NCBI GenBank assembly: GCA_024704765.1
Contig: JAKMXF010000310.1
Span: 931,999-995,998 of the forward strand
Length of the DNA: 64,000 nucleotides
Direction: 5' to 3'
Source of the DNA: Oopsacas minuta
Lineage: Eukaryota; Animalia; Porifera
Shown: in pieces, positions 1-64,000 of the stretch
Numbering within the stretch: position 1 is the stretch's first letter
Layout: the number at the start of each line of letters is the position of its first letter
Notes under the pieces: generated by a model
What the model saw: only the letters and a program-made list of their open reading frames with translations
What the model was told of the DNA's origin: nothing
The model's database searches: none
Made by a program: the position numbers and the translations under genes

Positions 1-2413
1 AGATATGCAAGCGTTAGACAACTCACAATTGTCACCAAAGTATCCAGGAAGACAGTTACATGAATAATAATCTGGACCATTCATACAAATTCCACCGTTG
101 AGACAAGCCACATTCTCACAGTTATCAATTCTGACGTCACAATTCTGTCCTGTATATCCGTGGTTACATTGACATTCATAGGACGAATCAGCTTCTATAC
201 ACTGTCCGTTTTTACAAGGAATAAATGTACACGGGTGAACAATTCTCTGGCAGAGAGGACCTTCAAATTCGGGGGGACACATACACACGAAGCTACCTTT
301 TGTATTAATACAGATACTCTCATCCTTGCAGGGTTGAACTAGACATTCGTCAATATCTTCCTCGCATAAACTCCCATTGAATCCATGCGAACAGTTACAG
401 TTGAAAGAACCATTCATGTTAACACAAGTGCCTCCATTAACACAGGGTAGGTAGTTGCATTCGTTAACATCTAACTCACACTCTGTGCCTGTGTATCCGG
501 GAGCACACATACAGATGTATCCATTGGTTGTCTCCGAGCAGGCACCACCATTGAAGCATGGGGAGCTAGTACAGTGTAATATTTCGGTCTCACAAGTGCT
601 ACCTGTAAATCTTCCTGGACATTCACAAGTATAGGAATTTATCATATCAATGCATGTACCTTTGTTCAGACAAGTTTGATCATTACAATCATTAATGTTT
701 ATCTGACACTGATCACCTGTGTATCCTTCCATGCAAGAACAAGTATATCCTTGCTCAGAGTCCACACAAGTTGCCCTGTTTTCACAGGGAAGCATTGTTA
801 TACATTCATTTTCAAATTGGCACCTGTCTCCAGTTAAACCAGTAGCACAAGTACATTCAAATCCACCTACAGGCAAATTTTTACATGATCCCCCTCCTAA
901 ACAGGGCACAGATGTACAATTCCTTTGGAAACATAAGTTCTCATCCATGATTATATTATCTGTACTCACATTCTCGAAAAGAGAGTTTGTGATTATATCT
1001 CCTCCAATATAACAAAGCTGATTATTACTAGTAATAACAATAGAGTTCGCAGTTTGCAAAGATGCCAATCCGTCTACACTTACAATTTGAGAATTTCCAA
1101 TTATCGATAAGCGACCACCTACAGAAGATAAGGAGCTGAAACCAGTTATCTGTAAAAGATCGGAATTAAGGTTAAGGTAAATAGAGTTGGTAACAGATTG
1201 GATGCGTGTAAATCCATTGATATCTTCAAGATTTAAGTTAGAGATTAGGTATAGTTCATCAATCATTACTATTTCGTTCAGTCCTGACAAATCAGATAAT
1301 TTGCTATTATATGCAATGACGACAGGTCCATTAACAATCTGTATGTGCTTGAAGCCGGATACATTTAAGAGTTCCAGGTTGCCAATGACAGAAATGCCTT
1401 CTATGGTTAACATTTCGTCAGAAGCTATATTTCTCCCTAATTCTGAAGTGCTGACCAAATCTGGCATTTGGATAATAGATATTGATCGGAAAAATTCTAA
1501 ATTCTCAAGACCTGCCAGCGACTTCAACTGCTGTATTTCTCTAAGCACTAAACTGCCGTTAATCACACGCAAGCCATTAAGAGGAGACAGAGAGGATTCT
1601 ATTTCACCACTAATCTCTAAGTCAGCCTGTAGCCTCTCGCAAAGAGACAGACGTAGAATAGAGTACATAGATGGGATCTTTACTATGTTTAGACCGTTTT
1701 TACAATTCGCGAAAAATGATATTTTCATTGAAGAAGTATTGCTAATTCCTTCCTCAGTATCTACAGCCTGTAGGGTAACCGTTCTCTCGGAGAGGTCAGG
1801 AGAGAACAAAAGTATGTTAGCTAGCTTAGAATTAGAGTAGAATACTCGAGTAAGCGCAGAGATGAATTGTTCAGTAGTGGCTGGTCCTTCTAAGGTCAGC
1901 GGCATGAGCTCAGGAGTTGATCTTATTACATCAGACTCTAGAGGATTAAATGTCAATTTTTCGTCGACTCCATCCGGACTATTGACTAGCATGATAATCA
2001 CCCGTTGTAGGCGACCGGAATCGTCGGAGAGAAGGGGAGGGAAGTCAGGAGAGAATATTGTGATGCTGGGGGTAGTACTCTCCTCGAGTACTGGAGTAAA
2101 TAGGGGGGAAATAAATAGAACCGGTTGTAGGTTTGTAAAACTGAGATTGATCGAAGATTGAGCAGAATTAGAATAAAAACGTCCATCAAATGCTCTTAGA
2201 GAAATTCGTGAGGTAAAGAGTGGGGAAACTGGACGTGTTGGATCGGTGAGCAGCTGGAGAGACTGTAAGATATGAGAGAATAGCTGATTGCTGAGTCGAA
2301 TTGAAGGTTGTGAGATGGTCAGAGTACGAAAGGTTGAGAAGTGAGCAATCGTAAATTCTGTTTTTATAGAAGCATTCGATATAGGGTCACATGTGAATTC
2401 ATTTCTTGAGTAC
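1..2413 (-). CDS. Exon 23 (continues past left edge): end of B repeat 23, B repeat 24, receptor L-domain, 8 complete EGF repeats and start of a ninth
   Basis: Manual minus-strand translation is stop-free: ..NCKNG..CERLQADLEISG..GGRLSIIGN..ITSNNQLCY then CTSVPCLGGGSC..., DVNECNYLPCVNGGTCVNMNGSFNCNC, etc. Acceptor tatgtag|G. Confidence 0.93.
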
Positions 2414-5400
2414 CTACATAGAAACAACAGAGTAAATCTATCTCCCAATAACGAACATATTTGTGGTTAGGCTGTTATCAGGTGTAGAGGTGTTGCTTTT
2501 CGGAGTGTCAGTTTTTGGAGACATAACTGTAGACCAAAGTTAATCCGAACTTCACTTGTTTGTACCCATGATAATCCGAACAGTCCGTTACTACCACTAA
2601 GACTATTATACCATGTATACTTCAGTCACTAATTTGACCCACTTATTAGATATTAACGAAATTAATCTCATTCGATAGAGGAGAGTTGAACGTTTTACGC
2701 AATGTGATTTTATGTAAAATTCTTTTTTATAGGATTTTTGGCCAATTTACCTATGTATACGAATTCATTAAAATAAAGCACCTAAAAGTTAGAATTCGAT
2801 TCTGAAAATGTATATACACATTCGTGCCATATGAACGTTTATGTAAATTAAATTTCATTAAAAAATATTAAAAACTCACGGAGTTTTGGCAATTCAAATT
2901 TTAGTTGATAGAGGGCATTAAGTTTATCCAGAAATACTGAAAATTATCACACGCATCGACTTCTAAAAATTGTTAATTTCTCATTTTTTGTGAATTACCA
3001 ATTCTAACTTGGAACTCAATTCTGGAAAATATTTATAAACAGATTCGTCTCAAAATTTACAGGTACCTTCCTTTGTATTCTATAAATCAATTCCCTTAAA
3101 AAAACAGGGGCACTAGTATTCTTTTACAGAGTTTATGTATATATTTTTGTGTTTTCTCAATTGTTAATTGCCTTTCTTAATACAATTATATTGTGATATG
3201 ACTAACTTGTAAGACTGTCACACATTTACGTATAGGAAGTCAGATTATCAAACTTCGATACAAAAATAAATCTGTTTTGGAAAATTATGAAGATGAGAAG
3301 TTTATAGACCACAAAAGTCTATAAAAAGTACAAACGACCCCCTGTTTCTTTTAAAAAGTTTTGTCTATTAATCGGCGCATACGAAACCGGTGATAACTGA
3401 CCCAATCTGATAGAAAAATGGAGTTGAATTCAAAAGAGGGCAAAACGATATGTGGAGACGATCATTTGGCCTGGATTCATTTAGCTCTACTTCCAGTGTA
3501 TGGGTATATGCCGAGAAATCTTCATCCATGATAAAACTGTCCGGAGCAATATTCACAGATTGAGAAGTAAATGCCTCATAGATAATATCAGTATTGAAGT
3601 CGGTACCAGGCTGGAGAGAAAATTATAAATCATACAAATTAAACTTCAATAAGCTTACGTGTTTGTTTGTGCTTGTAGATTAGAGTCTACAGGGTATGTG
3701 CAACCATGGCCTACAGGACTTAATACCTTGCAGTGGATGTCACCGAAGGCCAATTGAGTTTTTCAATTTATAGACAAACTAGCGCTCTTACCAATTGCCA
3801 AATATACTTTCTAGAAGTTTCCGTATATGAGGAATTCATTGAGACTAAGGAATTTCTCACAGCTTTATTCTCTTAAAATCATGAAAAAATCTAAATTATG
3901 AAATTGTTATTGTTGTCTGGTTGTTTGTTTGTTCGTTGTCAAGGAAAGGATTTATGGAATGCAATATTGAACTCGAATTTCGCTATTCGGAGATATCGTA
4001 CTACTATCTATTTATCGTGATTATTGAAGAAAGTAAAAACTTGACTAGTTATATGAATATCCAGGATCCGAGGTACGTAGCAATTTAGGAAAACACATGG
4101 CTAACCTCATTTCGATCAAGATCCAATATAGGAACATTATCATTGTCATCTATTACTATTACAGTAACCAAACACGAAACGTTAGATAGTATGCTCTGAA
4201 CTTCAATTACAACTGTCTGTTGAAATAGATCAGGCTCTGGATTAACGAGGTTGTAACTGAGAGTTGTCAATATCTTAGAATATTCTTCTGAACTTCCTTC
4301 TCCCTGTATGAGTATTGTATTTCTTGTTGAGACAATGTTGAAGCTGGAGTTGACACTCTCATTGAGTTGAATCTGGTCTGATAGAGAATAATTCGCGAAT
4401 CTTATAGAGGCGGATGTGATAATGTGATCAGCATCTCCATCGTAGAGTGTTAATAGAGAAGCAATTAGTATACCTACAATAAGCAAACGGATTAGAGTTA
4501 TATGAATTAGCTCACAAAGTAATAGTTGGATTAGTGAAATGCATTTAAACAATACTACAAAAACCCCACTTAATCATCCGATTCGGTCAACCAATTATCC
4601 AAAAAAAGTACTAGTCCCTCGTTGACTGAATCGGATAATTGAGTGGGAAATACTGTAGTTAATAAATAAGGAAATATGAGCACATAATCACAAATGTTAT
4701 ACAATGGTGAAAAGTTTCAAGACATATATATATAGACAGGGTAGTAGGAAGCACATGGAAAGTGGGGCAGGCCATGTTTACATAGTAATATAAAGGGGCG
4801 GTTATGCTAACTCATGGCACATATAACTAACATTATTTCATTAAAAAAGTGAGGCGGCCCAGGCCATCCCACTTCCGACACCCCTAAATATAGAGGTATA
4901 TCATATTCTGTAGTTAAATCGTATACAATTCGTTCTTTATCAACACACAGCTTAGTACATCGGATTTAGCTTGAGTGTTTAACAGCAAATTTTCTTAGTG
5001 TTTATGGTAGCTACGCAACTGGATAACCTCGGCCAGCACTACATGCCTCGCATTGACAAAAAGCAGAAAATCTATTAATTCATTATCTAAGACCCACCGA
5101 GAGTACCTCTAATGGCTTTCTGTAGTAATTACTAGAATATAAAAAAGACATTTTCTTCTGAGGAACCCAAATACTTCAATTCATCATAGCGATAAATGTG
5201 TTTTAGTCCAAATTCAGCATAAAAATTAATTATTCAGACATTTATCGTATATTTCCCCACTTGTAGAGGTAAATTTCAATGGTGTGAGGCATAATTATCT
5301 CTAAACTATGACCCATTCCCCACTCCCCGCAAATAGAGGTTCTCCGTTAATAGAGACCCAACTTAATGAGGTTGCACAGCTTAGATTTCCCAAAAAATTA

Positions 5401-8400
5401 TGTCGGCTCTATGCTTTGTTCGGATTAGCGAGGGGCTTTTCGGATAAGATTATTTGTTGTATATTTAACAAATAGGAAACAAAAGGTACAAAGTGAAATA
5501 AAGAGCAATAGTAATTGATTGAATACTATAACACAGGTATGTGTATAGGTAAAAGTGCATACCATTAGAATCAATGTTTTCATTGTAATAGAAGAATGAA
5601 AGGTTACAGGAAATGACGAGAGGGTTATCATTCACAAGAGAGATTACTATTATGAGCGAAGGAATGTTACTGTCGAAGCTCCCATCACTAACAACGAATG
5701 TGATTGTTCTGTTGGTTGGAGAAGGCTCGAACCTTTCGTTACGGTAAACAACAGAGGAAAGTATTGATTGGTAGTTAGTCAAATTAGAAGTACCAGAGAG
5801 AAATAAATCGACCTGGGAACCTATAATTGGAGAATAGATGCATTACATATAGAATCATTATGTATTAGAAGTACTTCTTTCAAAGAAAAATTTAGTTCTC
5901 ATTCATTATAATACAAGTCCTATTCGGTAAGACGTACTTCGGATAGTACGTACTAATTTTTAACTCCCGAAGGCGAATTCATTTTATCTGAGTTCTACTG
6001 TAATTCGTAACAAATGTAACGTAATATTAAGCACCCACTTGTATTCAGGATTTGAATGTCATTTCTAACCAGCTTATCATAATCAAGAGATAATGACTCG
6101 TATGGCATATCAGAATCTCCAGATAGAGAGATATTTGCTGATTGTAGGGGGAAGATAGCGTTGTTGTCATCATCTGATAAAGCGATACCTGACAGCGTTC
6201 CAACATTGAGTGTATTATTCCTAAAGATGGGATAATTATAATACAGATGAACCTGCATAAACGATATCTGTATAATCCGGAAGACCTCTATAATTTGACA
6301 GCGTTTCTGATCTGAAATAGCTTCCCACAATACAAATTCACATGTATAATCAGACATTTTTGCTAAACCGACAAAATGATCATGTCCCACGAGTGTCGGT
6401 TTATGCAGGTTCCAGAGAATAAATTTGAGGTAGTTATATATCTCATCAAACATATCAATTGTATTACTAGTTTAGAACTTTAGGTACATTAACTCCTGTA
6501 ACTAGATAATAGAGATCGCAACGGACGAGTTTTAGTCTAGAGCCCGCTGACACGAGGCATTCAGACCCGAAGCCCGGGGCCGACGCATACTTGAGTTAGA
6601 AAATAATATTGAATTAAAAATATATGAACTAGATCGACAGTCAGAAACTGTGATTGAATGCAAATTTCAATGATAATTCTAATTGAATATAAGAGAGAAA
6701 GGAAATTATTTAAAAATGTAATGGCCGGGATATTCGGAAACCTAAAGTATAGGCCTGAAGCTAGAAGCTCAAATTCGGCCCCAGCCCGAACGAGCCTCGG
6801 GCTCGGGCTTGGGCTGGGCTAACAACCTCGACTAGATAATACACACATACATGGCGTTTCTAGGGGGATGTTTTGCTTGCCTCCATTTGACCTCCCAGAA
6901 GATATACTATAGTGAAACTGCGTTAATACGAACACATATAATATGAATTTCCAATTAAGACGGACAGAATTTTACACAATTTTAGTCCTTGCAATAGATA
7001 TTCAATTGTTTTACTCCGGATAAAGAGTATAAATCTCGAAGGTCCCTTGGTGTACGTATTAACGAGGTTCTACTGTATTTCTTATAAATAGAAGTATAAT
7101 TCCCTAGTTGAACATATTTGTTAATAGGTATATCACGAAATATTTGGCCAGTGCTGTTAATTGTTTGTTGGTTGGCCAGACCAAATACAGTAGAACATCT
7201 ATAAGTGAGGAGGTCGGGACGGAGAATTTCCTGATATCCATCATTCACCATTTATAATTTCAAATGTAATAAATGGGGAATGGGATTACGTGTTTTTTCT
7301 CCAAATTTTGCACAAAATTTGATAATTCAAAAATATTAATCTTGGAATTCCAGGGTTGCTGTGGGAGTAGAATTTCAATCCCCATACCCATTCGATTCCC
7401 ACAGGATTTCTGTGGGAATGCCTATGGAGATCCCCACAGGAAAAATATGATTACTATACCCATTCCACATCAACGCCAATCCGGTGGAATTCCCCACCCA
7501 TATATGTAAATTCAATAGTGTGAGGTATAATTATGTACAATTATACCCCATTCCCCATTCCCCATTCTCTACTCCCTCCCCACTTATAGAAGTTGCATTG
7601 TATATCAGAAATATTCGGTCTGGCCAGACCTAAAGGTTAAGTAGACCAACATTTTCAGACGTTTTGGACCGGGCTAACTTTTAGGTACGGCCAGACCAAA
7701 ATCAACACGGATAAATTATTTCGTAACAGGTATCGTATCATCATTTCACTATGTAATACTTGTGTATATAAATCTGTAGTAGATTAGCAGCTGATGTCAG
7801 TAGAATTACATTTCGATATTTGCAGGATAATTTCGCCAATACTTTTTTCTGTATAATTAGTTAGAAAATAAATTGAAAAATGTTCGTGTATCCTGTTACA
7901 GCATTTATGGGTCAAATTATAAGCCCCACAGGACTTTGCTTCCGATAAGAAAGACAATTTCAGTCCCCTTGAAATCGTTATCGAGAATCAGTTTGGTTAA
8001 AAGCAAATACGAATTCAGGATGGAATTTAAATTTCGAAGATGGCATTAGTAATAACAACAGCTACTTCATATTTAGTGAATGGATAGGCAATTAACCATC
8101 CAAGTAAGCTAACTAACGAGTTACTGATATGTGTATAATGGAAGGTTGGATTATGTCTCTATCAAGTATTAATATTATCCATAAATATAGTTAATTGAGA
8201 ATATCATTGAAAGGAAGCTACTCACATGTGCCCTTCAGTAAAATGTAATACTCCATTAGTAAGCTGAATAAGAGGAGGATTGTTATTGATTACTGTAACA
8301 TTTATGAGGATAGTAGTAGTAGCCATCATTTCTTGACTCCCACTGTCCTCTAACGATATCGAGATCATCCGAAGGCCGGGAAGAGGTTCATCAGAAGTGG

Positions 8401-11400
8401 AGTAAATATATTTTAGAGATTTAAGTATATCCTAAAATAATAACAAGCAGAGAATGTTGGAACAATAAATCAATGAATATAATATATATATATATATTAC
8501 CTCTGCTTCTACTAAAGTAGATATACGATCGACTCTAATGGGATTTGAGAAATTAGATAAAAAAATTTCTTCAGGCGTTTCTAACATCAAAACCTCCTGA
8601 GAAGGCTCTTGGTAGTCTATCAAAGATATCCGAATAGAAGAGACATAAGAATCTGAAAGATTATTAATAAAATAGGAAAAATAGGAAATAAACAGATTAG
8701 CTTAAGAGTTCTACACAATGAAATTTATTGATTGATGCTATTAGGTAAACAAGTAAAGCATTTGGATAGAACAAAACAATATGAAAGGTAAACACATACT
8801 ACTGATGTGTAGTACATAAGTGATCACAACAAACCTTTATCTTCGTCTGATAGAGAGATGCTAGTAAGGGAACCAATCGGTAATGATGAAGTGCCCTCTA
8901 CAAATACAAATGAATCTAGGAGAAGTGAGAGAGAGATTAGATTATCATTCAACAGCTGGAGAGAAATCGAAATCATATTAGAACTTGGGAATGCTCCGTC
9001 GTTAACATTAACTGATAATATCCTTGTAAGGACAGGATAAGCGGGCTCTGGAGCTGAATTAGTGTAAGTCAGTGTTGATAGTAGAGAATTGAAAGAAGAG
9101 AGGGGGGAGGGGCCAATTAGGATCAGCATATGTGAAGCTAAATAAATATCAATAGAGACAATATAAAACAAATTCAAAATTCATCATTAAGTTCAATCTA
9201 GACTGAGTAATATTCATAACTTCACTGCAATAATCAAATTGTAGATTTGGATGGATTATCGACTGAAATTATTTATATACAATAACTCCCGTTATATTTG
9301 ACTGATTGTTCGCCTTCTATACATTAAATGTGATTGAATTTACTCCACTTCCAACGGAATACCGCTTATAATGAAATGAAACAGTGTAACAGCGTTCCAA
9401 CCACTTTGTTATAACGAGGGTTTACTGTAAAAGGAATAATTCCAATCTCCCATTTGATAAAATTTGTAATGATCAGTGTTTACTTAAAGCAAAATCCTCT
9501 AATGAGAATTTAAGGTTCGATTGATGAATTGCAAACTTTCTGAATTTGATCATTTAACCGAATACGGCGGGAAAATGTGTCATTTTGTGACGTCAAAAGG
9601 CTACTGAAACCTCAATTTGGGTGCGGGAATTGGTTAAGACGAAGCGGTAAAATTATAATGTTCCTTTCGGTACGAATGAACACTTCGGCCGTAATCGGTT
9701 AAAGTAGAGGGATTTTGAAATTTGGCGAGTCATGAAGAAGTCATTTAGGCCACATTTTGCGGCGTTGCCATAGTAAAAAGATCCGGCCAGGCCAGGCCAA
9801 GATCTTTTCAAAAGTGAAAGAACTTCGCCCTCTCACTTTTTGTGGAAAATTACTTCCCTAATCAAATCCAAAAGTAACTCCTACTTATATCTCATTCGTT
9901 CGAAAAAATCCTGGTTGAGCCCTAGTTAGGTGACAAATTTGATGAATTAACTCAAAATATATACAGACAGTACCCAGTGTCAAAAACTAGGAATAGTAAG
10001 GCGGAATGTAGGTATTGTTCCTAGTTTTTGAAAATTCATTCTATCAATGAGCACAGCTTCAGTCACAAATAACAACAATAAAATTCTTACACAATGAAAT
10101 TTTTGGAAATTTCTAGCCAAATAAATAAAAAAAGGTCCCCAATTAGCCAGTTTATAGGAAAAATCTGCCCCTTGGCCAATTTCATTGGAAAACATATCAG
10201 AGATTTCATCTCTGACATATGAGTTAGAACCTGACTACGAAGTATATTATCCTTGCTAGCAGACATCGGGGTCAAATACTTTGAAATTATCAAATACAAA
10301 ATACAAATAATACATTTCGAAGTATCAGATATTTGTGGGATTTTGCGGCCATTGCGTTAAGTATTTGTAATCTCCCTGGTACAGCCGAAAATTTGTTTTT
10401 CTAACAGTCCAACTATTAATATCTCTAAAGAAATCCCTAGAAAAATAATTTCCGGCTGTATAGGCCTGTTGTCTAATATTTTGAGGAGCATAATATATTG
10501 AGACACTATTTTTACTAAGCCGACTAACACAATACATAGAATAGTGGCTCAGTTCTAAAATGGTTGAATTAGCATATATACACGTATCTATATTGACATA
10601 TATGTTTTCGCTCTGCTGTTTACACCTTAGAGGTTAAGACCAAATTTGGCATGTATACTCATAGTGACATCTAGTTATGCTCCTAACATTTGAAAAATTT
10701 CTTTAGTGTATATTTTCACACCTTTTGACACCTCTGTATTTAGCCCAATCAGATTGTCGAGTTTTACGATTAGGCATAAATGCATAAAATTAGTTCTGGT
10801 GGAGTGTTTGTAATTTAATTAGTACGGTAAAGTATTTGTATTGATGTGAAGTACAATTCTATTGCTATTGGTCAATACATTCTATTAAGTATATATGCAC
10901 ATTTATCATATGATTAATCATTTCAAACCTCTTCGGTGAACATTTCAAAATTATCCTATAGATTAGTTTCCACTTGTTAAATAGGGGTAGACAGGGATGT
11001 AGAATTCAATTTTGACATTTTCAATGTCTAACAAGATTCGTAAAATTCAATTATATCTTTCATTGCTAAAAATGGATATTTAGTAGAATAATATAGTTAC
11101 GATAATCCACTATTAATGAATTTTGTAAAATTTACTGGGTGGCCAAGTGCCACCCTGGAACTTGAGCACCCAGTGCTATCCAGTATGACTCCACCATAAT
11201 ACAAATTATAGGTCGGGTAGGCATGACGTCTTCTTTCCCTACTAAGACAGCCAGACTCATGAGCCTTGTTGCACCTATCAGTGGCGTCGTGCTATATGTG
11301 ACTGGGGGAGGGGGGCCCGGGATCCCAAATATTCTCTGGGCTCCCACATCGTTACTCCAAGGGGCCAGAAAAATGTCAACTTTCTGGGCTAATTACAAAT

Positions 11401-14400
11401 CAAACGTTATTTCTTGCGATGGGTTTCGGGCCTGCCCCTTATGATTGTTTACAGTGCCATAGACCCTCAACCAGAGCTTGTTGCACACTAGATTGATTTT
11501 ATGCCCCCCAGATTTCAAAGCCACACGACGCCACTGGCGCCTATTTGTGCCTTTTCACAAGCGTCTCACTGTCTCATAGCGTATAGAAATATTACTGTAT
11601 ATTTCTAATACAGAGACGTGGGAAGCAACAATTATTGGTGCGGCATTCATCACATATGACCATTAATAATAATAGAAATTCTTAATTATTGGTCAGTACC
11701 TGCCGCGCCGGCTCCTATGGCCTGTAATAGCATATCCATGGTTTAATTACTAGTAAAATAATTGTGTCTCAATTATTATGCAACAGGCTTATAGTAACTA
11801 GATATAGTATTGATTACGAGATTATATCGATATATTTGATTGTATTTGAAATGTAATTGAATTTTATAATACTCCTTTAACCTTTGAAGATCTAAATACG
11901 AATACGAATACAACTACATTTGCATTTGACTCCAAGTCTGCTTGCTATAAGTCTATATTTTACCAGATTGCTGATAAATGAAAGTTTGATTCTAGGATTT
12001 ATTAACTACTTACATTCGATAATATCGATGCCTAAAAAGGATTGAGAGGTGTTCAACTCGATCTTCTCTTGATCGCCATCTTGAACTGGAGACAGGCGTA
12101 GAGTGAGAAAAGTTAAAATATTATCTTGTTCATGGTCTGAGTCTTGTACATAAATACCAGAAACTGCACCTAACCTCAGAATACCAGATTCTTCTTCGTA
12201 TTCAAAGTTAGAATTTGGAATAATAATAATTGGACTATTGTCATTGGTTCCAAACACAGAGATAGTGATTTGAACTTGAGATATGCAATCAATAGTATTA
12301 TTGGACTCATCATAAACCTAGTTGGTAAAATTACATAATAATTTAATTAATAAATAGTTAAAAGTTATTAAAACATAAATGTATAATAACGTTTAACAAT
12401 CTAAATTCTCATCGGCCTAGCTAGCTTTGGTAGAATACATACGTATTACATATTAGAGGGTGGTTCAAATAGTTAGAAACACTCACCTTTTGAACCACCC
12501 TTACCACATTCTGTATTCTTAACCCAGAGAGTTTCTAGAATATGTCTAATTGTAGCCCTAAGGAAGAAATCATCGGACCCTTCTTTTTTGAAGATGAAAA
12601 TCGATCGACAGTCACAGGGAACTCTGAGCGATATATTGAAATAATAGAGAAATTCTGGGAAGAGCTAAGGGCTGGCTGTGGAACAAGAAGGGCCAGGCAG
12701 TACTTTCAGCATGAAGGCGGAACGCCACATACCACGAATATCACTATCCAGTGGCTGAAAGGTCACTTCAAGTCACGGGCTATCAGCAAGACTGTGAGAT
12801 TGAATGGCCACCCCTTTTTCCAGAGTTGAGACCCCTGATTCTTTTTGTGGGGGGGGGGCTCTCAAGGATAGGGTCTATGGCTCTATGCTAATAAGGTTAG
12901 GAATATCCCCCAACTCGAGGAAAGGATGATAGAGGAGTTTGGGGCATACAAAGACAAGTTCTTCATGACTTTATGAAGAATTTTACACTGAGACTCCGGA
13001 GATGTCAAGAGATCATATCCGGAGGGCACATGGAGCACAATAGCTGTAAAACTACCTTTCCTATAGAGTCATGATGCCGAAACTTTCTAAATATTTAGAA
13101 ATCCAGTCAACACCCAGTAACTCGAACATTCGTTAGCTCGAACGAATATTCAGTTCACTTTGTTGTACTTTATTTTTAGTTCCTATCGCATCCGTTAACT
13201 CGAACATTCGGTTTTTCGAACAGACTTTAACTACATAGTATAATAACTAACAATATAATATTTGAATAATTTTGCTATGAATGTTTTTATTGCATTTTTG
13301 AAAAGATCACAAAATACTGAATAAGCAGTAAAAATTCAGCTCTTACTCATTTGACAAAGTATCGTAAGGGAATTTGGACCTTAAATGGAGGCCATCCGTT
13401 AACTCTAACATTCGCTATCTCGAACCGATTTTGATTTCCCCTCATGTTCGAGTTACCGGATGGTGACTGTATATCAAAAGTGAATACTTATGAGAATTCA
13501 TTAATGTATATCAAAAAATGGCCGAGTAATGACAGAATTGATAAAGTGTTTCCAACCATTTTAAACACCCGATACATACCATTATAGCCAAGGATCTATC
13601 AGTTAGTATTGGCTCCTCAATCCTATTGAAATACTTAAGTCTAGCTAGAACTGTAGTGTAGGTAAAAGGGTCACTTGGACCATAGAGAGTGTATATCTGC
13701 ACTGAATCAGAATTGAGTGTCAAAGGATGGTCTAAAATATGAGTAAATAAATTAATATAGTGACTACATGATAGTTTTATCAAACACATTATACGTACCC
13801 AAATTTCTAGTGAACACAAGTGTAGAAGTATTATTAATTTCCAATCCTTCCATCTCTGACTCAATTCCATTCAATTGTAACAAAACTCTACTTATAGAAT
13901 TTATAGAAGAAGCTAATTGAAAGTCATCATCCTGCAACAGGAGACCAGCTTCTGACCCAACCATTAGAGGCTCAGAACCTTCTGAGAAGTTAAGCGTTGA
14001 CTTGCTGAGCGAGATTATAGGACAGTTATCGTTAAGCAGAGAGATGGAAATTGTAAGCAGAAGAGGTTCACTATATAGCAAACTATCTCTCACAGTAATC
14101 TCTACCATTCTCTCGTTGGCTAGGGGTTCTGGTTGTGTATTGATGTATCTTAATGTGTTTAATATAGATTGATAGATCTCTGGTGTACTCAAGCCAGAGA
14201 GGATAATCGTATGATAACCCTGCTCCACTATATAGTTAAGTGAGATATTATAATTTCTTGCAACAGTAACCTACAGATAAATAGAAATAAATAAACGAAG
14301 AATAATTACTAAATAAGACTAAATTGTAGGAAAAATGAAGAAGTATAAGAATACAAAACATAAACAAACCTCTATTCTCTCACCACACTGATCAACACAC

Positions 14401-17400
14401 AGCTGAATATTTTCACAGCTCATTTGTAACTCTTCATCACTTAGTATACAAGTTGGAATGCTAATTCTGATTAATGTTTCTGATAGAGGATGAGTGTCAT
14501 TATCAATTACTTCAATTGTTGAACCCAATTCTAACTCTGCACCTTCTTCAGTGAACAGGAACTCACTAACAAGAGAAATAACTAAAGGAGGATTGTCATC
14601 TGCATCAGTAATTTGGATTGATATCGTTGTCTCTCCAGTCAACTGAAGAATCCCTCCATCAACTGCAAATATTAAGAAAACTACACTCGATACAATCTCA
14701 AAGTCAAACATTTGCTCTAGAGTGAGAGATCCATTGACAGAATCAACGGAAAAGTACCTATTTGCTATTGGATCGTCAATAAAGTAAGAAATTCCACTTA
14801 TTCCAGGATCTGGGTCTACTGCTGTAACCTGTAACAATTCTGTACCTAACTCTGTGTTCTCACTAACAGTAACAGAGAAATTACTAGGGAATGAAGGAGC
14901 GTTGTCATTTTCATTAATCACATAGATTAATACCTGAGCATGAGAAGTGAAGACACCATCTGTAACTTGAAGAGACAGGTTATAGAATATTTCATCTTCA
15001 TAATCCAAAGGTTGTCTGCTACGTATCAGTCCAGTCCTTGTATCTAGTAGAAAAGGAAATACTGGCTCAACCAAACTGTACCGGAGTACATCATTATCAG
15101 CATCAGTAGCAAAAAATATTTGGGAGAAATTAGAATTCTCTAGTTGTTGAAAGCTAAATTCATCTTGAGTAAATAATGGAGCATTATCGTTGGCAGGAAG
15201 AACTAGTATAACAAGAGAAATGTTAGAAGTTAGAGGAGGAGTCCCGCTATCTTTAGCAAAGACAATTAAATCAAATCGAGTCTTATTCTCGAAGTCTAAA
15301 GATCGGGTAATAGTTAATTCTCCAGTAGAAGGGTGTAGGGAGAAGATATTGGAGAAGAGCTGATAGGATAGTAGACCATTAGCACCAAAATCACGGTCAG
15401 AGGCAGTAATGGAGCCAATTACTGATTGAGGAGAGGCATTTTCCAATACCTAATACAAATATAAGTAACTAGATAAAAATTAATATTTATAAGAAGTTAT
15501 GGCATCAGAACCTAGTATTAAAATGTGACAAAGTACGTATATTCTACTACGGTAGTAAGTAACTATCGGTATAATAGGACACATTAGAAGTCATATATCA
15601 GATGATTTCCATCTACATTACAAACTATTACATAAGAAGTAATAATATTATAAATTAATATATTGTTATTCTATATTCATAACTTTACTTTTGATTTCTA
15701 AGGTCTTAGCCTGCTATGGTAAGGTTTTGTTGGGTTTAGTATCTAAGTGAGTAATCCCTAATTAAGCAAATTGATAGTTTAAGACGAAGTGTAGCCTATG
15801 TTTAACTACCATCATATTTATCAAAAATTTTAAGAAGTTACCTCAAAAGTAAAATGATCAGCTGAAGGAGGCAGATTGAACCTGGGGAAATTGTCATTAA
15901 CATCTGTGAGAAGAATTAAGATTGATACCAAACTGCTGAGTGAGGGACTTCCCAGATCACTCGCTATGATAGTGAAATTATAAAACGATGTATCCTCTCT
16001 ATCTAGAACTTGAGTAGTGGAGACCACACCAGATTGAATGCTGATCTGGAAAGGTAGAGAACTTCCAGGGCTTGAAGCAAGAGAGTATTGGATTTCACCT
16101 CTATTCCCTGTAGAGCAGTAAATAAAGCAGTAATATAACTAATATCCTTAGAATAAACATATGCTAGAGCAGTGCTTCTCAAACTTTTCTATGTCTTGGC
16201 CCCAAAATTTCTTCATCACAATTCCATGGACCCCTGCTTTTTGGTCTCATTTTTGTAAATATAATTTGTTATTATTATTGTATTATATCAATGTTACCAA
16301 TTAACTCATCTTCATCAGATCCCGAAATGTCTTGACAATCTGTATAGAGTCTATTACTCTTTGTTAGGTAAGTATCCAATTGTCGTCGCTTTCGTTTGGC
16401 CATAAATATTTTTCTCAACGATACCAAATTAATAACTATAATCCATAATATTAAATCTCAATTGTTATTTGTTTGTTTGTTTGTCTGTTTTCAGTGAAAA
16501 GATTTACGGTATACAATTTTGAAATTCTCGCATAACTATGTATTCATCGTGTTAATCAGGGAAGTAAATAGAATTGGATAAAACTTAAATATATCGAACA
16601 GCCTGAACCCAATTTTCACACTTTTGGATTAATCATATTTAAATTTATTGTTGTCTTTATGAATATAAAGTAAACAAATTATCCAGATCTCAAAATATAC
16701 GTACAGGCTTTGGATTTTACATAGAAATGTATGAAAATATGATTAATAAACCAAAAAGGTGTGGAAATAAATCTACACAATAAAATATTACATATACTTA
16801 CTAAGAAAATAAACCATTTTAGACTGAGCCACTATCTATTATAGTCGGCACAGTAATAATTCACAAATCAACAAAGAAGCAGAGTTTGAAACAAATTCCG
16901 AAAATGATTTTAGGACAATTTCCGAAAATAGTCCTAGGACCAATTACCATATTACATAGACAGATAATCACTATAGTAAAATTTAATGTGGAGAGAAGTA
17001 TAAATATCCCAGGAGTCTCACCTGAATCTGCATCTGTAGCATTTACAACCCTAACAGTGTATCCAATAGGGACATTTTCCGACACCTGAACAGTAAACGA
17101 GGTTTCTGAAAATATCGGTTGGTTGTCATTCTCATCCAATACGATAATATCAACTTGAGCAGATGATATCAATGGATTGATAGGGTCACTGTCTGTAACG
17201 AATACCTCAAACCTGTATTCCTGAATGAATTCAGCATCTAGCATTAGTGTGCTAAATATCTCTCCAGTAATCTCATTAATCCGAAAAGGAGATGTGATAC
17301 TTAGAGAGAACACTAATTCTGTGAAAGTGAAAAGATCCATATCATCACCAAAAACCTGTAGTATGGGTTGAATCCCGATTTCGTCTGTCTCATTTATATA

Positions 17401-20400
17401 ACCTAACAGATAGATAAAAAATATAAATAGATTGTGAAGAATAATACAAAATAGGTCATTAGGTGTATAATTATAACCTCACTCTTACGCTTTAAGTTAT
17501 AAGTAAAATGAACTCCCGGTATATCGAAACTCAAGGGATGGCGATAATTAATTCGAAGTAAGTTATGTTCGAAATACAGATGTAATTTATGTCATTTTAA
17601 CGGCTAATTAGGAGCCATATTTGAACAATTTCAGAAATCGATATAAGCAGGTATTTCGATACATCCGTGCTAAATATTACGGGAGTTAACTGTATTTTCC
17701 ATAGTCTAATAATGAATAAAATACTAGTAAGCTTCGTTTATTAGATCGCTTACAGCTTAGTGCCTCAGGCTAGCTTAAGCACTAAACAACTATGATTTAA
17801 ATTTCAAACATTTTCATGTATATTGGCTGAGCAGTGGTTAATAATTTGATTTTCGAAAATCCACAATGGTGGCAATGACGTCATAATTTCGTCATATGTG
17901 TGAATTTTCGCCCAAGACTCGAAATTGTCCCAGCCAGGCCCAAAAATACCCTGTATACGAAATATCAGCCCCTGGGGGTCCTCCAGTTCCTTCAATCAAT
18001 TCTGGACATACAAATGTATATATGTATATACGAGTATAAATATCATAAATATTGGTCACTTGTCTTGAAGGCAATTTTTCTAATATCACCACTATTAACA
18101 TAAAGTTACTACCACGCTATTGTAGACGGTGAACCTCTCTATAGCGGTCAACTGTATATAATGGTCACTTTTGGCCAGTTCCCTCGGTGGCCGTTATAGA
18201 CAAGTATGACTATATGGTATATACATATTAATTACGTATAATAGTGTAGCTAAAGATATGTAAATATATATACATAGTATCATGCCCACAGCACACTCAT
18301 CTTAGATAATGACTAGGGCTTACAATCCGAAAATGCTACTGTACTAATTAAATAAGATCAAGTGATAAATCATGACCTTTGAATTAATATTATAAAATTT
18401 TAACAAGGTTAAAACTGAGAAGTTCAGTATCGGGTGTCAATCGAATATGAGTATGTATTCGCTATTCGTATTGAGTAATCGAATAGTATCAGAATTGGGT
18501 TATTCAGCTATTCATGAATACTGATAGTATTCGACTCTATTTATAAGTTTTAAAATCGCTCGATTTGAGCGATTTTAAAACTTGCATATACGTAGAAAAC
18601 AATTACCTGAAGGCCGAAACCAATATACAATGTTACCATTTTGTATTCTTAATAATTAAGTAAACACTCGTTATAACGATTTGGAACCAGGTATTATTCC
18701 TTTATCAGAGGTATTATATTTCGTTGTAACCGGAATAAAATCTATTACTTTTACTGATAGTAGGTAAATATCAGTTTGTTATAACTGGAGTTTCGTATAT
18801 CCGACTTATTAATCACATTTATTACTGTGCCGACTATACTTTAGTATAGTGGCCCAGTATTGAAATGGTTGCCTATATTATTTATTTATTTTATTCTCCG
18901 TAAGCTCCCTGCAGCCAAAACTAGATAGAATTAAGGTGATATATGGTGTGAGAAATAATGAAGATATTCGTCGTGTGTGCTTCTCCCCTTTGCTAATCAA
19001 TCGGACACAAAGTGCCACTATTTCACACTGGTCAAACATTTGTCTGGCCTCTAGCACAAAATTATGAAAGGAAAGGTGCCAAATTTTTCACACCTTTCGA
19101 AAGAGAAATAATACAAAATTACAACCTGTACCGACAGCTTAATCTATTAAATTCAATTTGTTTAAAAAGTGGCACTATTAATTGGGGGCATTATGTGCAT
19201 TGAGATTAAACCTAACCTTTCATAGTGCGCCCAATTAATAGTGCCACTTTTTAAACAAATTGAATTTAATAGATTAAGCTGTCGACACAGGTTTCAATTT
19301 TGTATTTTTTTAAATAGACATAGTTAAACTCTTGCATATGAGAAAATTTTATCTACTATTTACTGCAGTTGTGTATTCTTGTGTAATCCCACTTAATTAT
19401 CCGATGCTGCTAATCATTTATCGGATTGGATCAATCAATAATCTCATTGTTCAATCAATATACCACGATATTTTTATCATGCGACATCATAAATATATAA
19501 TACTCTAAACATGACTACTTCACAATCTCTCCCACGTGGTGATAAAACGAAAACGGCTTATTGCTGCTCATGAAGCAGGCATTAGCTACCAGAAAATGAG
19601 TGAACTGTATGGTGTAAAGAAAGACACTGCTTATCGCATATGTAGTCAAAGAAATATGAATTAAATCCTAGGTCGTTCAAAATTAAGAATTCTTGGTGAA
19701 GACTCAATGCAATTTTTATTCTAAGATATTGGCAAATGCCAGATGTTACATTATCTGAAAAGAAACATATGTTGCATGTTTATAAAGGAATCTATGCCTC
19801 TATCAGCACCATTGCCGATATCTTGAGGGTCGATTGCATACAGTGAAGAAATTAGAATCGATCCCAATCAACAGAAATAAGATCGCAATTAAAGAAGCAA
19901 GACGAGATCATACAATCTGGCTCAAAGTCAACATGAGTCAGGAGGCCGATTCTGTTATGTAGACAGTGGCGGCGCTAGAGTGAAAAGAGCGATGGGGCCA
20001 GGCGAGGTAAGACAAAAATCGGGTGGGGCAATTTATTGAATAAATCTGTATTCAAAAATCTATGACTAGTTCACCATGACTGCATACTATAATCATACTC
20101 TTCACGAGGTTGTAAAAGTCCTCATGAAGGACTCCACTGTCAACATAACGCAAACAAATGGATAGCTGCTCTTCTTTTCCGACATCTTCCATTTCATCGC
20201 ACATGATAGCGAAGTATTTCAATGACTTTAGATTGGAAAGGATGTCGGTACGGACAGACTTTACTAGTAGAGAGAGCAGCTGGTCCTGGATTGAGTGATG
20301 AGTGTACTGTGCATGACAAGAACCGCTCATGAGCTTCTTCTTTATGATAGGATCATGGATAGCGTAGGACGAGAGGATCTCAAGGAAGTTACCTTTATTG

Positions 20401-23400
20401 CGATTTCCGCAGTCAAAATCGAGCTCCACGAGTCTCCCGACGAATCTACGAGGCATCTCTCGCGGTGACCTCGCAGACCCATATCCTGAACGCTGCAGAG
20501 AACGACGACCTGGGCAACAGTCTTGATGTAGTGGCGGTTATCTAAGATGTCCTGTCTTGAAATTGCCGCCATTTTTGTGATGATACTGCCACTCCGCACA
20601 CTCTCCTGGAAACTACACCACTTCACAAAAGCTTCGATGTGAGCCTCGGAAGTCTCATATAACTTAACATGTATATATATTAGTTATATTGAATTATTTC
20701 AGTCAAAAATTTAAATTCGCATTAAAATATTACCCAATAAATAACAAGTGGTTTACTGCAAAGGAGCACACAATCAGCTACAACATTTGAAATATTCGGT
20801 ACGAGTTGACTAGGCCCCCGATCCCCAAATGCGTCTTGTATATTCTGTATATTGAATTCGTTTCAAATAAATGAATGATTCCATCAGATCATTGTTTGCT
20901 GAATCGGGTAATTGAATAGGAAATACAATAATGTCGGACTTTCGGGATTGAAAATCGAGAATGGGTTAAACAAATAAATCCCGGAGGAGAAATGGATCGG
21001 GATTCCGGGATTATAAGCCCTAATAATGACTATATTCAATGTATGTAACATATAGTTATAGAACCAAGACAAATCAATCGATTCTACTTACCTATGTACT
21101 TATCTTGGGAGAAAATGGGCGGATTATCATTCAAATTGATTACTTCAATGTTGGTATAAGCCTTATTGCTAGACATCTTAGGCATATCTAATTCCTTATT
21201 AAAAGCTTGTATTGATAATATCCTAGTTCCGGGGGTAGGTTCATTCTGAGTATTCTCATACTTTATTTCCTTCAGGAAGTTTAGGTAATTAATAAGTGTG
21301 GTGTTCCCAATCAACTGATAGGAAACAGAAGAGAGATTTCTACCCATTGTTACGGTGATCAATTCAGAATGTGAAAAAAGTAGAGTTTCGAATTCTCCAT
21401 CGCTGACGCCTGATATTTCAAGTAATACTGAAGAGAGATAAATACTATCAAGGTCGATCAGTGTAGCATTATCTGAAACTACCTACAACAACGCAAAGAT
21501 TATAAAGATATTAGAAGTTAGAACAATCTTGAAATTTGTGTACATATTGCAAAAACCATCGATTTGATTAGTTTCAAATCTATAATCAACTTCCGTTATA
21601 AGAACTGGATACACGTAATCTACATATACGAAATACCCTTATAATTACATCATAGTAGTTTGATATAACAAGAGTTGACTGTATCTCGGTTGATTTTAAA
21701 AATGAGGGTGCAGGCGTCCGCGGCTGGCACAGTGAGCTATTTGTGGGAAGTCGATCATTTTTCATGTCCCTGGAGAACAATTATTTTCGTATTCCGCATT
21801 GTTCATTACTTAGAAATCTAAATCATAGAAGTCATTGGACTTCAGTTTCTATAATAGTTTGTCAGTTAATGTGAGACACAATATAAAATACAGTAGACTC
21901 CGCTCAATAGAGGCAGAGTTAAACAGGTCAACTTGGTTATCGGGTCACTTGGCCAGAAACATAACTATACAAATAGTGTTAAACCACTCCGGTTAATCGG
22001 GCTAAAATGAAATGGTTCCGAAGTGACATTATCATGCAGAGTCTACGCTATATTTATTGAGAGCCGTAGTTACTCAAATTCAAATTCAATTTCAATACTG
22101 ACATTGTGTTTCATAGTATTTAAAACTTGCGCCATATAGGCGGAATCTTAAACTCTTCGCACGAACCAAAAAAGTGGCAAACTGGAACTAAAATTACACC
22201 AAATGACTCAGCAATATTGAAAAGAACCTAAATTTAACATTATCAATAAATACAATTATTATTAGTGCAAATATACCATTATTGGAGCAGAATTCTCATA
22301 GAATGTAGCATTGAAGTTACTACTCGGTATATTGGGACCATTCAAATCCAATACTGGAGGTGTATCTACATCTGAGAAACAAATAAGAGTAATATGTGAC
22401 TCAGAAACTCCATCTTGTGAATCTGTAACAAGTAATTCGATTGATTCAATTGGCGTGTCTGTTGGAGTTAATCGGTTGTTTGAATAAGTAGTAGACCTCA
22501 GCACATTTAAGTATGATTCAATTGATATGTCAGGGCTATCAGGGTGTGCTGATAAAGTAATTATAGTGCTGGTTTCATTTATAAGGAAGAGGCTAAAGTT
22601 GTAGGTGAGAGAGATCTGTGACTTGACTGAGTGAGTGATCGATACAAATCTGAGTGTAGCATCATCAGCATCTAGGATAAAGGAATTAAGTAGAATTGTG
22701 ACGTAATATGTATGACTATAATTATCAGTTTGTGTGAGACAGAATTCTCGACAATTAGTTGCGCTGCCCTGGATATATATTACCAACATTATCTAATACA
22801 AATCCTCTGGATTTCGAGTTCCAGAGGATTGAGTGCAAAATTCATTGAAAAAATATTCTCTAAAGCAATTTTAAACTGTTTTGTTAAAATATTAGTTAGT
22901 AATTATAACCACGTTCAGGAAGAAATGAGAGAATTTATAAATAAATAGCTTCATCATTCATTCATAATAGTGTTGGCAAACATATGTAAAAGAAATAGGT
23001 ACCTCTGATCAGAAGATTCAGCCACAAAAGAAGGTTGCCCTGTCCCTCAGAATAGGAGAACTTCTGGTCGGGTGAAATAATGGGAATGTCGTTAATAAAT
23101 ACAAAGCTTACAAATGATGTCATAACTTCAGAAGTGAAAATGTCATCATAAACATAAAATGCGATTGTGCGGCCTAATCCATTGGGCTGTTCTGCGTCGT
23201 TACTATATCTAAAAATAATGAAGATAAAATATAAGATATGAACTAATCTAAACGAGGGAGGTATCGGATTACGATTAGAGATTATAAATTCCGGCTGGAT
23301 CTGGATTATTCTTGATACCCAGCTACCAATTACCACTAGATGGGAATTAATATAATTCTGCTCAAACCAATTCAAGATGCAAGTTGTGGTAATTGCGAAA

Positions 23401-26400
23401 CAACCCTAAAGCAGGTGATGTGTAGTCGCCTTACGTCGTAAAGCGACCTAGCAAGCGAAGTGGAGTAGTAATCCAATAAAAACAATATATCAACAAGAGA
23501 AATCTTAAAAATAGTTTCAACTTTATGTCAATACCTTTATTCTTAAACAAATTTGATCAAATTAATAAAATATGCTCGGGTACAAGACAGTAAAAATAAT
23601 TAACAGTAACAAATCACGCCAATTCTTCATACATAAAATAATTAAATCAAACCTAATAGATCGAAGAAGCCCCTGATAAATGTCAATAGATGCTGTTCCA
23701 GAAAATTCAAGTCTGATATATCTACTAATATTGAAGTTTTGAGGATGTCTCAATCTGAGGCTAGAATTAACTTCAATAGAAGGGGAGAGAAGAGAGAAGG
23801 TAAGATATTCTTCAGTAGTGGATAATTCAGCGTTGAAATCTAACGGATCGGAGATATAGACAGTAGCTCCTTGGATACGAGGAGAAGAACCAATGTCAGC
23901 ATCAGAAATGCTTAAATTTGTACTTGCAACTGAGATTGGGTTACCATTTTCTAAATTGATAAGACATAAATAAGATCACAAAATCTATATTTTAACACAG
24001 AATTAATCTATATATATGTATACGTGGGGACGCTGCATTTTTCAGAATTTCGAGTTCTGACTTTGTCAGAATGATTTTTACTGTGCTCTGATTTGGGAGA
24101 ATCATTTTTGCATTTTGATTTAAAGCTAGGACGGGATCATGACGGGATATTTCTTGGATTAGCTATCAATTTGGTTATATGAGTAGTTAATCGGGGATTT
24201 GAATACGAACTAAATGGTGATCGGATGGTTTCTTCTATTTGTTATATCATGGTCTGGAGTGTGAGATATGATGTTTTAAATGAAGGAGAAAAAGAACACA
24301 GGGTTTTTAACTGTCATTAGTGTTGTTGGAACCGACTGTTGGTGTGTCTAAGTGCTTTTATCTATCGAGAAACTGGGATCAGGGATTTTTTCTAATTTTA
24401 CTCGGTTCTAACTGTGTTTCTTTGTTTTATAGAAAAACCATATTTTCTAAAACATTAAACTACTAAATAGTGTCGAAACTAAATGCAAAAACAATACTCC
24501 CAAATCGGAGCATAATAAACTCGATAATTACCATTTTTACAAAGTCAGAACTCGATAGAAACAATTCTAACAAACGCAGGCGCCCCGTGTATGTTTGTAT
24601 GCCAGAAGACCCCTATTGCTGATTTTTGGTATACAGGGGTACTTTAGGCCTGGCTGGGCCATTTCGAGTATAGGACGAAAATTCACACTATGAGGAGATT
24701 ATGACGTCATTGTCACTTTTTCGATTTTTGAAGAATCACAGGTACCGCTCAATGTGACAAATGTCCTGACGTCATGATTCTGACCAAATGCAAACTTATC
24801 ATGGGTTTATTACGTTATCATGTCTATACAAAAATTTCTTAGTACCCAAGGCACGAAATGCCGAGATTGCTAACCAAATGCCAAGTAGCAGCTCCAGTAT
24901 TACCACAGAAGGGTACTAAATGCAATTGGATAGACCATGTATAATACAAAATAAAATTTCCGCAAAAAACTATGCTATAGACACGTACGACCCAGACCAT
25001 CAAGAAATTTAGCTATTTATGACTTCAGTTGACTTGTGGCACTAAGCTGTCGCGCAGCGACCTAGCAAGCGAAGCGGGCTAGTGATTAAACAAATCTGAA
25101 AGAAATATAGATCATGTTTCTAATCTCCGCCAGTTAAAACTTTTATCCTATGGAAAAGTATATCTTAAGTTTTAACAATTTAAGGATATTTCGTAGCTTA
25201 GGGTCTACTATCCAAGATTAGCAGCCGCTGGAATATGAAAAGGAAAATATAAAAAATAAGCTTAAAGGAGTGAAAATACGAGTAAATATTTGAAATTGGT
25301 AGATATAGGGTTGATGATGCTATTATTATTATTATGCCATAATTTATCACCAGATAATTCTAGATTTTGAAGACACAACCACAAAAGTACGTAGCATTTT
25401 GTGAGATAAAGTAGTTAGTTATAATTTTTTGGGAAGTAGGTATACTTACCAATGAAATCCGTAAGAAAGGGTGAACTACTGCCAGAAATATTAAGAATAG
25501 GAATATTATCGTTTATATATTGAGGTATAAAGGATAGAGTAACAATGTTAGAAGAAAATGGGCCTGTTGAATCTTGTAAAATAAAGGAAATCGAACGATT
25601 ATTGTCCAATGGTTCAGAAGCTGTATCAGTGTACACAAGATTGGAGAACAGATCACGATAAATAGATGTCGGTGCGGTACCAGTAATCTGAATTGATTTG
25701 GTAGAACTACCGCTTACTGATAGTTCTGTCAGAGAAGAATCTAATGACAGATAGTCAAACACTTCATCACTGCTCTGAATAGATATAGCTGCAGAATCTA
25801 AGGTTGGGTTGGGGTCTGGATCTGTTATGTTAAATATAAATAGTTGAAAATTTAAGTTTTCCTGACCATCTATGAAAGGCAGGGACAGAGGAGCAATTGA
25901 GAGGATAGGGGGGTTGTTATTCACGTCCAACACATGAATCCTAATTGAAGCAGAGTCTAAGAAAGAGCCTGTAGGGTTCGTAACTATTGCAGTTAAGAAG
26001 TAGATCTGTTGTCGGTTAAAGTTTAGTGGAGTGACAATTGAAAGATGACCAGAAACTGAGTCAAGAGAGAAGTCAGAGACACCAAGAAGTTGAAATATAA
26101 GCTCTGAATTGATACCTGTATCCAAATCAGATGCTTGTAAAGTGAGTACAACAGAATTGATAGGCAGGTCCTCTCCAATCGTGATTGTATAATTGTTTGG
26201 ATCGAATACAGGGCTATTGTCATTGACATCGATAACTGTGATATTTATTTGAGTAAATGAGATAGAAGAATTAACTACAATGCTCGTGTCTAATACTGAT
26301 ACTACCAACGAATAGTAAGGTACAGTCTCAAAATCTAAATTAGAAGAGATAAATAATAGTCCGTTGTTATCAATGCTAAATGTTTGGTTAAAGGTGTCTT

Positions 26401-29400
26401 GTAGATAGAAATGAGGTATAGAAGTAGAGTGGGTATCACCATCCGTAAAGAGAATCTGTAAAAGTATTTCCCCAACACTTTCATCCTCAAATACCTCAAT
26501 GGGGGAGATTAATTGTATTGAAGGATGCTGGTCATTTATTGCGATTAGTTCTACATCAGTTGTGGCAGTGAAGAATCCAATGGTATTTGGATCATCAGAT
26601 ATTGAAAGAATAACCAACCTAGTGGAAAGGTCAATAAATTCTGGCAATTGATAAGAGTACCTCAGATTAAGGAGAATATATTGGAAGGAATCCAGAGAAA
26701 CATTTCCATAAAACATTACTTTAACATCGGAGAAATTAACCATATTGATACCGTCAGGAAGTGAGAATTCAGATGAAAACTGGATGATATCTCCTCCAAC
26801 ATCGAATAAATTGACAATTTCTATCAACAACTCCACATTAGAGGGAGGGAAAGAATCTTGATCTATTATCTTAATGTCTGAAGGGACTATGGGAACTGAA
26901 ATACCTTCCTCTATAAACTGTGTGAAGAATGTATCTGGAGAAATGTTTGGTGGAAAATCGTTAATTCCGCTAATTCTGATTAGTGTAGTGACGGTAGCCC
27001 CATTGAGATGTCCATCTTCAAAATCAAATGTTACCACTCTTGTATGTAGATCTGGTTCTGCTGCAATGTTAATATATTTCACAGCTAGCAAGATTGATAT
27101 AAAATCTAAATGAGAGCCAGGGCCAACAAGCAATAGAGAAGTATTACTCGAAATAATACTAATTGATTGAGGAAATTTCATTGGTGAGATAAACAAATAT
27201 TCTTCTGGTTGATCAATAGGATCCCTGATAGTAACTCTGAGTCTAGATACGGTCGTAGTACCTCTATCTGGATCCATAAATGAAATATCAGGGCCAACAA
27301 TTGCTATAGCATTACCATTTTCTATAAATGTAGTTTCAAAGTTTCTACTGATTGTATCGAATCCATCCAAATCTAACAAAGGAGGGAATTGATTGAGGAC
27401 TATAAGCTCGAGAGATATTGAACCTTGGGTAGAATGATCTCCAACATCTGATACTATTAGCGTAATTGTTCTAGGAGTTGGAATTGGGTTATTTATGGTA
27501 TTAACGTAGCTAACAGTTCGTAGTAAGCTAATATAATAACCAATAGATTCAATGCCCATGATAGTTAAGTATTTGCTTCCTAACTGATGAACAATAGAAA
27601 CGTCAGAATTACTAGAAGATTGTTCAATTGTGAGATATTCCAGGCACCCAGGATGACAAGTACCAACATCACATATACACATGTCAGGAAGAGTGCTATT
27701 GAATGATTCAGGAGAGGATAAAAGTAGTCGAGCAGAAGATAAATATTGAAAATTAATATCTTTGTCTAAAATTACTAGATTAGAGAAGATATCCAATGTC
27801 TCTGATCCTTCAGTGAAATTTACGATAGGAAAAATACCAAATAGCTCAGGTGGATTATCATCAGCGTCTTGAATAAAGATAAATACAACACCCGAAATAC
27901 TGTGGTTTAGGCTATCTCGTACTTCAAACAATGAAATAGCCAATATACCTGATTCAATATCTAGAAATTCAATAATAATGTGGCCGGTTGAGTTAATAGT
28001 AAAATTAGAACTGTACGGAATCTTCAAAGAAAATACCAAACGTCCCTCATCTATAGTGTCAACATCGAATACTGGGATAGTAGCAACAACAAAACCTGAA
28101 GGAGCAGCCTCTGATACATTGAATACAAATATATTAATATCATTGGGGAAGCGAGGAGTATTATCGTTGACGTCTAAGACAGTTACTGTGACCGAAGCAA
28201 AGTCAGTCAGCCCTACTGAATCAGATACAGATACATTCAGAAAGTGTAAGTCGATAGATTCTCTGTCAAGTTCAGCTGCACTCAGTTCTCCAGATAGAGA
28301 TAACGAGAATGGCCCTGTGCTAGAAATTATGGAGTAGATTAAATCTGAAGTTCTAACTCGAGATTTATTAGGACAAGTGCCATCTAAGTCATCAGCTGTT
28401 AAGACCAATATAACGCTCATGGGTTCATTCTCTGAGGCACTCGCAAAGAAGTTGGAAGTAGTAAATTGTGGAAATACATCCTCTAGGTTAGAAATAGAAA
28501 TAGTAACAGTAGTAGTAGAAGAAAGCTGTGGTAAACCATTATCTGTTGCAGAAATCAGCAAAATATATTCGCAAGTAAACTCATAATCAAGTGGGACTAT
28601 ATTATAAATTAATCCTAATTTGGGATGAATAGAAAATAAAGATTGAAAATTCAGCAACGCATAGGAGATTTCACTGTTACTGGTTGAATCCCTATCTGAA
28701 GCTGTAATGGTGATAATATTGCTACTAATAGTGTTCTCAGATAGTTCAGCAAAGAAATTAGGTTCACTAAATAATGGAAAATTATCATTCGTGTCGTTAA
28801 CATCAATGGTAACTATGACAGAACTATTCAATGAAGAATTCCCAAGATCATAAGCAATTACATCCAAACCGTATTGAGGGACGAACTCGTGATCAATGCT
28901 CCCCGAAACTGTGATACTACCAGACACAGCATCAATCAAGAATGGGACATTTTCTGGTGATGAAACAACATATCTAACTATCTTGTTAATACCAGCATCT
29001 AAATCAGTTGCTTGTAACGTAATTACACTGGTGTTGAGTGGAGAATTTTCAGGAACAAAAGCTGAATAAGATGATTGATTAAATGATGGGGGATTATCAT
29101 TTTCATCTAGAACAACTATCATGACCGTCACAAATCCGGTAAATCCTTGAGTACCATTGAATCCTCCAAAATCGATCGCTAATCCCACCAAATTGTGTAC
29201 AGCAACAGTTTCTCTATCTAACCCGTCAGGACCAGTGTAGATATCACCAGTATTTTCATCAATAGTGAATTGATCTGAACCCAATAACTGGTAGATAACA
29301 ACTGAATTCAGAGCAATATCATTGTCTGTAGCTTTGAGAGTGAGCACGTATGAGTTCGGAAGGTTTTCAGGAAAATTTACTGATACTAAGCTGGGCATGA

Positions 29401-32400
29401 AAATGGGACCATTGTCGTTGATGTCAAGAATAACCACACTGATTGTGATCTGACTCGATAAAGGAGGTGTTCCTTGGTCAGATATCGAGATTATTAGGTC
29501 ATAATCATCATTTTCTTCACGATCAAAAGTTGAATTAGTACTTATTTCTCCGCTATCGGAAATGGAAAATAAATTCAATCCGTCTCCACCAACGATCAGA
29601 AAGTGTATTTCAGCATTTTCCCCAGCATCATCATCTGTAGCAATAATAACGCCAATAGAAATTGGAGGAAGTTGTTCCTCTAATACAAAAAAGGTTAGAG
29701 AGATGTTAGGTTGGATGGTGGGAGAAAATTCGTTCTCATCAATTACAATAACTGTTACATTCGCTATTGAGGATCTCTGAGGTTGGCCTGAGTCAAATGC
29801 ATATACAAAAAAAGAGAAGAAGTCAATACTCTCTCTGTCAAAAGATATGTTTGAATAAATTTCCCCAGTTTCACTTGAAATGAAGAATTCATTGATAGTA
29901 AAATCCCCTGAACTAGTAAGAGCATAATATATTTCGCCATCAATCCCAGAATCTGAATCTTGAGCTGAAACATTTCCAATCAAAGTAGGAACGATTGAAT
30001 TCTCAGAGACATTGAATCGATAAAACACTCGTAAAAATACTGGTGACTGAGCATTGGTGAGGAAAATTTGTATTTGGGTGAAAACAGAAGGACTGAAGTC
30101 AGTGCCATCAAAAACATACAGCTCTAGGATTCTAATTGTTCCTCTAGGTTCGGATAACAGATTAGAGTATGTTAAACTCTGTAAAACTACATTTACATTC
30201 AAAATCCCGTCAAAATTAATGCTATATTGAACAACATTCTCAGAAGCTATAAAAATAGGATCAGGAACAGTGAGGTTCGTATGGCTAGTAAGGATTTCTT
30301 CCCCAGAAGAGAGTGTAGTATTCGATGTAATACGAATAAATAACGAAACAAAACGATTGTTATCATTGTCTATCACTGAAACATTACGAGATGTAATATA
30401 TATTGGAGGACCACCCTCTGTATAGCTAGTTGTGTAATTGTTCCCTGGTGCCGAAGTATCGAGATCGATCGAAGGGATATCGTTAACAGGAATAATAGTG
30501 ATTGATGTATTAGAGGCACTAGATTCTAATTGACCGTCGCTAACTGTAAAACAAATTGTTCTAGAAATAGGCGTTGGTTCTTCTGATGGGTTGTTATAGG
30601 TAACTGTTCGGAGTACTGTAACAAATTCTGAAATAGAAGTTTGAGAGAGGCTATAAGGAGAAATTGTTAAGACATATGTTGCGTTATCATAAGTAGAAAT
30701 TAATTGAGAATTTTCAGTTGAGACGGATAGATACTCTACCGGAGCTAAAGGATTCTTTAGTACTACCTGTGCCCAGGAGAGCGTAGGGCTATCTATATCT
30801 ATAATCATAAGGTTAGGGGATACAGCAAGTATTGATGTATGTGTATCTTCTATAAATGAAATTTCAAAGTTTAATCCTGGTAAATTCCCATTCAAGTCAA
30901 TGATTGGTCGATTGTTGATGGAATTATACAAAATAAAAATGGAAGCAGGGTTACTATCGTTTTTGCCATCATTCACAAAATATTGAACTTCTCTAATTCC
31001 ATCAGTAGAATTCCTTCCGATATTCTCATATCTTATCTGAGATATCAGATTTTCATAAATAATTAATGGTGCTACACCGGAAAGCAGCAGTACTCCAGTA
31101 ATTGAATTGAAGTCAGTTGTAACTTCTATCCCTTCAACTTCAACTGAGGGACCAATTAACAGTTCGTTTTCTCCATCTAATCTATTCCGAATTTCAACAC
31201 GAGCCCAACTGAGAGTATCATCATCATTATCTATTATTGATACTTCGTCAGACAATATTATAGCAGGGTCACCTTCTGAATAAGATATCTGAGTAACGCT
31301 GAGAGAGATCACAGGGATATCATTTATCGGTATAAGAGAAATTATACAGTATCTTGTCTGGGAGAAACGCTCTGAATTATCATCAACAAGAAATTCAATA
31401 GTCCTGGAACCGCCAGTTAATTCACCAGCAAGATTTTGATAAGTAACTGTTGATAAAATAAGAGCAAACTCAGGGATAGGGCTATTACCGCTGATTTTTA
31501 AGATAAAGTTTTCATAAGAATAAGATATGTGAGGAGATGTATTGGTTACGAGGAGTATTTCCTCAGATACTGGTTGTAGGGGATTTAGTATAGTTACACT
31601 AATAATGTAACTAAATGCAACGCTATCTCTGTCAGTTAGTGAAAAATTAGCAGAATCAACCAATGAAACAGGATTGCTTCCTTCAACAAAGATAGTTTGG
31701 AAGTTTCCATCAGCATTACCCAAGTTGAGGTCTGGTGGATAGTCATTCAATGGGACCAATGTAATAGTTACTATCACAGGGAGGCTATTAGACACTCCGT
31801 CAGATACTTGGTAAACTATTGTCTGTTCCAAGACTTGAGGTTCATCTATTGTATTGACATAATACAAAGAATTCATCAATTCTTCATATTCTAATTCAGA
31901 AGAAGTCCCAGAAATAGATAGGATACCATTGTTATACGAGAATAACACACTGAGATCAGAATCAGTATCACTAAACCATAGAGCTTCTCCGCATCCGATA
32001 CTACAGTATATAGTAGATGGAGAGACTCTGTTTGAAAAGAATAAAAAGTGAATAAACCCATTGAAATAATCTTGACGCTCATTAAAGTTACTAGGAGTTG
32101 GTGCAGCACCTAAATATAAACGGCCAGATTGATCTCTAATAGCTGAAATGGGAATTATGCTAACTAATTCTCCGTCAATTAATAAGCTGAAATACCAATT
32201 TGATGAATTATAATCAATGACAACAGCCAAATGATGCCAAGAGTCTATGAGTAAAGAGCAAACATTGGCTAGTACAATAAACTTATCCCCGTCAAAAGAA
32301 TTATACACAAAATGAAAATCTCCATTCACACAAACAAGAGTGATCACTGTATTAGTTGCACCTGAGTTTGGGGCTGCTTTAGATAAAATAGTACATGTTA

Positions 32401-35400
32401 AGTTATCAGTAAGAGGTTGATACCAAATCCACAAAGAAATTGTTAGTCCAGAATCTTCTGTACCTAATGAAATACTATCCTTAAACTCTGCGTATTGAGA
32501 TTGAGTTGATTCTAATGAAAGAGAATATCCAGAAAGAGAGGCCCCATTAAACAACACTAGCCCATCATTTTGTGTAGTAATTAATTCTACATTATCTATA
32601 CCACACCCTCGGGCTTTAAGAAGCCTGTCTTCATTCAAACACGGATAAGGGATAGTTTCTCTATTAGGTACAAACTCCTGGTTGTAAGAAGTATCTAGCA
32701 CTTGTAGAGATATATAAGCAGATGCAATTACATTGAGAGGAGGGAGATCTGAATCTTGAATATCAATAGAAGGATTAATGGCCAGGTTGAAATGTCCTTC
32801 AAAATAATTAAACATAGAATTGAAAGGGTCTATTTGAATGATCGGCATTTCATCATTTTCATTTATCACCATGATAAGAATATTAAGAGATGTCCTGAAG
32901 AATGGAGGATGAATATCCTGTGCAAATACCGTAATGTTGTGTTCCGAATTCAGCTCAAAGTCTAGCGGGAGCCGGGTAGCAATAACTCCATTATCTGAAA
33001 TATTGAAAGAATTGGAAACAGAACTGAGATATAGGGTGTATTCGTTGTTAGGAGGTAAATCGATGTCTGTAATATAAACAGCTGACACAAAAACACCAAT
33101 AGGAGCAGATTCAAGAATGCGGATAGTAGTAGACAAATTCGTTTGAATAATTGGAGCATTATCATTCTCATCTAGTATTTCTACTTCTACATTGCTAGTT
33201 GAGCTAAAACTGGGTACACCATTATCATTAACTTGAATTAAGAAGGAATAAGAAGCTGCAGATTCCCGATCTAACTCAGAAGATACATAGAGTGTTCCAA
33301 GATAGCTATTGACTATGAATGGAATTGTAGCATTAGTATTAGAGATAAGTGAGTAAGATAAGTTGGAATTTTCACCAATGTCAGGATCTGTTGTCGAGAA
33401 ATTATATACCAACATACCGATAGAAGTGTTTTCACTTAATCTTATGCGAATTATACCTTCTGGAAACATAGGGATGTTGTCATTCAGGTCAGTAACATCA
33501 ATTTTCACTTCAATCATATTCATGAGAGTAGGAACCCCTCCATCTGTAGCTGAGACATATAGTGTATATTCTATTGTACTCTCTCTATCTAGTACAGAAT
33601 TAGTATATATCTCTCCTGTGGTAGAGTTCAATCTGAAGAATAACGAGTATCCTGTGTTTATGAGATTAAAATTAATTAATGAATTGTTACCTAAATCTTG
33701 ATCAATTGCTTCCACTCTACCAATAAGCCTCGGGACAAGACCTATTAAACTAGTATTAGTATTGATTGGGGTGAAGTCCTCAGAAATAAAAAATAAATAT
33801 GGAGTATTTAAGAATGTTGGAGGGTTGTCATTAATGTCGGTGAGTATTATTAAAACGTTAACAGTTGAATTTCGAGAGTATTGATAAGGAAAGTGAGGAT
33901 TAAAAGCGGTAACCTGGAGAATAATTGCGCTAAATCTTTCTCTATCTAAATCAACATTAGAATTTACCGTTATCATGCCAAGTATAGAATCGATGGCAAA
34001 TGCAGATTGTCCTAGGGGAGGATGTACACCTGTAATCTGATACTCTACAATTCCATTCACACCAAGATCTACATCCGTAGCTAATACTGTAATTACAGGT
34101 GTAGCTATGTCGGAATGTTCCTCGATTTGAGTTTCATATGAGGAGCGATCGAAAACAGGAGAGTTGTCATTTTGATCCATAACACGAACATTGATTAAAG
34201 TAGTGTCCGAAAATCCTTGAAATGGACCATCATCATACACTTTTACTTGCAAAGAAAAGAATGAGTCCGTTTCGAAATCAATAGGCTGTGTGTTCCTAAG
34301 GGTACCCACAGATGTAATGCTGAAGGGTAATGAGGAAGAATTTGTGAGAGAGAAGAACATATCAGTTATTTGAACAGAATCATTATCTGTAGCAAAGAGC
34401 TGCAAGAGATTTGAAGGAGGAGCATTCTCAATTAGAGTTATGTTTATTTCTGTTTGGTTGAATGAAATTGCATTATCATTTATGTCCAATATTGAAATAT
34501 TTACTTGTGCAAAGTCAGCTAGAATGGTATCACCTTGATCAGTAACCATAACGAGGAATGAATACTCTATCACATCTTCATAATCAATGCTAGACTCAAG
34601 AAATATATAACCAGTTGTTGAATTTATTAAGAACGGAGTATCTCCTTCAATTGAGTAACTAAGTTTTGCATTAGTACCAGAATCTAGGTCAACAGCATCA
34701 ACAATTGTAACAAGAGATCCTTTGTCTAAATTTTCGAAGATGGAAGCAGTATACAAGCTCCTCGAAAATACTGGCGCATTGTCATTAACATCTAGGACAG
34801 AAATAATAACTTCTGCAGTTCCAATCATATGAGGTAATCCCATATCAATAGCCATGACTGTAAAATCGAATTCTTTTGTTTTCTCGAAGTCAATATCAAT
34901 ATTTGTATAGATTATCCCATCATCGTCAATTACGAAAGAATTGAAAACTCCCTGCAATATCAAAGTGATAGCAGAATTACCACCTAAATCTAAGTCCTGA
35001 GCTATGACTTGTAAAACACTAGTACCTATAGCAGTACCCTCGAGTACGTTTGAAGAGTAATTTGATTGCAAAAATGTGGGCGCATTATCATTGGTGTCAT
35101 TTACATTAATCAAAATTAAAGCTGAAGTTTCAAATATTCCATCGCTAGCCTGAATGGTAATCATATGAACAGCAAGTTTTTCAAAGTCGATCATCATAGC
35201 TAATGTAATCACCCCCGTTTCAGAGTTAATAGAGAAAAAATTTGATTCTGAAGAAGGAAGGATAGAAAAAGTTAGTGTTCCATTATTGTCAGACGTTTGA
35301 CAAGCAGCTATGAGCTCGGTGCGAATAATTCCTCCCACGAGACATTGATCAATATTACAAGTGTCAGCATCTGTGGCTAACACAGATGGAAGTAGGAGAG

Positions 35401-38400
35401 GGGTACCGATTGTAGCATTTTCTGGGAGAGTAGTTTGATAGAAAGGAAGCATAAAGGTTGGTTCATTATCATTATCATTTAATATCTGTATGTTAACAGG
35501 TACTACCATTCTATTCATACCACCATCTACTGCTGATACATTGACAGAGTATGTATTAACATTCTCAAAATCTATTGTGCCACTAAGCCATATTATCCCA
35601 CTAATAGGGCTGATCGAAAAGGGAACATGAGATGGTGTAATATAGTATTGTACCTCCCCAAAAGAACCACTGTCTCTATCACTAGCTTCCACTTGGAGTA
35701 TAGTCGTGTTTAATGGAGTATTTTCACATACAACTGCGGTGTAATTAGTCAGAGAAAATATAGGGATATTGTCATTTTCATCAGTGACATTTACTATCAA
35801 CTGAGCAGAAGAAGTCATAGATGGCCTCCCGTTGTCGACAGCAACAACTGTCAGGGTATATGAATTTCTGACCTCAAAATCTAGAATTGCATCATTCCTA
35901 ACAGTAACAACACCACTCGTATCAGTAATGGAGAAAGTACTAGAGTTATCAATAAGAGAGTAAATAAAACTGCCATAAATTCCAATATCATCATCACTAG
36001 CCACCACGATGCAATTTCCTAATATAACTCCTTCAGGAAATATGCAAAATATGGGATCTTGCAAAAACGTAGGCGCCATAGTATTCTGTATCAGATTAAT
36101 AGTGACTGAAGCATTATTGTCAGAGTCTGTAACTGAACAGGACGGGCCAGTTGCACCTATTACTAACATATAAGAAATAAAAGGATCCAAGGAATCCTCA
36201 TCAGCAACTAAATACAATATCCCTGTATCAGGATTAATCTCAAATATAGTAACATTTGTCAAATAAGGGAATACCTGAAGTATCTCGAATCTAATCGAAC
36301 TTGTACCATTGGGCGATTCATCAGGATCAATTGCTAGTATTGTAATCAGAGATGCTCCAGAAAGTGTTTGGAGAGGGAGTGTGTAGTTGTAAGTATCAGG
36401 TAAGAAGGAAGGACAGTTATCATTCTGATCAGTAATGTTAACGAAAAGAGAAGTTGTAGAGGTGAACAATCCATCTGTGACTTCTAATGTCAATAAATAG
36501 TACGATATTAATTCTCTATCAATTACAATTGTAGAAGAAGTATAAACATCCCCGGTAGTGTTGTTTATTATGAAAGGGCATTGTTCTGGACAATTCTTTA
36601 TGCTATAGATTAGAGTAAAAATTGAATTTTGTGAATCGACATCAGTTGCCTCAGCCGTAAATACAAATAAATTTAACATATTTTCTTCAATGTTAAAATC
36701 ATAAGGAGTATTAACGAATAACGGAAGGTTGTCATTTACTGATTGTATAGTAACTTGAGATATAGCAGAGGAACTCCAAGCAAAGCCGTCAAATACTGAG
36801 AGGTAAAATACCCGAGTGGTTGAAATCGGCTCCAAGGCAGGGTCAAAGAAAGTTATGTTAGAAATTAAAGACGAAACAGTAGAGAGAGATGTGAAAGGTG
36901 AAAAATATATACTACAATGAGGCGATGAATCGTTACAATTTAACTTCGGGTAAATTGAAATCAAAGATAAATCACGAATATCTCCATATTGTATTCGAAG
37001 CTCAGATATATATTTACTATCTGGGTCTATTATGACAGGTTGTAAGCTAATCATTACAGCTGGTTGATTTTCAACAAATGTTGTCGTATAGTCGTTAGAA
37101 GAAGTTGATGAATCAAGATCTAGGATAGGTGCATCATTTACAAGCGAAATATAAATGTAAATAAAAGATAGTTCACTGATCAATAATCCATCAGAGGCAG
37201 ATACAGATATAACTCGTATAAGATCTTTAGGCTCTTCTTCAGAATTAGAATAAGTTAAAGTTCGAAGTGTGTCTATAAATAGGTCAGGCGTTGAGGAAAA
37301 TGAGGAGATAGTAATGCGATGAGGAGATTGAGTTACCAACAGAGAGGAGGAAGGAGAGAGTGATATGAATTCAGATTCATTCTGAGGATTAGTCAGAGTG
37401 ATGATTACTTCAGTCAACTCAACATTATCTGCATCTAATATTGAAATATTGAAGGGTAAGATAGATATATTACCAGAAGATTCACGATAGGTAACAAAGT
37501 AATCTCTTCCTGGCTCTAGGCCATTCAGATCAACGACAGGAGCATCATTAATTGGAGTTAGAGTAATAGTAACCAAGTCAGCTATGCTAGTGGAGTTGAG
37601 ATCATCTGTAACATAAATTTCAACATCTCGAGCTCCTGCTGTAGGATCACCTGAAGTTATGTTGTGTGCATACAGTAGATTTCTTAAAAGAGACTGATAC
37701 GTAGATAAGGTAGCTATACCACTGATAGATATCTGATGTTTGTTTATTTGCAGAAGGGCTAGCCCTGGAAACGGATTACTTAACATAAGTACTTCACTTT
37801 CTCCGTCAGGAGGGGTTATTGAGAAGCGAATAAGGGCTCGCGAAAGAAATAAGCTATCAACATCACTCAATATGAGATTAGGGGTAATAAGAACACTACG
37901 ATTTGATTGGTTTTCTAAGTAGTTGATTATTCCACCATTCACTTGAACCTAGAACATATAATTATGATGTGCTAATAATCACAAAAAAACTGAACATATG
38001 TACAACCAAAATTATCTACATATGTATATTATTAAATCTCAATTGTTGTTTGTTTGCCAGTTGTCAAGGGATGGATGTACGGTATGGGATTATGAATTGA
38101 ATTTCGCAATTCCGAGATGTCGCATGACTACCTTAGTATAGGAAATTAACGCGATATTTCTCCAAACCGCGAAATTTCCTTAATATCATGCATTATCATA
38201 TTTAGCACTCAGAGAATTAAAAGTTTAACGAACGCACTGACTAAATAACTGTAATGAATCCGACAATAAAGTAGAATATAACACTCAAATTGAACAATTT
38301 TATGTAACAGAAATTTAAGTAAGATATGGTAATCCTCATTGATTAGCTTCTAGTTTATTTTTGCACCTAATTCCAACTGCTAAATATGGGGAAAAACAAG

Positions 38401-41400
38401 AATATAACAATAAAATCTGCTTTTCAAATTGAAGGACAGAGATGTTGGTAGGAAACAAAAAGCTATTGCTGCTAAAATTAATATCCCCCAGTAAGAGTTT
38501 CACGTACTGTTAAACGTCATCCCATTTCACCATTGAAGAAAACATTCTAATCAAACGCATTGATATTAAGCAATCAATAGTTTGTCTGGAGTTGTAGAAC
38601 AATTAGGCCTGGTTTGCAAGAAGAATTTGATCTGAATTCCCTTTTTGACTCAAAAAAAGGAATATGCAATTTTTGGCCACCACTGATGTGGGAGAAGGGC
38701 AGGGGTTGCCCAACTCGTTTTAATCGTGGGCCAATATCAGATCCCAAAGTATTTATATGTGCTAGCTATATATTAATGCTACCTATACTTAACTTAAGAA
38801 CTGTTCATATTGCAAATTTAGAAATAATAAATATCTTACTCACTAATTATTGATATTAAATATACACTCAGTATCTAATTGAATATAGTTCAGGATAAGT
38901 TAGGTAGAAATATACGAATTGAATGGTGTAAAAGTTTTAGTGACCTACATTTGTGCGGGCCTTATTTTGGGCACCTCTCATGTAGGTTTTGATCAATGAT
39001 TTATCGATGTGTGATTTGCACTATAATAATAAGTAAGATAGTAACAGGAAAATTTCAAATTACAGTCTGTGCCGACGTAATTTCACTAAATAAATTATAG
39101 CGAATTTTGTCCTAGTGTTACATATTCAAAGTCAAAAATATATCTCCCAAACAATCAAGAAAGGACCATATATTCGGAGCGTGAGTTTCGAAACAGCTTC
39201 AAATACAGATAAATACTTTTCTTTTAATATCTACCTGTTTATACTTATTTAATAAATTTTCCCATATTTATTTCTTCAGATTGACTCGAGCCCTTGATCT
39301 TCAAGAATATTTAAAATTGATAGAATTTCATCTTGTGGTAATAAGGGTAATACTATTATACAGGGGAGCCATTTCATAAAATCATAAATCGTACTATAGA
39401 TACTTGACAGTTTTGCCTTCTAACTCTATTCCAAAGTAGTTTACAACTAGTGAGATAAGCATCCAGTACGGTGAATATGAGGTAATTCACTTGAAATGCA
39501 TTTCTCGGCGCAGATTCAAAATCACTAACTGCAACATTAGGTTTAAAATCGGGTATAATTTCAGCCACCACATCAAGGACTCTGATTAGTTGATCATTAA
39601 ACATGAATTGTAGGAATACCGGAATAGAATGCTCATACTAAATGGAAAATATAGGAAATTTTCTGATGAAGTTTGAAAGGTACGAAATGTTCCATTGAAA
39701 CAAATTCGCTTGCAAGACTCTGCTAATAGTGCATATTATCTGACATAATTGTGGCAACTCTATTATCTACACAGTAGCCTTAAGCATATATTAGTGACGA
39801 CTGCCAACTAGAAGTTTCAACTATTTGTTTACTTCATATTCATAAAACAATAATAAATTTACATATGAGAAAAGCGAAATTAGGATTCAGCGTACGTGAT
39901 TACCCATGATTCCAATAATTCATGGTAATCAGGTAAGCTTTGTCCACTTTATTTTTACTATATATTAATAATACAACAAATTAATAGACAAATAATTAAT
40001 TCAAAAGTGTGAAAGTCAGATTGAGGATATTCAATATATTTAGTCAAAATTATATTTAATTTAATTATTTTATGCCTTACTAAACACGGGCACGATAGGA
40101 TGTGAGGTTATTTTTGCTAATTAAATTGGGCTAATTTGGCAAATCTATATTATTAAAAGCGATTAATCTACTTATCTATATAGTATAAGCTTGTAAGCCC
40201 CGAATTGGTTGAAGAAACTGAAAGACCTCCAGGCCTGATTCTTGGGATACAGCGGTATTTTGGCCTGACTCATCATGGAACTATTAAGTCATGAAATTCT
40301 TAATACTCGAGGGACCAAGTGCCTAGATGGGCCGCATGGATTTGTCCGAATTTTGGAGTATGCATCTGTCCGACTGAAGTAAGGCCTGAATGAAGGAAAC
40401 AGGAAGAAACTAGTAGCAGGTAAAAGCCTTGGGCTCAGTATAAAGTGAGAATGAAAGCCAGAACCTGTACGGCGAGAATACTAGTAACTAATGACAGTAA
40501 ATCCTATCCTGTGATTTGTAGTGATGGAAATCTCCTTAATCAGGGCCATATTTACAATATTTGCAGTCTATCTAGTTAAATGCGGCACTAGAAACGATCA
40601 AATCACAACTAAATTTGAATAGAAATCATGGGAAGTTAATTCCTCCAGGAAAAATGCGAAAAAAAATCCCAATCCCCAATTTTCAGCCGAAATAATCAAT
40701 AATACCAGAATATACAAATTCATACTTCAAAATTCGGACAAATGCATACTCCAAAATTTCGGACAAATGAATACTACAATATTCGGACCAATGCAGCTCT
40801 CCCGCCCAGAATACTAACCAATAGCCAAATAATATAAAATTTAGCAAATAAAGGGGTGCTGCATTTGTTCGAATTTAGATGTTATCATTAGTGAAAATTT
40901 GTTGAACTAACTGTCGTGAGTTCGAATCGTATTTCAGAGTACTACCATTAGTTCGAATTTAATACTACTTTGAAATAAAATCAATTTATTGGCACTCGCT
41001 CTAAGTCTCTATTTTGGATGCACAACAATACTTAGGTTTCCTTTATAAGTTATATGCAGACTAGCTTCATAGAAACTATGAAACCTATTGTCACTCCATT
41101 GAGTGGAAATACCTATAAATTATTGAATTGACTTTAAGGATTTAGGTACGAATGGAGTATAAAGCAGAAGAATTCAAACGCATTACAAGGAGAGTTTATA
41201 AAACTTCAGATGGTCATAAATATACATCCAGTCCAAAATCATGGAAAAATATATTCATCTGAGATGTGCCTTATTTAAGTCAGCATGATGTAGAGCAACA
41301 AGTAAGTTAAACCGTGAATCGAATTTGAACGATATTGGACGTCTAAGTCAAGGGAGAGAAATTACACGGGCCAGGAAAAAGAAGGATATCAGAAATGATC

Positions 41401-44400
41401 AAATTTCAAAAGAAATGTGATGATTTCCGCAAAATTTCACCTCGAGGCACTAAGTTGTCGCGCAGCGACATACCAAGCGAAGTGCACTAGTATAGATTAA
41501 TTGCGTTTTAATAGTATAGATTGTTCATGAAGAATATTCATATAAGACGAACTTTACTAATACGTACTAACCTTTGTTTTTCGAACTTGTCCGAGCCAGG
41601 CCCAAAATACGCCCTTCCCTGTATGCCAAAAATCAGCCCAAATGCACGATCACAATAATGTTCCAACCTATATCTAGTTTGTAGAAGTAAGTTTGGATTA
41701 GGTAGGCCTGAGGTGACCATTAGAAAACTTATTAAAGTATTACGGTATAATGGACTACTGCCACATATAATTTGAAAGTAATCAGCAGTAAGGATGGCAT
41801 TACAGTAGTCCACTAGAGATAAAAGCATGAACTAATTTCTCCATTATATTATTGTCGAGGTATTTATATAAGGTTCCAATCCGGCTAAGATATAATAAGG
41901 CTGTCTTACAAATATTGCTTATATTTGATTTCATTGATAGGTGTTTATCAAAGTTGACTCCTAGATTTCTGGTAACATTAACTGGATGCAAGACAGAAGA
42001 ACAGAATGAGGTAGAGACGGATTGATTTCATCACGATATTTAGAAGTGAAATACACAATATTAGATTTATTAGGGTTACAAACGAGTGTATTTGCATAAA
42101 ACCACTTAAATAAGTCAGCCAAACAAGCTTCCAAACGGATCTTAGTTTCCTCTTTTCGTGTAGGATTCAGAGATATATACAATTGTGTATCATCAGCATA
42201 AAACAATACTGAAAGTCCCTGGGCTTGAATAATATCCTAAACAGGTGAGATATACAAATTGAATAATAACGGACTCAGAACTGATCCTTGAGGAACACCC
42301 CATTTAACATTTTGTGGATCAGATAGAAAACAATATTAATTAGCACACTGCTGCCCTCAGTAAAGAACGATCTTAACTATTTAAGAATCTTACCAACACA
42401 ACCGAATCTGAACTGCAGGCGCTCTAGAAGAATCTCATGGTCAACGGTGTCAAAAGTCAAGGATAGCTCTAAAAGGACCAACACAGCATTTAGTTCAAAT
42501 TTTTTGAGTAACCTCTAACTTCCACTAAACTAAGAACTGTAAAATCACTTAAACACATAAGACGCGTATTCACTGAAAGTTTTGGATGATCGAATATTTC
42601 AGGAAAATTAATTAATAATAAATAATATGCAGCTTTCATGTTTATTACAAGGCAGGGGCGATACAGGATATAATCTCAGGGGGTCAAGTTGCGAGCGAAG
42701 CGAGATATCCCTAAAGGGGGTTTGGTGGACAAGCCCCCAAAAAATGTTTACATGTTATACGCTGAAATAACGAACTATAGCTATTTCTACCACCTATGGA
42801 AGATATAAGTCAATTAGACGCGAACTTGACTCTCTATCTGTTTCAAAATAGACAGTTAGCTACTAGAATGATAATCATTCAAAAATATATAAATATTGTA
42901 GTTATAAATTAATCATAACAGATTTAACAGTTGCAAAATATAATAGAATAACTCCAGTTGTGATATCAATCTGGAAAATCAAAAACTCTCAATTCACTAT
43001 TAAATCTCAGGGGGGTCATAGCCCCCCAGCCCCTGTTACAAGGGCTGTTCATTAAATTATATGACTAAATTTCATAAATAGAACTAAACCAAAACGTATA
43101 AATAATCCTTGCCAACTTGGGCGTAGAATTTCTGTAAAATTTTAAAATTCTGGGAGGGCGACGATTTGGTATTTTGATATATATATATATATAGACATAC
43201 AATTGTTGGTTTACTAGTACCAAATTAAGATATGCTGAAAGTGATTCACTAAGTGTAAATTCCATTTCATTATTTATATCAATTAGAAAATCTCAGTGAA
43301 GCATCAGAACTCTCTCGCCTGTAAACTAAACTTATGATACAATTGCAATTCAGGCCAATTCTTCTTGTACAACAAATTCATTATTTTAGTCTAGATCCAT
43401 ATACAGGGTGTCTAATAATTACTGGCCTATCCATTGTTAACATTTGTCGAACTAATTAGATACAGTAGTATTAGTGTATTTCTACAAGATCCTGTTAATG
43501 TTTTTATCTACTCATATACTATCTTTTGCGGCTATGACGAAATTTTTCTGGCTACATTTTTGTGTATATGTAGCAACTTTGAGATTTTACTCTTATTTCT
43601 GTTATTTTGGGGTAGTGTTGATGGATTCCGACATCCGATATAGAGCAATTGGTTTGTTAGAAGCGGGTACAAGCCAGAAAGAAGTAGCATGTAGGTTTGG
43701 AAAGGGAGTTCGAACAATCAGACGTTGGTGGTTTCGATTCAAACAAAATTCTAGTCTCACACATCGAAAAGGTGCTGGACGGCCTAAAAAAATGAATATG
43801 GCGGCCAAATGGTGATCGTGAAATCGTTGGGTAAAAGACATCACTCAACTAGGAAATTGTCGACTAAACTGAAGTTAAAGGGGTACCAGATTTCAAAGAG
43901 CACTGTACACAATTATTTACGGAATCAATTAGCTGTTAGGGCATTTAAAAGGCCGAAAAAACCCAAGCTGACTCAAAATCAGATGATAAACAGACTCAAA
44001 TTCTGTCAAAAAGTGAAAGATTCGACAGTCAATGATTGGAAGAAAGTTATGTGGTCAGATGAATCACTATTTGAATTATTCCATTCGAGTAACACGCAAA
44101 ATGATCGTATTTGGGCCCACAGTACTCAGGATGTTCTCCCTAGAGAGACAATAAAGAATCCACCCAAAATAATGGTCTGGGGCATGATGAGCTATCGAGG
44201 ATTATCAGACTTGCACTTTATTCCACCAAAACAAATAGTCAATGCGCTATACTATGTTTCAGATATTTTGGAAGGTACATGCCTAAATACACTCAAGAGA
44301 AGAAGAATAAACGGGCCTGTTTATTCTAGAAAATTGGTATTAAAAAGGTCGGAGGCACATTTCATGCAAGATGGTGCTCCTGCTCACAGGGCCATAGTTG

Positions 44401-47400
44401 CACAAGAATGGTGCAAAAAGCAATTTTCAAGCTTTTGGACTAAGGATGAGTGGCCTGGTAACTCACCAGATTTAAACCCAATACAGAATATATGGGGTAT
44501 ATTGAAACAATCCATTGACGAAATGAAGCAACCAAAGAACGTTGAACAACTGAAAAATCAACTCGAATTGCATGGAAAAATATTCAACCCCAATGGCTAG
44601 AGAATATTGTGGCAGGCATGCCAGAAAGGATCAATAAATGTTTACGACTTAATGGAGATTATATAGGAAAGTAAGCGTACATTATGAGGTCTTATATTTC
44701 ATAATATATTTTAGAATTGAATAGGCCAATAATTTCTGGACACCCTGTATAATAATTAACTGTCACAAGAATACTAAAACTTTAAGATTTCAAAAACCAT
44801 TGATAGACAAGTACAACTGGATAAGGAGATGTTCGGGTAATCGAAGCTAGACCGATCAGAGCTGCAAATGGGTCATTGACCAATGGGTCAATAGGTCAGA
44901 TGGTCCAATTTTTCCAGATGGGTCGATGGGTCATGATTGATGCGTCATGACCCACCAGTACTTATATGCATTTAGTACATTTGGTAAAATACATCGGAGT
45001 TATATGCGATTTGCTACACATTAATGTTTAAAAGGTGTTAGTATTATCAACAATTATGTTTTGTCACAGTAATATTATTGTCAAGAATTTAATAATGCTG
45101 AAAATTGAATTCCAATTGATTTTCAACACAGTTCTAGCAGTGGCGTAGGGAGGGGGGTCCTAGGACCACGTCAATCTGTCAGACTGATTATTTTTTCACT
45201 AGCAATAAAACAAAGGACTACTCTTGTTTCAAAAGTACCTCAAAAACATTCTACACAGGTCCTACTTAATAGTATTTGATTTCTTTCTGTTAAGTATCAT
45301 GTTTATTATTCTATCCTATCTTTTGCCACAACATCTTCACGCCGCATCAATTTTATTTTATAAATTGAATTATACTGTTGAATAAACATAAAATAGGCCA
45401 ATCGATAGCCTACTAGGTTTATGGAAATGTTACTTAGTGTGTTTTGTTTGTTAATGGGTAGAGATTACGCAATAGAGTTTTCCATACCGCAAATCGGTCT
45501 TTTGTCAAAGTAATTTTTAATAATCGCTGTGGTGATGGCCCCAGACCACCTTATTGACTCCCTTCGCTCGCTTAGGACCCCCAATCCAAAAACCAGGCTA
45601 CGCCTATGAATTCTAGATATTCTAACCCAAGGAATATGAATCTTTTAGTATTAAACTGGGTTGTGTATCAAAAGTTAATAGGTCAAGATGGGTCACGTGG
45701 GTCATGGGTCACTTTGTATGACCCATTTGCACCTCTGAGACCGTTCTAGAAATATCTCTGGAATGTTGACATGCTGACAGCATTTGTACAGATTTGGATG
45801 AGGGTTGTAGAAAACAGTGGGGGTGAATGTATTAGCCGCACCCCAAGAATAAAACCGGGGCGGCGCACCACCCCCAGCACCCAAGAATTATACACCTATG
45901 CTTGTCAAATGATTATACATATATTGCTAGTGAATATATATAGAGGGGGAAACCATATGGTCTAATTAAGTTAATCAATTGTACTGGCTAGATCTCATAA
46001 ATATTTCTAGAAAATCATTCATTCAAAATTAACAATATTTCACGAGTTTATTGACTAAAAATATGTAACCCAAAATTAGTATTGTAAGAACTACAAATAA
46101 TTTTGTTACTGTTGGTTACTAATATTCCGAAAGGGGCAATTCTCTTGTCATCATCTTGTGTATCTCCCAGTATGTGAAGTAGATCTCCATCTAGAGAGAA
46201 TACTTTGATATTTCTANNNNNNNNNNNNNNNNNNNNNNNNNNNNNNNNNNNNNNNNNNNNNNNNNNNNNNNNNNNNNNNNNNNNNNNNNNNNNNNNNNNN
46301 NNNNNNNNNNNNNNNNNNNNNNNNNNNNNNNNNNNNNNNNNNAAGAAAATAGTATATGCTCTCATATCACAACTGTGTGTTTCATACCTATAGCACAATT
46401 CTCTTTTCTGTATAGAATTGTAAATACAAGTTACGCTATGCTGATGTGATTAGATTGTAAATATATAGAAAACTACACCTCTCTCTTTTCTGTTGAAAAT
46501 AATATCTTATTTCTGAATAGAGTATCTTAATATACTCTCTCCTTATACTATACTCTATATAATATAATTGAGACTAGTGCTCTGCTCTTTCGATCTGTAA
46601 TATGTTAGTTTATAAAGGGGTTATATATTAAAAATAAGGACAGAGAATTAAGCCTTATATACTATAAAATATCATTTCACTAATATATAATTCTGTGCTA
46701 TGCAACGCCCGTACTACATCTTACCTGCCTTCATTGCTTTTCTCTTGTGATTTGTATCTTCTAATAACTCACAACACTCCCCACCTAAAACTATACACAT
46801 TCGTGTTTACAGTCTTCTTTTCCTATCCCACTGAATAGAATTTATTTAGGGTAACCAATTCCCTATTGATTTGTTTTGATATAAATAATCACATACAAAA
46901 ATAGTAACTGAGAAAGAGATTTGGAATAAAACACTATTTAACTGACCAAAAAATCTTCTCCACTCATAGTTTTCCCTCCCGTATACTTTAATATTTAATT
47001 ATAATCTATTAAAACGTATACTACTATAACAGAGGAAAAAAATATATTAGTTAGATTATAACCTTGTTTTAATGAAACAATATATGAACCCTCTCGAACA
47101 TTCCTCCACCCACCTATGAAAATTGGCCGTATGTTCCAATCTTTTGGAGAGAACAAATTATTTTATATTATTATCTGACATAATATATATAAAATATCTA
47201 CCTCTTAATTAGCTGTTAAATTAAACAGCTACTTTGCTTTGTTTGTTGTGCATCGTACCTAAACAGCACCTCTGTCTCCCTCACTGTAGCCTGCAGCTCT
47301 CTCATCTTATCGTCCATCTCCTCAATCATCCTTTCTCTCATGGAGTGGAGCAAGTTCTCTTTCATCTGGGATTGTAGATTTGCTTTCGATTCTTGAGCTG

Positions 47401-50400
47401 ACGAATAGTTTGTTCACGTCCACTTGTCGTAGCCCTTCTACCTTCCTGTTTCTCTCGGAACTCTCTAATTAGCTCAACCCGTCTTCTGTTGAGACTGAGT
47501 ACCAGCTGATCAAATAGCTGATTAATACGTACCTCTGTCTGGTCCATGACTATGGGAGCTTCAATTTCTGGATAACGTTCAGCCATTGTTGAGTAAATTT
47601 CTTGATATTCGTTTGTACTTAATTATACAGATAGAATATCATTACTTATAGAACAGGACAGATTTTAGCTAGTACAGTCTCTTGTGTTAAGCATTTGTGT
47701 CTATTAAGCAGTTTCTAAGAAATATTATCTGTCTTTTGTAACAAAGTTCTCCCGCGAGATTCAAACTCGTGTTTGTTGGTTGTTAAGATCATTCATAGAA
47801 TTTATTATTATTTGTAATAGCCTACGAATTTGTGAAAATTTTAATTATTATTCCTTCCTCATTTACCTCGTGTCTACCTTGAGGTGGCTTTACATTAATT
47901 AATTCGTTACGACAAATTCATTATGAGATATTTCACTTGTGAAAGAATAAGAGTTTTTCTCAAGATATCGATTATATTTTAAATAGTTTGCTGCTAGCGT
48001 ATCGAGCAAAAAGGTTGCAAATCTCTTCTCGCATAGTGCGAATTACTTAAAAATTCATTATATAACCAATAGCTTATACCTTAATGTCTGAGACAGTTGG
48101 TAAAATTGTTAATTTCTGTATTCGCAATCAGAAACTTGGCTGTCTCGGTGGTTACAATCCTAGTCTCCTAACTCAAGAGCTCTCCCTTATACAATCAGAA
48201 ATGTTATCCTGTACTGAATACTGAATGTGAAGGCATATTACGAGATCCACAACACGTTAACAACGGTTATATCTGTAAGGAATGCATGATGGATGGTGAG
48301 AAAGGGAAACTTGACGAGACGAAAAGTAGACTAATCGGGAAATAATCAGCAAAATGTCCGTTTAAAGAAGATGGCTGTGAATGGGAAGGAACCGTGGCAA
48401 CGTTTCTACAACACTCAGAGAACTGTAAAATTATCAGAATACCTTGTCCATATTATTCTTATGACTCTAATATTGCGATCTGGTTCCACCCATGGAATTC
48501 GGAATTGAGGGAATGAGAATTGTTTTCGTGTCGTCAACATTATGCCAGGCACATAGCTACAGGGTGGCTATGGGGGGGCAGTCGCCCCCCCGAGATAAAT
48601 TTGGAAGTTTTCGTTTGTATATACATTGTAGTTAGCTTATTAGCAATATTCATCTATTAGCAACCAGCTTTCGGGTCCCAAACCGGATTATAATGTAAAT
48701 TTCGTTGCCCTATTAGCAACCAAATTTCTGCAAAATCTGAGTTGCTAATACGCGAACTCCACTGTAGTTAATAGTCTATGTACTTCAACTGCATCGTCAA
48801 AACTATGAAATTAATAACTCGCGTTGCGATGATAGTTTTAATACTAGACAGGAAGTAACGCTCATTGATAGTAAACTCGTTCTATTTTGATAGGTACTGA
48901 ATTTCTACTATAATTTTATTTGAATTACCACAGACTGCTAGTAATTGTTGTCAGAAGTTAGACTGTTCATAGAAGTGATTGAAGCATTGTTGATGCTCTT
49001 AGTGTTTCAGTTTTCAAAGCTTGTTTTATACCAAATTCTTGTGACTATCCATCAGAGGTCTTGCAAGGTTGAGCGAATGTTCTCATCTGTTAAGAGAATA
49101 AAAACTCGTTTGCGCTCACAAATGACCACTGTGAGTCTCAACCATATTGCCCTGTTATCTATTGAATAGATAATTGCAGAAACACTTTGCTATAATGATG
49201 TGATTGAAGATTTTAAGTAGATGAAGCACCACCGCTTTCTTTTGTATGTCAAATAGTATCCCTGAATTGAGTTTAGTATCTTAATAAATGCTCTCACTAT
49301 ATGGCATTCTATATAATGTAGACTAGTCTAGTGCTCCCTAGGTTGGTAATCTGGTACTTGATGAATTAATAAGGTTATATATGTAAGAAAAGGAGACTGA
49401 GTCGTACTTGTTATACACAAGTAATTAACTTTTCAAAAATATTTATCCCTGCAATCGCCCTCCCGAAATACTTCTTGCCCCCCTGAATTTCTTGCTCTAG
49501 CTATGTGCTTGGTCAAATCTTTCGAAACATTCCCCCTCTAACTTTATACTAAATCGTTTCCATTGACCTGGTTGCTTTTCTAACACACTGGAATAGATTT
49601 ATTTAGGGGTACCAATTTCCCAATGGTTCTGTTTTAACAAAAATAGTCCCCTACATAAATTGTCCTGGGGGACAGATTTTGTAAAAATATCCATGTTACT
49701 CGTCAAAATTGTCTCCTCCACAAATATTGTCCCTTACCGTATATTGTATTATCATGATCGATTAAATGAAACCTTAGAAAATAATACTAGTGTAATAAAT
49801 TCTTGAGGTAATATTTTACATTGTTTGTAACAATATACAGTAGAACCCCGGAAATACGGTCACCCACGGGACCGAGAAAAATGGCCGTAATTGTCAAACT
49901 TTTTGAAGAAACCATATTCTATTAATATTTACCATACTATAATAATTATAACATGCTAATACATAATTATTAGTTAAAATATGCATCTAACTTTGATTGT
50001 TTGCTATCTGAAAAACATGCAGAAATGGCCTTTTCGTTAACTCTATCTTCAATAGAAGATATCAAAGTGAGGTCATCAGTCATTGACTTATCTTTCAAGA
50101 ATACTTTGAGATTCGNNNNNNNNNNNNNNNNNNNNNNNNNNNNNNNNNNNNNNNNNNNNNNNNNNNNNNNNNNNNNNNNNNNNNNNNNNNNNNNNNNNNN
50201 NNNNNNNNNNNNNNNNNNNNNNNNNNNNNNNNNNNNNNNNNNNNNNNNNNNNNNNNNNNNNNNNNNNNNNNNNNNNNNNNNNNNNNNNNNNNNNNNNNNN
50301 NNNNNNNNNNNNNNNNNNNNNNNNNNNNNNNNNNNNNNNNNNNNNNNNNNNNNNNNNNNNNNNNNNNNNNNNNNNNNNNNNNNNNNNNNNNNNNNNNNNN

Positions 50401-53400
50401 NNNNNNNNNNNNNNNNNNNNNNNNNNNNNNNNNNNNNNNNNNNNNNNNNNNNNNNNNNNNNNNNNNNNNNNNNNNNNNNNNNNNNNNNNNNNNNNNNNNN
50501 NNNNNNNNNNNNNNNNNNNNNNNNNNNNNNNNNNNNNNNNNNNNNNNNNNNNNNNNNNNNNNNNNNNNNNNNNNNNNNNNNNNNNNNNNNNNNNNNNNNN
50601 NNNNNNNNNNNNNNNNNNNNNNNNNNNNNNNNNNNNNNNNNNNNNNNNNNNNNNNNNNNNNNNNNNNNNNNNNNNNNNNNNNNNNNNNNNNNNNNNNATA
50701 CGAAAAATCAGAAGAGAGTTTTTCGAAGAAGAGCTTCTCACTACCGACTATATAACGGAAAACTGGTTAAACCGTCTGGGAATGAGAATTTAATTGTAAT
50801 CAAGGAAACTGAATTGTATGATATTCTGAAGGAAATACATGATAACTCAGGGCACCAATGCGACCGCTATACGTATAATATTGGAAAAGATCGATATTAT
50901 TGGCCAAGTATGTTGAAAGATATTACGTTATACGTTCAAAATTGTGCGCGTTGTGTAAAGAATCAACCATGCCTAAAAAAACCTACAACTCCTCTACAAC
51001 CTCTTCCTGTGATCCCAAAAATTTGGTTCCGAGTGGGCATGGATCTAACAGGCCCACTGATAGATTCAAATGGTTTTAAATACATCCTATCGGTAATTGA
51101 CCATTTTACTAGATGGCTTGAAACGCGTCCTCTTCGTTGTAAAGAGGCTCAAGAAGTTGCTGGTGGTTTATATTCTATTTACTGCAGGCAGGGGGCACCA
51201 GTTCAGATAATCAGCGACAACGGTACCGAATTCACTAACCAGTTATATAAAACATTGCATCAAGTGTACAATTGTAAATTAATCTTTTCGACACCTTACC
51301 ACCCTCAGACCAACGGGCTAGTTGAATCATCGCACAAAGCATTGAAACGCTCGCTCGTTAAAGCTTTGGACGAAAAAAAGGAAAATTGGTACAATTATTT
51401 AGAAGAAATTACATTCTCGCTCAACATAAGACCTCGCCATACCACTCACTTTTCGGCATTCGAACTAATGCATGGTTCGAGAAAACCTCGCCTTCCCATC
51501 GAGGCTGGAAACCTTGCACTATATATCCTGACGTTGTGTCTTCAACTCTTGATGAGTGGGCTGCAGAGGATGATATCATAGAACAAGTCGATCCAATACA
51601 CAAATTTCAACTACAAAATCAAGAAATTGCAGGAGATCATCTCACACACCCCCAAATCATTAATGAAAGCACAGCATGACAAAAAGATAAACCCAGTCAC
51701 TTTCGAGAAAATCGAAAAGAGAGATGAAGTATTGATTGAAAATACCTGTCTCAAGAAGAAAGGTGGAAAATTGGAAGATAAGTGGAATGGTCCATACCTC
51801 ATTGATGAAGTTAACCCAACCAATGTTTGAATAGTGAAAAACAAAAGACCACAGCGTGTGAAGCTATCCAATGTAAAACTTTGGAAGAAAGCAGTAACCG
51901 ATGCTAACAAATGCATAATAGATTCGAATTCAGAAAGAGAACTTAGTCCGAAATCAGATAAAGAGGCACAATTACATTCCAGATTTTCCCTTTCTCATCT
52001 CGGTCGGGCAAATGTAAACTCTGGACACAATATCCGATCAATTCTTAATCAAACAGTATCTTATTCTCAAACATCACAAGATGCAAGTACTAGTAAAGAT
52101 ATGTGCGTTACTTGGAATGGTCATTTCAATGGAGTTAAATTGGTCAACACTTGCTCAGTCGACAATTTCTTAACACTCTTGAGCCTGTACAAGATAATAT
52201 ACTGAAAGCATTTCATCTAGCAGGAGAGGCTCCAAGCGATAGTCTTAATTCTATCTTCACAATGGTTGATGAACGAAATTTCGACGAACTTAGAATGTGG
52301 GCAGCTTCTCAGTAAGAATACCACTAATCAATAATGAATACAACATGTTTGCTTCTGAAGGGAGCATTGTCAAATACATGCAACGTATTGAATTACCCCC
52401 ATTTAGCTGTTTAGAACAATCTTCTACGATTATTCAAAGGTTACATAATCGGAGAAATACATATCTTTTTAACGATTGATTGTTAAACTTATATATTCAA
52501 TGAATCCATATTTTACAGTAATAGAGAAGCATATTGTTGGGCCACCATACTAAAGTATAGTCGGCACAGAAATCAAAATATAGGCGACCATTTCAATATT
52601 GGCCACTACGTAGTAGTCAGCATAGTAAAATAAGAAAAAAGCTATTTATACTCCCCACATCATTTGTTATTTAAAAATTGATATGTGTAAGTGCGCTTTT
52701 CCATATTTCAAACAATTCTATAAGTCATCAAAATACTTTTAGGGGAAGCTTTTCCCCTACCCCAGTAGATAGAGCCCTGAGTAAATTACTAAAGATAGGA
52801 AAACGCAAAATTGTTGAGGTATAAATCATTAGTCAACAGTAGAATATGGATTTTAATGTTATTTAGATATTTCCCCCTCCATCAATCGAATATTCCTCAA
52901 AATGACATAGAACAACATCCAAGTAGGTAGCACATGGCCTACTATAACACGGCTAGCCAAGCAAAGAATTGCCAAAATAATTTCCAGTCCATTGAATATA
53001 TTCTCTTTGATCATGAAGAATTGCAGTTATCATTACAAATCCAACTGTATATAGGTTTCCACATATGGTGGAGACATCTAGAATACTTTTGAACCTGCTT
53101 TCCAAGTTATTTTAACCACAATGACGCAATCAAAGTTCACCTTCAATAATGGTAATTATTTTACTAAAAAATACCAATATTATCGAAAACCCACAAATCT
53201 CATGAAATGAATCATGATTCGCATTAACTTACCTCAAAAACAAAATAGAAAGACCGTATTACATAAAGTTATAAAAATGGTTAACAATTTTGACTTATTT
53301 TGTGTTAGCATACATTTTTTGATGGAATTCCTTCGATTTTCTTGGGTTGACTTTTCAATGCTGTTTTTACGGCGAATATCACTAAAATGATTATTGAACG

Positions 53401-56400
53401 AGTGTTTATGAAAATGAAGATCATCTTTTGGTTACTTAAACCAACATTTAACAAGTAGAAGGTATTTGATAAAAAGGATGAGTTTAAGTTTTGAGAGTTT
53501 CTGAAAAAATCGATAAACATAAAAAAACTACCATATATGGGCATGAACTTTGATTGCATCATCGTTGTTAAAATCACTTGGAAAGCAGGTTCAAAAGTAT
53601 TCTAGATGTCTCCGCCGTATGTGGAAACCTATTTACAGTTGAATTTGTAATGATAGCTGTAATTCTTCATGATCAAACAGAATATAATCAATGGTCTGGA
53701 TATTATTTTGGCAATTCTTTGCTTGGCTAGCCGTGTATATAGTAGGCCATGGGTAGCCACTTATCCAAGGGTAAATTCCATTCCAAACAAAGCGTGGAGT
53801 GCCTCAAAATTACCAAGGACAACATCCAAGCCATAATCAGACTCTTTTCAATTGTCGAATGACGGTCTCAGATACGTAAATGAAATTATTCCTAGAGTCT
53901 TGTAAAGCTGGAATACCATGTTACAAAAGATGAAAATATTTCAATGTATTACCTTAGGAGCGTCATTGGTAAGTATTATTGTAATATCTATCAACATAGC
54001 ATCAGAGTCAGAATTCCCATCATTTACTGTGATTGTGATCATTCTTGATTCGGATGAAGGTTCTTCAGCAACATTCCAATATGTAAGAGTCTGAATAATT
54101 GACTCAAATTCCAAAATCGTTTGAGGTTTATTAGCCTAGAGGAGTATAAATTTAGTATAGTGGGGCTGAGACCAATATTCGCCCGTTTGGATGACTAAGC
54201 ATTTCACACCTTAAACGCAATATCTGATGAAAAAATTTAGGTAATTGAGAGTAAAAGATTTGATTAATTAGTTAGAATGGAATATATTCAATTTTCATGA
54301 GTTTCATAACTCTATTAACAATTTAAAGAATAAAATTAGAATAAAATATTAATAAATAACGTGGTACGTAGTAGTACATTGAAAAGACTAAACGAATATT
54401 CGAATAATTGGTATATCGTTTAAGCCCAAAAATCTTGTATCAGAAATAAATTGTAGTATAAATAGTACTCAGAGTAGAGATGTAATTAAATTGCTGTGAT
54501 AATCTAGAAATTGAGCTAATGACGAACGACCAGAAAATATGAAGTTAAAGAAATGTCAGAATGAAAATTTCTGATTTTCGGCTTTTCAGTTAACCGAATA
54601 CTGCCGAGAAAAAGTGTGATTGTATTACATCAAAAAGGTGGAAAAATCTCGCTTTCGGTAGTGGGAATTGGTTAAAACGAAGTTGTACAAATTTAGTTAC
54701 GAACTTAAAATTTCAGCCCTAATTGGTGAATGTTGAGATTTTCACCCAAGCTTTAGTAATAGGTATGACAATAAAGAAAGCGTTTAATAGACTTTCTGTA
54801 AGAGAATACTATACTAAGTAATAGGCAAACAATCACATAAATTACCAGATATATACTAATACTTACTAAGCCTACAGATTAAGTAAGTCCAAAGCAATGA
54901 AATAACAAAATGTCCAGCCGACCCCTGAGCTGCACTACCAGTATGATAGTGCAGCTCAGGTTATGTATTTTGTTCTTTTCAAGGGGGAACACCCCGCCTG
55001 ACCACCTCGTGTAGATGCAGCAATGCACTAGACCCCGACTGATTTAGGGCTCCTGGTTCTGATAAATATTTCAGGATATTCAAATAATTCGTCCCCTACT
55101 AAACTTCATGTTATATCCTCAAATCTTATTGATAAAATTCTAAATAATTATGCTGCGATTACCCCCGGTCTAACTTTTGAAACGAAACCTCTAGGATCAA
55201 ACTGAAATATTTGCAAAAAGGTGTGAAAATATGATAAATCACATGATAAATCTGTGAAATTGTAACTTTCAGACTCTGAAACCCTCAAAATCGGACTCTA
55301 CGCACCCAATTACCCCTGACAACATTTTCAAATATAATCTCTAGCTTGCTGTATATTTACATAGAAATATATGAAAATATGATTAATCAACAAAACGGTG
55401 TGAAATATTCACTTCAGAAAACTTCATACCCGAGGTGCAATCTCCGACACATATGTACATGTGAATCGGACTGCTATATCGCGAACGGACGGACGTAAGG
55501 ACGTCGCACATGCCATTAGAGCATCTCTCTCTATAGAGGCTGGACTAAAAATCTTCAAATAAACTCACAGAAACAAAAATAAATGTAGAATTGACTTGCG
55601 TTAAATTTATAAGATTAATGTTAGGAGGGTTAAGTTGTATTCTGTCAAATTGAGATTGTGGGGCTACGATCTTAATCTGTGCAGATGTAATATGTGTACT
55701 GTCTACATCATTGATCCTAACATCAGAATATTGAAAGATTGACAGACGGGTATGAATATCAGATTCTGTATAATTTAACAGCAAAATTGAAGGAAATAAT
55801 ACTGGGGGATCATTGACAGCAAATACTTCAATATTCAATATACTAGAATTGAAGGAAAAACTACTAGTGTAAATGTTTTTAGATGGAATACCATACGACT
55901 GATCCCAGAGGAGAAATTCAACTGTTGTAGTACCAAACTGATGTAGATAAGGAGAAAACCTGTAAGAATAGATCAAAAGATTAATTAGATGAATACTACT
56001 ACGGTTGAAGAATTTAATAAACTAAATATTCAGTTAATTAGGTACATACACACAAGGTATTCAAGAATCAAATAACTTATATACAGTGGAGTCTCCCAAA
56101 ACGGACACTCCGAGAAGCGGACAATTCTCTACAACGGACAGAAGCCATGTCACCAACGTGTCCGTTATTCGGAGACCCCACTGCATATAGCTCAGCTATT
56201 CTATAGTACAGTTTGTGTGTATTAGCTTTCTATCTTCGAGGAAAGGTAATGTTTTATTATTAATGAATGTCACCTTTTCGAATGAGGGTGGGGTTTTTGT
56301 ATTGCAAAAAAAACTGTAATAAATTATAGTTCAGCTATATATAAGGAATCCCTTCAAGAATATATTAGGAAATTACGTCATAATAATACTTTGCACTGAT

Positions 56401-59400
56401 TAAATCCTCTTAGAGGAGTGTTCCCAATTTCATTCGATATTTCATTATAAAGTAATGTACTAATTAATACCACTAAACATCTCCAACGTCAACTAAAAGT
56501 CTTTGAAACATCAAAATACACAAATAAGCAAGTACAGTTGACAAAGGTTAATCCAAACTGCCACGAGAAATAAATGTGGATCGAATGAACGAATATCAAA
56601 CTTATTGAAAGTTACAAATATTTTACAGCTTCAAAATTGAAGACAAAAACTAGGAATTAATTATAGATTATACAGGATATTATGAGAAATGGAATTTACG
56701 CTTGAATTGCTTGAAATACGTTGTTCTGTTAAATTTGGTGATATATTTTATATTTCGAGGGACTCTCAGCCTATATAGATATATATCCTTAAGGGTGGTC
56801 GGCTGTAAGTACGTGCGTATGAGTATACAAAATTTCGTTAGTTCTAACCATATCTGCAAACTAAATTCGAGTCTAAAATCACATTTTCGCAAATGGATAG
56901 AAATTTCGAATGCAATCCACAGCGAATGGATGTATCAATATTTCACAATGTAGCAAATACCACATACCTACGAATAACTTTAAAATAATATTAGTTCATC
57001 TGCTCGGAACAGGGCTAAAATAGAAAGGAAATATGCTACAACAGCCAAATGCTCCAACTACACACTAGATATATTAAATTCAAATGCGATTGTTACTAAC
57101 AAACCTAATTCTGCTGGAAGAATTAATAAGCTGAGGATTTTCATTCGATATATTCACATCAAATATTGGCGACCAAACATAAGGTTGAAGATTAGACGTA
57201 GTCTGCCATTCACCCAATAGAGTATCTAATGCAATTATTGCAATGCCTAACTCTTCGTCATCAAGATCAATAGATATATTAGCCAACAAATCGTTGATCG
57301 AATAACCAAGATTATTCGACATAGAAACATCCTCCGAAATTTCCCTAAAAATTGGCAAAGAATTGGTAAAAATCGGAGCTCTGTTCAAATAAAGTACTGA
57401 TATTGTGGTAGAATTGGTTTCATCACTAAAACTGGAATTATCCAAGAGATTTCCATCTTCATCGAGTGATTCACAAAAATTAGCACTGTTGCCATTGTCC
57501 CAAGCTCTAAAGAGAAGGAAATATGAACAAAACAGGATAGTTCATAAAGTACTATAATGAAAAGGGCAACAAAAAGGCAAACATATAGTATATATAAGGA
57601 TTAAAACTCTCAATGAAAAACAAAAGCATATAAACTTGATATGGATTTATTGATGTGTTCTAATTCTCAGCCTTGAGTTCCACATTGTTTAAGTGAGAGT
57701 TTGAATAGCGGACAATTCTTGTTCGCATGGGGCGCCCTCCAGGCGCCTATGGTTTAGAAATGTAATTATGATCGGCACTTCATGCATAAAATAATTTAAC
57801 AAAGTATGAAATGACAAACTCCAAAATGTAAAATTCTGATTCAAAGACACTGAATTAGTCCCCAACAATATTTTGAAATTTGTATAATTAAATTTGCATA
57901 TGTTGAATTCAAATACGTATGTTAAAAATCATATTCAGTTAAATAAATTAGGATGTGTCATAACATTCGATACACTAAAGGCAATGGCCTTGTATTCAAA
58001 TTTTGGACCATGGATGGCAATTACACTGGGACTATTCTGACCAATATCTCGATTAGTTTACTATATATAATGATATTATTAGTAAATGAGATATATTCAT
58101 CTACCTCCCATAATTACATAGAAGATATTTTGGAATAATTAAAGCAAACTGATTAACTTAATTTTCGAGTTAATAAAGGGTACTAGGCGCATGCGGGCAT
58201 GGAACTAGGGGGCACAAATGCGAAATAGTGAGAAAAATTCCAAATCCAAAAATTTGAACCAATATAGTTAACTTATCCGAAAAAATACCCAGATCATAAA
58301 CGAGATATTGCTTCCAAAGACCCAAACCAACAAGGCAACAACCAAGAGCTGATAAGATACCCTGGCAACACGGCCAACACCCAGGAGCAATATTGACATC
58401 AATCCAAATGCAAAAATCTTCACTATAGTAAAATAGACCAGTGTGAAGTTAGCGCAGGATTCGACTGAGCATACTTGTAATGTAAATTTGATGCCCTTCC
58501 CATGATTTGATTTGGTTAGAAACCACAGAACAAATGGAAGACATATGGACGTTTATGAATATCTAAAATATACTCTACTTTCAATATTGTTTTAACATTG
58601 GACGTTAGTTGTGACAAAATTTTGTAAAATAATGTTGACATTCTTGTGAGATATAGTTTTTGAAAGTTTGACTAATTTTGAGTTTCTAATTCTGATACAA
58701 TACTATCTTTCATATATAATTATGTTATAATCTACTTAGACCTAGCATGATTCTGTAAATGTTGATTAATATGATTATATTCAGTTTAGAATCCAGAATT
58801 ATTACCTCAGACCTACACTATTTATCCGCGATCAATTCTCCTAATATTCAAAACCCTAGAAATAATCTTTTAACGAAAATCACTACTATTTCATAAAAAC
58901 ATGTAATAACTAAAAAGGTTCCGGGACCGCAGAGGTTGGTCTAGTAAATCGCGTGCGAAGATCATTTAGATGGTTGATATATGCATGAATAGGCTCAACA
59001 TGCCTAACGGCGTCGAGTAAGGGGTCAATCGATAGGTTTAAGAAAAATTTGAGAATGGAATGTTGTTACATTCCTAATGAATTTTGCGTTGCTAGGAAAA
59101 TATCCTTCCAAATATGGTCAATATGGTATATATTAAATTGGTGGAAATTTCATGCTGAGCACGAATATGGCCATAAAACCTGAAAGCAACTGAATTAGCA
59201 CAACACCGGCGATTCCTATTGGACACCAAGTTTGAGACGTCTTTCTATCGGTTAATATAGCTTGTAGATGACAAAAACGCATTTGTTGGAATATGTTAGT
59301 GGTTAGTCCTTGTTTTTTAGCATATTTTGACTAACTACATAATCAATATGAGTGCTAATCATCAGAATTCTCCGCCTACAATGATTGGAAATTGATTCCT

Positions 59401-62400
59401 TCAACATAAGGAATAGGACATAGATCTTCTAATGCAAATACATCAAGATAAGCAAGTGAATATTCCATAATTTCTTAGATTCTGTCGAATAAACGTCACT
59501 AGGAAAAAATTATTGAAAACAATATTTACGATCTTTCAAAAGAATATCACTCTACACATTACTACTCATATCAATTCCACATCTATTTTTCATTGTATTT
59601 ACTCAATTTTCTCTCTACTTTCGCTTTATTTGATTCCACATCTACATATTCAACATGGCCTGCCTAGTACCTGGATGTAAGTATAACTATCGCGATTAAG
59701 ATAAATATAATCAATTTATACCTGTCTTCTCTTTTCTTATGATATCAACTGAGAGAAGACTATATGATGAACAAACGATTGAGGGTATGTTGTCATAATA
59801 CTCTTTTATCACACTACTCCATTGAAGTGGTTTCCAACATGGGGTCCATGGACCTCTATGGGATACGGACGAGAGCAGGGCGTCCATATGATCTCAAAAT
59901 ATTATTGCATTTACGGGAGGGGTTCCACAGGGTGTGTTAAAAGTGGTAAGGTAGTCCACAGGTTGAAAGTTGAGACCGCTGCAATACTCAACGTGACCTA
60001 GTAGGTCACGAACTCCATTTATTTTTATTTGAAGATACAAACGGCAGTAAAATACAACTCCCGTTATAACTAAGTTAGATAACATGAAACTATGGTCTAA
60101 CTCTTAACGTAGAGATTCATCACTCACCTTAGCTCGAAAGTAATTGATTTTAATCCGTATATATCGAAATGATACCGGGATCCCATTCCCGAGCACTACA
60201 TGATAACGATAGTTACTAATTGTTATACGAACTTTAATAAATTTCTAACGTTAAACAAGTAGTCCATGAATTCCTTTTTCCCGAGTTCGACGAATGGCAA
60301 TGGTGAATGATTGCAACGAATTATATATGACATAAAGGTTCTACACCTAAATTTCTTGAGCGACTTTTCTACAATTCTATTTACAACTGTTTGGTCAAAT
60401 TTGATATATAATATATTGAAATGACCAGGTAGTTCACAGCAATAACCTGTTGGGCTTCAGGTTTAAGACTATGTACTAATTTTAGTTTTGCTTTAAATTT
60501 CATGCGACATATAAGGTCTATTATCTTGATGGAAATAACTCACACAGCTCAAACTCTACATTTCTCTACTTAATAAGGCTTTGAATATATTCACTGTTAA
60601 CTGGGTGGTAAAACATTCGGCCACAGGCCGTTACATCGAGCTCAAGGGAGTGGGATAATTACTTAAATATATCCGAAGTTAGTTATAACCGGTAAGTTAT
60701 ACAGCTTTCGACAAGAGTGTCAGATCCGGACAAGAATAGAGGTTGATTATCGCCAAATATTGGTTTTTGGGAAGATGAAGAAGAGATATTTTTCCATGTA
60801 AGCAATCAGAATGCGAGGACAGCGTAAAATGGGACTAAAATCGTTGTCATCTGAATTAATTATCCCCTGGAGATCAACTGGGGTATCAGGTTGTTGAGAA
60901 TTGATCTCTTGAAGGGCTTGGCCCAGATCCAAGCCTGACCAGGGGTTGTAGATAAACTTCAAGAAGTGGAGGGGGGCTCACACCGCACGGGAGATACATT
61001 TTGAAATAATGAAAAATAGTGATCAGGCCTTATATTTGTCTATGCCCATAGATACTTTTATACAAAGTGTCAAAAATTATCATCCAAAGTTGGTTCGTTG
61101 TTAATTTAAGTTACTGTAGAGATCATGGATGACGAATTTTTATGAATATTCAATTTATACTATTAATCTGACTTCCCATATACTTGAAATTGATTTTGAC
61201 ATCATATCTAGCACCAATGTGACGATGCCCATATATGGCCATTTCCAAGATTTTGCAATACTCTTCAATTATTTCATATCAAAATGTATTACAATGGTAT
61301 GGGTAGTCGGGTATATATTATATATTGGCTAATATGATTTTACCATAACTTTAACGATTCTGGAGGTATTATTGAATATTCATAAAAAATTGTCATTCAT
61401 GGTCTCTACCATAAATCAACAATGAGCCAATATTTGAATGACAAATTTTGAACCTTTTGTATAATAGTATCTATAGATTATTTCATTTATTCAATTTGAG
61501 TTGGCAAATACGATATTTAGCGTTCTACGAGGCATCGAAGAATGACATATTTAGCTAAATAAATGCTTATTAGATACATATTTTACGCATTCCTGAAATT
61601 TTTTGTTGTAAAATTTGATGTTCTAAAAAATGTTATACATTTATTCAGGCAAAAAATGCACCTTTCTTTCTACACTAAAGAAACAATGTATAAAATGCGC
61701 TCAGCTAATACTGCAGCCTTGCTATTTTACTGTTAGGACATAAATTTAGTAGGTTATGACTGAACTTATAATACGTGTTATAATATACATATCATACGTA
61801 ATACTTCTTCATTGAAAGAAAATATTAAACAACTTAGATATTTACAATCATGAATTGATGATGAAGCAAAAATTCGAAAAGGGGCAATGATTGTAACTTC
61901 ATGATGTTACATATGGCGGAGTAATTATAATTCAATTTCAAGCAGTCTACAAAAGTACAGCCAATCTAGAGTTTAGCCCTGGAGTAAATTGTACAACGAC
62001 CCTTTTTCACAGGTTACTTCTTGCTATCTGTACTAGCAAAAATGTCCATGAAAATCAATCATCAACCATTTGGTTATTAGCCTCTTTAAAGTACCACTAT
62101 GGACACATTTGGAAAACATTAAATTTGAAGTGACATCTTCAGTTTAAACCGATCGTTTGAGTGGTCATACTAATATGTTTGGGGATATTTTTCAGTAGCA
62201 ACACAGGAATGTGGCAACATTGTATTCTCAATTTTGTCCCAGCCTCATCGAAAAGTGCTCCGTTGTTCGACACCGCTAGGCTAACTGAGTCTAGTTTACA
62301 CATATCGGCCTTCTAAAGTCTAAATGGCCTTGTAACACGATTTTGCTAATTCGTCCACCGCGGCCCCCTAATGTTCTTGTCATTTTTCAAATATTTCGTA

Positions 62401-63453
62401 CAAATACATGATGTCATCGTGTGTTCTTGCGAGAAACAATCAATAATCTATAACTGGGAAGTTTGCGGATTTTAACAGAGACAGTTTGTCATAATGCACA
62501 GAGTTCCCAATGTATATAATTTCATAATCCTCCACTCGAACGAGAAAATTTCTGTAATTATCCATGACGTATAGTTACTAGACTATCAAAATTAAACAAT
62601 ATATTATCAGTAAACACATATAACTTGGACAAATATCGTTATATACATCTTACGATATATATATTATGCATATATAATGGTTGTTATCACAAAACATACG
62701 ATGATATGATTGACATAATGTATTTGTAAGAAATATGTGAAAAATTCAAGAAAATTAGGATTCCGCGGTGGACGATCCAGTAAACGCGTGTTAAAAAGCC
62801 ATTAGAGGCCCAATATGTGTAAAACTAGACTCAGCTAGCTTAGGGGCGTAGAACAAGGGGTCCCTCGATGGAGTTGGGAGAAAATTTGAGAATGGAATGT
62901 AACCACTTTCCGGAGTTGCTAGGAAAATATCCCCAAACATATTAAAGCGAACACTCAAAAGACGTGAATTTTTCGCAGATCACGATTATCGACATCATGA
63001 ATGTGTTATAAGAATTTTATTTCTTCAAAATGTGTCTAAAAGTGGAACTTAAAAGTGGCAAACACAAATTTGTTGATGATGGATTTTCATGGACTGTTAT
63101 AGTATTAGAACACATATCAAGGAATGATCTGTGAAAAAATGGTCGCTATATTATTTACTTCAGAATTAAGCCCAAATTTTGCTAGATTGAATGGACCACA
63201 ACATATCAAGCGAAATTGCTTACCGAAACATTACAGTTGCATTCCCGTCAATTTTTGAATAATTAGGTAGAGGTTTAAACCTCAATCTAGAATCAGGAAA
63301 CATGAAGAGAGGATTACATCTAGAAGCAGCTGTAACAGTCCAAGTAAAATTTATCAAAACTTCCCAAATTCCAGGAACAGTCGCTGATAAACTATGAACA
63401 GCCAATCCTTTTATATCATCAGAAAGAGGGCTTGTGGAGTCAATATCGAAAAC
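1..63453 (-). CDS. Giant non-classical cadherin-superfamily protein (FAT/Dachsous-like size; cadherin + calsyntenin-like + LamG + receptor-L + EGF), partial at both ends; 23 exons, ~7,247 aa in window
   Basis: Exons (transcript order): 63224-63453, 57105-57506, 55569-55959, 53953-54135, 25450-37948, 23653-23950, 23003-23208, 22277-22671, 21092-21482, 17022-17402, 15842-16107, 14370-15449, 13799-14270, 13580-13731, 12014-12317, 8835-9137, 8501-8652, 8226-8431, 6039-6220, 5563-5820, 4106-4473, 3402-3610, 1-2413. All introns are GT..AG, phases chain, and the sum 21,741 is divisible by 3. Repeat motifs (xEN, DxD, LDRE/LDFE, DxNDNxP) continue across junctions. Confidence 0.93.
3402..3610 (-). CDS. 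Exon 22 (B repeat: PGTDFNTDIIYE..FYQIG)
   Basis: ctccag|CCT acceptor, GG|gtcagt donor; phase 0 to 2 joins exons 21 and 23. Confidence 0.88.
4106..4473 (-). CDS. Exon 21 (B repeat)
   Basis: ttgtag|GT acceptor, GAG|gttagc donor; ..EEYSKILTTLSYNLVNPEP..DDNDNVPILDLD. Confidence 0.9.
4737..4886. mobile_element. hAT-type MITE
   Basis: Imperfect TIR CAGGGTAGTAGGAAG / revcomp TAGGGGTGTCGGAAG; 8-bp TSD tatataga/aatataga. Confidence 0.6.
5563..5820 (-). CDS. Exon 20 (B repeat)
   Basis: ttatag|GT acceptor, G|gtatgc donor; ..YQSILSSVVYRNERFEPSPTNRTITFVVSDG. Confidence 0.9.
6039..6220 (-). CDS. Exon 19 (B repeat)
   Basis: ctttag|G acceptor, A|gtgggt donor; NNTLNVGTLSGIALSDDD. Confidence 0.85.
6510..6831. 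mobile_element. hAT-type MITE with GCCCG-rich subterminal repeats
   Basis: Perfect 8-bp TSD ctagataa on both sides; degenerate TAGAG-type TIR. Confidence 0.65.
8226..8431 (-). CDS. Exon 18 (B repeat; not in ORF track)
   Basis: ttttag|GAT acceptor, AT|gtgagt donor; DILKSLKYIYSTSDEPLPGLRMISISLEDSG..INNNPP. Confidence 0.9.
8501..8652 (-). CDS. Exon 17 (B repeat)
   Basis: tttcag|AT acceptor, GAG|gtaata donor; SYVSSIRISLIDYQEPSQEVLML. Confidence 0.88.
8835..9137 (-). CDS. Exon 16 (B repeats)
   Basis: atttag|CT acceptor, G|gtttgt donor; LLSTLTYTNSAPEP..VNDG..LNDN. Confidence 0.9.
11279..11536. mobile_element. hAT-type MITE
   Basis: Perfect 13-bp TIR CAGTGGCGTCGTG; TSD gcacctat/gcgcctat. Confidence 0.8.
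12014..12317 (-). CDS. Exon 15 (B repeats)
   Basis: aactag|GTT acceptor, T|gtaagt donor; GTNDNSPIIII..FEYEEE..QDSD. Confidence 0.9.
12540..13030 (+). pseudogene. Degenerate mariner-like (Tc1/mariner) transposase C-terminal fragment
   Basis: IIGPFFFE..TVT..ERY..YFQHEGGTPHT, then frameshifted FLWG.LKDRVY-like sequence. Confidence 0.7.
13104..13469. mobile_element. Tc1/pogo-type MITE with internal TAACTCGAACATTCG repeats
   Basis: TIR CAGTCAACACCCAGTAACTCGAAC vs CAGTCACCATCCGGTAACTCGAAC; TA at right flank. Confidence 0.65.
13580..13731 (-). CDS. Exon 14 (B repeat)
   Basis: ttttag|AC acceptor, ATG|gtatgt donor; YTTVLARLKYFNRIEEP..DRSL. Confidence 0.9.
13799..14270 (-). CDS. Exon 13 (B repeats)
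   Basis: ctgtag|GTT acceptor, G|gtacgt donor; YQSILNTLRYINTQPEP..LNDNCP. Confidence 0.92.
14370..15449 (-). CDS. Exon 12 (cadherin repeats EC24-26 and start of a Cys-loop B repeat)
   Basis: tattag|GTA acceptor, GAG|gtttgt donor; LDFE/LDYE/FDFE and NDNAP motifs. Confidence 0.95.
15842..16107 (-). CDS. Exon 11 (cadherin EC23)
   Basis: ctacag|GG acceptor, GAG|gtaact donor; LDRED..ASDLGSP..DVNDNFP. Confidence 0.93.
16170..16240 (+). mobile_element. hAT (Charlie-like) terminus, one-ended
   Basis: CAGTGCTTCTCAAACTTTT terminal motif. Confidence 0.45.
17022..17402 (-). CDS. Exon 10 (cadherin EC22-23)
   Basis: tgttag|GT acceptor, G|gtgaga donor; LDENDNQP..VSENVPIG..ATDADS. Confidence 0.93.
17880..17990. 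repeat. Dispersed repeat family (inverted copy ~24605-24720, further copy ~41585-41645)
   Basis: Shared CCAGCCAGGCCC..CCCTGTAT..AAAAATCAGC core. Confidence 0.6.
19111..19305. repeat. Long hairpin: ~85-bp arms, 55-bp perfect core, 25-bp spacer containing AACCTAACC
   Basis: 19132-19186 is the exact reverse complement of 19230-19284. Confidence 0.9.
19510..19935 (+). pseudogene. Decayed IS630/Tc1-like transposase N-terminal (HTH) fragment
   Basis: Frameshifted RKRLIAAHEAGISYQKMSELYGVKKDTAYRI..DVTLSE..ASISTIADIL. Confidence 0.5.
19964..20660 (-). mobile_element. hAT transposase fragment (DUF4371 / ZMYM1-THAP12-like), frameshifted, with a hAT terminus at 19964
   Basis: LRGHRE..NKGNFLEIL..AQYTHHSIQDQLL..YFAIMCDEMEDVGKEEQLSICLRYVD; CAGTGGCGGCGCTAG end. 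Confidence 0.8.
21092..21482 (-). CDS. Exon 9 (B repeat)
   Basis: ttgtag|GTA acceptor, G|gtaagt donor; LKEIKYENTQNEPTPGTRIL..LNDNPP. Confidence 0.92.
21891..22048. mobile_element. Tc1/pogo-type MITE
   Basis: TA-CAGTAGACTC..GAGTCTAC termini. Confidence 0.5.
22277..22671 (-). CDS. Exon 8 (B repeat)
   Basis: tcctag|AT acceptor, ATG|gtatat donor; ..PPVLDLNGP..NFNATFYEN. Confidence 0.92.
23003..23208 (-). CDS. Exon 7 (B repeat)
   Basis: ttttag|A acceptor, G|gtacct donor; YSNDAEQP..GRTIAFYVYDD..INDIP. Confidence 0.9.
23653..23950 (-). CDS. Exon 6 (B repeat)
   Basis: atttag|AA acceptor, AG|gtttga donor; NGNPISVASTNLSISDAD..SGTASIDIYQGLLRSI. Confidence 0.9.
24020..24590. mobile_element. Non-autonomous TIR element (~50-bp imperfect TIRs, possibly Transib-like)
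   Basis: ..GGGGACGCTGC..TCGAGTTCTGACTTTGT mirrored by ACAAAGTCAGAACTCGA..GCAGGCGCCCCGTG. Confidence 0.5.
25040..25082 (+). mobile_element. Helitron-like 3' terminus (GTCGC-GCA-GCGAC hairpin, then CTAG|T); sister copies at 23425-23468 and 41457-41490
   Basis: Conserved hairpin + AAGCGAAG + CTAG/GTAG followed by T in three introns; matching A|TC 5' ends at 16442 and 38015. Confidence 0.6.
25450..37948 (-). CDS. Exon 5, 12,499 bp: 21 cadherin repeats, 12 complete B repeats (one with inserted LamG) and start of the next
   Basis: 4175-aa ORF; ttctag|GTT acceptor, G|gtaagt donor; repeats counted by motif. Confidence 0.97.
39370..39760 (-). pseudogene. MULE (Mutator-like) transposase fragment
   Basis: PDFKPNVAVSDFESAPRNAFQ motif, with stops and frameshifts. 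Confidence 0.65.
41760..42560 (-). mobile_element. Decayed LINE (L2/CR1-type) reverse transcriptase fragment
   Basis: LLELSLTFDTVDHEILL..GVPQGSVLSPLLFNLY..FYADDTQLY..RNLGVNFD..DYCNA. Confidence 0.9.
42653..43035. mobile_element. hAT-type MITE
   Basis: TIR CAGGGGC..GCCCCTG; perfect 8-bp TSD ttacaagg. Confidence 0.8.
43404..44747 (+). mobile_element. Full-length but inactivated Tc1/mariner element, DD37E spacing
   Basis: TA TSD; ~27-bp imperfect TIR CAGGGTGTC..TGGCCTAT; transposase from ATG 43621 with a frameshift near 43810; WSDES, MQDGAPAH, NSPDLNPIQNIW (37 residues between D and the E position, now Q). Confidence 0.93.
44857..45737. mobile_element. Non-autonomous hAT element with TGGGTCA subterminal repeats
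   Basis: 19-bp TIR CAGAG(C/G)TGCAAATGGGTCA; TSD agaccgat/agaccgtt. Confidence 0.85.
45138..45608. mobile_element. hAT MITE nested inside 44857-45737
   Basis: CAGTGGCGTAG..CTACGCCTATG termini; TSD agttctag/aattctag. Confidence 0.7.
46217..46342. other. Assembly gap (126 N)
   Basis: Run of N. Confidence 1.
46491..46786 (-). mobile_element. Probable 3' LTR (TGTTG..CAACA, 286 bp) with adjacent polypurine tract
   Basis: Minus strand: AGGTGGGGAG directly precedes TGTTG at 46776; the segment ends CAACA at 46491. Confidence 0.5.
48084..48460 (+). pseudogene. TRAF-like RING / zinc-finger pseudogene nested in intron 4
   Basis: MSETV..GGYNPSLL..CTECEGILRDPQ..YICKEC..KCPFKEDGCEWEG..HSENC..IPCPY; frameshift from a 7-bp duplication; in-frame TAA at 48343. 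Confidence 0.65.
48550..49507 (+). mobile_element. Internally deleted hAT element retaining a dimerisation-domain remnant
   Basis: CACATAGCTA TIR at both ends; VERMFSSVKRIKTRLRSQM..LALLSIE-like motif; no clear TSD. Confidence 0.7.
50116..50697. other. Assembly gap (582 N)
   Basis: Run of N. Confidence 1.
50698..52250 (+). mobile_element. Gypsy-type integrase of probable Ginger/GIN-like transposon, frameshifted, with GPY/F module and downstream NTC motif
   Basis: H-x4-H..C-x2-C zinc motif; GMDLTGP, ISDNGTEF, QTNGLVE catalytic core; GGKLEDKWNGPY; no RT seen, but the 5' side is an N-gap. Confidence 0.85.
52921..53762. mobile_element. Foldback / Mutator-like non-autonomous element with ~220-bp TIRs
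   Basis: 52921-53139 is a high-identity inverted copy of 53544-53762. Confidence 0.85.
53953..54135 (-). CDS. Exon 4 (B repeat second half; not in ORF track)
   Basis: ctctag|GCT acceptor, AAG|gtaata donor; FESIIQTLTYWNVAEEPSSESRMITITVNDG..TNDAPK joins VQVNGG of exon 5. Confidence 0.92.
55569..55959 (-). CDS. Exon 3 (end of second FRAWD-type repeat, start of first B repeat)
   Basis: ttacag|G acceptor, TCT|gtgagt donor; EFLLWDQSYG..AVNDPPVL..NYTES..INDVDS. Confidence 0.9.
56084..56183. mobile_element. 100-bp pogo/Tigger-type MITE
   Basis: TIR CAGTGG(A/G)GTCTCC..AACGGACAC; TA at left flank; internal CGGACA repeats. Confidence 0.7.
57105..57506 (-). CDS. Exon 2 (FRAWD-type repeats)
   Basis: ctttag|A acceptor, AG|gtttgt donor; AWDNG..LNRAP..ISED..GIAIIALD..GEWQ..SRIR. 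Confidence 0.9.
61081..61439. mobile_element. Non-autonomous TIR element (~70-bp imperfect TIRs)
   Basis: GTAGAGATCATGGATGACGAATTTTTATGAATATTCAAT mirrored at ~61372-61410. Confidence 0.65.
62030..63095. mobile_element. Older foldback element with ~390-bp diverged inverted arms; related partial copy at ~58920-59200
   Basis: Collinear inverted matches (GTCCACCGCGG, CTGAGTCTAGTTT, AATATGTTTGGGGATATTTT, GTCCATGAAAATC). Confidence 0.75.
63224..63453 (-). CDS. Exon 1 of those in the window (FRAWD-type repeat)
   Basis: tttcag|GTT acceptor, CG|gtaagc donor; KGLAVHSL..GIWE..SRLRFKP..ATVMFR joins AWDNG of the next exon in phase 2. Confidence 0.88.
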
Positions 63454-63707
63454 CTGAAAAAAGTAATATGTATAGGTAAATTATAAATTAGTCAACCCGC
63501 TCAGCAGCATATGTGTAGATTTTGTTTCCTTTGTTTCGTCCTCCTTCTGAAAACTTTAGAAATGGCAACTCTATTTCCTCATATATAAACGGTTATAACT
63601 ATTAGTCTAAAAAATGCATGTAATTAGGGCGCTTCGAGACAACTTAGTGCCTCAGAAAAGGCTAAAATATTGAACAGGTAAATTTCTTAGTGCTTCTGGT
63701 CGCTAGG

Positions 63708-63865
63708 CAGAGTTGTGTAAATCAAATCATTTTCCATTCAAGATGCATCAAATCCAAAATGATTTGGATTTGATGCATTTTAAATGGAAAATGATTGGAT
63801 TTGGATTTGATTAACTATTATATGATTTGGATTTGAATGAAATAGCAATCAAATCTACAACTCTG
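63708..63865. mobile_element. hAT-type MITE with CAAATC/GATTTG repeats
   Basis: TIR CAGAGTTGT; TSD tcgctagg/tagctaga (6/8). Confidence 0.6.
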
Positions 63866-64000
63866 TAGCTAGACAGCACAATAAACTCAGCATCTCCTAC
63901 CTCGAGCGTCTGAAATAGCAGAAATTTAAGATTGTATTATCTATAGCCTATCCCAGGAGTTTCCACTTTTCGAACAAAGGGACACATTCCAATTTTATTT

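What the first reader, a model, noticed from the sequence alone, without database searches (positions are those of the whole stretch)
1..63453. A >7,200-aa mosaic adhesion protein whose domain order matches no cadherin family I know
Seen: 23 phase-compatible exons give one reading frame, open at both edges: FRAWD-type x>=2 - B4 - EC12 - B5(LamG) - EC7 - B3 - EC2 - B4 - EC5 - B8 - receptor L-domain - EGF>=8. Known: FAT, Dachsous, CELSR and classical cadherins have one EC block followed by EGF/LamG modules near the membrane. None that I recall alternates EC blocks with a second repeat type or carries a receptor L-domain. Inference: a very long surface or matrix protein that automated annotation would probably label 'FAT4-like' and fragment; it may define an undescribed early-animal cadherin class.
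Basis: partly seen in the sequence, partly recalled or inferred. Interest (0 to 1): 0.9.

Follow-up and report, generated by a model that had tools for sequence, protein, structure and literature searches.

The report
Giant secreted sponge cadherin-repeat protein
The window holds most of one real, intact sponge gene for a protein of more than 7,300 residues that strings ordinary cadherin beads together with two bacterial-looking bead types. Its relatives end without a membrane anchor, so it is probably a giant matrix filament of a conserved, unnamed sponge family, not a FAT-type receptor.

Summary
On the minus strand, 23 exons joined by 22 GT-AG introns give one stop-free frame of 7,312 codons, open at both window edges. 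The domain order is FRAWD x2, B4, EC12, B5 (LamG inside the first B), EC7, B3, EC2, B4, EC5, B8, receptor L-domain, EGF x8.

Both assembly gaps lie inside the 16-kb intron 4, which carries transposon remains. No contig bridges them. A 64%-identical relative has all 23 exons in the same order with identical phases, and its intron 4 is only 307 nt. More distant relatives hold FRAWD, B and EC in one uninterrupted ORF. This is therefore one gene.

B and FRAWD are beta-sandwich domains whose nearest relatives are bacterial "cadherin-like" repeats (Cadherin_4/5, Big_9). B also resembles the calsyntenin juxtamembrane domain.

In three relatives the protein continues as LamG-EGF-LamG-like modules and ends at a conserved stop, with no transmembrane segment or tail. 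It is probably secreted.

Amphimedon has an uncharacterised 7,231-aa protein with a signal peptide and nearly the same order. The family is real and conserved in sponges, and I found no paper describing it. It was not shown outside sponges.

Other notes of this scan on this same window had already flagged the B, FRAWD, LamG and L-domain parts.

The parts
63224..63453 (-). exon 1 (aa 1-77); starts at an acceptor site, so the gene continues upstream of the window
   Evidence: 62% identical to the relative's exon
57105..57506 (-). exon 2 (aa 77-211)
55569..55959 (-). exon 3 (aa 211-341)
53953..54135 (-). exon 4 (aa 342-402); completes the first B repeat
37949..53952 (-). intron 4, 16,004 nt; holds both N gaps, a Tc1/IS630-type transposase ORF (43456-44597 +) and a reverse-transcriptase fragment (41964-42236 -)
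   Evidence: the same intron is 307 nt in the relative
25450..37948 (-). exon 5, 12,499 nt (aa 403-4569)
23653..23950 (-). exon 6
23003..23247 (-). exon 7 (acceptor uncertain by a few codons)
22277..22746 (-). exon 8 (weak acceptor)
21092..21482 (-). exon 9
17022..17402 (-). exon 10
15842..16107 (-). exon 11
14370..15449 (-). exon 12
13799..14270 (-). exon 13
13580..13731 (-). exon 14
12014..12317 (-). exon 15
8835..9137 (-). exon 16
8501..8652 (-). exon 17 (found only through conservation with the relative)
8226..8431 (-). exon 18
6039..6220 (-). exon 19 (found only through conservation with the relative)
5563..5820 (-). exon 20
4106..4554 (-). exon 21 (acceptor uncertain)
3402..3610 (-). exon 22
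1..2413 (-). exon 23, open at the window edge (aa 6508-7312)
55785..63453 (-). two FRAWD-type domains (aa 1-269, exons 1-3)
   Evidence: AF2 model of the Amphimedon pair has pLDDT 85.5; best PDB matches are cadherin EC1-EC2 pairs; bacterial Cadherin_4/5/Big_9
36785..55784 (-). B block 1, 4 repeats (aa 270-790)
32852..36691 (-). EC block 1, 12 cadherin repeats (aa 822-2101)
30104..32851 (-). B block 2, 5 repeats; the first has a LamG domain (32027-32503) inserted in a loop
27857..30007 (-). EC block 2, 7 repeats
26591..27775 (-). B block 3, 3 repeats
25916..26491 (-). EC block 3, 2 repeats
21195..25888 (-). B block 4, 4 repeats (exons 5-9)
14595..17391 (-). EC block 4, 5 repeats (exons 10-12)
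1756..14567 (-). B block 5, 8 repeats (exons 12-23); the seventh is diverged
922..1716 (-). extended receptor L-domain (about 265 aa of leucine-rich turns)
   Evidence: Pfam Recep_L_domain 28.2 bits against a cut-off of 21.8; ErbB4 L2 domain E 0.0016; bacterial Recep_L_domain clusters
1..921 (-). 8 EGF domains and the start of a ninth
46217..46342 (.). assembly gap 1, inside intron 4
50116..50697 (.). assembly gap 2, inside intron 4

Best explanation
The window holds 23 exons (7,312 codons) of a single intact gene of a sponge. It encodes a giant extracellular protein built almost wholly of beta-sandwich beads of three kinds: 26 canonical cadherin EC repeats in four blocks, 24 'B' repeats in five blocks, and at least 2 'FRAWD' repeats. 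These are followed by a receptor-L-type leucine-rich domain and an EGF array.

Shown here:
- the gene model and the domain order;
- conservation of that order in a 64%-identical relative, and of a near-identical order in Amphimedon;
- the folds of B and FRAWD.

Shown only in relatives:
- a signal peptide (Amphimedon, read by eye);
- a C-terminal LamG-EGF-LamG-like end with a conserved stop, and no transmembrane segment, tail or hydrophobic GPI signal.

Inferred:
- The protein is secreted and works as a long (roughly 250 nm) filament of the extracellular matrix, stiffened by calcium.
- The EC blocks, 17 of whose 26 linkers keep DxNDxxP, give rigid Ca2+-dependent binding rods.
- The B blocks act as spacers or secondary binding rods. 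They have invariant E and DxD residues and NDxP-type linkers.
- The C-terminal L-domain/EGF/LamG cluster docks the filament to cell-surface or matrix partners, as the LamG/EGF ends of EYS, agrin or laminin do.

It belongs to a conserved, multi-paralog sponge family that has no name.
For: - One gene. The spliced frame has no stop. Split B and EC repeats become whole only after splicing. All 22 intron phases are identical in an independently modelled relative, with 63.9% identity over 7,244 aa. Intron 4 is 307 nt there. In P0047, P0059, P0076, P0078, P0083, P0084, P0087, P0090 and P0107, FRAWD x2 and the following B/EC blocks lie in one ORF.
- Domains.
- B fold. The AF2 model has pLDDT 94.6. It matches bacterial RapA2/Cadherin_4-type models at TM 0.7-0.84, calsyntenin residues about 660-800 at TM about 0.55, and B4GALNT1 at Z 8.2. 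Cyanobacterial giant proteins carry 20-51 B-like stretches.
- FRAWD.
- Secreted. The same stop after ...HFNTCS occurs in L006, L007 and L008, and conservation ends there. LamG/EGF precede it. The next gene in L008 is unrelated.
- Family. The block order is conserved, with only small differences in repeat counts, in the 10 listed family members that keep it. That includes Amphimedon P0052, which has an N-terminal signal-like peptide. Three further members are rearranged paralogs.
Against: - No transcript evidence: no RNA-seq run was listed.
- The gaps in intron 4 are not bridged by any contig.
- Neither end of this gene is in the window. The N-terminus was not found within 10 kb upstream in the relative.
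- The missing membrane anchor is read from relatives, not from this genome. An alternative terminal exon cannot be excluded.
- Calcium binding, rod shape and partners are inferences from motifs.
- B does not resemble solved EC domains closely: hhalign gives a probability of 0.9%, and no cadherin appears in the VIA top 50.
Confidence: 0.7

Rival explanations
1. It is a membrane-anchored adhesion receptor, either a FAT-like or a type-III classical cadherin, whose transmembrane and cytoplasmic exons I missed.
For: The EGF-LamG-EGF-LamG order near the C-terminus is what non-vertebrate classical cadherins and FAT carry next to the membrane (PMC5968619). The exons after the EGF array are small and diverged.
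Against: Three relatives share a stop codon at the same position, after which conservation ends. No conserved exon follows within 4-9 kb. In L008 an unrelated GFO_IDH_MocA gene follows. The last residues are not hydrophobic.
Confidence: 0.12
2. It is a link between the microvilli of the choanocyte collar or another cell-surface coat. In that case it is a secreted or shed cadherin that ties cell projections together, not a bulk matrix fibre.
For: Pena et al. 2016 (PMC4942974) report uncharacterised Ephydatia cadherins, one drawn with a LamG3 domain, that are enriched in choanocytes.
Against: Orthology between those transcripts and this gene was not tested, because no sequences were at hand. This is a lead only.
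Confidence: 0.12
3. The window holds two or more genes, or a scaffold misjoin at the gaps: a FRAWD/B gene upstream and a cadherin gene downstream.
For: It holds two unbridged gaps, and 760 bp of it drew no contig.
Against: Exon 4 ends and exon 5 begins exactly at B-repeat borders, in phase 0. The relative has the same two exons 307 nt apart. About ten further relatives have no intron there at all.
Confidence: 0.04
4. It is a decaying or unexpressed gene copy.
For: Transposon remains lie in introns 4 and 9. There is no expression evidence.
Against: There are 7,312 codons without a stop. All splice sites are canonical, and all 22 intron positions and phases match the relative.
Confidence: 0.02

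Closest known systems
Amphimedon queenslandica 'Cadherin domain-containing protein' (UniRef A0A1X7..., P0052, 7,231 aa)
   Same: 31% identity over 96% of exon 5. The order is similar: FRAWD x2, B, EC11, B-LamG-B, B4, EC7, B3, and so on. It has an N-terminal signal-like peptide.
   Different: It has nine more B repeats before FRAWD. The model is cut short inside the last B block. It shows a single EC5 block where the window has EC2-B4-EC5. It is uncharacterised.
FAT / FAT-like protocadherins
   Same: Very large size, many EC repeats, and EGF and LamG modules after them. Database names such as 'Fat 4' are attached to weaker hits.
   Different: FAT has one unbroken run of 32-34 EC repeats, a transmembrane segment and a signalling tail. 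This protein has 26 EC repeats in four blocks separated by 24 B repeats, plus FRAWD and L domains. Its relatives have no membrane anchor.
Calsyntenins
   Same: EC repeats, then a LamG/LNS domain, then a beta-sandwich that the B model matches (TM about 0.55, probability 1.0). Of 77 B repeats, 11 give weak CLSTN_C hits. A region of paralog P0144 scores 29.2 bits against a cut-off of 27.
   Different: Calsyntenin has 2 EC repeats, one such domain, a transmembrane segment and a kinesin-binding tail. None of the 38 B-LamG-B modules hits CLSTN_C at E <= 0.01.
Bacterial giant adhesins with Cadherin_4 (RapA2-type), Cadherin_5 and Big_9 repeats
   Same: These are the nearest relatives of both B and FRAWD by sequence profile and by fold. 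The L-domain is also nearest to bacterial Recep_L_domain proteins.
   Different: The sponge gene has 22 spliceosomal introns, canonical animal EC repeats, and EGF and LamG modules.
EYS / Crumbs / agrin-type EGF-LamG ends
   Same: The best named hits of the EGF exon are Crumbs and eyes shut. In relatives the protein ends in LamG-EGF-LamG-like modules. EYS and agrin are secreted.
   Different: Those proteins carry no cadherin, B, FRAWD or L domains.

Membership tests
Cadherin superfamily | Tandem EC repeats with Ca2+-binding linker motifs | tested here: met
   Pfam Cadherin 6e-250; 26 EC repeats by my own HMM; DxNDxxP at 17 linkers
FAT / FAT-like | One uninterrupted run of about 32-34 EC repeats | tested here: not met
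   EC repeats lie in blocks of 12, 7, 2 and 5, separated by B blocks
FAT / FAT-like | Transmembrane segment and cytoplasmic tail | tested here: not met
   Tested in three relatives only: a conserved stop after the last LamG-like module. This gene's own end lies outside the window.
Classical (type III) cadherin | Cytoplasmic p120- and beta-catenin-binding domains | tested here: not met
   Relatives have no tail. Sponge classical cadherins are described with a transmembrane segment, JMD and CBD (PMC5968619).
Calsyntenin | EC x2, LNS, juxtamembrane beta-sandwich, transmembrane segment, kinesin-binding tail | tested here: inconclusive
   An EC, LamG, B-type-domain order is present, with a fold match and weak CLSTN_C hits. 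There is no transmembrane segment or tail in relatives. The modules do not hit CLSTN_C.
Lefftyrin / hedgling / coherin (sponge and choanoflagellate cadherin families, recalled from Nichols 2012, which is not held) | FN3 plus tyrosine phosphatase; N-terminal hedgehog domain plus VWA; cohesin domain | tested here: not met
   None of these Pfam families appears in the window exons, in the precomputed list for Amphimedon P0052, or in the relatives' C-terminal exons. This gene's own N-terminus was not seen.
Bacterial cadherin-like domain (Pfam Cadherin_4, RapA2 type), for the B repeat | Match to the family model at its threshold | tested here: inconclusive
   Only 2 of 77 B repeats hit Cadherin_4, best E 0.0011. 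Fold matches to models of that family are strong: TM 0.7-0.84, E 1e-6.
Receptor L domain (PF01030) | Score at or above Pfam's gathering threshold | tested here: met
   28.2 bits against 21.8 in the window and 23.4 in the relative. ErbB4 L2 domain E 0.0016.

The most novel reading that the evidence does not exclude
The family may be a surviving full-length form of an old metazoan matrix protein in which three bacterial-type modules (B, FRAWD and the L-domain) were joined to animal EC, EGF and LamG modules. These modules were either captured from bacteria or inherited from a pre-animal ancestor. On this reading, the EC, LamG, B-type segment is the source from which the calsyntenin ectodomain was later cut out.
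Probability: 0.15. Interest if true: 0.8.

Novelty: new variant of a known kind. Interest (0 to 1): 0.55.

Why it matters
Cadherins are central to accounts of how animals became multicellular. The catalogued families are all membrane receptors with a single EC run.

This family differs in three ways:
- EC blocks alternate regularly with bacterial-type beta-sandwich repeats.
- In relatives it lacks any membrane anchor.
- It is kept with nearly the same block order in a relative 64% identical to the window and in a demosponge 31% identical.

That points to a role for cadherin repeats in the matrix, not only at junctions. It also gives a candidate relative for the calsyntenin juxtamembrane domain, whose origin is unknown.

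In practical terms, gene finders with a 5-kb intron limit will cut this gene in two, so it is likely to be missing or broken in sponge adhesion-gene inventories.

Tried and rejected
- RNA evidence. Two run searches listed no RNA-seq run. The four runs found are assembled contigs that also cover the introns.
- Gap bridging. Laying those contigs on 45600-51300 bridged neither gap and showed repeat-level depths.
- Solved structures by sequence. Profiles of B and of FRAWD, and the LamG module, found no true relative. The kinesin hits are chance.
- B against EC. The profile-profile comparison gave a probability of 0.9%, so I do not call B a diverged EC repeat.
- N-terminus. The 10 kb upstream of FRAWD1 in the relative holds hAT-like transposon ORFs and no B, EC or signal-peptide exon.
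- Classical cadherin or FAT reading. Rejected on the conserved terminal stop.
- P0107 and P0144 as guides to the C-terminus. They proved to be paralogs with extra LamG modules.
- Literature. Nichols et al. 2012 is not held. Searches of the held library found no description of this architecture.
- Species. The name Oopsacas minuta comes from another agent's note. I did not verify it. The G+C content (35-36%) and the gaps of uneven length fit it.

Full report
**What is there**

The window is AT-rich (about 35% G+C) and has two N runs, at 46217-46342 and 50116-50697. The coding strand is the minus strand. A single open frame of 4,177 codons runs from 37948 to 25418, and a second runs off the window at coordinate 1.

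Pfam finds these families in the two pieces:
- Cadherin, E 6e-250, 19 stretches;
- Laminin_G_3, 1.5e-9;
- EGF, 2e-42, 8 stretches;
- Recep_L_domain, 28.2 bits against a cut-off of 21.8.

**Repeat map**

I built HMMs from the window itself.
- The EC model finds 12, 7 and 2 repeats in the large exon and 5 more in exons at 17391-14595.
- The stretches between them have no Pfam match at E <= 1, apart from LamG and a weak CLSTN_C hit.
- Those stretches consist of a second repeat of 125-135 residues, called 'B'.
- B has an invariant DxD, a conserved E, a conserved Y..N..EP...R...DG tail and NDxP-type linkers.
- The B model gives 28 partial or complete hits from 55799 down to 1756.

**Gene model**

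Conserved minus-strand segments were found by comparison with a relative. I then picked GT-AG pairs that keep the frame. The acceptor of intron 22 was corrected after comparison.

The result is 23 exons, 22 introns and 21,936 coding bases, giving 7,312 residues with no stop. Every B or EC repeat cut by an intron becomes a full-length match after splicing.

The order is FRAWD x2, B4, EC12, B-LamG-B plus B4, EC7, B3, EC2, B4, EC5, B8, L-domain, EGF x8 and the start of a ninth EGF.

Exon 1 starts at an acceptor site (63453) and the last exon is open, so both ends of the gene lie outside the window. Junctions 6/7, 7/8 and 20/21 are uncertain by a few codons.

**The gaps and the 16-kb intron**

Both gaps lie inside intron 4 (53952-37949). 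This intron also holds a Tc1/IS630-type transposase ORF and a reverse-transcriptase fragment.

No RNA-seq run was listed. The four runs that hold the sequence are assembled contigs. Laid on 45600-51300 they show repeat-level depths, bridge neither gap, and leave 46364-47127 uncovered. Reads therefore neither confirm nor contradict continuity.

Comparison with relatives settles the question.
- An ENA contig 65% identical in the large exon was walked with six look-ups (L001, L003-L006).
- It carries all 23 exons in the same order.
- Its splice model, built independently, has the same phase at all 22 junctions and aligns to the window's protein at 63.9% identity over 7,244 positions.
- Its intron 4 is 307 nt.
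- Exon 4 ends and exon 5 begins exactly at B-repeat borders, so no exon is hidden in the gaps.
- In about ten more distant relatives (about 32% identity) the FRAWD pair and the following B and EC blocks lie in one uninterrupted ORF.

The two sides of the intron therefore belong to one gene.

**What the unknown repeats are**

*B repeat.* An alignment of 77 copies gave an AlphaFold model with mean pLDDT 94.6.
- No solved structure is a sequence relative.
- The best solved fold match is a domain of B4GALNT1 (Z 8.2). Below it come generic Ig-like and cohesin-like sandwiches.
- Among predicted structures the nearest are bacterial proteins named RapA2 or 'bacterial cadherin-like' (Cadherin_4, Cadherin_3, Big_9), with TM 0.7-0.84, rmsd 1.6-2.4 and E down to 1e-6.
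- Among reviewed proteins the matches are calsyntenins 1-3 from worm, fly, fish and mammals, at residues about 660-800, with TM about 0.55 and probability 1.0.
- Of 77 B repeats, 11 give weak CLSTN_C hits, 3 give Cadherin_3 and 2 give Cadherin_4.
- A profile search of 1.84 billion representatives found proteins with 20-51 B-like stretches. The named ones are cyanobacterial, from Oculatella and Nostoc.
- A profile-profile test of B against EC gave no support for direct homology.

*FRAWD repeat.* The Amphimedon pair was modelled at pLDDT 85.5.
- Its best solved matches are classical cadherin EC1-EC2 pairs (E 3e-5).
- Its nearest predicted models are bacterial Cadherin_4/5/Big_9 domains, often from Planctomycetota.
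- A sequence search among long proteins found only family members and bacterial giant proteins, for example an Aquabacterium MAG protein at E 2.6e-140.

*L-domain.* It matches ErbB4 and ErbB3 L2 weakly (E 0.0016). It is nearest to bacterial Recep_L_domain proteins.

*LamG.* It sits inside the first B of the second B block. This B-LamG-B unit is conserved as a whole in every family member. All 38 copies hit Laminin_G_3 and none hits CLSTN_C.

**The ends, from relatives**

Amphimedon P0052 starts with a signal-like peptide followed by nine B repeats before the FRAWD pair. The signal peptide was read by eye.

Downstream of the EGF exon, three relatives (L006, L007, L008) share exons for LamG, EGF and two further LamG-like pieces. 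All three end at a stop codon at the same position, after ...HFNTCS, and similarity ceases there. There is no hydrophobic segment, no tail and no GPI-type end. In L008 an unrelated oxidoreductase gene follows.

I could not read that region.

**Interpretation**

This is a secreted giant protein of at least 52 beads and, by inference, a matrix filament. The EC blocks keep Ca2+-linker motifs. The role of B as a calcium-stiffened spacer, and of the C-terminal cluster as an anchor, is inference.

It is not FAT, classical cadherin, calsyntenin, lefftyrin, hedgling or coherin on the features I could test.

The family has several paralogous forms. P0038, for example, repeats [B-LamG-B, B4, EC2] five times.

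Pena et al. 2016 describe choanocyte-enriched, uncharacterised Ephydatia cadherins, one with a LamG3 domain. I did not test orthology.

**Novelty**

I found no description of this architecture in the held literature. The key paper, Nichols 2012, is not held. The Amphimedon protein is in UniRef without a function.

I rate it a new variant within the cadherin superfamily. It is of moderate interest for three reasons:
- the regular alternation with bacterial-type repeats;
- the likely lack of a membrane anchor;
- the possible link to calsyntenin.

The species name Oopsacas minuta comes from another agent's note and is unverified. The G+C content fits.

Noticed in passing
window 43456-44597 (+) and 41964-42236 (-): A Tc1/IS630-type transposase (HTH plus DDE_3, in two adjoining frames) and a reverse-transcriptase fragment lie inside intron 4. 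They probably explain why this intron is 16 kb here and 307 nt in the relative.
   Followed up: partly
window 20055-20537 (-): A DUF4371 (hAT-transposase-associated) fragment lies in the 3.7-kb intron 9. The same intron is 91 nt in the relative.
   Followed up: partly
window 46364-47127: About 760 bp next to the first gap drew no contig from any of the four runs, while the neighbouring sequence has repeat-level depth. It could be a gap-filling artefact or a filtered repeat.
   Followed up: no
window 2414-3401: Intron 22 is 988 nt here but 63 nt and stop-free in the relative, where the gene caller read straight through it. That is why the relative's ORF has 923 residues.
   Followed up: yes
P0038 (ENA, 6,725 aa): This paralog repeats a super-unit [B-LamG-B, B4, EC2] five times, which suggests the family grows by duplicating whole blocks.
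   Followed up: no
window 922-1716 (-): The receptor L-domain, like B and FRAWD, has its nearest relatives in bacteria (Myxococcota, and Bacteroidota T9SS proteins). Three unrelated modules of one animal protein therefore look bacterial.
   Followed up: partly
L003 5264-7050 (relative, upstream of FRAWD1): hAT-like transposase ORFs fill the 10 kb upstream of exon 1 in the relative, so the intron before exon 1 is also long there.
   Followed up: no
window 50001-51581 (+): The 526-aa ORF in the mechanical ORF list is an artefact of translating the run of N.
   Followed up: yes

Follow-up and report, generated by a model that had tools for sequence, protein, structure and literature searches.

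In the window analysed here, a stretch of 64,000 nucleotides from the sponge Oopsacas minuta, a LamG domain is lodged inside a B repeat of a giant cadherin, at an exact and conserved break point. With a probability of roughly 55%, we read this unit as a nested composite domain of an apparently transcribed giant extracellular cadherin and as a cassette related to the calsyntenin ectodomain. The order of its parts, EC-EC-B(LamG)-B, is the same as that of the calsyntenin ectodomain, and the two most likely go back to a common ancestral cassette, open to duplication or excision.

The module lies in one large coding exon, spliced to a smaller exon upstream:

25450..37948, minus strand: single coding exon of the giant cadherin gene, 12.5 kb, about 4,166 codons
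53953..54135, minus strand: upstream exon, encoding the end of a B repeat (...T-N-D-A-P-K), spliced to the big exon

The stop-to-stop open frame extends from 25418 to 37948 on the minus strand, and the spliced exon within it (25450-37948) is bordered by an acceptor AG at 37949-37950 and by a donor GTAAGT from 25449. An intron of about 16 kb separates the two exons. A contig of run X2 is continuous over 32100-37950 and spliced beyond, with 37950 joined to 53955; its loose end at 37950 maps uniquely to 53955, and a donor GTAATA comes next. The support for transcription consists of this one spliced contig, no run being on record as RNA, and it suggests that the giant cadherin gene is transcribed, which we consider probable.

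The exon encodes a protein segment longer than 4,100 aa that has about 21 ECs, 11 full B repeats and, in its one module, an interrupted B repeat. Pfam Cadherin matches it over 19 stretches (E 6e-250). Three B repeats come first, followed by about 12 ECs, the module and four B repeats; the remainder consists of about seven ECs, three B repeats, two ECs and one or more further B repeats. With residues numbered from window position 37942 (aa 1), the module and its immediate neighbours are the following:

32846..33505, minus strand: two cadherin repeats (about EC11-EC12) immediately upstream of the module (Pfam Cadherin, two stretches, E 1.7e-28)
32693..32845, minus strand: N half of the interrupted B repeat, aa 1700-1750, with five predicted strands
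32558..32692, minus strand: N-side stalk, a linker with a short helix, P-Y-x-C ... G-C-G, with Cys at aa 1768 and 1780
32021..32557, minus strand: LamG/concanavalin-like jelly roll of the Laminin_G_3 type, aa 1796-1974
31988..32020, minus strand: C-side stalk x-C-x-I-G-C-G, with Cys at aa 1980 and 1984
31736..31987, minus strand: C half of the interrupted B repeat, aa 1986-2069, closing with L-N-D-Y-P-P
30041..31735, minus strand: four uninterrupted B repeats after the module, aa 2070-2634 (B HMM, 118-144 bits each)

The original prediction had described cadherins leading to a LamG nested in a B repeat and then to further B repeats, and this anatomy proved right. All the strings that it quoted were found in frame, in a single minus-strand open frame: FNYFEG at aa 1711, PCLNEDRLLKARGCG at aa 1767, LTISLWIW at aa 1833 and WHHLAVVID at aa 1902, then, towards the C side, YFNGFIH at aa 1959, IYCSIGCGEAL at aa 1978, LSISGTSS at aa 2008 and PLNDYPP at aa 2064. 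Pfam Laminin_G_3 scores 42 bits (E 1.3e-10) on the module, its curated cutoff being 27.6, and also matches all 11 close orthologue segments and 32 of the 34 wider family segments; the LamG of the module has a jelly-roll fold. Its two internal cysteines (aa 1871 and 1895) are nearly invariant. In the stalk, C69 and C81 of the N side (module numbering) are invariant in 11 as well as in 34 sequences; on the C side, the 34 sequences all have C285 and G286, and nearly all have C281. The module model places stalk helices at residues 71-80 on the N side and 276-282 on the C side.

That the LamG interrupts a genuine B repeat, as had been proposed, was borne out with an HMM of 138 other B repeats, on which both halves are colinear. 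The N half (aa 1708-1747) corresponds to positions 12-49, with a weak score in the window (2.5-6.9 bits), and the C half (aa 1984-2069) to positions 55-138 (E 3e-18). All 11 orthologous modules are split in this way, with N-half scores of 6.5-17.1 bits in the same register. The DSSP strands of the N half (E2-5, 11-15, 18-22, 25-28 and 40-48) correspond to the five that open another repeat of the exon, in which the same loop carries a cysteine knot:

27380..27847, minus strand: B repeat with a four-Cys knot C-x-C-x5-C-x3-C-x-E-Y-L in the beta5-beta6 loop, without LamG

This repeat can be seen as an 'empty' version of the module. Its insert of 18 aa aligns to the module's break point, and the knot is kept in 18 family members. 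In an AF2 model (pLDDT 86) the knot sits in the loop, at residues 51-75, which implies that the site tolerates inserts. A fold search of the PDB with this model returned nothing close and only generic Ig/cadherin-like sandwiches, the best match being the Ig-like domain of B4GALNT1 (TM 0.48).

The B repeat is read as an Ig/cadherin-like sandwich of about 135 aa that includes one helix. In the module it is split at the beta5-beta6 loop, which carries a stalk of two short helices and four invariant cysteines bearing the Laminin_G_3-type jelly roll. The four cysteines may pair into two disulfides, stapling the stalk. The LamG would stick out laterally from the rod that the cadherin and B repeats form, itself possibly stiffened by calcium, and would be a putative ligand-binding head, for protein or glycan.

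The module is conserved well beyond the window. Ten orthologues, 30-66% identical, have it at full length and keep all four flanking cysteines, and its profile has about 28 full-length matches among 1.84 billion representatives. In about 40 cluster representatives, all giant cadherins, a LamG is immediately followed by a B C half; the same arrangement was looked for in the bacterial-type proteins fetched and was absent from all of them. One family member, P0041, has five tandem modules at a spacing of about 1,140 aa, with exactly two Cadherin domains before each, and modules 1-4 are each followed by four B repeats. Tandem cassettes of such near-identical layout indicate that the unit amplifies as a block.

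The likeness to calsyntenins, also put forward in the original prediction, was approached by structure and by sequence features. An ESM Atlas fold search with the module model (pLDDT 70 overall, only 52-61 in the N half) returned the calsyntenin-1, -2, -3 and arthropod calsyntenin clusters at ranks 1-4. Their TM by query is borderline (0.50-0.52), and 243-252 residues align, spanning module positions 49-376; LamG-only rows align over 204-229 residues. Calsyntenin clusters have 159-172 of 256 language-model features in common with the module, and other LamG_3 clusters 122-133. With the LamG removed, the Atlas feature search yielded only a CLSTN_C fragment cluster (97 aa, 0.78), which is a lead at most. 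The LamGs of the family match Laminin_G_3 and Toxin_R_bind_N (two cases), and those of calsyntenin clusters do likewise. Searches of the PDB by sequence, single and profile, and by fold gave generic LamG jelly rolls only and no calsyntenin ectodomain. Among the matches listed in the exhaustive profile search (at least 68 bits) were orthologues, bacterial-type adhesins and multi-LamG proteins and no calsyntenin, an absence uninformative on kinship because a single LamG would not reach 68 bits. Word-index searches with the whole ORF, with profile A3 and with a 1,601-aa piece containing the LamG region found no calsyntenin either, and are equally uninformative on kinship.

The Pfam profile CLSTN_C, which we take to begin directly after the calsyntenin LamG, matches 11 of the 34 'module + two B repeats' segments. 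The ten matches with coordinates lie on ordinary B repeats and fall into two fixed registers relative to the B profile, +114/115 (eight) and -54 (two). In the latter, CLSTN_C 1-84 corresponds to B 55-138, and it is at B position 55 that the sponge repeat picks up again behind the LamG. CLSTN_C position 1 equates to this position in the two matches and also in the window's knot repeat, whose C half is the only CLSTN_C match of the window (profile 10-101, E 0.032, 13.6 bits). Set against B repeats, CLSTN_C looks like a B C half with one full B repeat behind it. Every sponge match lies below the gathering cutoff of 27 bits, at 12-25 bits, the best of the window protein reaching 13.6 bits on a repeat outside the module. 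CLSTN_C has no match on the module itself and none on the C-side flanks (Cys pair and C half) of the 34 modules. Bacterial-type repeat proteins score 31-42 bits, above the cutoff, over the same parts of the profile, so that this part of the likeness is generic to the repeat class. A more recent Pfam family, Ig_CLSTN, is on record for orthologues, with weak or faint matches on ordinary B repeats.

The proposed likeness is supported in part: the four leading Atlas ranks, the shared features, the CLSTN_C registers and Ig_CLSTN speak for it, independently though indirectly, whereas the silent C flanks, the scores below cutoff and the stronger bacterial repeats speak against it. Outside the LamG core, the Atlas alignments, which extend past the LamG, may point to the expected resemblance, but CLSTN_C did not reveal it on the C-side flank. 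Kinship with calsyntenin can be regarded as only partly shown.

Other explanations deserve consideration. The anatomy itself might be a misreading, in which the flanks would not be B halves and the LamG would stand free, with cadherins on one side and B repeats on the other. The weak N-half match of the window leaves room for this, but it is scarcely credible when the C half begins at profile position 55 and not 1 with such a significant E value, when in each of the 11 orthologues the N half stops near position 50, with scores of up to 17 bits, and when the strands of both halves sum to the count of the intact knot repeat. Convergence is a tenable, if minority, possibility: the beta5-beta6 loop would be permissive, and LamG_3 would have been inserted independently in giant cadherins and in calsyntenin, leaving a likeness that stems from shared domain types instead of a common composite ancestor. 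The LamG-less knot in the same loop, the absence of CLSTN_C signal on the C-side flank and the very common occurrence of LamG_3 (3,155 profile matches) all agree with such a scenario, as do the B-like parts of CLSTN_C, which are no less similar to bacterial-type repeats than to sponge repeats. It sits poorly, however, with the identical domain order (EC-EC, module, B), with the start of CLSTN_C at the sponge break point, and with structural and feature rankings headed by calsyntenins and not by other LamG_3 proteins.

Under common ancestry, the reading that we prefer, the calsyntenin ectodomain (EC-EC, a LamG nested in an Ig-like repeat, and a further repeat of that kind) could have become free-living as a copy of a cassette that giant cadherins already contained, and were amplifying, before the split between sponges and other animals, a proposal that we still hold to be doubtful. 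The reverse direction, in which a small calsyntenin-like EC-EC-B(LamG)-B cassette would be older and the giants built by its tandem duplication and fusion, with no cutting-out of calsyntenin from a giant such as the original prediction suggested, appears improbable. The regular tandem cassettes of P0041 would suit it, but the window protein has just one module among its many ECs and full B repeats.

Should the cassette-copy origin from an ancient giant cadherin be true, a family of neuronal adhesion and transport would trace to one unit of a giant adhesin. Calsyntenins are usually drawn as two cadherins and one LNS domain (PMC9064300). If their LamG is nested in an Ig/cadherin-like repeat and the same cassette is present, at times in tandem, in the giant cadherins of an early-branching animal, the family would receive a concrete and testable origin, and a disulfide-stapled side head on a rod would offer a structural frame for the disputed ligand binding of calsyntenins. 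On another aspect, Pfam CLSTN_C includes repeat units of the bacterial-type cadherin-like class.

Among known systems, the FAT, Dachsous and CELSR cadherins share long EC arrays with the window protein, on which Pfam Cadherin_FAT4_N and Cadherin_CELSR2_9th give partial matches. They differ from it by a free-standing LamG near the membrane, without B repeats and without a nested LamG. Bacterial-type repeats (Big_9, Cadherin_3/4/5, VCBS, 'tandem-95' and DUF4347 adhesins) align by the dozens to the B C half at 30-40% identity; unlike the module, those fetched have no LamG directly before it, and the sponge B repeats fall below the cutoffs of the bacterial-type cadherin-like Pfam families. The jelly rolls of LamG_3, TSPN, clostridial toxin Hc-N and pentraxin proteins have no more than the fold in common with the module, at 8-17% identity, and none is nested. 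The usual description of calsyntenins (PMC9064300) is of type I proteins, about 950-1,000 aa long, which combine two cadherins and a single LNS domain with a transmembrane segment and a short tail. The window protein has neither the size nor the architecture of that family: calsyntenins have about 1,000 aa and an acidic kinesin-binding tail, whereas the sponge module, preceded by about 12 ECs, is one unit in the middle of an exon that encodes over 4,100 aa. In the calsyntenins or alcadeins CLSTN1-3, CASY-1 and Cals, as in the module, cadherins nonetheless lead to a Laminin_G_3-type LamG and then to the B-like Ig_CLSTN/CLSTN_C region.

The module under study (aa 1700-2075, window 31718-32845) lies in a minus-strand open frame that runs from stop to stop over 25418-37948. 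It belongs to a single exon at 25450-37948, delimited by an AG acceptor (37949-37950) and a GTAAGT donor that starts at 25449. All the strings quoted in the original prediction were recovered in this frame, at aa 1711-2064 (aa 1 being window 37942). A Pfam scan of the exon gave 19 stretches of Cadherin (E 6e-250) plus a single Laminin_G_3 domain (aa 1814-1972), while the remainder consists of Ig/cadherin-like B repeats of ~135 aa, each ending with x-N-D-x-P. Eleven of these repeats were excised and aligned cleanly.

With B profiles built from these eleven repeats, then from 138 repeats of 14 related proteins, the claim that a LamG is inserted within a B repeat was borne out. The segment following the LamG (aa 1984-2069) corresponds to B profile positions 55-138 with an E-value of 3e-18, and the preceding segment (aa 1708-1747) corresponds weakly to positions 12-49 (2.5 and 6.9 bits). 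All 11 orthologous modules are split likewise, ~10-60 then ~55-138, with N halves reaching at most 17 bits. Scanned alone against Pfam, the module scores 42 bits for Laminin_G_3, whose cutoff is 27.6, and also matches Laminin_G_2 (E 1.7e-5). Its AlphaFold2 model (pLDDT 70, pTM 0.74) places in order five strands, a helix at module positions 71-80, a jelly roll at 96-271, a helix at 276-282, then six strands and one helix. The LamG is nested in a B repeat, an observation far beyond chance.

The LamG is flanked by four cysteines, which stand at module positions 69, 81, 281 and 285 (aa 1768, 1780, 1980 and 1984). The 11 orthologues keep all of them without exception; across 34 modules from the wider family, three are invariant and C281 nearly invariant. 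These residues would form two disulfides stapling the insert. In a more divergent subgroup of module-bearing giants, P0072, P0120 and P0134 (modules at aa 1338, 1335 and 3834), the C-side stalk reads C-F-x-E-C-G-E-x-L, against C-x-I-G-C-G in the others. A second repeat of the same exon, devoid of LamG, carries a comparable insert:

Window 27380-27847, minus strand, aa 3366-3521: knot repeat, with the four-cysteine knot C-x-C-x5-C-x3-C-x-E-Y-L

Its 18-residue, four-cysteine insert occupies the alignment position of the module's LamG insert, and the motif C-x3-C-x-E-x-L that closes the LamG insert also stands directly after the insert of the knot repeat. The knot is kept in 18 family members, 17 of which carry a module, 1,550-1,740 aa upstream of the knot. 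In the knot repeat model (pLDDT 86), the knot occupies the loop that links strands five and six, and the strand order matches that of the two module halves combined. Since loop position and strand order are common to both, the module is a B repeat of the knot type whose loop holds a LamG.

None of the sequencing runs is recorded as RNA, and the reading of transcription comes from one contig of run X2. This contig is unbroken over 32100-37950 and continues with sequence mapping uniquely to 53955, where an upstream exon ends with ...T-N-D-A-P-K followed by GTAATA. The joint coincides with the border of a B repeat and leaves the reading frame intact. These features suggest a transcript spliced across a ~16-kb intron, with continuous mature RNA covering the N half and the beginning of the LamG.

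The intron (37951-53952) contains assembly gaps, present as runs of N near 46.1-46.4 kb and near 50.0-50.8 kb. It also includes, at ~41964-42236 in a minus frame, an open frame that resembles reverse transcriptase and has a Y-A-D-D box. Close to the big exon, on its upstream side, hundreds of short contigs from all four runs stack on 32 bases (38025-38056) at a summed depth of 11,000-43,000 versus ~50-150 beside them; this is probably a high-copy repeat. Ten single-base differences separate the window from the contigs over 32341-37787. Eight are common to X2 and X3 (seven also to X4) and absent from X1; of the other two, one occurs in both X1 and X4 and the last only in X4. Since all runs come from one sample, they are probably allelic variants.

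A word-index search for the module region retrieved the complete module in ten giant proteins of 4,100-5,200 aa (30-66% identity), together with many bacterial-type adhesins matching the C half only. An exhaustive profile search of module positions 1-290 against 1.84 billion representatives gave 3,155 hits, of which at least about 28 span the whole query; multi-LamG proteins predominate among the remaining matches listed. No calsyntenin sequence was among the matches listed by these or two further large searches. With local profiles, a LamG followed immediately by a B C half was found in ~40 representatives and in none of the bacterial-type proteins retrieved. One retrieved protein, P0041 (6,723 aa), holds five modules (aa 1522, 2668, 3808, 4940 and 6092) with a period of ~1,140 aa, each with exactly two Cadherin domains before it and each of the first four with four B repeats after it. 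Given this repetition, the unit behaves as a cassette.

The original prediction likened the module to the ectodomain of calsyntenins, a neuronal adhesion family, and this likeness stood in part, on indirect evidence. The best four ESM Atlas neighbours of the module model (pLDDT 70) are the calsyntenin-3, arthropod calsyntenin, calsyntenin-1 and calsyntenin-2 clusters, with a TM by query of 0.50-0.52 and 243-252 residues aligned over module 49-376, or 15-50 more than in lower-ranked LamG-only rows. Calsyntenin clusters have 159-172 of 256 language-model features in common with the module, other LamG_3 clusters 122-133. In the Atlas feature search, the non-LamG part alone retrieved solely a CLSTN_C fragment cluster (0.78). 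Sequence and fold searches detected no calsyntenin ectodomain in the PDB.

Pfam CLSTN_C is the second commonest family among the 34 segments made of a module and two B repeats (11 of 34, best E 1.1e-5). Ten hits from these and close orthologue segments, placed on the B profile, fall into two registers with ends agreeing within ~2 positions. Eight follow CLSTN_C = B + 114/115, a whole B repeat being CLSTN_C 115-253. The other two follow CLSTN_C = B - 54, so that CLSTN_C 1-84 equals B 55-138; this register starts where the sponge repeat resumes after LamG. In calsyntenin itself, CLSTN_C probably begins right after the LamG, and matching cysteine pairs and an N half are probably present as well; these points do not count among the evidence here. 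The window's knot repeat matches CLSTN_C 10-101 (E 0.032) from its C-x-E-Y-L motif onward. The newer Pfam family Ig_CLSTN, present in 98-100% of the calsyntenin clusters of vertebrates (chordates), has been recorded for module orthologues; its hits there are weak or faint and lie on ordinary B repeats, in the N-terminal part of P0010 and after LamG in P0004.

In domain order the likeness of layout is real, and structure ranking and the CLSTN_C register support it. Against kinship, CLSTN_C matched neither the module scanned alone nor any of the 34 C-side flanks (cysteine pair and C half), and all sponge hits are under the 27-bit Pfam cutoff. Common descent of the composite module and the calsyntenin ectodomain is likely, with a probability of roughly 0.55. 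A serious rival, though on the unlikely side, is convergent insertion of a LamG at a permissive loop. Three bacterial-type VCBS/DUF4347 proteins (P0013:682-728, P0016:2360-2426 and P0031:646-697) reach 31-42 bits with CLSTN_C, which exceeds its gathering cutoff; their hits cover profile positions 9-60 and 166-229, the same parts as the sponge hits. CLSTN_C therefore contains units of that repeat class and cross-hits non-animal proteins, and the B-like part of calsyntenin resembles the whole class rather than the sponge family in particular.

Concerning the direction of a common descent, the original prediction proposed that the calsyntenin ectodomain may be a cut-out of a giant protein; the tandem cassettes of P0041 fit the reverse, a giant built from cassettes, just as well. 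We found no description of the nested LamG layout in the searchable literature, where calsyntenins are described as two cadherins and one LNS domain, and no host repeat is given (PMC9064300).

What the first reader, a model, noticed from the sequence alone, without database searches (positions are those of the whole stretch)
55803..63453. A second, more clearly bacterial-style repeat ('GIAI..GxWQ..RIRF.P..FRAWD..S.FS') in intron-containing exons
Seen: two tandem units across exons 1-3: (i) KGLAVHSL..GIWE..SRLRFKPLPN..GNATVMFRAWDNG..SSFSDETNSTTISV..LNRAP; (ii) EISED..NLGYSINDLL..DLD..GIAIIALD..GEWQ..SRIRFSP..GTTTVEFLLWDQS..SSFS..IEVFAVNDPP. Known (from recall): the pattern ED..N.G..V..LL..D.D..GIA(I/V)..G.WQ(Y/F)..RLRF.P..LTFRAWDQ(S/T)..AFS is typical of DUF4347/RTX/VCBS-type bacterial adhesins, and I do not recall it in bilaterian proteins. 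The spliceosomal introns inside it argue against contamination. Inference: a candidate domain-level horizontal transfer into an animal cadherin.
Basis: partly seen in the sequence, partly recalled or inferred. Interest (0 to 1): 0.7.

Follow-up and report, generated by a model that had tools for sequence, protein, structure and literature searches.

The report
Bacterial-type adhesin repeats in sponge cadherin
Three exons of a giant glass-sponge cadherin gene encode two copies of a ~130-residue repeat that is clearly related to repeats of bacterial giant adhesins. The same repeat also occurs in other sponges, acorn worms and amphioxus, so it is an old animal building block, not a fresh gene transfer into this cadherin.

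Summary
Minus-strand exons 63224-63453, 57105-57506 and 55569-55959, with GT-AG introns, encode two tandem ~130-aa units carrying the GIAI..GxWQ..RIRF.P..WDQS..SFS..VNDPP pattern. The window matches Oopsacas minuta (glass sponge), and a public gene model (KAI6650768.1) uses the same B-C-D splices.

The units are truly homologous to bacterial 'tandem-95 repeat'/cadherin-like adhesin repeats. Exon B gave 225 hits in 1.84 billion proteins, best 4.6e-41, and more than 500 bacterial genome stretches across many phyla match.

The reading 'domain-level HGT into an animal cadherin' is not supported:
- The unit sits at the same N-terminal place in demosponge cadherins, including Amphimedon, and three copies occur in an Amphimedon lefftyrin-like cadherin.
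- It occurs as three triplets in a ~6000-aa Sib-like receptor family of sponges, hemichordates and amphioxus.
- In a unit tree, each triplet position forms an animal-only clade holding both sponges and deuterostomes (support up to 100/99).
- One clade for all animal units is not rejected (AU p 0.30).
- The window unit is no closer to bacterial units than to animal units, and its base composition matches the rest of the gene.

A very old inter-domain transfer, before the animal ancestor, stays possible in either direction.

The scan had already found the Sib-like family on other DNA of this genome.

The parts
63224..63453 (-). Exon A. It encodes the middle of unit i (VFDIDS..KGLAVHSL..GIWE..SRLRFKPLPN..ATVMF + CG of a split Arg codon).
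   Evidence: Acceptor ttttcag|G and donor CG|GTAAGC. Profile positions 19-82, i-E 1.9e-5. 62% aa identity to the collinear exon in the related hexactinellid contig L001.
57507..63223 (-). Intron A-B (5717 nt, GT..AG), lying inside unit i.
   Evidence: GTAAGCAA...CTCTTTAG, GC 33.7%. The same intron is only ~390 nt in L001.
57105..57506 (-). Exon B. It holds the end of unit i (AWDNG..SSFSDETNSTTISVLYLNRAP, to nt 57374), a linker, then the first two thirds of unit ii (EISED at 57343 ..GIAIIALD..GEWQ..SRI + AG of a split Arg).
   Evidence: Splice sites. Profile positions 86-125 (1.1e-4) and 1-78 (3e-18). phmmer against 1.84e9 proteins. P0122 is a 59%-identical orthologous exon.
55960..57104 (-). 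Intron B-C (1145 nt, GT..AG), lying inside unit ii.
   Evidence: GTTTGTTA...TCTTACAG. The splice is used in public model P0123.
55569..55959 (-). Exon C. It holds the last third of unit ii (FSPYLHQFGTTTVEFLLWDQS..SSFS..IEVFAVNDPP, ending at 55803), then the start of the first downstream 'B'-type repeat (55569-55802).
   Evidence: Splice sites. Profile positions 71-125, 5e-12. Contiguous in P0123.
53944..54135 (-). Next exon (D), continuing the B-type repeat (ANKPQTILEF..ITITVNDGNSDSD..LTNDAPKV). It is context, not part of the GxWQ units.
   Evidence: Joined to exon C in P0123. Weak tand_rpt_95 hit. Orthologous exon in L001.
25418..37948 (-). Giant downstream exon of the same gene (4177 aa: B repeats, 19 cadherin repeats, LamG). 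It shows that the host gene is an animal cadherin.
   Evidence: Pfam Cadherin 6e-250, Cadherin_FAT4_N, Laminin_G_3. Exons A-D and this exon are collinear within 5.3 kb in L001.

Best explanation
Exons A-C encode two tandem copies of a ~130-residue extracellular beta-sandwich module at the membrane-distal (N-terminal) end of a giant Oopsacas minuta cadherin. Downstream come B-type repeats, about 19 classical cadherin repeats, LamG and EGF domains.

The module is an elongated subtype of the 'tandem-95 / Big_9 / Cadherin_5' cadherin-like repeat superfamily. That superfamily builds giant bacterial surface adhesins.

Within animals the module is old and vertically inherited. It was already present, as a differentiated triplet, in a Sib-like giant receptor of the common ancestor of sponges and deuterostomes. 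The sponge cadherins most likely obtained their two copies by domain shuffling between animal genes (inferred).

Its ultimate link to bacteria is probably one very old inter-domain transfer before the animal ancestor. The direction is unresolved.

Likely function (inferred): stiff, glycosylated and probably Ca2+-stabilised spacer or adhesive modules. They would extend or form the tip of the adhesion molecule, using conserved Asp/Asn positions (D19, D21, D92, N122 and the xNDxP end) like cadherin linkers.
For: Shown:
- Gene structure and splices.
- The host gene is a cadherin.
- Homology to bacterial repeats: best whole-protein E 4.6e-41 with 10 stretches in Aquincola WP_046116133.1; 38 of 54 units hit NCBIfam tand_rpt_95 (best 2.6e-9); 23 of 54 hit Cadherin_5 and 20 of 54 hit Big_9 weakly. 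524 of 600 bacterial genome stretches were confirmed, in Proteobacteria, Planctomycetota, Myxococcota, Nitrospinota, Nitrospirales and Bacteroidetes.
- Animal distribution: two N-terminal units in Amphimedon cadherin P0028 and in many unnamed cadherin-bearing giant ORFs, taken as sponge (P0034/35/37/40/43/50/301). Three units in the Amphimedon lefftyrin-like XP_019851325.1. Nine units in Oopsacas LOD99_2290 and Corticium XP_062517662.1. Three to five in Ptychodera, Saccoglossus and Branchiostoma.
- The Ptychodera gene spans 42.7 kb for 4649 aa on a 45.6-Mb chromosome, next to Rcd1.
- Careful ML tree of 133 units: three animal-only clades by triplet position (100/86, 97/83, 100/99), each with sponge and deuterostome rows. 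The demosponge cadherin unit-2 clade is sister to an Oopsacas 9-unit-family unit (99/93).
- AU test of all animal units as one clade: p 0.298, not rejected.
- The window unit is 25-34% identical to both animal and bacterial units.
- GC 32-36% and GC3 22-29% in these exons, as in the giant exon (35.8/27.0).
- AlphaFold model pLDDT 88.7, all-beta. TM about 0.8 to Atlas models of bacterial cadherin-like clusters.
- 12 N-x-S/T sequons in 339 aa.
Against: - The window's own unit ii is a long branch and is not placed with support in any animal clade.
- Animals and 35 bacterial units share one poorly resolved cluster (87/79), so animal monophyly is allowed, not shown.
- The named animal distribution is patchy (Porifera, Hemichordata, Cephalochordata). 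No named cnidarian, protostome, echinoderm or vertebrate hit was seen, and the Nematostella relative P0027 lacks the unit.
- Most sponge-like proteins are unnamed ENA/Logan ORFs, classed as animal only by cadherin content and amino-acid composition.
- Ca2+ binding and adhesion are inferred. No solved structure is close: Foldseek found no hit at E<=1e-3, and the best VIA Z is 4.9.
- No RNA evidence could be obtained.
Confidence: 0.72

Rival explanations
1. One reading: a bacterial adhesin repeat was transferred directly, at domain level, into this sponge cadherin gene, in the hexactinellid or sponge lineage, and later acquired introns.
For: - Very many significant bacterial homologues exist, and the nearest Atlas clusters are bacterial, commonly Planctomycetota.
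- There is no Pfam hit as an animal domain.
- The window unit ii is unresolved in the tree, and a Bacillota MAG unit is among its nearest rows by path length.
Against: - The same two-unit block sits at the N-terminus of demosponge cadherins, including Amphimedon. The fusion therefore predates at least the hexactinellid-demosponge split.
- The units also occur in a receptor family shared by sponges and deuterostomes, with position-specific animal-only clades.
- Demosponge cadherin unit 2 groups with an animal unit (99/93), not with bacteria.
- Identity to bacteria is no higher than to animals.
- Base composition is host-like.
Confidence: 0.06
2. All animal copies descend from a single ancient transfer from a bacterium into a pre-metazoan (holozoan or older) ancestor. 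The module then spread among adhesion genes by exon or domain shuffling. This overlaps with the best explanation and differs only in committing to the bacterium-to-eukaryote direction.
For: - The bacterial range is enormous and spans many phyla, whereas the eukaryotic range seen here is narrow.
- If the root lies in the 33-row bacterial clade (96/95), all animal units are nested among bacterial ones.
- The Sib-like family carries a Pfam SIBA-E_N domain shared with Dictyostelium Sib proteins.
- An earlier scan note reports a choanoflagellate member (s1-226623, not tested here).
Against: - The tree is unrooted and the backbone unresolved.
- Bacterial units are 47-69% identical across phyla, against 25-38% among animal units. 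This could equally mean a recent spread within bacteria.
- No non-animal eukaryote was tested here.
Confidence: 0.45
3. Artefact: bacterial contamination or misassembly, or a chance motif resemblance with no homology.
For: Pfam and NCBIfam give no direct hit for the window exons. The two window units do not match each other significantly by plain phmmer.
Against: - GT-AG introns interrupt both units.
- GC3 is host-like.
- The exons are collinear with cadherin exons in two species, at 52-64% aa identity.
- Profile and whole-library E-values reach down to 1e-18 and 1e-41.
- The predicted fold is confident.
Confidence: 0.01

Closest known systems
Bacterial 'tandem-95 repeat' / Big_9 (PF17963) / Cadherin_5 (PF17892) / Cadherin_4 (PF17803) repeats of giant surface adhesins. 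Examples: Aquincola WP_046116133.1, Pseudomonas retention-module (LapA-like) proteins, Planctomycetes MAG tandem-95 repeat proteins.
   Same: The motif skeleton is shared: G..V..L...D.D...GIA(I/V)...G.WQY...W....S..ALL.....(I/L)RF.P...F.G....F.AWD.T.G....FS....I.V..VNDAP. The units are head-to-tail tandem units. The predicted beta-sandwich has TM about 0.8 to Atlas models of such bacterial clusters.
   Different: - The unit is ~125-135 aa (up to ~160 in type-3 animal units), not ~95.
- Single units score below the curated cut-offs, and the window units do not hit the models at all.
- Here there are only two copies, interrupted by spliceosomal introns, rich in N-glycosylation sequons, and fused to classical cadherin, LamG and EGF domains.
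Sib-like giant receptor family of animals. Members seen: Oopsacas LOD99_2290, Corticium XP_062517662.1, Ptychodera XP_070566489.1, Saccoglossus LOC100369441, Branchiostoma Hypp5455/KAI8492147.1. It is related by its N-terminal domain to Dictyostelium Sib proteins.
   Same: It contains the same GxWQ unit, in three triplets. The units of sponge cadherins group with these in the tree.
   Different: The window gene is a cadherin, not a member of that family. It lacks the P_proprotein, SIBA-E_N and Big_9 array and has two units instead of nine.
Classical cadherin EC repeat (PF00028) and other cadherin-like animal modules (CSPG repeat, dystroglycan cadherin-like domain).
   Same: It is a beta-sandwich of similar size ending in an xNDxP-type linker motif. 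Weak structural matches at Z 4.0-4.5 to MUCDHL, CELSR1, PCDH15 and CDH23 EC domains, and to the CSPG4 repeat. It occurs in the same protein as 19 true EC repeats.
   Different: There is no PF00028 match. The Z values are in the range the tool calls non-specific. The motif set is distinct (GIA, GxWQ, RF.P, AWD).
Sponge and choanoflagellate cadherin families of Nichols et al. 2012 (lefftyrins, coherins, hedglings; PNAS 109:13046, cited from the reference list of PMC10280926).
   Same: These are giant non-classical cadherins with domains shared with bacteria. The Amphimedon lefftyrin-like XP_019851325.1 carries three divergent GxWQ units, and Oopsacas 'Lefftyrin' P0114 carries a partial one.
   Different: I did not read that paper. 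Whether it describes this unit is unknown to me. The family assignment of the window gene itself was not worked out here.

Membership tests
tandem-95 repeat / Big_9 / Cadherin_5 cadherin-like repeat superfamily | Significant match to the family profile (NF012211, PF17963, PF17892). | tested here: inconclusive
   The window exons and P0123:1-128 give no hit at E<=0.1-1. Of 54 homologous units, 38 hit tand_rpt_95 (best 2.6e-9), 23 hit Cadherin_5 and 20 hit Big_9. All are single-unit scores below the curated whole-protein cut-offs.
tandem-95 repeat / Big_9 / Cadherin_5 cadherin-like repeat superfamily | Direct sequence homology to proteins named as members. | tested here: met
   phmmer with exon B hits Aquincola 'beta strand repeat-containing protein' at 4.6e-41, and the Bacillota MAG 'tandem-95 repeat protein' P0134 at 9.8e-23. 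A Planctomycetes MAG 'tandem-95 repeat protein' was also hit.
tandem-95 repeat / Big_9 / Cadherin_5 cadherin-like repeat superfamily | Ig/cadherin-like beta-sandwich fold. | tested here: met
   AlphaFold2 model pLDDT 88.7, seven or eight strands. TM 0.79-0.83 to Atlas models of bacterial cadherin-like clusters. No close PDB entry.
tandem-95 repeat / Big_9 / Cadherin_5 cadherin-like repeat superfamily | Long head-to-tail arrays of ~95-aa units. | tested here: not met
   There are only two units in this gene, each ~125-135 aa. It is therefore a longer subtype, used sparingly.
Classical cadherin EC repeat (PF00028) | Match to the PF00028 profile. | tested here: not met
   No Cadherin hit for exons A-C at E<=1, whereas the giant exon scores 6e-250.
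Horizontally acquired gene or domain (usual criteria) | Closer to the donor group than to any relative in the recipient's kingdom. | tested here: not met
   Identity of the window unit is 25-34% to both animal and bacterial units. Its highest identity in the tree set is 38%, to a Saccoglossus unit.
Horizontally acquired gene or domain (usual criteria) | Narrow recipient distribution. | tested here: not met
   Found in Hexactinellida, Demospongiae, Homoscleromorpha, Hemichordata and Cephalochordata.
Horizontally acquired gene or domain (usual criteria) | Supported nesting inside a donor clade. | tested here: inconclusive
   The backbone is unresolved (87/79 cluster of 56 animal and 35 bacterial rows). 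Animal monophyly is not rejected, AU p 0.298.
Horizontally acquired gene or domain (usual criteria) | Genuinely integrated in the host genome. | tested here: met
   Introns, host-like GC3, flanking cadherin exons, and an orthologue in a second species.

The most novel reading that the evidence does not exclude
The GxWQ module may mark one ancient inter-domain exchange of an adhesin building block, at or before the origin of animals. It would then have been recruited into several of the earliest animal adhesion receptors: Sib-like receptors, giant cadherins and lefftyrins. It would have been lost from most eumetazoan lineages. This parallels the bacterial origin proposed for teneurins.
Probability: 0.3. 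Interest if true: 0.6.

Novelty: new member of a known kind. Interest (0 to 1): 0.38.

Why it matters
- It removes a tempting but unsupported HGT claim.
- It defines a ~130-aa subtype of the bacterial cadherin-like repeat superfamily that curated Pfam/NCBIfam models do not recognise in the window exons.
- It shows that this subtype is a shared component of several giant adhesion receptors in sponges, and of a receptor family conserved between sponges and invertebrate deuterostomes.
- This bears on how the first animal adhesion molecules were assembled from modules shared with bacteria.
- It gives concrete proteins for testing whether such modules mediate Ca2+-dependent adhesion in early-branching animals.

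Tried and rejected
- Pfam, NCBIfam and PDB sequence searches with the single exons gave nothing useful.
- Plain phmmer between the two window units was not significant.
No RNA-seq check was possible, and read laying was not used.
Unit ii was studied through the stored public protein P0123, and unit i only exon by exon.
- The search for related loci with the mixed alignment A1 failed for lack of a conserved stretch. It worked with a bacterial sub-alignment.
- Foldseek against the PDB gave no hit at E<=1e-3, and VIA-wide gave only non-specific Z<5.
- The third protein search (Amphimedon units) and the last cluster look-up gave no new named taxa.
- The organism of assembly GCA_014466315.1 could not be identified from papers. 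It carries P0145 on a 59% GC contig with a giant ORF.
- Classing unnamed hits as animal or bacterial by Cys/Ala/Gly content is a heuristic. P0312, which has LamG domains, may be misclassed as bacterial.
Full report
**What is there.**

The minus strand of the whole window is one giant animal adhesion gene.
- A 4177-codon exon (25418-37948) carries 19 Pfam cadherin repeats, a FAT4-like N-terminal cadherin domain and a LamG domain.
- The 3' end (1-2466) carries EGF repeats and a receptor-L domain.

Upstream of it lie the three exons of the finding. From the sequence:
- Exon A is 63224-63453: acceptor ttttcag|G, donor CG|GTAAGC.
- Exon B is 57105-57506: acceptor tttag|A, donor AG|GTTTGT.
- Exon C is 55569-55959: acceptor tacag|G, donor TCT|GTGAGT.

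A protein in the public collection, KAI6650768.1 'hypothetical protein LOD99_7819 [Oopsacas minuta]' (P0123), is 100% identical. It runs from MSNNLGY in exon B through exon C into exon 53944-54135. So the window matches the glass sponge Oopsacas minuta, and the B-C and C-D junctions are those of the public annotation.

I made no spliced model of my own. Unit ii was analysed through P0123:1-128, and unit i only exon by exon.

**Is it more than chance?**

- The two units do not find each other by plain phmmer (E 0.72).
- A profile built by local jackhmmer on the fetched relatives (125 positions) finds exactly four pieces in the window and nothing else:
  - exon A, positions 19-82, i-E 1.9e-5;
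  - exon B N-part, positions 86-125, 1.1e-4;
  - exon B C-part, positions 1-78, 3e-18;
  - exon C, positions 71-125, 5e-12.
- The profile was seeded from unit ii, so only the unit i hits are independent.
- Unit i keeps the near-invariant residues of the family (D.D, G.A, G.W, W, R.RF.P, AWD, S.FS, N..P).
- Exon B alone, searched with HMMER against 1.84 billion representative proteins, gave 225 hits at E<=1e-3 and 69 at E<=1e-10.

**Not contamination.**

- Both units are interrupted by GT-AG introns.
- GC (32-36%) and GC3 (22-29%) of the three exons equal those of the giant cadherin exon (35.8% and 27.0%).
- In a contig of a related hexactinellid (ENA ERZ25072740, locus L001), exons A, B, C, D and the giant exon lie collinear within 5.3 kb. 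They show 52-64% amino-acid identity and the same exon ends.

**What the unit is.**

- An alignment of 54 units (A1) has the consensus G..V..L....DVD....GIAI...D..NG.WQY....G..W.....VS...ALLL......RFVP.....G.......AWD.T.G...............AFS....TA...V..VNDAP.
- Thirty-eight of the 54 units hit NCBIfam tand_rpt_95 (best 2.6e-9). Twenty-three hit Pfam Cadherin_5 and twenty hit Big_9 weakly. The window's own unit hits none.
- AlphaFold2 with A1 gives a confident all-beta model (pLDDT 88.7, pTM 0.81).
- The model matches ESM-Atlas models of bacterial cadherin-like clusters at TM about 0.8.
- It has no close solved relative. Foldseek against the PDB gave nothing at E<=1e-3. VIA-wide gave best Z 4.9, with cadherin EC domains, the CSPG4 repeat, dystroglycan and the MpAFP adhesin at Z 4.0-4.5. 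The tool itself calls this range non-specific.

So the unit is a longer (~125-135 aa) subtype of the bacterial cadherin-like 'tandem-95' repeat superfamily.

**Bacterial side.**

- Named bacterial hits include:
  - Aquincola tertiaricarbonis WP_046116133.1 (ten units, E 4.6e-41);
  - Bacillota and Planctomycetes MAG 'tandem-95 repeat proteins';
  - Ramlibacter 'cadherin-like domain-containing protein';
  - Pseudomonas 'retention module-containing protein'.
- The taxa covered are Beta-, Alpha- and Gammaproteobacteria, Planctomycetota (Novipirellula, Stieleria, Rhodopirellula, Phycisphaera, Kuenenia), Myxococcota, Nitrospinota, Nitrospirales, Magnetococcales and Bacteroidetes. Identity to the bacterial query was 47-69%.

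**Animal side.**

The same profile finds the unit in four settings.

(a) Two copies near the N-terminus of giant cadherins:
- Amphimedon queenslandica P0028, at 1357-1638;
- many unnamed cadherin-bearing giant ORFs, for example P0037 at 112-383, P0040 at 114-384, and P0043, P0050, P0035, P0034 and P0301.

(b) Three divergent copies in the Amphimedon lefftyrin-like protein XP_019851325.1, and a partial one in Oopsacas 'Lefftyrin'.

(c) Nine copies, as three triplets, in a ~6000-aa family with P_proprotein, Big_9, Cadherin_5 and Cadherin_4 domains:
- Oopsacas LOD99_2290 (P0109);
- Corticium candelabrum XP_062517662.1 (P0269).

(d) Members of the same family in deuterostomes:
- Ptychodera flava XP_070566489.1;
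- Saccoglossus kowalevskii LOC100369441;
- Branchiostoma belcheri KAI8492147.1;
- B. lanceolatum Hypp5455.

Supporting points:
- The Ptychodera gene spans 42.7 kb for 4649 codons on a 45.6-Mb chromosome, next to Rcd1. It is a real intron-bearing animal gene.
- Branchiostoma and Corticium members also carry the Pfam SIBA-E_N domain of Dictyostelium Sib proteins.
I confirmed the sponge, acorn-worm and amphioxus members and the Sib link. I did not test the choanoflagellate claim.

**Phylogeny of units.**

I aligned 133 units to the profile: 56 animal units and 77 bacterial units from 43 proteins. Most unnamed rows were assigned to animals or bacteria by amino-acid composition, which is a heuristic.

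The careful IQ-TREE tree (LG+C20+F+G4) gives:
- Three animal-only clades corresponding to positions 1, 2 and 3 of the triplet. Support (ultrafast bootstrap/SH-aLRT) is 100/86, 97/83 and 100/99.
- Each clade contains Oopsacas, Corticium, hemichordate and amphioxus rows. The triplet was therefore already differentiated before sponges and deuterostomes split.
- The demosponge cadherin unit-2 clade (100/99) is sister to an Oopsacas 9-unit-family unit (99/93).
- The cadherin unit-1 clade (100/98) stands alone.
- The window's unit ii is a long branch without a supported place. Its highest identity (38%) is to a Saccoglossus unit.
- Thirty-three bacterial rows split off at 96/95. All animal rows share an unresolved cluster (87/79) with 35 bacterial rows.
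- An AU test does not reject a tree with all animal units as one clade (p 0.298).
- Identity of the window unit to animal and to bacterial units is the same, 25-34%.

**Conclusion on origin.**

- A transfer from a bacterium into this cadherin is not supported. The fusion of the two units with the cadherin is shared by hexactinellids and demosponges.
- The unit itself predates the sponge-deuterostome split.
- The cadherins most likely got it from another animal gene by domain shuffling (inferred from the 99/93 sister relation).
- Why animals and bacteria share the module at all is open. One very old transfer before the animal ancestor is the simplest idea. The tree is unrooted, and bacterial copies are more alike across phyla than animal copies are, so the direction is unresolved.
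- The named animal distribution is patchy. No cnidarian, protostome, echinoderm or vertebrate was seen, and the Nematostella relative lacks the unit. That implies losses.

**Likely function (inferred).**

- The units lie at the N-terminal, membrane-distal end, ahead of the B repeats and classical cadherin repeats.
- They carry 12 N-x-S/T sequons in 339 residues.
- They keep acidic or Asn positions at D19, D21, D92 and N122 and end in VNDPP/LNRAP, like Ca2+-binding cadherin linkers.
- I therefore take them to be rigid, glycosylated, probably Ca2+-stabilised spacer or binding modules of the adhesion receptor's tip. Nothing here tests this.

**Limits.**

- The first ~18 profile positions of unit i and the 5' end of the gene are not in the window.

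Noticed in passing
window 43788-44597 (+): A 270-codon open frame that looks like a Tc1/mariner-type transposase (..FMQDGAPAHRA..PGNSPDLNPIQNIW..). It sits in the long intron between exon D and the giant cadherin exon.
   Followed up: no
window 49974-51578 (+), with runs of N at about 46.2 kb and 50.1-50.7 kb: A retroelement integrase-like open frame (..HFTRWLETRPL..ISDNGTEFTN..PYHPQTNGLVE..) interrupted by an assembly gap. The window holds 708 N in total, so the 38-54 kb intron is partly unassembled.
   Followed up: no
window 47219-47622 (-) and 48172-48513 (+): Short open frames with a coiled-coil-like stretch and a TRAF-type zinc-finger-like stretch (CPFKEDGCEWEGTV..HSENCKIIRIPCPY), inside the same intron. 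They may be fragments of the TRAF/NHL cassettes that the scan noted just beyond the window end.
   Followed up: no
window 20055-20683 (-): An open frame resembling a hAT/ZMYM1-like (DUF4371-type) transposase (..KYFAIMCDEMEDVGKEEQLSICLRYVD..), between cadherin-gene exons.
   Followed up: no
L001 9413-15267 compared with window 37948-63453: The related hexactinellid packs exons A-D and the giant exon into 5.3 kb. Oopsacas spreads them over 25 kb: the A-B intron is about 390 nt there against 5.7 kb here. So the Oopsacas introns here have grown by insertions, although its genome is described as compact.
   Followed up: partly
L084 (NCBI GCA_014466315.1, contig JACLAD010009885.1): Two abutting giant open frames (5286 + 4426 aa) on a 59% GC, 29-kb contig carry GxWQ units plus P_proprotein, Big_9 and Cadherin_5 domains. 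Cys is 0.8% and Ala 10.4%, between the animal-like and bacterial classes. The organism could not be identified. It may be a non-animal eukaryote or an unusual bacterium.
   Followed up: partly
P0109 residues 45-90 (Oopsacas LOD99_2290): The public model of the Oopsacas Sib-like giant protein starts with a weak RING-finger match, and UniRef names it 'RanBP-type and C3HC4-type zinc finger'. This suggests that the annotation fused a neighbouring gene onto its 5' end.
   Followed up: no
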